Shown: piece after piece, positions 1 to 40,311 of the stretch
Numbering within the stretch: position 1 is the stretch's first letter
Layout: every line of letters begins with the position of its first letter
Assembly: GCA_905178155.1 (NCBI GenBank)
Contig: CAJINV010000002.1
Coordinates: 4,222,285 to 4,262,595 of the forward strand
Source: Amoebophrya sp. A120
Lineage: Eukaryota > Protista > Dinoflagellata
Direction of reading: 5' to 3'
Length of the DNA: 40,311 bases
Translations under genes and position numbers: made by a program
The notes under the pieces: generated by a model
The model's input: only the letters and a program-made list of their open reading frames with translations
Told to the model about the DNA's origin: nothing
Database searches by the model: none

Positions 1-238
1 GGACGTTAGATTTTTGATTGCTCTACATTACAAGACCGGCACTTGTGTCGGCCCGCCGAAGTTTCGCGCGCGGGTTCAGCAGTCTTCTTTCTCGCGAAAA
101 AGGTGAGTCTCCTGACCCTTTCGGTCGTCACCACTCCGCCGGTGTCTGTGCCCTCGGGCGCGTCACCCACCTCAGGACCTCAGGTTAAGAGTTTGTCGAC
201 GTAATTTACAAAGGGACACCCTGCCCTTAGTTTCCCAA
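1..238. mobile_element. Right end of nested element, copy 1 (truncated by the window), inserted in a family-G introner
   Basis: Similar to 2010-2253 (near-identical over the first ~140 nt); same right junction CCCTTAGTTTCCCAA|CATGACA. Confidence 0.8.
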
Positions 239-388
239 CATGACAAATTCTGGGAGTCCAAATAGCACTACAATCGTCCGTGCAAAAACTTGTCATGCAC
301 AGCATACACGTGTGCTGGTGTTTGTATTGCTGTTCACGCTTCTATACTTACAAATGAGGGGGAGGAGGTGGTGTGGTGCAGTCTCATA
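239..388. mobile_element. Introner family G, right half
   Basis: Ends ...GGTGCAGTCTCATA; resembles the right half of 15757-15992. Confidence 0.75.
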
Positions 389-3300
389 CGAGCCTACACG
401 GGAGCAGTACCGTCTCCAGGAACTCCGCCACCTCCACCACTGCGAGCTGCTGGAGCATGTTCGACACACACATGGCGCTATGCTTTGCAAAAGCATCGTA
501 CTAGTTAGTAGAAATCGCATTACAAATTCGGTCAGCATGACAAATGCAATTTGTCATGCTGTAGTTTTGCCTTGGGATGGAGATTTCGATTTGTAAATGC
601 ATGCTTGCGAAGATTACTACGAGTGCGATACTTTTGCACAGGATAGGCGCTGTGCTACTGCAAAAAGCCTAACGCCGCCAAGGTGTCCTATGACACTTCG
701 GAGAATTTGTCCTCCGCGGCGCGAACACTGTTTCTGCCCGACGTGACCAAAACCGACCATGGGTGGCCACATAATGCTATCAAATGCAAATATGTCTGGG
801 TCCTCTGGAAACTTGTAATGCTGCGTCGGGAAATAAAATAGTGAATGCTCTGTAATGCACAGCCAAGCATGAGAAATATCTGCGCTTCTTTGTGTTGCGT
901 TTTTCGCATGACAAACTGCGTTTTTGCATGACAGGCAAAAGGGAAAATAGAATAGAGACGGCACAGGCAGAAGTGGTTTTTGACCGGTCTAGTTTTACAC
1001 ACGCGCGATATTTTTAGTCTTTTACCTAGATTTATGTGCTATTTACTCTTTTCCTAGGGGCTTTCACTTCGTGACCATTACGATGGTCATGGGCATTATT
1101 TCCATCCTGGTTCTCGAATTTGTTGCAGCTTGGCCAAATTGTCATGCGATTTCTCAGTTTGGTCATGCTCTGCTTTGATCTCGTGGCACTTTTTACTTGG
1201 GCGTCGTGTTTGTCATGCTGGACGTACCAACCTCATTGTTCTCCTGGCTATTTGCATGTTGGTCCCTGGACTTGGACGTTGGCGCCACGATCGCAACTCC
1301 ATTTCCCAAACCGCTGCTTTCTTTCCTGCTAGAAATTCGAGATGCCACCTTTAGGATGGTTCGTTCGGTAGGTGGGACTGTGTCATAATTAGTTTCTTCA
1401 CGCCCTTTTTTACTTTTCTTTTCTGTTCCCTCGGTGCTAAGACACGAATCTTGCACAGTGCTAATTCTACTCAGATAACAACAGAACTCACATCGTAGCA
1501 CTCCCAGGAGTCTCGGTTGCTGTCTCTCGGTAGAAGTCGCGCAGTTCAATTTTCTGGCTTGGAGTTTACCGGGTACGCGGTCTGGCTTGGAGTTTACCGG
1601 GTAGACCGGCGCTTTTTGTGTCGGCCCGCCGAAGTTTCGCGCGCGGGTTTAGCAGTCTTCTTTCTCGCGAAAAACAAAAAGGTGAGTCTCCTGACCCTTC
1701 CGGTCGTCACCACTCCGCCCGCGTTCGTGCTCGCACGGCGCCACCACGAGGACCACCACGGTTAAAGTCCTGGTTTAGTCCCTGGCCCGGTCTGCTAATC
1801 CGGGTAAGTAGCAGCATCGTCGTGCTTCTTCGCTAAATCACTTACTGGCGCCTGACCGCAGCTCGGGGAGTAATTATATAGACGGTCGCCGCTTGTGGTG
1901 GTCAGAGGCGTTCGAGTCTAGTTAGTCCTTAGCTGCGCGCTACTCTTTCAGTTCGTGCGGGCTCCAGGTGCTGCGATCACCGGCAGAAGCTTAACAACAG
2001 CGAACATAAGGACGTTAGATTTTTGATTGCTCTACATTACAAGACCGGCACTTGTGTCGGCCCGCCGAAGTTTCGAGCGCGGGTTCAGCAGTCTTCTTTC
2101 TCGCGAAAAAGGTGAGTCTCCTGACCCTTTCGGTCGTCACCACTCCGCCAGTATTCGTGCTTGCGCGGTACCTCACGATGACGTCGATGATGACGGTTAA
2201 AAGTTTGCAGCCTTAATTTACAAAGGGACGCCCTGCTGCCCTTAGTTTCCCAACATGACAGGCAAAAGGGTCTCTTCTTGGACACGCATCACAAACTTTT
2301 TGGTCATGCCAGACGAGCATGACAAACTTGCATTTTTCCAGACCCAGACATTTTTACAATCCATAAATGCAGTGACCACCGAGCGCGTTACCGTGGACTC
2401 TTTGCTGACCCGGAAACTGGACCCAACCCTCATATCAAATGCAAAAATTTCTGGGTCTGAAAGGTTGGAACTTGTGATGCTAACTTTGGACTCCAAAAGA
2501 ATCTGTACTGCATGACCAGCAAGAGGAGTCTAGTTTGTGCTACGCGGGGAGGGCATTTGTCATGCAGCGGAGTAGGCATCAGGAAGCCCACCTCTAAAAA
2601 TCTGTGATGCTAGGTCGTGCATTACAGACATCCTGAGTCATGATGCAAAATATGCATGACGAACCCGGCAACATTGCAGACCCAGACACTTTTGCGTTTG
2701 ATACCTCAAGGCGGAGCACAATCTGCTGGCGCGGAGCACGATTATGTCCAATCAGTATCGGCAGGACAGCAATCCCCGGTATGTGTCCAAGTATCGGTCC
2801 TATGCGAAGAATATGCACTGCAAAAGTATCGTACTCGTATAGATGCATTACAAATTTCCTCAGCATGAGAAATAAAATTTGTAATGCTAATCTGCCTTGA
2901 GAACAAGGTTTGTAATGCAAGACTTGCATTAGCATTTATACGAGTGCGATACTTTTGCACAGGATAAAGAACTGGGTGCTCGCGGAATTGGGCGAAAGCT
3001 GCGAGCTATCAAATGCAAATATGTCTGTGGGTCTGGAAGGATACAACTTGTGATGCTACTCTTGGAATCTACATAAAATCTGTATTGCATGGACAGCAAA
3101 ACAAGAGGTCGAGGTGTAGTAATTTTCGGTACGCGGAGAGGGCGAGGGCGTTTCTCATGCGGTATGAGCATCAGAAAGCCCTCGAAAAATCTCTGATGCT
3201 CGGGCATGCATCACAGACCTCATGGGTAATGCAAAATCTGCATGACAAACTCCTGCTCCTGCATTCTTTCAGACCCAGATAGTTTTGCAATCCATACGAG

Positions 3301-6300
3301 CTCACCTGCGCGAAGAGCGGAAATCGGGTGTGCAACGCGAAGGAGCTTCTGAAGCTGACGTCGGTGGAGAAAGTCGACCTGGCCCTGGCTGAGGCTCTCG
3401 GCGAGAAGATCGAGGTCGGGAGTATGAACTGCAGAAGTATCGTACTCGTATAAATGCATTACAAATTTCTTCAGCGTGAGAAATAAAATTTGTAATGCTG
3501 ATTAAGGTTAAGAAAAAGATTTGTAATTATGCATGAGTGCAATACGAGCACGATACTTTTGCACAGGATAGGGAGCGATGGAAGCTTATCGCACGGCCTG
3601 CAAACCGGGTGCGCCGTATCAAATGCAAAAGTGTCTGGGTCTGGCAGAGTGCAAACTTGTCATGCAGCTTTTCCATGACCCGCGAGGTCTGGAATGCGGG
3701 ACCTAGCATCACAGACTCTGTGGGATCTCTACCATGCCCATCCTGCATGAGAAATCCCCTCCCAACTCGGTCGAAAGTGGACAGCTTTTGGCACTCATGC
3801 AACACAGATTTTTTGCATCATTCAGATTTAGCATGACAAGTGGCAACCTCCCAGGCCCAGACATGTTTGCAGTGCGTACGCCACCGCGGCGAACAATCCC
3901 GATCGAGGGTCGAACAACCACTCAAGCGCGCGCAACTACCCCGGCGTGCCGGCACTTTCTTGGCCCGGGACGTGCTCGTACTACACTTCGGCCGCCAATA
4001 ATGTGATCGGGAGACATACGCAATGTAAATTTCCTGTACATGATGTACAAAATGCATGACAAATTTCGCTACCTTGCAGAGTCCAACTTGTCATGCTGGA
4101 CTAGGATTGAAGGCAAGTTTTGTCATGCAGAGACTGCATTTGTACGGGAGATTTACTGGTGATAAGACACATCCGCACGGACGGCACGGTCCCCCTGGCA
4201 ACCGAAAACGTGGAATATGCATTGCAACAGTAACGTTAACGTACTAGTATAAATTGCATTACAAATAATTTTTTGCAAGAACAAAAGTGGGATTTGTAAT
4301 GCTGTTTTACCTTAGGAGGAAGATTTGTCATGCCTATCTGCAATTACTACGAGTACGAGTACGTTAGTACTTTTGCACAGCATATGGAAGTCACCGTCAC
4401 AACCTGCGATATTGCGGGCGCGGGCGATGGAGGTGTGGCCTCCCTGAAAGTGAAGCTGTTCGAGCGCACAGCTACCGGGAGCGGAACCGCCACCGAGCAC
4501 ATCCTGTCTTTTTCGCTCGTGAATGACAATGCGGCTTACACCCAAACGGCCACGGGCCTGGCCGGCTCGATCTCTCGCGTCACTGTTTACGTGGTCACGA
4601 CGTCAGTGAGCGACTTGTCCACCTGGGGAGTGTGCATCGAGAAGATTCACATCGACACACTGGGGCCCATCAACTTCGGAAGCCGCTTCTGGTTCAAAGG
4701 AGCGGTCCGAAATGAATTTGACGGCGTGCCGGAGTTGATGGTCACCGGGGGGACTGGCCCGGCCAACTGGCCCGCGGAGTACAAGCAGGCGTTCATTTAT
4801 GTGAATCCCAACTACGATCACGGCATGGTGTGCTCCGCGAAACCTGCCTACCCAAAGCACGACCTATGCAAGAAAAAAACTGTGTAAGAAGTCGTGTAAG
4901 TCTGTGATGCAGAAAATGCAGAACAGTTACACTTGTCATGCCAGACAACCACGAAGTCCTCTTTCCCTCTGTGTTATCCCTTACAAGAATATGCATGACA
5001 GGTTTTCTCTGTCATGGGGAGTAAATTTGTGATGCTGTCAGCCAAAGGAAGCTACACTAGTAGCTCAGTTTTATTTTTCTTTCATACGACCGGCCCATCT
5101 GCTACTGTGACCACTATGAGATTTTGGCCAACGCGGGGGAGGTATCCAGGAAAAAACACCCATCCCCATCCATCTTTTGCATGACAAACACTGCTTTTGA
5201 CGCATGTTTTGCATGACAAATTGGATGGGGATGGGTGTTTTTTTCTGGATAGGAGGAGGTAAAAGTGGGCGACGCGTTATCCAAAGAAAAAAGTTTTACA
5301 GTTACACACTAACTATTTGTAGTAACTTCAGCACGACAAACTTGTTGCTCTTCAGCTTCATTTCAGACAAAAGTTGCAATGCAGAAATTATAAGGGAAAG
5401 CATGTACAACTATGAGTATGAAACGATTCTCGCAAGAAGCGTTTCCGGCATGACAGAGGTTGCCTGCTGTCTTGCTAGTTTTACATCACAGTGCATAACT
5501 GTAACCTTTTTTGCTCTCCATGCGCGTTGGTTTCCCGCGGTTGGCCCGCGTTTCCTCAGTGGCAGATGGTCACTGCCGGCACGTATCAACTGCAACCATG
5601 TCATCTGGATCTGGAACTTCGTGATGCTAAAGTGTGCATGATGAAAAGCAAAAGACTTCCTTATGCTGCTGGAACGCATGACAAATTTGCAGAACGCTTT
5701 CTCATGATACGAACTCCGCATGGGAAGCTGCGTTTTTGTATGACGTGACGAGAGGCTGCCACTTCTGTTGGTCACACACGCAATACAGATTTCACAGGAA
5801 AAATGTAAGACCAGCATTACAAGTTCCAATTTTCCAGACCCAGACATTTTTGCATGTGATAGCACATATCAGACAGACGCAGAGGCGGGGACCTTATGAA
5901 CTGCAAAAGTATCCTCGTACTAGTATAAATTGCATTAGAAATTTCCGCAGCGCGAGAAATAAAATGTGTAATGCGGACTTGCCTTAAGAAAAAGATTTGC
6001 AATGCAAGACTTGCATTTATACGAGTAGAAGTGCGATACTTTTGCACACGATAGACCTACAGCGAGTACCTCACCGTGTTGAACGCGGCTAACCAAGTAT
6101 CCTGAGTAAAAACGTACCCACCCCATAGTCAAGTTGTTATTTTGGTAAATCTGCAACACAAATCTCCATGTTTTGGGAGTTGTGCATGGCAAGTCCAAGT
6201 TTCCATCTGTAGTGTAGTGCTGTTTAGGAAGGACAGCTTCAGCTGCATCACAGAGACGCCTGCTCATCCTGTTTACATCAGCATTACAAATCCCATAACA

Positions 6301-8512
6301 CGACTAAGTACGAATTCCCCTCTTGCGGATGTACATTAGTTACAGATTTTTCTGTATGCAAATCTGCATGGCAGGACGCTTTTAAATAGGATACCAAATA
6401 AAGGTTATAAATGCGGGACCACAGGTTGTATCAAATGCAAAAATGTCTGGGTCTGGAAGATTCTGAAACTTGTCATGCACGTTTTGCATGGGCCAGCACT
6501 ATGTCGGTGATGCATGCCCTAGCATCACAGACTTTTTGAGGGCTTCGCCGCGATACCTTTTCCGCATGACAAATGCCCTCGCCGCGTAGCCAAAATTGCA
6601 TCCCCTTTTTTGCTGGTCATGCAATACAAATTTTTTCAGAATCCAGAGACAGCATCACAAGTTTAGAATGTTCCAGACCCAGACATTTTTTCATTTGATA
6701 CGTTGCTAGCAGCATGTACGGCGTTCTCAAACGTTACATTCTGAACTGCTACGTGAACAATTTGTAATGCAAGAATGGCAAAAGTGCAAGGCGGAACCGG
6801 AAGATTGCGCCTTTTGCATTACAAGTTTTGCCGCGCAGATTATCATGCTATCTAGTGCTTCGTGGACTTGTCATGCGAAGCAGCTTGATCATGTAGATAT
6901 GTATTGCAATTGTGCAGCATGATGACAAACTCATGTAACAGTTGAGAGTGTAGTAACGTTTGAAAACGCCATAGCATGGGCGTTGCGTCCTTTTGGATCA
7001 AACCCTTTTCCAGTGGAAAGACGAAAGTTACCAGCTACCATCGGTTATCAAGCGAAAATTTGTCTGGGTCTATGCATGTTTGTCATGCTTGTCTGGCATG
7101 ACTCTTAAATCTGTCATGCACGTTAGAAGTACTCAAGAGGAAGAGCTCCGCTTTTCTGTCGTGCAGAAACTACGGAGCTTGTCATGCAGAATAGGCAACA
7201 CAACCTAGAAGCTCAGAAACTTGCCATGCTGAGCCAGCACTTGTGGCCTCCTGCTCATGATACGCCACCCAGCATCACAAGTTTCCAGACAACATCCAGG
7301 GACATTTGCAATGCATATCGCTCACTCAATTACGACGCGGACGAAGAAGAAATCCCAGCCGTTATCCTGAGGAAGAACGTCCCCACACCAGAGTCAAGAT
7401 GGGAAATCTGCTAGACAAATCAACCACTTTTCATTGCTTCGCATGACAAGTTTGCCCTCATAGTGTGATCCTTTTTCGCTAGTTCAGCAGCGTCACTGAT
7501 CTAGCGCATCATGCTGATTCTAGCATCACAAAGTCCAAAACACGACTAGAAAACGCTTCTCATGGGGGTCCGCGTGAGAAACTTTTTTGGTATGCAGATT
7601 TGCATCACAACTCTGGGGTGGCGACGTTTTTACTCAGCATAGCCGTGTCGTCCGACACTGCTTGGCAAGATGTGCTCTGTGCCGTTCACATGAAAGTGCG
7701 CATGGAGTATCCGTCGCAAACTTATTGCAAGGAAAAATCCCCCCTCCCCATCATATTGAAAACATGTCCTTCTCCTTCCAAAAATTTGTGATGCAGATTT
7801 GTGGCCACAAATCCTGTCTGTCTTCCCAGAAGGCAAATCCAGAGAGTCCGCCACGATATGCAGGCGGTTTGTAATGCTGCAAGGCCTACAGGGCATACGT
7901 CTGCCATGCCAGGCCCCTACACCAAAAGGCCCCCCCCTTAGGCTTGCAATCTGCGTGCAGTGCTCTCCTGCAAGACAAATGTGCCCGCGTCACAGATTTC
8001 AGCTTTGATATGCTGGGGAGGGTGGATTTTCATTTTGATAAAACTGGTATCACGGTGGGGGACACGGCCGAGTGTGCGGCAATATCCTGCGCAAAAAGTT
8101 TGTACTTACTCGTCGTCATCCACATTACAAATGTGCGTTGCTCGCCCTGAGCAAATTATTTGTCATGCGATTTGTACAACTAGTAGGTGCGATAGTTTTG
8201 CGAAGTGCATAAGTTTTGGGGAGCTGCAACTCGGCGTCCGGGGATGACTCTCTTTTCTACTGGTTCTCGGGGAGAACAGAAGGACCGAAGGAGCGTGCGG
8301 TAGATGCAAGCTTTGCAGCGCACACTGGGAGTGGAGGGGGGGCAACTTGGAGCACCTGGCTCCCTCTGACCAAGTATGAGCACCGTTTTGTGACCTCGGA
8401 CATCGTTTTGCTGAACCTGGGAGTGCGCGAAGACGGGCTCCAAATCGCGGCACTGAAACTCGAGTGCAGCCAAGGCAGCGCAGCCTGGGTGAAGGTGAGC
8501 GCTTGGCGCTGA
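389..8512 (+). CDS. Gene 1 (5'-partial, multi-exon): Cys-rich, probably extracellular protein with a PLAT/LH2-like domain; interrupted by 22 introners
   Basis: Removing each element plus one 5-bp repeat gives one ORF to TGA 8510-8512: SLHGSSTVSRN...HMALCYCKKP...GWPHN|AVTTERV...YAKNWVLAELGESCELTCAKSGNRVCNAKELL...ENVEVTVTTCDIAGAGDGG...WGVCIEKIHID...MVCSAKPAYPKHDRPICYCDH...AAWVKVSAWR*. Domain names are by motif resemblance only. Confidence 0.8.
479..645. mobile_element. Introner family B
   Basis: TIR TAT..TGCAAAAG / CTTTTGCACAGGATA; direct repeat (DR) ggcgc/ggcgc. Confidence 0.9.
778..2365. mobile_element. Introner family A carrying the 1.3-kb nested insertion
   Basis: TIR ..ATGTCTGGGTC / GACCCAGACAT..; DR aatgc/aatgc; frame joins HN|AVT. 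Confidence 0.85.
944..2253. mobile_element. 1310-bp non-coding element nested in introner 778-2365, with a 17-bp target duplication
   Basis: CATGACAGGCAAAAGGG at 927-943 and 2254-2270. Removing the insert restores a normal-length family-A introner. Internal direct repeat ~1617-1765 vs ~2054-2200; 28-bp-period tandem at 1553-1603. Confidence 0.85.
2433..2703. mobile_element. Introner family A
   Basis: TIR; DR cctca/cctca. Confidence 0.9.
2812..2966. mobile_element. Introner family B
   Basis: TIR; DR aagaa/aagaa. Confidence 0.9.
3007..3296. mobile_element. Introner family A
   Basis: TIR; DR cgagc/cgagc. Confidence 0.9.
3423..3570. mobile_element. Introner family B
   Basis: TIR; DR gggag/gggag. 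Confidence 0.9.
3617..3878. mobile_element. Introner family A
   Basis: TIR, ends GTA; DR cgccg/cgcca. Confidence 0.85.
4017..4164. mobile_element. Introner (singleton)
   Basis: TAC..GTAAATTTCCTGTACA / TGTACGGGAGATTTAC..ATA; DR agaca/agaca. Confidence 0.85.
4216..4384. mobile_element. Introner family B
   Basis: TIR; DR tggaa/tggaa. Confidence 0.9.
4865..5086. mobile_element. Introner family E
   Basis: TATGCAAGAAAAAAACTGTG start; DR cgacc/cgacc. Confidence 0.85.
5143..5251. mobile_element. Introner (singleton, 109 nt, near-perfect ~29-bp TIR)
   Basis: TATCCAGGAAAAAACACCCATCCCCATCC / GGATGGGGATGGGTGTTTTTTTCTGGATA; DR ggagg/ggagg. Confidence 0.9.
5278..5522. mobile_element. Introner family H
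   Basis: TIR TACAGTTA/TAACTGTA, ends ATG; DR cgcgt/cgcgt. Confidence 0.85.
5584..5861. mobile_element. Introner family A
   Basis: TIR; DR gcacg/gcaca. Confidence 0.85.
5895..6053. mobile_element. Introner family B
   Basis: TIR; DR gacct/gacct. Confidence 0.9.
6098..6393. mobile_element. Introner family I
   Basis: TATCCTGAGTAAAAACGT / GACGCTTTTAAATAGGATA; DR ccaag/ccaaa. Confidence 0.8.
6429..6700. mobile_element. Introner family A (reverse orientation relative to 11536)
   Basis: TIR; DR ggttg/cgttg. Confidence 0.9.
6717..6973. mobile_element. Introner family D
   Basis: TACGGCGTTCTCAAACGTTAC / GTAACGTTTGAAAACGCCATA; DR gcatg/gcatg. Confidence 0.9.
7046..7317. mobile_element. Introner family A
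   Basis: Degenerate TIR; DR tcggt/tcgct. Confidence 0.85.
7363..7641. mobile_element. Introner family I
   Basis: TIR; DR gccgt/gccgt. Confidence 0.85.
7723..8040. mobile_element. Introner family F
   Basis: AAAAATCCCCCTCCCC / GGGGAGGGTGGATTTT; DR aaact/aaact. Confidence 0.9.
8083..8211. mobile_element. Introner family B-like, degenerate
   Basis: TAT..ATA with weak TIR; DR lost (ggcaa/agttt), but removing element+5 nt keeps the frame. Confidence 0.7.
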
Positions 8513-10926
8513 TAAAAGAAGAAGAAGAACCCACGTATAGAACATAGTAGATCCTTTTTAGCTCCTCGTCTCAGTAGACATGTTGATCAGCGTTTTTACA
8601 ATGAGCATAAACATCAACCGTTAAAATACTGGTATGAAATCTCAATCTCTTCAGCTACCTTCTTGTGAATAGCAGACACAAGAAGAAAAACCAGCTCCAC
8701 GAGCTGCTAGTAGAGTGTAGTTAGGTTGTTTTTTTATATTTTTCGACGCTAAGCTAGAGGTAAGTAACGGCTTTTTTTTCAATCGACGAGTCGAGGACCA
8801 CGACGGCACCAAAGTTTCGAGCAAGCACATGCAGCACTTTGAATTCCACTAAATATATAAAACGCTTTTCTCAACTGGAATTGTCGCCCGCTCGACTCCG
8901 TCGATGTAGTGTTTTTTTTCTAAACTAGCCGATTTGTGATTGTGGTTGTTTATGGTCTTCATCTTTATCGCAATCTGTCTCTCAGCGGATCGACCACGTT
9001 GGAGAAGTTGTTGAGTCCTTCCAGCACTGATTTCCTTCTGATATAAATAGCGAGTGAAATAAACAAAGAATAAGAATAAGAAGTAGACGTTTTTGATTAC
9101 CCCAATTTTTTTTTTGGCAAGAACGACAGTGCCTGGCTGACGATCGGGTCGTGGTGGATTTGCACAGAAGCGCCAGTCTCTTCCTTTGCAAGACGGGAAA
9201 GCAAGCGGCGCTAGCGCCGCCCTATGGAGGCTACGAAGTAGAATTATTTACGGAGAAGTAGTAGAACGACCAAGCGGCAGAAGTAGAAGATAGGATGCAG
9301 AGCAAAAGAATGGAAATTGCGACCCAAAAAAAATTTTCGTAAAACATCAACAAATTTGTTGGGCTTTAAATTTCGTTTCTCATGATGGTACGTACTCATA
9401 CTCAACTGAAGTAGATACTCGCCGCGCCGGCGCCCGCACCAACAGCACAAAAGGTCAGCAAGAAAGAACAGAAGGTGCTGGTGCGAGCTCCTGCTTCAAG
9501 ACCGGCAACTTGGCAAACAATTGTGTTGCTTGTAGTTTTTCTTGAAAAAAATACGTAAGAAGAAGAAAAGAGGTGGGGCATCTGCTGCAAAGGTAATGGA
9601 GCAGTTGCTGCAGTTCGTTGTGACGAGTGCTGTTCTACTCAATCCATAGAGACGAGCGTCCGTCTCATTTTATTTCCAGGGTAGAGGGCACCGGCTCGGG
9701 GTCTGCGTTTTCCAAAAACGACGGTGCTTCTACTGGGTTCGCTCCAGTATCTATCGTCGTTTTCAGCATCTTCGTGTCGTGTCTTCTTGCATTTTTCAAG
9801 GGGCGACGTCTCGATCAAGTAGAACTCATGTACTAGTTCTCGTCTCGTGTTGCTGCATGATACCATCTCTATCTTCTGGACTTTCAGGAGTTGTGCAACA
9901 AGTACTCGCTAGATAGGACGAGAAAGCAGAAGCACGTGACCACGACCACTAACATGAAGCCCCCTCATCCTAAATAGAGGGACAATGTAGAAAATAACAA
10001 GTAAATCTTCAACAAGAAACTAGCACAGCAGACACAGGAGAACTTACTCGGTTGCGGTTCATCGATTTGTCGCCTTGCGTTCATCGGGGGGGGGGCGTGA
10101 TCAACATGCAGAACTGTTTTTAGTGATCTTAAATTGCTGGCCTCGTCAGTTCGCCGCCCCTGTGAAGTAAGAGTTTAGCTTTAGTGTTTATTCGTGAAAA
10201 AGTGAAAACAAAGATGAAGATCGCAGATCAAGTAGAAGTCGTTTTGGTGGAGGATTTGAACAATACTTTTGGGTCGTCGTCGTCGTGTACAGAATTGTTG
10301 TGCCCACCAAGTTCTTCATTTTTATTTTCGATCATCGTCGGAAATTCAATTTTGTAGCGCGACAAGCAAGAAGAGCAAGATAGATGAGCCTGCTCGGGTC
10401 GTGGTGTGGTACAAGGGAAGTCTTCACCCCAGAAGTCGTATTGTTCGTCGTCGTAGTCGTTGTTGCCCGTGATGATTTCGTCGACCGTCGGTCAATAGAG
10501 AAAAATCAAATGCGAAAAAATAACGCTTCGTGATGATTAAATAAAAAAATGAAGCAGAAGCATCGTGGGCAACTCTGTTTATGACTATCACTATGCCATG
10601 GGTAGAAGATAGCTTCCAAGAAGAACCTGAATGAATCTACATTCTCTTCCGCAGTTTTTTTTTCGTGTGATAGCAGGAACTAGAACTACGAGGCAATAGA
10701 AGGTATTTTTAAAGCTTTAAGAAATAAAGCTAGTGCGCCAACCAGTCGTGTTTAGCTTTACTAGAATTTTTGCATCATAAAAATGCAGAATAAAAAAGTG
10801 AATGGGGGAACAAGAACAGACGAAAAGGCAACAAGCATCATCGTAGTCGTCTGATAAAGTAGCAATTACAAAAGTAGAGCGCGGTGGGGGGAAAACGAAA
10901 AAGAGTATTAAAACAAGAGCAACAAC

Positions 10927-13900
10927 ATGATGTCTTCAGCATCTCACGCTGCGCCGGTCGTGGAGCCCGTGCTGATCGACGGGAAAGTTCCGAAGTACAA
11001 GATTTCCGGCGAACAGCGAAAAAAGTTGCAGAATAAGGACCTCTTCACCTCGGACCAAGACTTATGCATTGCAAATATGTCTGGGACTGGGTCTGGAAAT
11101 CTGTGATGCTGAATTGAGCATGATTGAAGCGCTTGCAATGGCAGCCAGGCATGACAAGTTTAAAAGACGCCTGCGGATGCCTACCACGCATCACAAGTTG
11201 CGTTTTTGCATGACAAAGCAAGCTCCTCTTTTGCTGCTCATGCAACACAGATTTTCCAGGACTGCAAGACACGCATCACAAGTTCCACTGTTCCAGACCC
11301 AGACATTTTTGCATTTGACAAGACCGTCGACTTGCCAACGTCTGTTTCAACGTGGCCAATGAGACGCTGATCGAAACTTCCCCGAGTAAGTATTTTCCAT
11401 CTTCCAGCTCGTCTTCCACACCATCGGGTCGTGGGCCGCGAGGTTCTACTCGATCTAGTCACGACGAGCCAAAGAAGAACTTGGTTGTGAAAGTAAAACA
11501 CCCGACCGGCGGCGCCATCGCGCAGCATGACCGGCTATCAACTGCAAATATGTCTGGGTCTGGAAGAATGCAACTTGTGATGCTGCATTTGGATTCCAAA
11601 AAGATCTGTATTGCATGAGCAGCAAAGGGAATGCGATTGTTGCTACGCGGAGAGGGTATTTGGCATGCGGAATAGCCATGAAGATGCCCTCAGAACATCT
11701 GTGCTGCTAGGGCATGCATCACAGACATCATGGCTCATGCAAAACGTGCATCACAACTATCAGAACCTTCCAGACCCAGACATATTTGCAATGCATACCG
11801 ACGCACGGAGTTTCCGCGCCGGGGCGGGGAGATGCAGCTGGAGGCGGCTGGCATCCTGTCCGAGAACCCGCGAAACCAGTCGATCCACGAAACCCGACGC
11901 GGCCGAACGCGGACGGAAATGAAAATGGAGCTGAAGGCCGACATGGTGCCGGACGTCAAGTCCTACGATTTCGACCAGGATGGCGTCGTCGGTCCCCGCG
12001 ACTTACGCACTGCAAAAGCATCGCACTCGTATTCGTATGAATGCATGACAAACCTTGTTACATAGGGATTTCAGCAAGAGAAATTTCATTTTTCATGCTG
12101 CGCATCAAATTGAAATTTGTAATGCAATTTGTAGTACGCAGTAGTACAACGATGGCGATACTTTTGCAATGCATACGGCTACTTCATCGGTCGGTATTAT
12201 GGAAGCGTCAGGATTGAAATCGTCAAAGTTGAAATAGTTTGTGATGCATAAAATGGATGCCCCCCCAGTTTCCAAGTGGCGCATGACAAATTTGGGTAGC
12301 ACCTAAATCCAGTCTGTCATGCTGTTTGGGTAAGGGCGGCGCCTTTTGTCATGCTACTTTAGCAGCTCTATTTCTACACCTCAACAGGCTCACAATCTGC
12401 CTCCCTTGCGTCCTCTGCAACAGAGACAGTTTTTGCGTTGCATTTTATGCATGACAAATCATTTCAACTTTGTCGATTTCAATCCTGACGCTTCCATAGG
12501 TATTTTGACGTGGGGAAGAAGGGGTACCTGACCCAAGAGGAGCGGAAAAAGGCGGACTTCGAGGTGAACGAGAACAATTTCCTTATCAACTGCAAAAATG
12601 TCTGGGTCTGGAAGATTATTACATTTGTCATGCATGTCTGACATGACTCGAGAATCTGTGATGCAGGGGCGCGAAAAGCCTCTCCTATCTGTCATGCAAA
12701 AACGCAGCTTCTCATGCCATGCGGAAAACGCAACGCATAGATAGCAGCTGCAGCTCGAAAATTTTTCATGCTGGGCAGCTGCGTATTGCAGTCCGGCTAT
12801 CATCAACTTTTTGCATCACAAAATTCCAGACCCACACATTTTTACAGTTGATATTCCTGGACAAGTTCAAATTCGGGTTTGACGCGACGGGGGCCGCGAA
12901 CCCCACCATGATAACCACGCAGAAAGCGGGGAAGATCATCACCTATAACAACATGGATCAGCTAGCCGACAGCTACCCGCCAAGGTACGATGTGAACTCG
13001 AAACATTACAAGAAGCCGAAACACCGCTCGAAGTCGGAAATGCGCATGGACCGGGTAGCGGACGCACGCAACGGGAACAACGAACTGTACAACAAATATT
13101 TGGAGAAAAACCCGCCACGGGTATGGATGTGTCAGGATTGAAACCGACAAAGTTGAAATGATTTGTCATGCATAAAATGCATACAGTTGGAAGCCCAATT
13201 TTCAAGCGGCGCATGACAAATTTTCGGAGCGCCGGAATCCAATTTGTCATGCTGTTTGGGCGCCGAAGACTGCTTTTGTCATGCTCCTTCAGCAGCTCTA
13301 TCCCAAACCCTGAATAGGCTCACAATCTGCCTTACTTGCAATCCCGGCAAGCCAGGCGCTTCATGCCTTGCATTTTATGCATGGCAAATCATTTCAACTT
13401 TGACGATTTCAATCCTGACAGATCCATAATGGGTCGTGGAAAAGTACACATCCACCACCTGTCTGGACGACGATGAATCGCGGAAGTCGCAGTATGAATT
13501 GCAAAAGTATCGTACTCGTATAAATGCATTACAAATTTCCTAAGCATGAGAAATAAAATTTGTAATGCGGATTTACATTAGGAGAAAGATTTGTAAATGC
13601 ATGACTGCAATTGCTACGAGTACGATACTTTTGTACAGGATACGCAGTCTCTTCCACCTATCCAGCACATTCGGGAGCGCGCGCAAGCGGACCATGAGTT
13701 GGCAAGGGTTCGGGCAGGATTGTATCAAACTTAAAAAATGTTAACGCTCACGGTCGTCTTCGCAGCAGCTAAGGCTTACAGTCACGCATGACACAGTTTG
13801 TTTTGCTACCATGCATGCTATGCAATACAGCTGTAGTGTGCTTCTGCATGCGTTATTCTCGTTGCATGCCAAATTTCGTTTAGCGTTAACAGTTCTCCTC

Positions 13901-16900
13901 GTGCGATAGATTGCTGCCGGTCCCAACAATGGTCAACGAAGAAAGGGAAAACAAAATCCCCGGTCTCGGGTAAGTCTAAGTCTCGGCATGTTGATAAGTA
14001 ATCGGTCTCAACATGATAAGTCGTGCTCGTAAGGATCCCGGTATGAAGTTAATCTTTTACAGATTCAACAGATGGGATGGCGATGGGTTTCGCTTTTAAG
14101 TGATGCTCTTCCTTCACCTTTTTTAGAAGTAAGGACAACCCGACATCATTCTATCGAATGCATCAGGTACCAGCCCCATCCGCAGATCGCAGCGTTTTCG
14201 GAAATAAAAGCGGCGCGGAAGCGTTGTCTGAAGGAAGACCTGGTCGAGCAGCGCAAGTACGGCGAAGAGAACTGCATCACCCCGCGCACGAGGAAATCCA
14301 TCTACGAAAAAAACTGCCACGACTTTCGGAAAGGCCCGCCGGGGAAACCAACGAAGACGCGATCCCTTATGGCGTTCTCAAACGTGGTTAATACATCGAC
14401 AGATCGGTGGTACGTTGAAGATGATCTTCGGGGTGACGCACAAATTATACTTCAGCACCTTTCATTTTTAATATTGCAAATGCAATATCACAAGATTATG
14501 TATTGAACAGGGATCTTCAATGTAACTACGTTTGAGAACCCCATAACACTGATGCACGAACAGCGGCGACGGGACAAAATTGAGTACGACAGAACCTACT
14601 TCGGGGAGCATGGTATACTCATTTCATAGAACTTTTAAGTACTTCGTGGTTCTTCTTGTGACTTCGACTTCGTCCTTGTCGCCAACTGTCTTTAAAAAAT
14701 TTTCACGGGTAGTAGAACTTGCCCCCAAATACCAAATGCACAATCCATGTTTCATGACCAACCACAACTAGTTTTGACGTATCATGCCACGAAACTCACA
14801 GAGCGCATCTATCACAGGAAAAAAGTGTTACGGTTACTCATTTGTTTTAATTTCAGCATCACAAATTTCCTCTGCATGGAAAAGAAAACTTGTAGTGCGG
14901 CGCAGACTATAAGGGAAAACACGAATGAAATGACGCTGGCAAGCGTTTCCTGCATGACAGAGGTTGTCTGCCTTGCTTGTCTTGCGTGAGAGTGTGTAAC
15001 TGTAACACTTTTTTCTCACGATAGCATCTTCCCCCGCTACAGTGACCAGGACGGCAAATGGTGGGAGCTGATGCGGTCTGACGTGCCGAAGCAGCCGAAG
15101 CCCACGGGGTTGAACTTGTATCCTGTGCAAAAGTATCGTACTCGTAGTGATTGCATCTATGCATTACAAATCTCCTTCTCAAGGTAAATCAGCATTACAA
15201 ATTCAATTTGTAATGCTGGGTCAATTTGTAATGCAATTTATAGCTATACTAGTACGATGCTTTTACAGTTCATAATTTGCTGCCCGACTTGAAAATCACG
15301 GAGTCGGTGATTCCAGACGCGTTACAGGTGCCACCCGAAGCCGCTTTGCAAGACGAATACCAGTACCCAGTGCAAAAGTATCGTACTCGTAGTAATTGCA
15401 GTTATGCATTACAAACCTTTTTCCTAAGGTCAATCAGCACTACAAATTCCATTCCTCATGCTGAAATTTGTAATGCAATTCATGCTAGTACGATGCTTTT
15501 GCAATTCATAACCAGCCGGCGACACTGCTGAATTCGTCGGACACGAAGCAGTATGAACTGCAAAAGTATCGTATTCCTATAAATGCATGACAAATTTGAA
15601 TTTCCTCAGCATGAGAAATAAAATTTGTCATGCTGATTTAGCTGAGGAACAAGATTTGTAATGCATGTTTGCAATTAGTACGACACGAGTACGATACTTT
15701 TGCAGTTCATAAGCAGCCAGCAATGAAGATCAAGGCTGAAATCTCGCTTCCGCCTTTATGTTGACGGTGCACAACTCCTCCTCCCCCTCATTTGTCATGC
15801 AAAAACCCAAAACCAGTTGCTACCTTGTGGTACCGCGTTGTACATGACAAATTCTGGTGAAAATCGGAACAGTACGACGCTCCTCGACGCATGAACTTGT
15901 CATGCACAAAGTCCACCTGTACTGGTGTTTGTAATGCTGCTGATGCCATACTTACAAATGAGGGGGAGTGGTAAGAGTTGTGCACTTTCATAGCCCCTGT
16001 ACAAGAAGCACTACCTGGGAGTGCCGGAAAAGAACCAGCGGCGGTTGTTTGTATCAGAGTGCATCAATAATCCCCCTTGTCCTCGTTTGTCATGGAAACT
16101 CCCCAATCCAGTTGCTCCTGCCTTGTGGCACTAATGACATGACAAACTGTTCCGGAAGCCCCAACAGTGCCGCAGTCGGAGCATGATGGATTTGTCATGC
16201 CGAGGCCCCACCTGTGCTGGTGTTTGTATTGCTGTTCATGCCATTTATACAATTTATCACAGGGGCAGTTGTGCACTCGGATAGTGTGACGTGATCACCG
16301 ACAAGAAAAACGAGATGAAGTTTAACACCAAGGATTTGGACGAGAACCACTTGTATCAAATGCAAATATGTCTGGGTCTCTGTGGAAGAGTTGTAACTTG
16401 TGCTGCTGCTTTTGGATTCTAAAAAATAAAAAACCTGTATTGCCTGAGCAGCAAGAGGAGTCCACTTTTTGCTACGCGGGGAGTGGAGTTCTCATGCTGG
16501 ATAGGCATCAAGAAGGACTCAGAAAATCTGTGATGCTAGGGCACACATCAAGACGTCTTGGGTCATGTGAAATGTGCATGACAAACAGTCACACCCTTCC
16601 AGACGCACACATATTTGCATTTGATAACTTGAACACGCAATCCTCGATGCAGTCGATTCGGGAAAACTCTCGCGAGAAACGGAAAAAGGACCACCTGTGG
16701 AACATGAAACACGGCACCATTTCGGAGTTGAGTCCGAAAAACGCCAACAACTCGCTCCACTCCACCATGTCTAACAGCAATAGCGTGCTGGACAAAACGC
16801 AAAATGACCAACTGAAAAACACCACGCTGAGCATCTACCACAAGCAAGAAAAGCATTCCACATCCGGTGCAGGTGGTAATAGTAGTGATGGTGGCCACGG

Positions 16901-19044
16901 GAATGGAAAGAACGCACGGGGGAATAACAAGTCCCGGAGTTCGAAAAACAGCAACAATTCGAGCGTGCTGATATGCATTGCAAAAGTAGCGTTCTAGTAT
17001 AAATTGCATCACAAATTTTATTTCCAAAAGGAAAAAAGGAATTTGTAATGCTGATTCACCTGAAAAGGGAGATTTGTAATGTATGACTGCAACTTCTACT
17101 ACCTGTACCTACGACTACGAGCGCGATGCTTTTGCGTAGGATAGCTGAACAACGTTCGCAACTCCGACTACTCCTCCGTCCGCAGTTCCGCGGGGAAAAA
17201 CAGTCTCATTCTGGAGACCAACGCCGGTAGTCTGCGCAGCCAGAGCTCGGGCATGAACACGCGCAACCAGAGTCAGCGACCCAGCTACATGATGCACAAC
17301 AGCACTTCTATGGCCCCAACGTTGTTGGAAAACACCGGGGGGTCAGGCGCTTCGCACAACGAAATGATATGAATTGCAAAAATGTCTGGGTCTGGAAGAA
17401 TGCAAGCTTGTCATGCTTGTCTCACATGACTCTTAAATTTGTCATGCACATTACCCAAGACCCCCATTTTGATTTTTCTGTCATGCAGAAACGCAGTCTG
17501 TCATGCAGAATAGGCAACACCAAGAAGCTCAGAAACTTGTCATGCTGAGCCAGCACTTGTAGCCTCCTCATGATACGCCGCCCAGTATTACAAGTTTCCA
17601 GACCCAGACATTTTTACAGTTGATAAATGAACAACAATAACAACTCTGCGAGTAGCTCCGTATACAACACGAACGTACCTATGCAATGCAAAACTATCGT
17701 CCTAGTATAAATTGCATGACAGATCTTTCCTAGAAGAAAAATGAAATTTGTCATGCAGATTCAGGTAAGGAAGGAGATCTGTAATGCTAGACTCGCATTA
17801 TTTATACGAGTACGATACTTTTGCACAGGATAGTACCGAAAAGAAACAAGCTGCTGACCGACAAAACCATTGTGCAAACAGTCGCGAATGCGCCGGTGCG
17901 GGGGACACTGCCGCAACCTTCCCCACCACCGCCCCCGCAGCCCACAAATTTGGTGGAACACCAGCGGAGTCTTTCTGCGACGGCGGGGACAGCAGGAGGT
18001 GGAACTACACATAACAACTATCAGATGAACTATTCCATCCCGAATTCGAGCCGGGCGTCGAGTCGGAGTATATCCATTGCAAAAGTATCGCACTCGTATT
18101 GCAGTCATGCATTACAAATCTTTTTGTCGAGGTAAATCCGCATTACAAATTTGATTTCTCATGCTGAGGAAACTTGTAATGCATTTATGCGATTACGATA
18201 CTTTTGCCATGCATAGAGTAAGAGGACCAGCAATTTGGACAATACGCAGATCTCCTCTATCGATAACAACAGCAGGCTGAACACGGGGTACACTCAGGCG
18301 ACCAGCACTGCCGGGATGAACTACGACCCAAGCGGAAATGGTATCAATTCCCGGGCGATCGTGCAGCACTACAACCTGATTACCAAGGTGACGCCCGCGA
18401 AAGTAAACACGGTGATGCACAAGGAACCAGTGCACGCGCCCGCCATGCTGGGAGCAGGCGGCTCGTATTTTTCCCCTGGAAGCTTAGGAGGTCGCGGAGA
18501 TGTTGAGCCCCGTGGTCATTTTCAGAGTGCCGCGAGTAACATGAAGCAAACGAAAAATAAGCCCAACGACCGGGCGAAGAGCACGCCGAATATGTTGGCA
18601 GGTGGGAACAAGGCGGGAAATAACAACAGCAGCAGTATGAATAAACCGAGCTACTATCCGAATGCAAACTCCCCGGCAAAAATTGCGGCGACTGCGGTGC
18701 TATCAAATGGAAATAAGTCTGGGTCTGGAAGAATGCAAGTTTGTCATGCTTGTCTGGCATGACTCATAAATCTGTAATGCCTGAGCTGGAAAATGGCCGC
18801 CTGCCTGTCATGCAAAAACGCAGTTTGCCATGCGGAAAACGAACCACAGTAGTAGTTGAAAAATTTGTCATGCGTGGCTGCGTATTGCAGTCCCGTCCGC
18901 CCACCAGTCACATTTTAGCATCGCAAGTTTCCAGACCCAGACACTTTGTTTTGCAGTTCATAGGTCCGGGCCGGCGGGTTCGTGCATGACGTCTACCCGA
19001 TTCCCGAAAATTTTATGTTTGGTGACGAGAATAAATATAGGTAG
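10927..19044 (+). CDS. Gene 2: EF-hand-pair protein with Asn/Ser-rich C-terminus; 21 introners plus 2 GT-AG introns
   Basis: Continuous frame from ATG 10927 to TAG 19042-19044 after splicing. It includes YDFDQDGVVGPRDYFIGRYFDVGKKGYLTQEERKKA (two EF-hand-like loops assembled across two introners) and ends VRAGGFVHDVYPIPENFMFGDENKYR*. Confidence 0.8.
11063..11320. mobile_element. Introner family A
   Basis: TIR, ends ACA; DR agact/agacc. Confidence 0.85.
11536..11797. mobile_element. Introner family A
   Basis: TIR; DR ccggc/ccgac. Confidence 0.9.
12004..12175. mobile_element. Introner family B
   Basis: TAC start; DR cgact/cggct. Confidence 0.85.
12198..12498. mobile_element. Introner family C
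   Basis: ~38-bp TIR TATGGAAGCGTCAGGATTGAAATCG..; DR ggtat/ggtat. Confidence 0.9.
12584..12853. mobile_element. Introner family A
   Basis: TIR; DR ttcct/ttcct. Confidence 0.9.
13122..13428. mobile_element. Introner family C
   Basis: TIR; DR acggg/atggg. Confidence 0.9.
13493..13642. mobile_element. Introner family B
   Basis: TIR; DR cgcag/cgcag. Confidence 0.9.
13723..13908. mobile_element. Introner (singleton)
   Basis: TGTTAACGCT/AGCGTTAACA inner TIR; DR gattg/gattg. Confidence 0.85.
13970..14166 (+). other. Canonical GT-AG spliceosomal intron
   Basis: GG|GTAAGT...CATCAG|G joins KIPGL-G-YQPHPQ in frame. Confidence 0.75.
14368..14545. mobile_element. Introner family D
   Basis: TIR; DR tccct/acact. 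Confidence 0.85.
14613..14771 (+). other. Canonical GT-AG spliceosomal intron
   Basis: G|GTATAC...CAACTAG|TT removes an in-frame TAG and joins FGEH-V-LTYHAT. The acceptor choice is inferred. Confidence 0.6.
14810..15023. mobile_element. Introner family H
   Basis: TIR; DR gcatc/gcatc. Confidence 0.9.
15119..15274. mobile_element. Introner family B (reverse orientation)
   Basis: TIR; DR acttg/atttg. Confidence 0.9.
15364..15510. mobile_element. Introner family B (reverse orientation)
   Basis: TAC start; DR accag/accag. Confidence 0.9.
15552..15711. mobile_element. Introner family B
   Basis: TIR; DR agcag/agcag. Confidence 0.9.
15757..15992. mobile_element. Introner family G
   Basis: GTGCACAACTC / GAGTTGTGCAC; DR gcctt/gcccc. 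Confidence 0.85.
16052..16283. mobile_element. Introner family G
   Basis: TIR; DR gtttg/gtgtg. Confidence 0.85.
16354..16626. mobile_element. Introner family A
   Basis: TIR; DR acttg/acttg. Confidence 0.9.
16972..17143. mobile_element. Introner family B
   Basis: TIR; DR gctga/gctga. Confidence 0.9.
17368..17625. mobile_element. Introner family A
   Basis: TIR; DR aatga/aatga. Confidence 0.9.
17680..17832. mobile_element. Introner family B
   Basis: TIR; DR gtacc/gtacc. Confidence 0.9.
18071..18215. mobile_element. Introner family B (reverse orientation)
   Basis: TIR; DR gagta/gagta. Confidence 0.9.
18701..18962. mobile_element. Introner family A
   Basis: TIR; DR ggtgc/ggtcc. Confidence 0.9.
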
Positions 19045-21057
19045 GTCTTCTTGTTTGATGCTGCAGCCACTGCTGTACTTTTCTTGCCTGAGCTTGTGTT
19101 TTAAAGTGAAGAACGTAAGAGCGAGATTCGAGAAGTAGAGGCGTCAAGTAGAAGAAAAAGATCTGTCATGCTGCCTCGGTACGTTTTTTACAAAGAAGTG
19201 TAGTTCATGTTGTAATAAAAAATCAATAAAATGTGTCTTGTTGCATGCAGCAGCAAGAAGTACTAGACCACGAGAATTTTTACGCCTGCATACCACACGG
19301 AAAACTAGTCATGGATGATGGAAAGCACCACCCTTGGTAAAAAAAATCTTCGGGCGAGAATTATCGAGGCGATTTTTGTCATGGAGAAGCTGCAACGTGA
19401 CTGTAGTTTGCGTTGCACGTCGTTGAGATTGGTCTGAATGTACTTCAAGCAAAGGAAATACGACGATACAACAGACACTAAACGCTCAAAGAATTATTTG
19501 AAGTCCTCTTCTAGATCGTGTTTGTCCAAAGCATACACTATGTTTGAAGCTGTACTAATGTTTCTAGTAGTGCGAGTGCTACTGCTACTTCGCTTGTTAC
19601 CACCTTGTTTTCATTGCTTTTTGAATTGTAGTTTTCACAGAAGATTATTCACATGAACCTGTCCACGAAAGTTTGTTTGTTTGTTTGTTTGAGTATCTAC
19701 TAGCTTGTCTTTGCATTTTTTTATGTAATTTGTTATGCTAAATTTGTCTTTGAGTTGTTTCACAAACTAACACTGTAGCTTGCCTTGTTTTGTTTCGCAG
19801 ATATTTTTTGATGCTCTGTATCATCACCTTGTTTTTATTGACTTTGCAACCAGTTTGACTTTGAATTTGAAATATTGACTTGCGCACACGACTCCTCGCT
19901 TTGAAGACGAGTTTACAACTGTAAAATACGTGTTATGACACCGACTTGATTTTTGATTCAATTTGACAACTTATAACTTCGGACTTTTCTTAAATGAAAA
20001 TGACAGAATCTCGATCCATTTTTACAACAACAAACTTCGCGATAGTTGTCAGTTTTTGTTGTCGCAAGTGGTCGTTGATTTGTTGGCAAAACTTTCGCGC
20101 TGTCGCGTTGTATTATTTAGCGCTGTCCTGTACAGAAGATATTGAAAAGAACATGGAAGATCAAACACGATCACGACACTTGTTGCATTAGCGCAGCCTG
20201 ACGACAGCAGCTTTTGCAACTAGGAATTGAAAGATGAAATTTCCGAAACAACTACGTTTGCTTTTGCTATTCAGCATCAACTGTACATAATAATCGGCGA
20301 AAGCCACCACGACCTAGCAGATTCATTCTGCGTGCGGCCTCTTTGAAGCTGCAATAACTTCAGGGACTAGAATGTGTTGGTAAGAAAAAGACCACATATT
20401 GATACTGGAAGTCGCGCCTGGCCGAGCAGAAAAGTTACGGTTACCAAGAACCCCTTACAAATAAAATTGCTCGCATCATTTTCATTTCTACCCCAGGACC
20501 ACACTGGCGGGGCCCGCTCGGAGACGGTTTTTTTTGCTCTTTGCCTTCTTTTTCCGGTTCATTTTCACGCAAATTGCATTTTAATAATTTTGCTTCCTCG
20601 CATGTTGACCCCCAAACCAGGCCTCGTAGAAGTTCACACATGTCTTCACCACGTGCCAACAAGCACTACCTTAACCTTTTATTCCTACGAACGGAGGAGC
20701 GGCTACTTGGACCTCCTCGCTTCATCTACTTTGCGACAGCAGTGACTCGCGACTTTTTTGTAGCTTTTCACGAAAATGGATGAACCCATATTTTCACTTT
20801 TCATTTTGCGGAGTAAGGCCACAGGACAGCACCACAACAGTTGGCATGGATGGGCATACTCACTCGGGGGGGGCGAATGTTAGTTTCTCTTAAGTATCCA
20901 AGAATATTAGCTGCGGTCAACATCCCTGTCGTTGTCCTCCTGCTCACCTCCTCTTGTAGCTCGATAAGTTTTTGTCGTAGAGCTGCAGAACTCCCTGACC
21001 CTGGCTGTAGAAAAAATAAGCGAAAGCATGTATGAGCTCATGTCTAATTTTTCTGCC

Positions 21058-24000
21058 ATGATCTACAATATTTTTTTTTGAAAATAAATGGACGAGAGCC
21101 GGGTCATCTTCAAAGTCTTCGACCAGTAGCACTGGGTCGACCTCCGGCGTGCCGCTCCACCCGCAACACTTAAATAACCCTTCTGCCGGCAACAGCGTCT
21201 ACACAACGGCAACATCGTCCGGCAAGATGAATGCAGCCTCCTCGTCCTCCTCCAGCTGCAGGCCCCCACCGCCCAAGACGAAAGCCCCGAATCCGCCACT
21301 GAGAAGTTGTGTTAAACATCAAGTGATGGCTATCGCAAGAAAAAACTATTTCACTGGAAACTTGTAATGCAGAAAATGTATATGAATGAGAACTGTTTCT
21401 CTTGCTACAAGACAATGGCTGTTTAGCTGTGTTTTCCCGTAGGAATCTCGCATGGCAAATTTTCCCTGTGATGTAGAACAAACTTGTGGTGCAAAACTTG
21501 CAAAACCCTTACAGTGAAGCACTTTTTTCATACGATAATGGCCGCAAAAAACACCGTCGAGCTCATCGACTACTGGTCGGGAAACCCCGCGGTCGCGCTG
21601 GTGGAGGGGGTCCTGAAGTGTAAGGAGTGGGTGGAGGACGAAACTTTTCCAAAGCTTCACAGCGAAGATTTGTTCGACAATCTTCCCGAAGATGCCGGGA
21701 CGAGGAGCAAGCAGCTGATTGTGGAGAAGATCGGGGCGGTGAAGCCCTATGAGAGTGCACAACTCCCCCTCCCCCTTATTTGTGTTGCATGAACAGCAAC
21801 ACAAGCGCTGGATAAGATACAGCTTTTGCATGACAAATTCCTAGTGGATTATAGTGCTGTTTTGGATGCCGGCATCTGTCATGCAAACAGTGCTAACAGG
21901 CAAGGGGTGGATTTGGAATTTTGCATGACAAATGAGGGGGGGGAATTGTGCACTTTCATAAACCCCCGCCAGGGTTGATAAACCCGAACAACCCGAGTTA
22001 TGGGATTCTCAAACGTTACATTCTCAACTGTGACATGAATTTGTCGTGCAAAACTACCATGAACCACCAGACAATCAAGCCACCTGGCATGACAAATCCC
22101 CGAAGGGCTAAACAGCGCCTAAATCTGTGCCGGAGTTGTGATGCGAGAGTTGCAAGCTTGCCCCTTTCACTGTTGCGGTTCTTGCATCACAAATTTATGT
22201 AACAGTTCAGAATGTCACGTTTGAGAACGCCATACGAGTAACAGCCTGGTGCTGTTATGCTCCAACGTGCCGAACGTGCTCACCCCGTCGGAGTTTTGCA
22301 CCAAATGGATGCATATCAACTGCAAATTATATGTCTGGGTCTGGAAGAATGCAGGTTTGTCATGCTTGTGCGGCATGAGTCTGAAGTCTGTGATGCAGGC
22401 GCAGGAAAATTTGGGCCTCTTGCCTCTCATGCAAAAACGCAGCTTGTCATGCGAAAAACGAAACACACAGCAGCGCAAAAACTTTTCATGCTGGGCTGCA
22501 TATTGCAGTGCGCCCACAATTCGCAGATTTGCATCATAAGTTTCCGGACTCAGACATATTTGCATTTGATAATGCACATGCGCACCAACGTGTTCCAATT
22601 CACAAGGGTACTACACGGGAAGAAGCCCCAGTACTACATGCTTCTGATGGCACTGCGACCGGAAATCACCCCGAGACAGGCCAACCTGCTGTTGCGCGAG
22701 TACAGGAAGAAGCCGTATTTTGGAACAGCGGGAGGTGCGGCTGGACCTCCATTTTTACACCACCAGCAAATTGCAGCAGGCGGTGGTACTAGAGCGGTAG
22801 GGCGGTTACTAGATAGCGACAGGAACTACAACTACGGCCACGATATAACAATGGATAATTCTCGTGCTACTTCAAAGTGGGAAATGCCCAGCCTCCACTA
22901 CGTGTTCGAAGCGACGGTGATGGTAAGCCAGAACCGAATTTCCTCCGCAGCGTCGCCAGCCCCAGCACCACCCACTGACCCGCAGCTGCTGATGAGTTAC
23001 ATGAAATCCCCAAGAGTGAACGTCACTAGTTCGCTATGCAAGAAAAAAACTGTGTCAGTGTAATTTTTTGTTGCAGACGATGCAAGACACTTACGACTGT
23101 CATGCTGGACATGCATCAGTGGCTCTTTTCGTACGTCGTCTTTTCACTTACTAGGTACGCATGACAGGTTTTCTCTGTCATGCAGAGCAAACTTGTGACG
23201 CTATTCCTCCAAGAAAGTTACACTTACACAGTTTTTTTCTTCAATATTCGCCTTTCTTAGACCTGTTTCCGCAGCTGCTTAGCAGCAGTAGTGCCACGAC
23301 TGCCGGCGGAGCAGGACAGCAAAACATCAACAGTGCGGGAGGCGGTGTACCACCCTGTTCGTCTTCGCAGAGCATCTCTCTACCAAGTTCAACCTCGCCG
23401 GCAGGAGCTCTGGCAGCGACTGGAAGCAGTGGTGCCGTCGTTTGGGGACAGCATCACGTCGTGGGAGGTACTATTGGATCCTCCTCGGCAACCTCATCTT
23501 GTTGTTCGCCACGAGAACAAGTGGACGAGATGAGGGTGCAACAAGACCTAGTGGTAACATCAAATGCGGAACAAGATGAACTCCTGCAGGAAACTACCGC
23601 AAATAGAAATTCTTCAGAACAAGATGCAGGTGGAGCTATTAATTATCAGGTCAACATGACCTTAACCGGCTTCGAAGACGAGGAGGGAGATGCTGGTTGC
23701 GACGGGCGGGGCGAAAATACTTCTAGCAACTACAATTTTCATGATCACACAACTTCGTCTGGCGACCACATCGACATCCCCCCGCTCCGGCACCCACACC
23801 CCGAATACGCGGGTGCAGTGGGTGGTCAGGTAGTTGCTGCGGTTGTTCCAGGAAGTTCTTGTGCAAGTAGTACAACGTTATCCTCTGCTTTGCAACAGCA
23901 GGTCCAAGTCCAACACCAGCAACCGCAACAGCAGCCCCCGAAAGAAAACCTCTTGGTCCTTCCCCCTTCCGCCGAGTGTATGGTTTGTCTGGAAACCTTA

Positions 24001-27000
24001 TCAGATGCATAAATATGTTGTCTTCAGTGCCTGGGTCGTTTGGAAAGAACTTGTGATGCAAGCGAGGGAATAACAATAAGAATGGACACACTCTAGTACT
24101 TTAATGCAGCGCTGCCGAGAATAAATATGACAACAAGCACAAGGCTCGTCTCCGTGCTGGTTCTTGCAACTACCTTCCAGACCCAGACACAGTAGATGAT
24201 TGCATTTCATAAACCTCGGACGAAATTTCGGACTTGGGGGGCGGCGTGCGTGTCACTCTACTCTGCGGGCATTCCTTTCACTCCATGTGCCTGTTGCGGT
24301 GGCTGGACCAAACCTGCCCGGTGTGTATGCATTGCAAATATGTCTGGGTCTGGAAACTTGTAATGCTGAGTGGCGTAGCCGTAGCAAAGCATGGGGAACC
24401 CATAAAGTGATGGCTCAGCATGACAAGCTTCTGAGCTCCTTCTAGGTGTTGCCTATTCTGCACGACAAACTGCGTCGCGCCTGCATCACAGAAAGATGGG
24501 GCTTTTGAATAACGTGCATGACAGACTTGAGAGGCTTGCTAGCCGAGCAAGACAAATATCGCTTTCTTCCAGGCCCAGGCATATTTGCATTCGATAGTGT
24601 GCCGCTTCCAACAATATCCCGCACCCATGTCTGTCCAACACTTCACCAGCACGGGCTGCGAGATATGGAATGCAAATATGTCTGGGTCTGGAACAAAGCA
24701 ACTTGTCATGCTAAATCTGAATCAGGTAAAAATCTGTGTTGCATCATTACCAAAAGCTCTCCACTTTTGACCTCCTAATCGAGAGGCAGTTTCTCATGCA
24801 GGATAGGCATGATAGAACAGTCACAGAGTCTGCCATGCTGTGTCGTACATACCAGACCTCATGGGTCATGGAAAACCTGCGTGACAAATCTGGCACTCTT
24901 CCAGACCCAGACTACATTTTTGCAGTTGATACGAGATCGAGTTGTGCGAATTCTACTGCAACACCGCGACACCCGACCCGGAAAACTTCTACCTGATAAC
25001 GCCGCTTCGTATGTGCCTCATTTGCGGTTTCACTGGCTGTCTCCCCCACGCGCTGTTTCATTTCGAAACCAACCCGGGGCACTGCTACGCGCTGGACCAC
25101 GCCACGCAAAAGGTCTTATCCTGTGCAAAAGTATCGTACTCGTATTGCAATCATGCATATACAAATCCTTTTGTTAACGTAAATCCGCATTGCAAATTAT
25201 TTTCTTTTCTCATGCTGAGCAAATTTTTTGTCATGCGATTTATACGAGTGCGATGCTTTTGGGTTTCATAAGTCTTTGACTACAGCAACAACGAGTTCGC
25301 GCATGATTTTCTTCTGGACCATGACGCTGGCGCCGTGTGTGAGGAGGCTCCACCTGTGGAGGACAGTGAGGTCCTCGTACCAGCGTTCGGGAAAATGGAA
25401 AACAGCCGACACAGGAGAGTGGAACAGCAGCAGCAGCAAAGCAGCTCGACTCTGATGAATAAAGAGGACCTAGCACCAGGGAAGAAGATGAAAGGTTTGA
25501 AGAGCAAGCACGCAATATGGGACTGTCAGGATCGAAATCGACAAAGTTGAAATATTTTCTGATGTATAAACTGCAATGCATGAAGTGCACCTCTTGTAGG
25601 GATGGCAAGTGAGGCCGACTGTCAGCCTAATTGGGGTCTGCGATAGAGCTGCTAAAGTAGCATGACAAGAGACGCCTTCTGTCCCTAAACAGCATCACAA
25701 AGTGGATTTAGACGGTGCCGAAATTTGTCATGCGGCGCTCGGAAATTTGGCTTCCAACTGGTTGTATCGATTTCATGCATTAAGTACAAGTTGTTTCAAC
25801 TTTGTCGATTTCAATTCTGACACTCCCATACGCCAAGAAGAAGCAAGAAAACGCGGTGATAGAGTTTAACCAGGTGCTCACACGGCAGATGGAGGAGCAA
25901 CGGCTGTATTTCGAGGATTTACTGGATATCCTGTGCAAAAGTATCGCACTCGTATAAATGCAAGTCTTGCATTACAAATCCTTTTCTTAAGGAAAATCCG
26001 CATTACAAATTTTATTTCTCATGCTGAGGGAATTTGTAATGCATTTATACGAGTGCGATGCTTTTGCAATTCATACTGGACAAAAAGGAGCAAGACGTGC
26101 AGTCGCTGAAGCGGGATTGCCTGCACAGGTTTATCAAAGTGAAAAATCCCCCCTCCCGCTCCCCATATCAAGACGAAAGTTCTGATCATGCTGGATTTGC
26201 GTACACAAATGACGTTGTCTTGCAATATTATAGGACTGCAGCCAGATCCTCAGACTGTTTAGGAGTGTAAGCGTCTAGCTGTTTAGCATGAGAGACGCCC
26301 GCCCTGTAGGCCCAACATCGCATGAGAAACCGCATCCACAATGCAGCGCACACAACAATGCTTGCCTTCTTGCACGACAGAGCTGATTTGTGACCACAAA
26401 TCTGCATCACAAATTTTCGGAGTGATGCCTTTTTGATATGGGGAGGGGGGATTTTTCGTCACAATAAGGTTAGAAGCGTTGTCTGTTGAGTTCGACACGG
26501 TTTTGCAACAGGAAGCGAGAAAAGCGGCGGAGTTGCAGCAAGCGAAAGCCAATCTGGAAACCTTACGGAGGAAACTCGAGGGCACGAAGAAGAAGAAACA
26601 AGACTGCGAGGCCGAAATTGAGAAGTACCAACATCTTCATGATGATCCCAACCACGGTACTACTGCTCCTCTTGGTGACGCATTAGCATCTTCATCATCT
26701 TCCGGGGGCGCATGGAATAGAAGTCAACCGGTACTATCAACAAGTAGAACTACCGCACGACCCTCGCCTGATGTGCAAGCACTGGCGATGCCGGCCTCGG
26801 TCCCTCGTCTGCTCACCAGTTGCTCTTCGTCTCCGGCAACATCAGCACCGTCCTCCTCGGTCAGCATATCAAAGTTGTGCACAACTCCCCCTGCCACTCG
26901 TTTGTCATGCAAAATTATACCAAATCCAAGCAGATGCAGATCCACCCTTTGCCCGTTGGCGCTGCTTGCATGACCAGTACTGGCAGCAGGTGCCCAAGTA

Positions 27001-27630
27001 GCACTACAAGTTATTATCCTGTGCAGGTAGTTTGTCATGCAAAACCTGCATGATATTCTTGCTGACGCTTGTATAGGTGTTCACGCCAACATGTTACAAA
27101 TAAAGAGAGATGGGGACGAGACGAGTCGTGCACTCGGATACAACAAGCCATTAACCGCGAAGGAGAAGAAAAACCAGGAAAAGGCATTGATCAAACAGCT
27201 GAAACAGGAATATTAAAAGGAAAAACTCCCCCTCCCCACATTGTCATTGAAAAGGTATGTTTCCGAAAATTTGCGTTGCTGATTTGTGGGCACAAATCAC
27301 ATTTGTCTTGCAAGAAGACAAGGGCAGAAGCTTCCGTCCCACTATGGAAGCGATTTGCCATGCTCTTGGGCCTAAAGGGCAGCCATTTGCAATGCTGAAC
27401 AACTAGACCGAAGCGCCGCCATTTAGGCTGGGAATCTGGCCGCAGTGCCTTCCTGCAATACAGAGCTGATTTGTGTACACAAATCCAGCGCCAGAAGTTC
27501 CGTTTTGATATGGAGAGGGGGGATTTTTGCCTTTGATAAGGAGGTAGAAGAGTTGAAAATGAATGTGCGCATGAAAGCAAAATTCAAAAAAGAGCAACTA
27601 GAAAACTCTGGGGTGCTGGGAACCATGTAA
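21058..27630 (+). CDS. BRAP: Gene 3: BRCA1-associated protein (BRAP2/IMP/ETP1-type) E3 ligase with BRAP2, RING-H2, ZnF-UBP and coiled-coil regions; 14 introners
   Basis: Spliced product contains IDYWSGNPAVALVEGVL; LCSNVPNVLTPSEFC; RING-H2 CMVCLE...[27 protein letters not shown]; ZnF-UBP MCLICGFTGC..HALFHFE..GHCYALDHATQKVFDY; and EFNQVLTRQMEEQRLYFE. Stop TAA 27628-27630. The start at 21058 needs a 1-nt correction in a T9 run. Confidence 0.9.
21331..21537. mobile_element. Introner, E/H-like
   Basis: TATCG..GAAAAAA / TTTTTTC..CGATA; DR atggc/atggc. Confidence 0.85.
21748..21960. mobile_element. Introner family G
   Basis: TIR; DR agccc/aaccc. Confidence 0.9.
21999..22234. mobile_element. Introner family D
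   Basis: TIR; DR cgagt/cgagt. Confidence 0.9.
22314..22571. mobile_element. Introner family A
   Basis: TIR; DR atgca/atgca. Confidence 0.9.
23035..23246. mobile_element. Introner family E
   Basis: TIR; DR ttcgc/ttcgc. Confidence 0.9.
23999..24211. mobile_element. Introner family A, degenerate
   Basis: DR aacct/aacct; splits the RING domain. Confidence 0.85.
24326..24596. mobile_element. Introner family A (reverse orientation relative to 17368)
   Basis: DR gtgtg/gtgtg; splits the last RING Cys codon (CPVC|RF). Confidence 0.92.
24664..24931. mobile_element. Introner family A (reverse orientation relative to 3617)
   Basis: TIR; DR cgaga/cgaga. Confidence 0.9.
25117..25270. mobile_element. 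Introner family B (reverse orientation)
   Basis: DR ggtct/agtct; joins TQKV|FDY. Confidence 0.9.
25516..25830. mobile_element. Introner family C (reverse orientation)
   Basis: TIR; DR cgcaa/cgcca. Confidence 0.9.
25927..26075. mobile_element. Introner family B (reverse orientation)
   Basis: TIR; DR ctgga/ctgga. Confidence 0.9.
26132..26466. mobile_element. Introner family F (reverse orientation)
   Basis: TIR; DR aggtt/aggtt. Confidence 0.9.
26867..27140. mobile_element. Introner family G
   Basis: TIR; DR cagca/caaca. Confidence 0.85.
27211..27538. mobile_element. Introner family F
   Basis: TIR; DR aggaa/aggag. Confidence 0.9.
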
Positions 27631-28365
27631 AAATCATGATCTAGATTGTGAGTTGCAGGTGGATGTCTATTGTGATCTTGGCTTTTAATATTTCCCCATT
27701 TTTGCTTGTTGTTCCGATTTTTCATTTTCCGTCGAAGTGATCAGGAGTTGCTTCCTGTTTTAGACGAAATACTAATAAAAAATCCTCCTTGTCGTGATCA
27801 TGAAACATGATCAAGATCATTTTCTGCATGTGTGGCCTCCTCGATTGCGAGGTCAGGAGCAGATCAGAGTGAAAGAATGTACTCAAACGATCGACCCGGA
27901 CCCAAAATAAAGGGCGCTAGCCTGCAGAGATCACACGAAATCGCTTCTCCGATCAAACGAAAGTAAGCTTTCACGTCTCGCGAACGTAGTTGCCTGTCGT
28001 GATAAAGATCGCGTCCTCCCGAAAAAGTAATAATTCCGTATCGGTTGAATACTAAGATGATCCGAAAAATGCAAAAAGATATGGGATTTCGAACACCAGC
28101 AGTGTCGCGAGATCAGCAGGCGAAACAAATCCTTCTGCAGGCGGTCAAGAAATACCTTGGACACCAACAAAGAAAAACTAGAGCAGTTAGAGGAGGACGC
28201 AACTTCGGTTGACTTTTCAGCATTACATATAGGAACTACAAGGCCGCAGCTTATGTCGCGTAGTGGGAGGGTGAACGAGTGGACAGGGGGGAAGGAAAAT
28301 CGCCAGAGGGTGGGCAAGGGAAAAAATTACTATTGAAACTGCAGCAACTAGCCAAAATTGGCATT

Positions 28366-28655
28366 CCTACCCTGGTTCCAGGGTAGGTTCCAGGGTAGGT
28401 TCCGGGGTAGGTAACACGAGGGGACAGTGGATTTAAGAGGGGGGGGGGTACAGCCTACCCAGGAACCGACCCAGGAACCGACTCAACCCGACTCCTCAGC
28501 CGACCGATACAGCTCGGGGAAAAAAACAAACACGAGCTGTGGAGTCGGGTGAGGAGTCGGGTAAAAGTCGGGTCCAGGGTAGGTTTTGAGTCGGGTAAAG
28601 TCGGGTAAATAGCTCGGGAAAGGCAAAGCGACCTTGCCCGACTCTACCCGACTCC
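28366..28655. repeat. Cluster of short direct and inverted repeats (GGGTAGGTTCC, GAGTCGGGT and their complements)
   Basis: gttccagggtag-like x3 faces cctacccaggaac; acccgactcctca faces tgaggagtcgggt. Confidence 0.7.
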
Positions 28656-28665
28656 AGCCGATGCG

Positions 28666-28870
28666 ATATCATTTGCGAATCTGTCTGGGTCTGGAAGCGC
28701 CCAACTTTGTCATGCATATTTTGCATGATCCACTATGATGCGCACTACTTTGCCGCCCATGTCTTGCATGATCCACTTTGTCGCGCGTGTTTTGTATAAG
28801 CCCACTTTTGTCATGCATATTTTGCATGATCCATCTTTTGCATGATCCATCACAAGTTGGATGCTTCCAG
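28666..28870. mobile_element. Orphan family-A left end followed by tandemly amplified TTTGTCATGCATATTTTGCATGATCC
   Basis: TATCATTTGCGAATCTGTCTGGGTCTGGAA; no matching right TIR seen. Confidence 0.6.
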
Positions 28871-28974
28871 TCCCCTTCCAGCTCGCGCAGCTCTTGATCA
28901 TCAAACACAAAGAACCACGACGACCATAAAACGCAAAGCACGGCGGCCTCTACTTCCCAAGGGCCTGGCCTGCG

Positions 28975-31900
28975 CAGCTGGGCCGGGCGGCTTCTCGTGG
29001 TAAAAAAGTGCCGAAAAAACTGCGCCGGGCGGACGCAGTTCGCAAACCAGAGAAGGGCACTGGAGAGAACCAGTCTTGCCGGGCTGTTTCTCGCGGAAGG
29101 AAATTCGTGAGAAAGCCGCGGCGCGCGGGCACTTTTCGCAAACCAGACACATGCAAAAAGGCCCGGCCTGGCCGGGTTGTTTCTCGTGGTAGAATGAAAA
29201 GTGCCGAGAAGGTTGCGCCGCGCGGACACTTTTCACACACCGGAAACACGCAAGAAGGCCCAGCCTGGCCGGGTTGTTTCTCGTGGTGAAAAAGTGCCGG
29301 AAAAGGTGCGCCGCGCGGACATTTTTCGCAAACCAGAAACACGCAATGGGGCCCAGTCCGGCCGGATTGTTTCTCGTGGTAGAAAAATGCCGAGGAAGCT
29401 GCTTCGCGCGACCACCTTCGCAAAGAAAACAGAAACGCGCAAAGGGGCCCAGTCTGGTGAGGCTGTTTCCCGTGGTAAAAAAGTGCCGGAAAAACTGCGC
29501 CGCGCGGGCACTTTTCGCAAACCGGTAACACGCAAAAAGGCCCAGGCTGGCCGGGCTGCTTCTCGTTGTAGAAAAATGCCGAGCAAGCTGCGTCGCGCGA
29601 CCACTTTCGCAAAACAGAAACACGCAAACAAAGCGGCCCAATCTGGCGAGGCTGTCTCTCGTGGTAAAACAGTGCCGGGCAAACTGCGCCGCGCGGGCAT
29701 TTTTCGCAAACCGACAACAAACAAAGAGGCCCAGTCTGGCGAGGCTGTTTCCCGTGGTAAAAAAGTGCCGGGCAAACTGCGTCGCGCGGGCACTTTTCGC
29801 AGACCGACAACACGCAGAAAGGCCCAGTCTGGCGAGGCTGTTGCTCGTGGTAAAAAAGTGCCGGGCAAACTGCGGCGCGCGGGCATTTTTCGCAAACCGA
29901 CAAAACGCAGGCAAAAAGGCCCAGTCTGGCGAGACTGTTACCCGTGGATGGTAAAAAAGTGCCGGGCGAACTGCGTCGCGCGGGCACTTTTCGTAAACCG
30001 ACACCACGCAAGAAGGCCCAGTCTGGCGGGGCTGTTTCCCGTGGTTGGTAACAAAGTGCCGGGCAAACTGCGTCGCGCGGGCACTTTTCGCAAACCGACA
30101 CCACGCAAAAAGGCCCAGTCTGGCGAGGCTGTTTCCTGTGGTAAAAAAGCGCCGGGCAAACTGCGTTGCGCGGGCACTTTTCGCAAACCGACAACACGCA
30201 AAAAGACCCCGCCTGGCGGGCTGTTTCTCGTGGTAAAAAAGTACCGGGCAAACTGCGTCGCGCGGGCACTTTTCGCAAACCGACAACACGCAAAGAGGTC
30301 CAGGCTGGCGAAGCTGTTTCGGGTGGTAAAAAAGTGCCGGGGCAACTGCGTCGCGCGGGCACTTTTCGCAAACCGGCAACACGCAAAGAGGTCCGGTCTG
30401 GCGGGTTGTTTCTCGTGGTAAAAAAGTGCCGGGCAAACTGCGCCGCGCGGGAACTTTTCGCAAACCGACAACACGCAAAGAGGCCCAGGCTGGCGCGGCT
30501 GTTTCTCGTGGTAAAAAAGTGCCGGACGAACTGCGTCGCGCGGGCACTTTTCGCAAACCGACAACACGCAAAGAGGCGGGGCCCAGTCTGCTGAGGCTGT
30601 TTCCCGTGGTAAAAAAGTGCCGGACAAACTGCGCCGCGCGGGCACTTTTCGCAAACCGACAACACGCAAAGCGGCCCAGTCTGGTGCGGTTGTCTCCCGT
30701 GGTAAAAAAGTGCCGGACAAACTGCGTCGCGCGGGAACTTTTCGCAAACCGACAACGCGCAAAGAGGCCCAGTCTGGTGAGGCTGTCTCCCGTGGTAAAA
30801 AAGTGCCGGGCAAACTGCGTCGCGCGGGCACTTTTCGCAAACCGACTGACGCCACGCAAGGGGGCCCAGTCTGGCGAGGCTGTTTCCCGTGGTAACAAAG
30901 TGCCGGGCAAAATTCTGCGCGCGGGCACTTTTCGCAAACCAACAACACGCAAAGAGGCCCAGTCTGGCGAGGCTGTTCCCCGTGGTAAAAAAGTGCCGGG
31001 CAAAATTCTGCGCGCGGGCACTTTTCGCAAACCGACAACACGCAAAAAGGCCCAGTCTGGCGAGGCTGTTTCTCGTGGTAAAAAAGTGCCGGGCAAACTG
31101 CGCCGCGCGGGCACATTTCGCAAACCGACACCACGCAAAGAGGCCCAGTCTGGCAAGGCTGTTTCTCGTGGTAATAAAATGCCGGGCAAACTGCGTCGCG
31201 CGAGCACTTTTCGCAAACCGACAACACGCAAAGTAAGGGGCCCCGTCTGGCGGGTTGTTTCTCGTGGTAAAAAAGTGCCGGACAGACTGCGTCGCGCGGG
31301 CACTTTTCGCAAACCGACAACACGCAAAAAGGCCCCGTCTAGCGCGGCTGTGGCTCGTGGTAAAAAAGTGCCGGGCAAACTGCGTCGCGCGGGCACTTTT
31401 CGCAAACCGACAACACGCAAAAGGGTCCCGGTTGTTTCTCGTGGTAAAAAAGTGCCGGGCAAACTGCGTCGCGCGGGCACTTTTCGCAAACCGACAACAC
31501 GCAAAAGGGCCCCGTCTAGCGCGGCTGTGGCTCGTGGTAAAAAAGTGCCGGGCAAACTGCGTCGCGCGGGCACTTTTCGCAAACCGACAACACGCAAAAA
31601 GGCCCAGTCTGGCGAGGCTGTTTCCCGTGGTAAAAAAGTGCCGGGCAAACTGCGTCGCGCGGGCACTTTTCGCAAACCGACAACACGCAAAAAGGCCCAG
31701 TCTGGCGAGGCTGTTTCCCGTGGTAAAAAAGTGCCGGACAAACTGCGCCGCGCGGGCACTTTTCGCAAACCGACAACACGCAAAGAGGCCCAGTCTGGCG
31801 AGGCTGTTTCCCGTGGTAAAAAAGTGCCGGACAAACTGCGTCGCGCGGGAACTTTTCGCAAACCGACAACGCGCAAAGCGTTCCAGTCCGGCGCGGCTGT

Positions 31901-33360
31901 TTCTCGTGGTAAAAAAGTGGCGGGCAAACTGCGACGCGCGGGCATTTTTCGCAAGCCGACAACGCGCAAAGAGGCCCAGTCTGGCGCGGCTGTTTCTCGT
32001 GGTAAAAAAGTGGCGGGCAAACTGCGTCGCGCGGGCACTTTTCGCAAACCGACACCACGAAAACAAAGAGGCCCAGTCTGGCGAGGCAGTTTCCCGCGGT
32101 AAAAAAATTCCGGACAAACTGCGTCGCGCGGGCATTTTTCGCAAACCGACAACACGCAAAGAGGCCCAGTCTGGCGAGGCTGTTTCTCATGGTAAAAAAG
32201 TGCCGCACAAACTGCGTCGCGCGGGAACTTTTCGCAAACCGACAACACGCAAAAAGGCCCCGCCTGGCACGGCTGTTTGCTTCTCGTGGTAAAAAAGTGC
32301 CGGGCAAACTGCGCCGCGCGGGCACTTTTCGCAAACCGACAACACGCAAAAGGGCCCAGTCTGGCGAGGCTTTCTCCCGTGGTAAAAAAGTGCCGGGCAA
32401 ACTGCGCCACGCGGGCAATTTTCGCAAACCGACAACACGCAAAGTAAGAGGCCCAGTCTGGCGGGGCTGTTTCTCGTGGTAAAAAAGTGCCGGACAAACT
32501 GCGCCGCGCGGGCACTTTTCGCAAACCGACACGACGCAAAGAGGCCCCGACTGGCGGGCTGTTTCTCGTGGTAAAAAAGTGCCGGGCCAACTGCGTCGCG
32601 CGGGCACTTTTCGCAAACCGAGAACACGCAAACGGGCCGAGTCTGGTGAGGCTGTTCCCCATGATAAAAAAGTGCCGGAAAAACCGCCTCGCTTGGGCAC
32701 TTTTCGCAAACCGACAACACGCAAAAAGGTCCAGCCTGGCGAGGCTGTTTCCCGTTGTAAAAAAGTGCCAAGCGTGTTGCGTCGCGCGGACACTTTTCGC
32801 AAACCAGAAACAAACAAAAAGGCCCAGGCTGGCCGGGCTGTTTCTCGTGGTTGGTAAAAAAGTGCCGGAAGAGCTGCGTCGCGCGAGCACTTTCCGCAAA
32901 CCGACAACATACACGCAAGCAGGCCCAGTCTGGCCGGGTTGTTTCTCGTGCTAGGAAAATGCCGAGGAAGCTGCGCCGCGCGACCACTTTCGCAAACCAG
33001 AAGCACGCAAAGAGGTCCAGTCTGGCCGGGCGGTTTCCTGTGGTAAAAAAGTGCCGAGGGAGCTGCGCCGCGCGGCACCCAGCCACCATTTCGCAAACCG
33101 GCACGCACGCAGCACGCAAAGAGGCCCAATCTGGTCGGGTTGTTTCTTGTGGCAGAGAAAGGCCGAGAAAGCTGCGGCGCACGCGCGGCCAATTTCGCAA
33201 ACCAGAAACACACGAAAAGGCCCAGGCAGGCCGGGACGTCGCTCGTGGTTAAAAAGCGCCGAGGAAGCAAGCTGCGTCGCGCGGACACTTTTCGCAAGCC
33301 ATCCAGTCAGAAACAAGCAAAGCGGCCCAGCCTTGCCGGGCTGTTTCTCGTGGTAGAGAA
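28975..33360. repeat. 93-bp satellite array, ~47 copies
   Basis: Unit GGCCCAGTCTGGCGAGGCTGTTTCTCGTGGTAAAAAAGTGCCGGGCAAACTGCGTCGCGCGGGCACTTTTCGCAAACCGACAACACGCAAAGA; homogeneous centre, diverged edges. Confidence 0.95.
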
Positions 33361-34659
33361 TTTCGCTGCCTTTCCGGCCGGTGCGGGCTTCCTAAGTAAG
33401 TAAGATCCAGGCCTATGGACCAAAAGCCGGGCGATGACTTCCGTGAGGCTGGGGGCAGCTTCCTTCCGCAGGCGCGCCGCCGGCTTTTAGAAGTTAGGCC
33501 GCCAGCAGCTTCGCTCTCTCCACAACTACAAGTAAGGCCGCCAGGCAGCGGCGCCCATTGGTCCGGCGCCGACTTCCAAACGCCTGCCATCAGCTTGCAG
33601 GGGTCCGGCCGGTGCCGAAGTCCTGCATGTGCATGCAAGGGAACGCGCCACCCCTTGGGCGCCCTATGTGGTAGGCCGCTGGGGGTGGCGCAGCAATCAG
33701 TGGCCATTTGTATACTTCGCGACGCGCGTCCCCGTTGCGGCCGCTGCGCTCAAATGTCGCGAGGAGCAAGCCCGCCCGGCCTCGGAAACTGCCCGGGCCG
33801 CCCAATACCCTCCAAAGATGCAAGGTCTCCGCACGGGGGCCCCAGCCCCCGTGCTCGGACCTTGTTTATGATGCAGGGCGGGGCCAGGCATCTGCGCCGC
33901 TTCTTGCTGAAAGAACGAAGGCGGAGCGCCATGGCGCCCGTGGTTCCAGTCTCTGCGCGAGCGCGAGGACCCCACCCGCATGGGGCGCGCATTTGCGTGG
34001 CGGCAAGCCGTAGGCCCAAGCAACAACGCAAAGCGCGGCAGCGGGCGGGCGCCAGTGGACGGGGGAAGGAAGCAGGGGAACAGCCCGCGCCATGCGAGGC
34101 GTTGGCGCGTGACGCCATGCCCGCGCGTTTGCGGCGTGGCCCGCTCGTGCCGCTTGCCTTTGTGCCCCGGTTGCCCCTGCGCCCCTTTGTGCCCCCCGCG
34201 GCCTTCCCCCGCGCGCAGGCAGGCTTGCAGAGCGGGGGCCCCTGTCGCGCGCGTGGATGGAGGCAGCATGGGCGCCGGGGCGGGGCATTCATTGGCTGCC
34301 CCCCAGGCGCAGGGGCCCACCACCCTCCCCCAGCACCCCCGGACAACAGCGGCGCCCCCCGCGTTAGCTCGCACGCAGTAATCTGCTCCGCCCCCGCCTG
34401 CTTCCCTTGCACGCACCGCCCAAGACAGAGACGGCGGACGGTGGCGCCCTCTGCCGGTCTCCTCGTGAGCAGAGAGAGGGAGGGCGCCGGGGGAGGGTGG
34501 TGGGCAGCTGCCCGCCTGCAAACCTGGCGCCGGGGCGCGGCTTGCCCTTCGCGAACAGAGGGAGGGCGCCGGGGGAGGGTGGTGGGCAGCTGCTCGCCTG
34601 GGGCTTGGCCGCCGGCGGCGTTCCCCGTCCCGTGCCCCCCGCCTTCTTTGCGCCCCCCG

Positions 34660-35350
34660 CCCGTGCTTCCATCCCGCTATCCCCGTGTTTCCCGGTTTCC
34701 CGTGCTTCCCGCTTTCCCCGTGTTTCCCGCTTCCCCCGTTCTTCCCGCCTTCCCCGTGCCTCCCACCTTTCTCGTGCTTCCCGTTTTTCCCGTGCTCCCC
34801 GCTTTCCCTATGCTTCCCGCTTTCCCTATGCTTCCCGCTTTCCCTATGCTTCCCGCTTTCCCTATGCTTCCCGCTTTCCCCGTGCCTCCCGCTTTCCCCG
34901 TGCTTCCCGCTTCCCCCGTGCCCCCCGCTTTCCCCGTGCTTCCCGCTTCCGCCGTGCATCCCGCTGCCGCCGTGCTTCCCGCTTTCCCCGCGCTTGCCGT
35001 TTTCCCCCTGCTTCCAGCGCTCCCCGTGCTTCCCGCTTTCCCCGTGCTTCCCGCTGTCCCCTTGCTTCCCGCTTTCCTCGTGCTTCCCGCTTTCCCCGTG
35101 CTTCTCCCTCGCTTTCCCCGTGCTTCCCGCTCTCCCCGTGCTTCCCGCGTTCCCCGTGCTTCCCGCTTTCCCCGTGCTTCCCGCGTTCCCCGTGCTTCCC
35201 GCGTTCCCCGTGCTCCCCGCCTTCCCCGTGCTTCCCGCCTTCCCCGTGCTTCCCGCTTTCCCCGTGGGTGCCGCTTGCTAGCTTTCCGCCCCGCCTTTCC
35301 GGTTCTTCCCGTTTTTCCCGTGCTTTTCGCCTTCCCCGTGCTCTTCACTC
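34660..35350. repeat. 18-bp pyrimidine-rich minisatellite (CCCGTGCTTCCCGCTTTC)
   Basis: Seen directly as a tandem repeat. Confidence 0.9.
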
Positions 35351-35424
35351 CCCCCATGCTCCCCGCCCTCTTCGCGGTCTTCGCTTTCAAAGCTGTGAAA
35401 CCGGGGAGACAGGCTTTCGGGAGT

Positions 35425-35757
35425 TTGTTGCAAAATATTTTCTCCTGATGCAAATATTTCTCGGGGATTGCAAAACTTTTTGGGTCGCGAAACATTTCGG
35501 ACCGCAAAATATTTTGCGGCGCAAAATATTTGGACTTGCGAAATTTTTGGACTTGCGGAATTTTTGGAATTGCGGAATTTTTGGACTTGCGAAATATTTC
35601 GAGTCGCAAAATATTTGAAGCTGCAAAATATTTGGAGTTGCAAAATATTTTGGGTTGAGAAATATCTTGCGTTGCAAAATATTTGGACTTGCGAAGTATT
35701 TTGATCGCAAAATCTTTGAAGCCACAGAATATTTGAAGTTGCAAAATATTTTGCGAG
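35425..35757. repeat. ~18-bp AT-rich palindromic minisatellite (TTGCAAAATATTTGGAC-like)
   Basis: Repeated GCAAAATATTT(TGC) units. Confidence 0.85.
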
Positions 35758-35764
35758 TTGCGGC

Positions 35765-36066
35765 GTGGCCGCTGGCCGTTTGCGATTTGGCCGCTGGCCG
35801 TTCGCTGGCCGTTGGCCGTTCGCTGGCCGTTGGCCGTTGGCCGTTTGCGATTTGGCCGCTTGCCATTTGGCCGTTGGCCGTTTGCGATTTGGACGTTGGA
35901 CGTTGGCCGTTTGCCATTTGGCCGTTTGCGATTTGGCCGTTTGCGATTTGGCCGTTGGCCGTTTGCGATTTGGCCGCTGGCCGTTGGCCGTTTGCGATTT
36001 GGCCGTTTGCGATTTGGCCGTTGGCCGTTGGCCGTTTGCGATGTGGCCGGTTGCCGTTGGCCGTTG
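35765..36066. repeat. TGGCCGT / TTGCGATT micro-minisatellite
   Basis: Seen directly as a tandem repeat. Confidence 0.9.
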
Positions 36067-36532
36067 GGCGGTGAGCGATTTCGCAAATCGCAACAGCTTG
36101 AAAAAGTTTGAAAAGTGTGAAAAACTTTTCGGCTTGGGCGATTTTCCCCCCTGCTGCAAAATTTTAACTGCCCCTGCTCAGCAATAGGAGTTATAAAGTT
36201 AAAGGCAACAGGAGCAGGGGCTTGTTATTTACATAATTTCGATCCGCTGGCACCCAACTGCAACTGAGACACCACGACGCACGCACTACTTTTAGTTTTA
36301 CTTCGTAGCTTTCTGTATGAGATTGAATATCTGAGAAAACAAAGACCACATCTCTCGTTTCCTGTACGATAGCAGCAGTCTGATAAGATAAAGATTCAGA
36401 CTATCCTGTTTTTCTATAATTTTGGCTCCCGCGGTGGCTCCTACTACAGTTACAAAGACAATCTATCGTCTTCCAGTTACTTCCTGCTGTTCCCTAGAAG
36501 AAGGAGGCACAATCAGAAGCAAAAAAATCAAA

Positions 36533-39500
36533 ATGTTCATGTTGGGTACAAAAAAACCGTCTTTTCTTGCCGGCGTGGTGCCTGTAGTTGCGCTTGTGGT
36601 CGGCGCGCTTCTGCTATCAAATGCAAAAATGTCTGGGTCTGGAAGAATGCAAGTTTGTCATGCTTGTCTGGCATGACTCGAGAATCTGTGTTGCATAGGC
36701 ACGAAAAGGCCCTCTTGCCTGTCATGCAAAAACGCAGTTTGCCATGAAGAATACGTAAGACATGGGAGCCAAAAAAATTGTCATGCATAGCTGCGTATTG
36801 CAGTACGTCTCCCATTCACTTTTAGCATTACAAGTTTCCAGACCCAGACATTTTTGCAATCCATATCTGCAATTCCACGCGACTTTTGCGGATGCGGCCG
36901 CGCAAAAACGTCGTAGCAGTCGCGCACGTATCAAATCTAAAAATGTCTGGGTCTGGAAGAATGCAACTTGTGATGCTATTTTTGGAAGCCAAAAAAATCT
37001 GTATTGCATGAGCAGCAAGAGGCGCCCAGTTTTTGCTCCGCGGAGAAGGGATTTCTCATGCGGGATAGGCATCAAGATGCCCGCAAAAAATTTGTGATGC
37101 TGGTGCATACATCAGAGACATCACGGGTCATGCAAAATTTGCATGACAAACCTTGCAATCTTCCAGACCCAGACATTTTTGGAGTTGATAGCACGAAGCG
37201 GTCCTGCTCGTTCCGGACGACGCCTGGAAGAAGAACAGATTCCTGGTGCCGCTCCACGCACATCAATCAGCGAATCGTGCGCCGTGCGCTCCTGCCGCCC
37301 ACAAGGTACCTCATTCATTCTCAATCTAAGCAACGCACTCCAGACATCGCATTCTAGGCATCACAAATAGGACTAGGTCGCGCAGCACCAGCGCGAACCT
37401 CGTGAGGGCCGGAATGGGCTAACCACCTCTGTGGTCCCATTTTTGTACAAAGAATTCCGACAACCATCGGAATTTGCCCGTGACCGATGCCCAAGCGGAC
37501 GGTCAGCGAGAGCAGGTGGGGAGGGGCCTAACCTCCCGCGACTGCCACGCGCGCGCACGTTAAAGTCACGCACCGATATGGCGAAGCTGATGACGCTGGT
37601 CGCTAATGCAGGCACGTCCTGGGCGACCGGAGCGCGGGTCGTACGGCCCAAATCTGAACGAAAGTTCAACGAGGCACGCCATTCCGTGTTGCCGTCCCAT
37701 ACCGGCAGGCACCGCCTGTTCCGCTGCTTCAGCCGGAACCCTCGCTGGATGATGCACCTCTGTGCGCACTCCGGCGGGCTAGTAAGGATCTAGGATGTGA
37801 GGCTGTGAACGGGGTGCGCTTTGCATGTTTTGATCTGCTTATGCTGACGCACGCTGCCACCGCACGGTGGCGCGGACGTCGCGGCGCGGTCCCTGCTGTG
37901 CGCCTCGCTGCTGTATCTAGTAGTACGCAAGACGCTGCGAAGCAGCGCTCGCAGATACGGTTTTACTTATACAGAGCCGTAGTTCCACCACGGTGAAGGG
38001 TGTGACCTTTTGAGAACATACGAAGTAAAGCTGGCAGCCGTCGAGGGGCGCCAGCGCTCTGGGGATTTGGGAAGAAGTTTGCGTTTGCGCCACCGCGATA
38101 TAGCAAATTCTACCCAAATCACATCATGGATCAGGTACCAACAGGGCGGAAGAGCAGATTCCTGGTGCCGCTCCACGTACATCAATCAGCGCGCCTCCCC
38201 GTCTGGAGACAGGTGAACTTCTATCCAATGCAAATAAATATCAATATCTGGGTCGGGAGGATGAATGCAAACTTGTGATGCGCATATTATATTAGTCCTC
38301 ATCCACCATGGACACTAAAAGTTGCCCACTTGTTGTCAACACTGAAAGAGGAAATTTGTAATCCGGATTAGGCATTCGCACCATTGCGAAACCTTCTAAA
38401 AATTTGTGATGTTAATAGGGCTTGCACTATGGCACAGGTTTTGGGTCATGCAAAAACAGCATGACAGACATCTGCACTCGTGCAGACCCAGAGGACATAA
38501 TATTTGCAATGGTGCATAATTTCACGAGCGGGACTCGCTGGAAATCCGGCGGTCATTTACCGGCGATGAACCAATGGTGGTGCCTTCCACTCAATGGAAA
38601 GACTGGACGGTAGAAGACCTGTATAGGCACGTGGAGGAGAGTTTAATCCGCGAGGGAAGAAAATTGCCCTGCGGAAAGGTGGACCTGGTGGTAGACCATT
38701 ACCAGAGCCGGGCTGATAAAGTGGCTGGCCGCGTTGTCGGAAATGTTGTTTTATCAAATGCAAATATGCCTGGGGCTGGAAGATTGGGCAAGTTTGTAGT
38801 GCGCAATTGTATATGAATATGTTGTATGTGAGGACCCGCGTACGCGTTGCCTGTAATGCATTCTCCAGTGATGTAACACCTTCCGCAGAGGCTTTGTCAT
38901 GCCTATCCTGCATCTGAAACGCCCAGCAGGTATTGGCAGAGGCTAAATCTGTTCTAACGCCACCCTGACAGGAGTCAAAGGTCACTGCGATACGATACGG
39001 GTGGTAAAAATCTAAGCCCCTTTTGCTGCTCCTGCAATACAGGCTTTTGTAGCAACAGAGAAATTTACCATGACAAAGCCCATTCTTTCCAGCAGAAAGA
39101 CTCAGTCATGGTTGCAATTGATATACATTGGATCGCCGTCAGACAGGGACTTGGAACCGCGGCGCGCGGCGCTTTATCCTGAGCAAAACCGTCCCCGCCC
39201 CAGAGTTATAAGCAAAGCGGATTTTATGCAATTACAGGTAGGAGCACGTGTAGGTTCAGTGTGCATCTCTATGTTGACTGCCATTTCTTCTACGTGCTAG
39301 TCGTCTTTTGGCACCTGTCCTATAATGCTGTAAAAACAATAAGAAAATGGCTTTCTGATGCGGCTGTCCTTGCTGACCTGCAGGCACTAACTTGTCATGC
39401 GTGATTCCCAAATCTTCATTTTGTGAACTTGTATTGCAGACGAGTTCCCAAATTGTAATTGACTCTGGGTTGGAGGCGACGTGTTTACATAGGATACGCT

Positions 39501-39725
39501 TGTCGAGAGTGCTGCCGCGCGCTGCTGGAGGAGTAGGAGGTGAGGCAGCAGCTGCTCACGTGTTTAGCGTGGTGGTCCACGGAAACGGTAACACGCCCTT
39601 CCCCAATGAATTTCAGCTCCGAAGCGCGGCGGCGCTTTATTTAAACGACAGGTTCGAGCACCCGCGAGTGCGAGACGAACGCGACCGCATCGAGTGCACG
39701 TATGGGCCTGTGAATGCGTGGAACG
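36533..39725 (+). CDS. Gene 4 (3'-partial): signal-peptide protein leading into a DUF285/BspA-like surface-repeat region
   Basis: Hydrophobic N-terminus MFMLGTKKPSFLAGVVPVVALVVGALLQFHATFADA. The frame is maintained across 5 introners and one putative GT-AG intron to FPNEFQLRSAAALYLND...IECTYGPVNAWN, resembling the YGxIxxWDVS lead-in of DUF285 repeats. Confidence 0.6.
36615..36865. mobile_element. Introner family A
   Basis: TIR; DR tctgc/tctgc. Confidence 0.9.
36929..37190. mobile_element. Introner family A
   Basis: TIR; DR gcacg/gcacg. Confidence 0.9.
37306..38134 (+). other. Putative 829-nt GT-AG intron bounded by an AGGTACC direct repeat
   Basis: CAAG|GTACC...TCAG|GTACC; joins RPQ-G-TNRAEEQIP in frame. 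Confidence 0.5.
38222..38518. mobile_element. Introner family A, degenerate
   Basis: DR acttc/atttc; frame preserved. Confidence 0.8.
38752..39123. mobile_element. Introner family A, degenerate
   Basis: TATCAAATGCAA / TTGCAATTGATA; DR decayed (tgttt/tacat); frame preserved. Confidence 0.75.
39175..39496. mobile_element. Introner family I
   Basis: TIR; DR cgctt/cgctt. Confidence 0.85.
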
Positions 39726-39846
39726 TATCCGAGTTGTGCACACGACCCCCATTCCCTTTGTCCGTCTTCATTTGCAGTCGTCATAAACCAAAATTCAAAT
39801 TGTAGCGAGTTCAGTCCTAGCTTTGTCGTTGTACTAGCTTGCATGA
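39726..39846. mobile_element. Introner family G, left part (not closed in the window)
   Basis: TATCCGAGTTGTGCAC..CCCCC start. Confidence 0.65.
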
Positions 39847-40015
39847 TTAATGTATGTTTACTAGCCTCTTGACGCGGGCGTCCCGGACGCCCGCTGGGCT
39901 AGTAGATTTAAAGATAATTCTAAAGATGGGAATGCGTTCAGAAGGTCTGGCTTGGAGTCGAATAGAATGTGGCGAGAAGGTTGAAAAGCATAGCGCTGCC
40001 TGCCGCGAGGAAGAT

Positions 40016-40311
40016 CGTTGCCGCGCCTGCGCCTGTCCTAGCGGCCTCGCAGCTTTAACGCCTTTTGCGGTCCGGCGTCCAGGACGCCGGCCCGCCGTCA
40101 GCCCTTTAGCCGCGTTGCCGCGCCTGCCTGCGCTTGCCCTAGCGGCCTCGCCGCTTTAACGCCTTTTGCGGTCCGGCGTCCAGGACACCGGCCCGCCGCC
40201 AGCCCTTTAGCCGCGTTGCCGCGCCTGCGCTTGCCCTAGCGGCCTCGCCGCTTTAACGCCTTTTGCGGTCCGGCGTCCAGGACGCCGGCCCGCCGTCAGC
40301 CCTTTAGCCGC
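40016..40311. repeat. GC-rich tandem repeat, ~97-101-bp unit, about 3 copies, running off the window
   Basis: CCTAGCGGCCTCGC at 40037, 40138 and 40235. Confidence 0.9.

What the first reader, a model, noticed from the sequence alone, without database searches (positions are those of the whole stretch)
239..39846. Introner system: 63 TIR transposon-like elements acting as non-canonical introns in four genes
Seen: the elements are bounded by TAY...RTA inverted repeats (two right ends deviate, ATG and ACA) with a 5-bp flanking direct repeat. Deleting element+5 nt restores the frame at all 61 complete junctions, including inside invariant BRAP2 RING and ZnF-UBP motifs. The genes therefore look functional, and the elements must be removed precisely. 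Established: introners with inverted and short direct repeats and non-canonical splice sites are described in Amoebophrya, so the class is not wholly new. To my knowledge the excision machinery is unresolved. Inference: these are MITE-like elements removed at the RNA level; developmental DNA excision is the alternative.
Basis: partly seen in the sequence, partly recalled or inferred. Interest (0 to 1): 0.9.

Follow-up and report, generated by a model that had tools for sequence, protein, structure and literature searches.

The report
Transposon introns cut by fixed ruler
Four genes of the marine parasite Amoebophrya are interrupted by 62 small transposon-like inserts, a class already described in this strain, and where transcript assemblies fix the cut the inserts are missing at one spacing from their paired ends (1 base before, 4 after), which likely is the rule the still unidentified splicing machinery follows.

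Summary
There are 62 complete TAY…RTA elements, not 61. The 5-nt flanking repeat is perfect in 39 of 62 and effectively absent in 3. Two genes also need three ordinary GT-AG introns removed. The window is Amoebophrya sp. A120 (100% protein matches), and the elements fit its published introners (Farhat 2021), so the class is known. Transcript-like assemblies span 51 of 62 junctions, all consistent with loss of element + 5 nt; a DNA-like run keeps the elements. What I did not find in the papers read is the register. At 12 junctions with imperfect or no repeat, the only common solution is a cut 1 nt before TAT and 4 nt after ATA, and two repeat-less elements fix it exactly. The paper calls these borders variable or unknown. 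In one family the register follows gene direction in both element orientations, which favours RNA-level removal. It parallels Euglena's N3-CAG…CTG-N5 code. The machinery is unresolved: altered spliceosome about 0.55, endonuclease/ligase about 0.35. A retroelement-like insert nests inside introners. The scan earlier noted similar hairpin introns in other dinoflagellate genomes.

The parts
389..8512 (+). Gene 1 (5' part lies upstream of the window; 660 open codons here; no family found for the one exon scanned). 21 elements: 479-645, 778-2365, 2433-2703, 2812-2966, 3007-3296, 3423-3570, 3617-3878, 4017-4164, 4216-4384, 4865-5086, 5143-5251, 5278-5522, 5584-5861, 5895-6053, 6098-6393, 6429-6700, 6717-6973, 7046-7317, 7363-7641, 7723-8040, 8083-8211
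   Evidence: 21 of 21 junctions spanned by transcript-like contigs
10927..19340 (+). Gene 2 (1048 aa, no Pfam hit). 22 elements: 11063-11320, 11536-11797, 12004-12175, 12198-12498, 12584-12853, 13122-13428, 13493-13642, 13723-13908, 14368-14545, 14810-15023, 15119-15274, 15364-15510, 15552-15711, 15757-15992, 16052-16283, 16354-16626, 16972-17143, 17368-17625, 17680-17832, 18071-18215, 18701-18962, 19014-19292
   Evidence: 22 of 22 spanned; identical to P0004 only with the 1/4 register
21227..27630 (+). Gene 3, BRAP2-like RING + zf-UBP protein (966 aa). 14 elements: 21331-21537, 21748-21960, 21999-22234, 22314-22571, 23035-23246, 23999-24211, 24326-24596, 24664-24931, 25117-25270, 25516-25830, 25927-26075, 26132-26466, 26867-27140, 27211-27538
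   Evidence: 8 of 14 spanned; identical to P0001
36533..39724 (+). Gene 4 (partial, 278 codons). 5 elements: 36615-36865, 36929-37190, 38222-38518, 38752-39123, 39175-39496
   Evidence: no reads laid; 278 of 278 residues equal to public model P0007
8083..8211 (+). Element without a direct repeat; removed as 8082-8215, that is 1 nt before TAT to 4 nt after ATA
   Evidence: joint 8081>8216, ambiguity 0, in 4 of 4 runs
19014..19292 (+). Element with 0 of 5 repeat matches; removed as 19013-19296
   Evidence: pieces restart at 19297 in X4 and X6; P0004 allows only this register
778..2365 (+). Element carrying a nested insert; removed whole (1588+5 nt)
   Evidence: joint 772>2366 in 4 of 4 runs
944..2253 (+). 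Nested retroelement-like insert with a 17-bp target duplication (927-943 = 2254-2270); a second copy ends at 238
4865..5086 (+). Element retained in contigs of sample S3, absent from those of S2; joint second-weakest predicted end duplex of 62
239..388 (+). Right part of an element whose left part is displaced by a nested insert; the transcript contig resumes at 389 from an exon outside the window
39726..39846 (+). Left part of an element, right end not found; public model P0007 stops just before it
13970..14166 (+). Canonical GT-AG intron in gene 2
14613..14801 (+). Canonical GT-AG intron in gene 2, followed by a 7-nt exon
37306..38134 (+). Canonical GT-AG intron in gene 4

Best explanation
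These are the non-coding, inverted-repeat introner elements of Amoebophrya A120; they are absent from transcript-like assemblies together with 5 flanking bases, cut 1 base before TAT and 4 bases after ATA wherever the cut can be placed, and they are likely removed from pre-mRNA by an altered major spliceosome predicted to find its sites from the paired ends rather than from GT-AG. Steps: (1) inferred: a transposase acting in trans inserted TAY..RTA elements and made 5-bp target duplications; (2) shown: members of a family lie in both orientations, and the ends read N-TAY...RTA-NNNN either way; (3) predicted: the two ends pair in the RNA; (4) shown on contigs: removal takes 1+4 = 5 extra bases, equal to the duplication length, so a fresh insertion would be seamless, and later decay of the repeat does not move the cut; (5) inferred: U2/U5/U6 chemistry, with the stem standing in for U1/U2AF site definition and U+2, A+3 as the remaining sequence signal. 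Odds: RNA-level removal about 0.93; a fixed register genome-wide about 0.8; spliceosome as the catalyst about 0.55.
For: 22 of 22 contig intervals match the element+5 model, covering 51 of 62 junctions. 15 joints are listed directly, each in 4 of 4 runs (6 more not shown). Of 34 boundaries examined 12 restrict the cut; all 34 allow 4 kept repeat bases and no other value fits all. P0004 equals the model only at that register. The family 12198/13122/25516 has both orientations and both exclude the mirror register. DNA-like run X1 has unbroken contigs across five elements at depth 40-47, like flanking DNA. Keeping any one element truncates the frame, 62 of 62. All 61 folded elements have at least 10 predicted end-to-end pairs, and TAT:ATA pairs with P>0.5 in 40 of 61. 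T+2 and A+3 in 62 of 62, as in the 3 canonical donors. The paper reports 83 of 89 spliceosomal proteins, U2/U4/U5/U6 present and U1 not detected, and T at +2 in all 9 A120 and all 9 A25 predominant non-canonical ends. A review describes spliceosomal removal of MITE-derived non-canonical introns in Fritillaria.
Against: No enrichment of G+1 (17 of 62, p=0.62) or terminal AG (4 of 62, p=0.68), which known spliceosomes need (the requirement is my own knowledge). T+2/A+3 is partly built into my search and is equally explained as a transposase signal, since it is mirrored at the other end. No invariant branch adenosine: A-7 is G in one element and A-5 is G in another, and both are removed. Selection on RNA pairing is not shown: G-U against A-C mismatches 58 vs 49 overall (p=0.44) and 45 vs 27 from position 8 on (p=0.044, one of several tests); sense fold more stable in 28 of 61; no within-element covariation at positions 4-7. 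The weakest predicted duplex (7046-7317) is still skipped in all four runs. X4-X7 are contigs whose RNA status is a guess, from 2 samples and 1 study; they and the public gene models may not be independent. Only 2 junctions fix the register exactly.
Confidence: 0.55

Rival explanations
1. Same RNA-level removal and same register, but done by a non-spliceosomal endonuclease plus ligase (or a separate novel RNP) that measures from the terminal stem, as suspected for Euglena nonconventional introns.
For: No constraint at +1, -1 or -2. Fixed unequal spacers around a paired triplet, like Euglena's 3-nt and 5-nt spacers around CAG/CTG, where changing the donor-side spacer abolished the spliced product. 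Euglena introns leave as circles without lariats (review). An 11-nt exon between two elements is kept.
Against: T+2 is shared by the A120 and A25 end lists although their repeat motifs differ (TAT vs TTA), and by canonical donors. A nearly full spliceosome is present and U1 was not detected, which suggests the spliceosome itself changed. I did not look for a candidate enzyme; no genome was held.
Confidence: 0.35
2. The elements are cut out of the DNA during development (IES-like), and transcripts come from cleaned genes.
For: Transposon-like ends. Low-level empty sites are not excluded: the joint table of X1 was swamped by repeats (2903 rows not shown) and life stages are unknown.
Against: X1 contigs run unbroken through elements at flanking depth (X1 may be the assembly's own source). 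The unequal register follows gene direction in both orientations of one family. One element is retained in an otherwise spliced contig path. No germline/soma nuclear split is known to me in this group (own knowledge).
Confidence: 0.04
3. The skips are reverse-transcriptase template switches across hairpins at short direct repeats, an artefact of cDNA.
For: Hairpin plus direct repeat is the classic substrate (own knowledge); all evidence here is from assembled short-read contigs.
Against: Two elements with no usable repeat are skipped in the same register. Retention of any element truncates the frame, and the spliced proteins align across junctions with A25 and metagenome relatives.
Confidence: 0.03

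Closest known systems
Introner elements / non-canonical introns of Amoebophrya sp. A120 (Farhat et al. 2021, PMC7789003)
   Same: Same strain; inverted repeat starting TAT + 7 variable nt + at least 3 A; 5-bp direct repeat; repeated families; lengths near 240 nt; no coding capacity; absent from RNA.
   Different: The Fig. 3 legend calls splice sites variable relative to the hairpin and the border unknown; here the informative junctions give one register and show that the repeat is dispensable. The Fig. S23 legend and Table S4 already hint at it. I could not see the figures themselves.
Euglenid nonconventional introns (PMC12501133, PMC11282704)
   Same: Non-GT-AG ends defined by a paired triplet set back from the cuts by fixed unequal spacers; frequent slidable repeats; likely MITE origin; machinery unknown.
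   Different: Motif CAG/CTG with 3- and 5-nt spacers there, TAT/ATA with 1 and 4 here; unrelated lineage; circular excised RNA reported there, untested here.
Fritillaria borealis non-canonical introns (Henriet 2019, seen only through the review PMC11282704)
   Same: TIR and TSD bearing MITE-derived introns.
   Different: Preferred AG-AC/AG-AT ends and reported spliceosomal removal there; no terminal dinucleotide preference here.
IS3EU / GingerRoot DNA transposons (PMC10045372, PMC12730594)
   Same: TA..TA termini (TAYGG..CCRTA in rust fungi); integrase-like DDE enzyme. An A120 introner family with TIRs and Copia/Gypsy-like ORFs is reported in PMC12130899.
   Different: Usually 6-bp duplications there; 5 bp here (0 of 62 with 6 bp). 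No transposase found, so this is a lead only.

Membership tests
Amoebophrya A120 introner elements | Intron supported by RNA, with non-GT-AG ends | tested here: met
   51 of 62 junctions spanned by transcript-like contigs (RNA status is a guess, supported by zero depth in silent stretches); 1 of 62 reads GT-AG
Amoebophrya A120 introner elements | Inverted repeat joining both ends, TAT + 7 nt + AAA | tested here: met
   TAT 58 of 62; A at element positions 11-13 in 51, 52 and 54 of 62; motif
Amoebophrya A120 introner elements | 3-5 nt direct repeat at the borders | tested here: met
   39 of 62 perfect, 57 of 62 with at most one mismatch; 3 lack it
Amoebophrya A120 introner elements | Repeated families | tested here: met
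   45 of 61 fall in 8 clusters of 2-15 members, best identity 88%
Amoebophrya A120 introner elements | Host is strain A120 | tested here: met
   three exons match proteins named A120 at 100%
IS3EU/GingerRoot transposons | TA..TA termini | tested here: met
   62 of 62 left, 60 of 62 right; partly built into the search
IS3EU/GingerRoot transposons | Usually 6-bp target duplication | tested here: not met
   0 of 62 in the window; 0 of 243 in fetched loci, where 169 have 5 bp
IS3EU/GingerRoot transposons | Cognate DDE transposase | tested here: inconclusive
   none among 108 of 167 long ORFs scanned; no whole genome held
Euglenid nonconventional introns | CAG/CTG motif with 3- and 5-nt spacers | tested here: not met
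   TAT/ATA with 1 and 4; works alike, is not a member
Euglenid nonconventional introns | Excised as full-length circles | not testable with these tools
   no raw reads hold the locus
Major (U2-type) spliceosomal introns | GT/GC-AG ends | tested here: not met
   1 of 62; G+1 and AG at background
Major (U2-type) spliceosomal introns | Lariat with branch adenosine, snRNP dependence | not testable with these tools
   needs lariat sequencing or inhibition
Programmed DNA elimination (IES-like) | Empty sites in somatic DNA | tested here: inconclusive
   one DNA-like run keeps the elements; rare empty sites and other stages not excluded

The most novel reading that the evidence does not exclude
Amoebophrya A120 runs a second, non-spliceosomal splicing system with a minimal code N-TAT...ATA-NNNN. 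It measures both cuts from an RNA stem with spacers that sum to the transposon's 5-bp duplication, it evolved independently of the Euglena N3-CAG...CTG-N5 code, and it is permissive enough that a target-specific retroelement has specialised in hiding inside these introns.
Probability: 0.3. Interest if true: 0.88.

Novelty: already known. Interest (0 to 1): 0.45.

Why it matters
The elements and their removal from RNA are published, but how tens of thousands of them are spliced is open. A fixed 1/4 register turns 'variable borders' into a rule that can be checked genome-wide with existing reads and tested with reporters. It predicts exactly where lariat branch points or circle junctions should map, which would separate an altered spliceosome from a new splicing enzyme. 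It also explains why insertion is harmless: the spacers sum to the target duplication.

Tried and rejected
No whole genome is held, so no genome-wide register test and no transposase or ligase search. No RNA holder was on record as RNA in the run search. The first lay at 90% likeness was swamped by other element copies, so its joint table was useless and only its contig pieces were used. Gene 4 and six junctions of gene 3 were not spanned. Frame restoration as proof of +5 was rejected. The end-similarity scan was too noisy and its output was cut, so the list was finished by hand; two right ends were mis-entered and corrected, and the two gene 2 canonical introns were each off by one at the donor with the same summed length (corrected from then on). 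Strand-asymmetry and covariation tests for RNA pairing were inconclusive. Pfam scan of 108 of 167 long ORFs: no transposase, integrase or RT. Rfam and ARAGORN on the window: nothing. IS3EU membership not filed (5-bp, not 6-bp, duplication). No earlier notes on this genome.

Full report
Observation. Repeat scans show many dispersed inverted-repeat elements. After hand curation I count 62 complete TAY..RTA elements in four + strand genes (21, 22, 14, 5), two incomplete ones at 239-388 and 39726-~39846, and a decayed copy near 28667 outside the genes. A strict scan finds 33 with a perfect 5-nt repeat against 0 in 20 of 20 shuffles. The 5-nt repeat is perfect in 39 of 62, within one mismatch in 57, and effectively absent in 3. 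No element has a 4- or 6-nt repeat in the same position. Removing element+5 opens frames of 660, 1048, 966 and 278 codons, but genes 2 and 4 also need three GT-AG introns removed, and +2 or +8 leave long frames too. Keeping any single element truncates the frame, 62 of 62.

Identity. Single exons of genes 3, 2 and 4 match proteins named Amoebophrya sp. A120 at 100%, with A25 relatives for genes 3 and 2. The spliced gene 3 product equals P0001 and carries RING and zf-UBP domains; the relative P0003 has a BRAP2 hit just under the curated cut-off. Farhat et al. describe A120 introners with inverted repeats starting TAT + 7 nt + AAA and 3-5 nt direct repeats, 29,850 copies, and show a 5-bp example (legend). 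The class is therefore known, in this strain.

Transcript evidence. No listed holder was on record as RNA. X4-X7 are contigs guessed to be RNA (2 samples, 1 study). They behave as RNA: zero depth at 1233-2165 in all four, zero at 9828-10491 in X4 and X6, and lengths that require loss of the canonical introns. In gene 1, 15 joints are listed in 4 of 4 runs (6 more not shown); 14 skip exactly element+5, and one spans two elements with a short exon between them. Using contig coordinates, 22 of 22 intervals match the model, covering 21 of 21, 22 of 22, 8 of 14 and 0 of 5 junctions. Many of these are sums over several junctions. The public models agree at the rest but may rest on the same reads. 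DNA-like run X1 has unbroken contigs across five elements at the depth of flanking DNA; it may be the source of the assembly, and rare empty sites are not excluded. Element 4865-5086 is retained in X6 and X7 contigs.

The register. A perfect repeat hides the cut, but imperfect ones reveal it. Of 34 boundaries examined, 12 restrict it: four exclude keeping all 5 left-repeat bases, three need at least 4, three give looser lower limits, and two repeat-less elements (8083-8211, 19014-19292) give exactly 4. P0004 equals the model only at that value. So the removed piece is N-TAY...RTA-NNNN. Families occur in both orientations, and in the 12198/13122/25516 family both orientations exclude the mirror register, so polarity follows the gene. 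All four genes are on one strand, so this needs a genome-wide check. The 1588-nt element with a nested insert is removed exactly, so internal length and content do not matter much. Farhat's Fig. 3 legend calls the sites variable and the border unknown, though Table S4 (T at +2 in all 9 predominant A120 ends) and the Fig. S23 legend point the same way. In 21 of 58 A120 rows of the 2025 introner dataset that I saw, duplications are listed as 2-5 nt or not determined and the superfamily as unknown. I found no statement of a fixed register or of lariats in searches; figures, subscription papers and unread supplements could hold one.

Mechanism. Shown: removal with 5 extra bases at one register where testable, independent of the repeat. 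Predicted: a terminal stem in all 61 folded elements, with TAT:ATA paired in 40. Not shown: selection on RNA pairing. For an altered spliceosome: T+2 and A+3 as in the three canonical donors, T+2 also in the A25 list with a different repeat motif (my inference), a nearly complete spliceosome with U1 undetected, and the Fritillaria precedent. Against: G+1 and AG at background, no invariant branch A, and TA being equally a transposase signal. For an endonuclease/ligase: the close parallel with Euglena's spacer code and its circular products. I put these at 0.55 and 0.35. DNA excision and cDNA artefact are unlikely for the reasons given under rivals.

Origin. TA..TA ends recall IS3EU/GingerRoot, but those usually make 6-bp duplications. 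An A120 family with TIRs and Copia/Gypsy-like frames is reported, so an integrase-type enzyme is a reasonable lead. One metagenome assembly holds the same families: 169 of 243 distinct elements found without a repeat filter have a perfect 5-bp repeat and none has 4, 6 or 7 (145 loci held, those over 2 kb scanned). I did not establish whether it is a different genome. No transposase appeared among 108 of 167 long frames.

Papers seen. PMC7789003: abstract and outline, passages, section 4 part 3, section 10, supplement passages and Table S4 rows, no figures. PMC11282704: passages and section 6. PMC12130899: passages, supplement passages (files 13-14 not searched), 21 of 58 dataset rows. PMC12730594, PMC10045372, PMC12005148, PMC11453091, PMC12501133: passages. 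Henriet 2019: not read, known through the review. PMC12005148 notes canonical introns and U1 in another Amoebophrya, so the system is limited to part of the genus.

Verdict. Real, functional and already described as a class. The fixed register and the nested insert are useful additions that make the open question about the machinery directly testable. Interest 0.45.

Noticed in passing
window 944-2253 and 1-238; L006 ~3190-4130 (also in L007); L040 ~3420-3760 (also in L039): A repeat inserted inside introners. Four distinct copies share the same right end directly before a C[A/G]TGACA motif. The three complete copies differ at the left end and have target duplications of 17, 21 and 13 bp (the last two read by eye). 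This fits a target-specific non-LTR or SINE-like element using introners as a safe site; no RT frame was found, so the class is inferred. No literature search was made for it.
   Followed up: partly
all elements: A subterminal motif GCAT[G/C/T]ACA or its complement occurs 155 times in 14,154 nt of elements against 2 in 14,362 nt outside; candidate transposase binding site and the target of the nested insert.
   Followed up: partly
62 junctions: With the 1/4 register, 31 of 62 elements fall between codons (phase 0; p=0.005 against one third). Unexplained.
   Followed up: no
window 4865-5086: Retained in contigs of sample S3 but not S2; possible stage-dependent or inefficient removal.
   Followed up: partly
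window 6705-6715 and 14802-14808: Micro-exons of 11 and 7 nt between introns.
   Followed up: partly
window 29118-33075, 34672-35342, 35468-36069, 40016-40311: Tandem arrays of 93, 18, 17, 7-29 and 97 bp units; L017 shares 35427-36195-like sequence, so part belongs to a dispersed repeat.
   Followed up: no
window 28667-~28870: Decayed introner-like copy outside the four genes, with internal short repeats and no matching right end.
   Followed up: no
window 37230-37270 and 38150-38190: Short duplicated coding segment in gene 4 on either side of the canonical intron.
   Followed up: no
L058, L013, L008: In the metagenome loci, elements of the same family lie between or beside frames of conserved genes (RNA polymerase II Rpb1, an SNF2 helicase, a DNA ligase).
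   Followed up: no

Follow-up and report, generated by a model that had tools for sequence, protein, structure and literature searches.

At least 60% of the introns of Amoebophrya A120 and A25 lack GT-AG ends, and since 2021 this has raised the question of how they are removed. A window of 40,311 nt of Amoebophrya sp. A120 (contig CAJINV010000002.1, positions 4,222,285 to 4,262,595) is analysed here, in which exon queries match three deposited A120 proteins with 100% identity. All three host genes lie on the + strand, and gene 2 contains, besides 21 inverted-repeat elements, one odd last intron and two canonical introns without inverted repeat, both of which carry U+2 and A+3.

2744..8512, +, host gene 1, A120 protein P0003 (556 aa, without a recorded Pfam domain), CDS with 18 elements
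10927..19340, +, host gene 2, A120 protein P0004 (1048 aa), ortholog P0005
13970..14166, +, canonical GT-AG intron (GTAAGT...CAG) of gene 2
14613..14801, +, canonical GT-AG intron (GTATAC...CAG) of gene 2
21227..27630, +, host gene 3, RING, zf-UBP and coiled-coil protein P0001 (966 aa), 14 elements, A25 ortholog P0002

The product of gene 3 is presumably BRAP2-like, and the frame of gene 1 is open upstream through the elements at 2433, 778-2365 and 479. Between 2433 and 27538 there are 54 elements of the form TAT...ATA (109-335 nt, median 236), and seven more outside this range bring the window to 61. In the list, the sign is the orientation within the family (a dot where none is given), and k is the number of nucleotides of the upstream 5-bp repeat copy that the upstream exon keeps.

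2433..2703, +, family A, repeat CCTCA
2812..2966, +, family B, repeat AAGAA
3007..3296, +, family A, repeat CGAGC
3423..3570, +, family B, repeat GGGAG
3617..3878, -, family A, repeats CGCCG/CGCCA, k<=4
4017..4164, +, family B (distant), repeat AGACA
4216..4384, +, family B, repeat TGGAA
4865..5086, +, family D, repeat CGACC
5143..5251,., single, repeat GGAGG, the sole element with GT-AG at k=4
5278..5522, -, family D, repeat CGCGT, 3' end ATG, not ATA
5584..5861, -, family A, repeats GCACG/GCACA
5895..6053, +, family B, repeat GACCT
6098..6393, +, family E, repeats CCAAG/CCAAA, k<=4
6429..6700, -, family A, repeats GGTTG/CGTTG, k>=1
6717..6973, +, family H, repeat GCATG
7046..7317, +, family A, repeats TCGGT/TCGCT
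7363..7641, +, family E, repeat GCCGT
7723..8040, +, family F, repeat AAACT
8083..8211, -, family B (distant), flanks GGCAA/AGTTT (4/5 differ), k=3-4
11063..11320, -, family A, repeats AGACT/AGACC, 3' end ACA, k<=4, ortholog agrees
11536..11797, +, family A, repeats CCGGC/CCGAC
12004..12175, -, family B, repeats CGACT/CGGCT, k>=3, ortholog agrees
12198..12498, +, family C, repeat GGTAT, GT-AG only at k=1
12584..12853, +, family A, repeat TTCCT
13122..13428, +, family C, repeats ACGGG/ATGGG, k>=2, ortholog agrees
13493..13642, +, family B, repeat CGCAG
13723..13908,., single, repeat GATTG
14368..14545,., single, repeats TCCCT/ACACT, k>=1, ortholog agrees
14810..15023, -, family D, repeat GCATC
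15119..15274, -, family B, repeats ACTTG/ATTTG
15364..15510, -, family B, repeat ACCAG
15552..15711, +, family B, repeat AGCAG
15757..15992, +, family G, repeats GCCTT/GCCCC
16052..16283, +, family G, repeats GTTTG/GTGTG, k>=3, ortholog agrees
16354..16626, +, family A, repeat ACTTG
16972..17143, +, family B, repeat GCTGA
17368..17625, +, family A, repeat AATGA
17680..17832, +, family B, repeat GTACC
18071..18215, -, family B, repeat GAGTA
18701..18962, +, family A, repeats GGTGC/GGTCC, GT-AG only at k=1
21331..21537, +, family D, repeat ATGGC
21748..21960, -, family G, repeats AGCCC/AACCC
21999..22234, -, family H, repeat CGAGT
22314..22571, +, family A, repeat ATGCA
23035..23246, +, family D, repeat TTCGC
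23999..24211,., single, inside the RING domain, repeat AACCT
24326..24596, -, family A, inside the RING domain, repeat GTGTG
24664..24931, +, family A, repeat CGAGA
25117..25270, -, family B, repeats GGTCT/AGTCT
25516..25830, -, family C, repeats CGCAA/CGCCA
25927..26075, -, family B, repeat CTGGA
26132..26466, -, family F, repeat AGGTT, GT-AG only at k=2
26867..27140, +, family G, repeats CAGCA/CAACA, k>=3
27211..27538, +, family F, repeats AGGAA/AGGAG

Outside 2433-27538:
479..645, +, family B, repeat GGCGC
778..2365,., 1588-nt element, family-A ends, ~1.3 kb cargo, repeat AATGC, gene 1 frame open once removed
36615..36865, +, family A, repeat TCTGC
36929..37190, +, family A, repeat GCACG
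38222..38518, +, family A (distant), repeats ACTTC/ATTTC
38752..39123,., probable element, flanks TGTTT/TACAT, weak repeat, uncertain ends
39175..39496,., element, repeat CGCTT

All 54 elements in the range start with TA and 52 end with it; the consensus of the ends is TAT, seven looser bases and an A-run. Each is flanked by a 5-bp direct repeat, perfect in 34 cases and with at least one mismatch in 20, and the target sequence is close to random. Stops occur in all three sense frames of 45 elements, and 50 fall into eight multi-member families. With terminal inverted repeats, a target duplication of fixed length, no ORF and both orientations, the elements have the properties of MITEs. They are the published introners of A120 (Farhat 2021, PMC7789003), and the system, with its non-canonical ends, is therefore already known: shared are the position in A120 genes, a TAT inverted repeat of 8-20 nt followed by seven looser bases and an A-run, border repeats of 3-5 nt (here 5 bp), families, non-GT-AG ends and a length of about 240 nt. 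What the present analysis adds is a probable fixed register of the junction. The text of that paper treats the border position as unknown or variable, and orientation does not appear to be treated there, although its figures 3 and S19-S25 may show part of it.

The initial annotation held that excision appears independent of GT-AG and of element orientation, and both underlying observations were reproduced. When the junction is slid through the repeat, GT-AG can be read in exactly the four elements that it had named (5143, 12198, 18701 and 26132) and in none of the seven outside the range; four of 54 compares with 1.9 expected by chance (P(>=4)=0.12), and at k=4 a U2-type GT(GC)-AG pair of ends is present in one of 54. 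In a second assembly 19 of 264 sites are GT-AG-compatible (12.2 expected, P=0.044), and the pooled count of 23 against 14.1 (P=0.018) is a mild excess, so that the independence is near-complete but may not be total. Alignment of element interiors recovered every oppositely oriented pair named. The orientation ratios in the range are 10:5 (A), 9:7 (B), 2:1 (C), 3:2 (D), 2:0 (E), 2:1 (F), 3:1 (G) and 1:1 (H); in the second assembly 243 of 264 strand-assigned elements belong to the window families, with 130 in one orientation and 113 in the other. This nearly even split points to DNA transposition, because reverse splicing of excised RNA would keep one orientation. As annotated, removal needs no strand-specific signal; an inverted repeat has identical ends either way round.

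Comparison of proteins shows the elements to be absent from the deposited transcript-based models and from the orthologs. This might arise without unusual RNA splicing, namely by cryptic GT/GC-AG sites, by retention of one orientation or by DNA deletion as with the internal eliminated sequences of ciliates, and 35 of 52 elements do have an in-frame, stop-free GT/GC-AG pair within 15 nt. The TA-bounded ends recall the ciliate sequences, but we know of no split between germline and soma in this parasite. Moreover, 17 of the 52 elements lack such a pair, and retention would be in frame and stop-free in none of 52. Of the 35 junctions that fall in blocks conserved in orthologs, 17 have no off-register GT/GC-AG pair nearby (15 nt) that matches the score of exact removal, and both orientations are represented among these 17. 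Neither of the two outcomes named in the initial annotation as speaking against it was thus observed. Together with the RNA-seq confirmation of non-canonical splice sites by Farhat (PMC7789003), these results largely refute an explanation without unusual RNA splicing, which we regard as very improbable.

A single rule, removal of the element plus 5 nt at k=3 or 4, rebuilds P0003 (556 aa), P0001 (966 aa) and the first 1034 of the 1048 aa of P0004. Over 53 elements it leaves no difference from the deposited proteins, whereas k=0, 1, 2 and 5 leave 7, 5, 4 and 4 differences, respectively. As elements with mismatched repeat copies rebuild the proteins only at k=3-4, the introners are likely removed, judging from these sequence comparisons, at a constant distance from the symmetric ends. 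The ortholog P0005 independently has the residue of k=3-4 at five of five informative positions. In the window k=3 fits as well as k=4, and the choice of four nucleotides, which we infer to be kept from the first repeat copy, comes from a single site in another assembly: in a Rab5-like gene there, Ala results from k>=4 and Asp from k<=3, and among 56 anchored homolog segments this site is Ala in 33 and Asp in one.

Alternatively, the junction could be variable and guided by homology, the cut sliding within the duplicated 5 bp, with the register an accident of few sites or of transcript alignment. The 34 perfect repeats are uninformative, and ten elements inform; were registers random, some single register would fit all ten with P=0.037, which is modest, and for the five ortholog sites alone 5 of 32 random patterns would do so. 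The legends of Fig. 3 (relative to the hairpin) and S23 in Farhat likewise describe variable positions (PMC7789003). Against sliding, all 11 informative positions fit k=3-4, and element 8083 is removed as element plus 5 nt although four of its five repeat bases differ. We therefore consider a variable junction improbable. The reading favoured below is supported by Table S4 of the same paper, in which only NT-NN motifs predominate in A120 and TT-NN in A25, whose repeat starts with TTA-RR (PMC7789003), although the table may reflect aligner tie-breaking.

At the register proposed here the introns begin with N-UAU(C/G) and carry a U-tract close to their 3' end, and at k=4, on which the count depends, U+2 and A+3, the U2-type combination of U+2 with a purine at +3, are present in 54 of 54 elements. 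Other U2-type signals are not apparent. G+1 at k=4 is not enriched (16/54; 89/264 in the second assembly against 82.8 expected), and AG ends are found in 4/54 and 23/264. Branch-point motifs of the YTRAY or CTRAC type near the 3' end show no sense-strand excess (YTRAY in 7/54 sense against 12 antisense, and 28 against 28 of 264). The transcribed strand shows no preference for G at +5 (24 against 26; 80 against 94 in the second assembly); C stands at +5 in 28/54, and +6/+7 are mostly A. The distance of an internal GCATnACA motif is not constant, and 15/54 elements lack it on the sense strand. The tRNA-endonuclease signature, a BHB central 4-bp helix, occurs at k=4 in 1/54 and 3/264 elements (antisense 2 and 5), and the CNG|CAG loop motif of IRE1 introns, likewise at k=4, in none. 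The U12-type donor RTATCCTT is not matched. Minor snRNAs are reported absent from A120, for which nearly all spliceosome proteins and U2, U4, U5 and U6 are reported (PMC7789003).

The reading that we favour, and to which we give about even weight, is that the introners likely spread as DNA transposons and are likely removed at the fixed offset, probably by a relaxed, end-guided form of the organism's own spliceosome. A transposase acting on DNA, presumed from the observed anatomy, would insert the element either way round and duplicate 5 bp. Measured against the deposited transcript-based models and orthologs, the removed unit is the element plus 5 nt, and with four (or three) nucleotides of the first copy kept, the intron would read N-TAT(C/G)...ATA-NNNN. 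As one inverted repeat forms both ends, insertion either way round would offer U+2/A+3, as normal donors do; a U-tract lying some 10-20 nt ahead of the 3' end may contribute to recognition, and the stem would hold both ends close to each other. In this scheme the U2/U5/U6 core would cut at N-UAU with no requirement for G+1 and, rather than relying on AG, would set the 3' cut at a distance of 4 nt beyond the base of the stem. Since U+2/A+3 ends would be presented in either orientation, orientation independence alone is no argument against the spliceosome; of the initial annotation, which pointed to a structure-guided or non-spliceosomal route, the view that no strand-specific signal is needed stands, whereas the step to a non-spliceosomal process does not follow.

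That proposal, a separate machinery as in Euglena, by which the stem is recognised, an endonuclease cuts 1 nt before and 4 nt after it and a ligase joins the exons, leaving a circular or linear intron, appears to us possible but less probable than the relaxed spliceosome. The missing G+1, AG and branch-point signals speak for it, as do the predicted pairing of the ends (at least 8 expected pairs in 48/54 sense and 50/54 antisense) and folding z < -2 in 49/54 elements. Both in the geometry N1-TAT...ATA-N4 and in the Euglena code N3CDG...CH'GN5-6, which has been tested (PMC12501133), the 3' side is 2-3 nt longer than the 5' side, and euglenid introns of this kind are described as leaving as circles without lariats (PMC11282704). 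That TA ends may reflect the transposase alone counts against the spliceosomal reading. Against a separate machinery, the hairpin shows no RNA-strand bias: G-U pairs do not exceed A-C mismatches (26:36 in the range, 190:197 in the second assembly), and stability is no greater on the transcribed strand. Repeat positions 1-3 pair in 49-53 of 54 elements and positions 4-7 in 23-30, with the same pattern in the second assembly, which argues that the terminal triplet is kept as sequence more than as a continuous stem. Element 7046 has no predicted end pairing and yet is absent from the deposited protein, the BHB and IRE1 counts give a separate machinery no help, and such a machinery leaves the U+2/A+3 shared by A120 and A25 unexplained.

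Comparison with known systems bears on both readings. Euglenid nonconventional introns likewise lack GT-AG and show terminal pairing, a tail that is longer on the 3' side, direct repeats through which the junction can slide, a paired triplet at fixed offset, canonical introns alongside and a likely MITE origin (PMC12501133; PMC11282704). Their signature N3CDG...CH'GN5-6|R is not that of the A120 ends N-TAT...ATA-N4: the triplets are CDG/CH'G at offsets 3 and 5-6 against TAT/ATA at 1 and 4, the exon-2 purine is not required in A120 (29/54), and circles are described as shown only in Euglena. The introners of Polarella glacialis and Aureococcus anophagefferens are also DNA-transposon introns with target duplications and several either-orientation classes, so that spliceosomal introners working in both orientations were already described (10.1101/2020.10.14.339549); they recruit G(T/C/A)-AG from the element or the duplication and hence need special targets, whereas in A120 GT-AG is possible in only 4/54. 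The MITE-derived introns of Fritillaria borealis, with inverted repeats, target duplications and non-GT-AG ends, are removed by a changed U2 spliceosome, a precedent for the favoured mechanism, but their ends are dominantly AG-AC/AG-AT, whereas the A120 elements have no fixed terminal dinucleotides (PMC11282704).

A fixed register sharpens the question of removal, for the excised RNA should then have precisely the ends N-UAU...AUA-NNNN. A spliceosomal process would tolerate any base at +1, -2 and -1 and thus be looser than that of Fritillaria; a non-spliceosomal one would be a second, independent Euglena-like system. We consider it slightly more probable than its contrary that the transposon ends of A120 write a splice code that holds across the genome in either orientation, with cuts one base ahead of TAT and four beyond ATA irrespective of the flanks, and that a U1-less spliceosome or a second machinery reads it; such a code would make any insertion within a coding exon silent and explain the spread of tens of thousands of elements. 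A TIR family with Copia/Gypsy-like ORFs has also been described in A120 (PMC12130899).

Between positions 2433 and 27538 of the window lie 54 short inserts of 109-335 nt, each with imperfect terminal inverted repeats and a flanking 5-bp direct repeat; with seven more beyond this range they make up the 61 elements counted in the initial annotation. The 54 start with TAT or TAC and end with ATA, save for single cases of GTA, ATG, and ACA, and alignment of the element interiors places 50 of the 54 in eight families. The 54 elements split three genes:

2744..8512, + strand, gene 1, protein P0003
10927..19340, + strand, gene 2, protein P0004
13970-14166 and 14613-14801, + strand, two ordinary GT-AG introns of gene 2, without inverted repeats
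21227..27630, + strand, gene 3, protein P0001, with RING and zf-UBP domains

With 100% identity, the exon queries matched these three deposited proteins, which bear the name Amoebophrya sp. A120, and they also hit P0002, the A25 ortholog of P0001, and P0005, an ortholog of P0004. The elements are already known: they are the introners published for A120, which likewise show a TAT start, seven looser bases, an A-run, and repeats of 3-5 nt (PMC7789003, cited here from part of its text). There, 29,850 copies are counted, the mechanism is left open, and the position of the borders is called 'unknown'; other Amoebophrya strains are described as having canonical introns, which are also the kind present in AT5 and the Karlodinium parasite.

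A motif search of metagenome contigs yielded 149 further loci with one accession prefix, in all of which the genes of the window are absent; 81 pattern matches to relatives of P0004 in such contigs gave 0 confirmed cases. Within the loci, 377 elements were called, of which 264 could be given strand and frame and 113 were left out for want of a confident assignment. The finder recovered 43 of the 54 window elements without false calls, and it demands TA at both ends, so that the invariant TA of the loci elements follows from the method. Since this second assembly carries the same families at about 70-80% identity to those of the window, the invasion reaches past the sequence of the window.

No retained element would be in frame and free of stops (0 of 52 tested), and the deposited models excise each as the element plus 5 nt. 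The evidence on junctions comes from these models and from orthologs, and because the A120 models were made from transcript alignments (methods of Farhat 2021, PMC7789003, cited in part), exact removal in them is also indirect RNA evidence. In genes 2 and 3, 17 of 35 junctions sit in gap-free blocks conserved in an ortholog. At two of these a GT-AG is available in register, five lack any GT/GC-AG alternative within 15 nt, and the other ten offer solely off-register ones, all of which score worse against the ortholog. The use of cryptic GT/GC-AG sites nearby, which the initial annotation had considered, is thus contradicted at the conserved junctions, and cryptic sites or deletion at the DNA level are a very improbable account of the removal. 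Families A, B, and G are each represented in both orientations among the 17, which speaks against one orientation being left unspliced.

When the junction is slid through the repeat, GT-AG ends can be reached only in elements 5143, 12198, 18701, and 26132 (named by their start in the window), exactly the four reported before; the expectation from exon 5-mers is 1.9 of 54 (P=0.12). The loci contain 19 GT-AG-compatible sites against 12.2 expected for 264 elements (P=0.044), and pooling them with the window gives P=0.018. GT-AG is therefore unnecessary, and there may be a slight preference for it. By interior alignment, family A is oriented 10:5 and family B 9:7 in the window, each family pair previously named as occurring in both orientations was recovered, and the 243 of 264 loci elements that join window families divide into 130 and 113. 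The earlier observation of orientation independence is borne out, and its interpretation is partly supported: no strand-specific signal is needed, but orientation cannot separate a spliceosomal from a non-spliceosomal route, because a symmetric element presents identical signals either way; spliceosomal introners functional in both orientations are described in Polarella and Aureococcus (10.1101/2020.10.14.339549, in part).

The position of the cut can be expressed as k, which counts how many bases of the upstream repeat copy stay in the exon. The two copies differ in 20 of the 54 elements, and the difference alters a residue in 10. One k applied to all 53 coding elements reproduces the deposited proteins without a difference at k=3 or k=4, and gives 7, 5, 4, and 4 differences at k=0, 1, 2, and 5, respectively; for P0004 the comparison covers 1034 of 1048 residues and leaves the last intron aside. 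In P0005, which does not depend on the A120 annotation, each of the five informative positions (R46, D182, R302, S432, F557) has the residue expected for k=3-4. With registers drawn at random per element, 3.7% of simulations yield a single one that fits; with the five ortholog sites by themselves, 5 of 32 patterns would agree with some single register. A sliding junction is improbable, and element 8083 loses 5 extra bases even though 4 of the 5 repeat bases differ, so that the excised length appears to be measured and not dictated by repeat homology. A wobble of the cut, with k either 3 or 4, was suggested by six of six window mismatches at position 4 being synonymous (read by hand); it was dropped, as the second assembly has 9 non-synonymous cases among 22.

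Discrimination between k=3 and k=4 comes from one site of the second assembly, in a Rab5-like gene (locus L041), where k≥4 gives Ala and k≤3 Asp; among 56 anchored homolog segments, Ala occurs 33 times and Asp once. Of 26 loci elements with residue-changing mismatches, the homolog comparison covered that of L041, and a Pfam scan took in 28 of 54 flanking exons. We infer that k=4 is likely the register and is fixed across elements. At position 4 of the repeat, a codon-likelihood test preferred the upstream copy by 16:6; it was given no weight for k, the control positions being flat (8:10, 8:6, 6:6, 7:6). Neither a fixed register nor an orientation ratio of A120 introners was found in the literature searched, which largely excludes subscription journals; PMC7789003 was compared by its text, in part, and its figures 3 and S19-S25 may bear on the register. 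The putative fixed register is a modest addition, which renders the open mechanism directly testable.

At k=4, 5143 is the only GT-AG element, and the intron 5' end would read N-T-A-T-(C/G), with U+2 and A+3 in 54 of 54 elements, as in the GTAAGT and GTATAC of the canonical introns of gene 2; positions +1, -2, and -1 are unconstrained. On the transcribed strand, 45 of the 54 elements have a UUU run 10-22 nt ahead of the 3' end, and 43 have one on the other strand. Both orientations supply these signals because they come from the inverted repeat. In Table S4 of PMC7789003 (cited in part), the only predominant motifs are NT-NN for A120 and TT-NN for A25, a strain with repeats that begin with TTA plus two purines; this fits k=4, and aligner tie-breaking may shape the table.

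For the removal itself we favour, with about even confidence, a relaxed major spliceosome, which would cut the 5' site at N-UAU and pick a 3' site 4 nt beyond the stem base. The +2/+3 match in two strains, the near-complete spliceosome of A120 (PMC7789003, in part), the mild GT-AG excess, and the precedent of the Fritillaria introns, removed by a changed U2 spliceosome (PMC11282704, in part), argue for it. Against it count the elements' lack of a preference for G+1, AG, or +5 G, of a branch-point consensus, and the failure to find a U1 snRNA. Rfam gave no match over the window, nor in 1-2450 at E≤1. The main rival, a separate machinery like that of Euglena, where introns are excised as circles (PMC11282704, in part), is less probable; in its favour, the tested Euglena code N3CDG...CH'GN5-6 shares the longer 3' tail (PMC12501133, in part). 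Bulge-helix-bulge and IRE1 motifs were not found in the elements, and no paper linking Amoebophrya to RtcB appeared in the same literature search.

The predicted hairpin reaches 8 or more end pairs at 20 C in 48 of the 54 elements (median z -6.2), with inverted-repeat positions 1-3 and 8-21 mostly paired and 4-7 paired about half the time. Selection on it at the RNA level was not detected: G-U is not favoured over A-C (26:36 in the window, 190:197 in the loci), and by folding energy the transcribed strand is no more stable than the antisense (23 of 54). Element 7046 is removed although its end pairing is not predicted.

The elements most likely spread by DNA transposition, given the fixed 5-bp duplication, the inverted ends, and the random orientation, as reverse splicing would retain one orientation. 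A120 inverted-repeat elements with Copia/Gypsy-like ORFs have been described (PMC12130899, in part), and this class is a candidate source of the mobility enzyme. The internal motif GCATnACA was rejected as a branch point, having no fixed distance and 62 sense against 77 antisense copies; it is more likely a transposase-binding repeat. With a finder that requires intact ends, 4.3 kb of intergenic DNA (8513-10926, 19345-21226) contain 0 elements, where the 6.9 per kb of coding sequence would predict about 30, and none lies in the two canonical introns or nested in the 54 elements; coding exons are therefore the sole place of insertion or retention. The first repeat base is the third base of a codon for 26 of 52 window and 139 of 264 loci elements (splits 26:14:12 and 139:70:55), a phase-0 excess if k=4. 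Target-site preference may underlie this bias: a symmetric target-site matrix, circular by design, reproduces most of it, for which reason the bias was not used for the register.

The element at 778-2365 is 1588 nt long, has family-A ends, and is flanked by perfect copies of AATGC. The frame of gene 1 stays open once this element, 479, and 2433 are taken out, so that the deposited P0003 probably lacks part of its N-terminus. A repeat of about 150 nt occurs inside elements (1-151, 1603-1753, 2010-2160, and, in the second assembly, L007:5890-6043 at 86% identity); it has no Rfam match and is possibly a second mobile unit. The last intron of the deposited P0004 (19013-19296) would be TT-AC, without element ends; the C-terminus downstream is supported by the ortholog. 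Outside the genes, a degenerate family-A-like left end at 28667-28870 has no partner right end or repeat, a satellite of about 93-bp units in some 40 or more copies spans 28950-33360, and tandem arrays of 18-, 17-, and 7-15-bp units with strong strand skew occupy 34600-36070.
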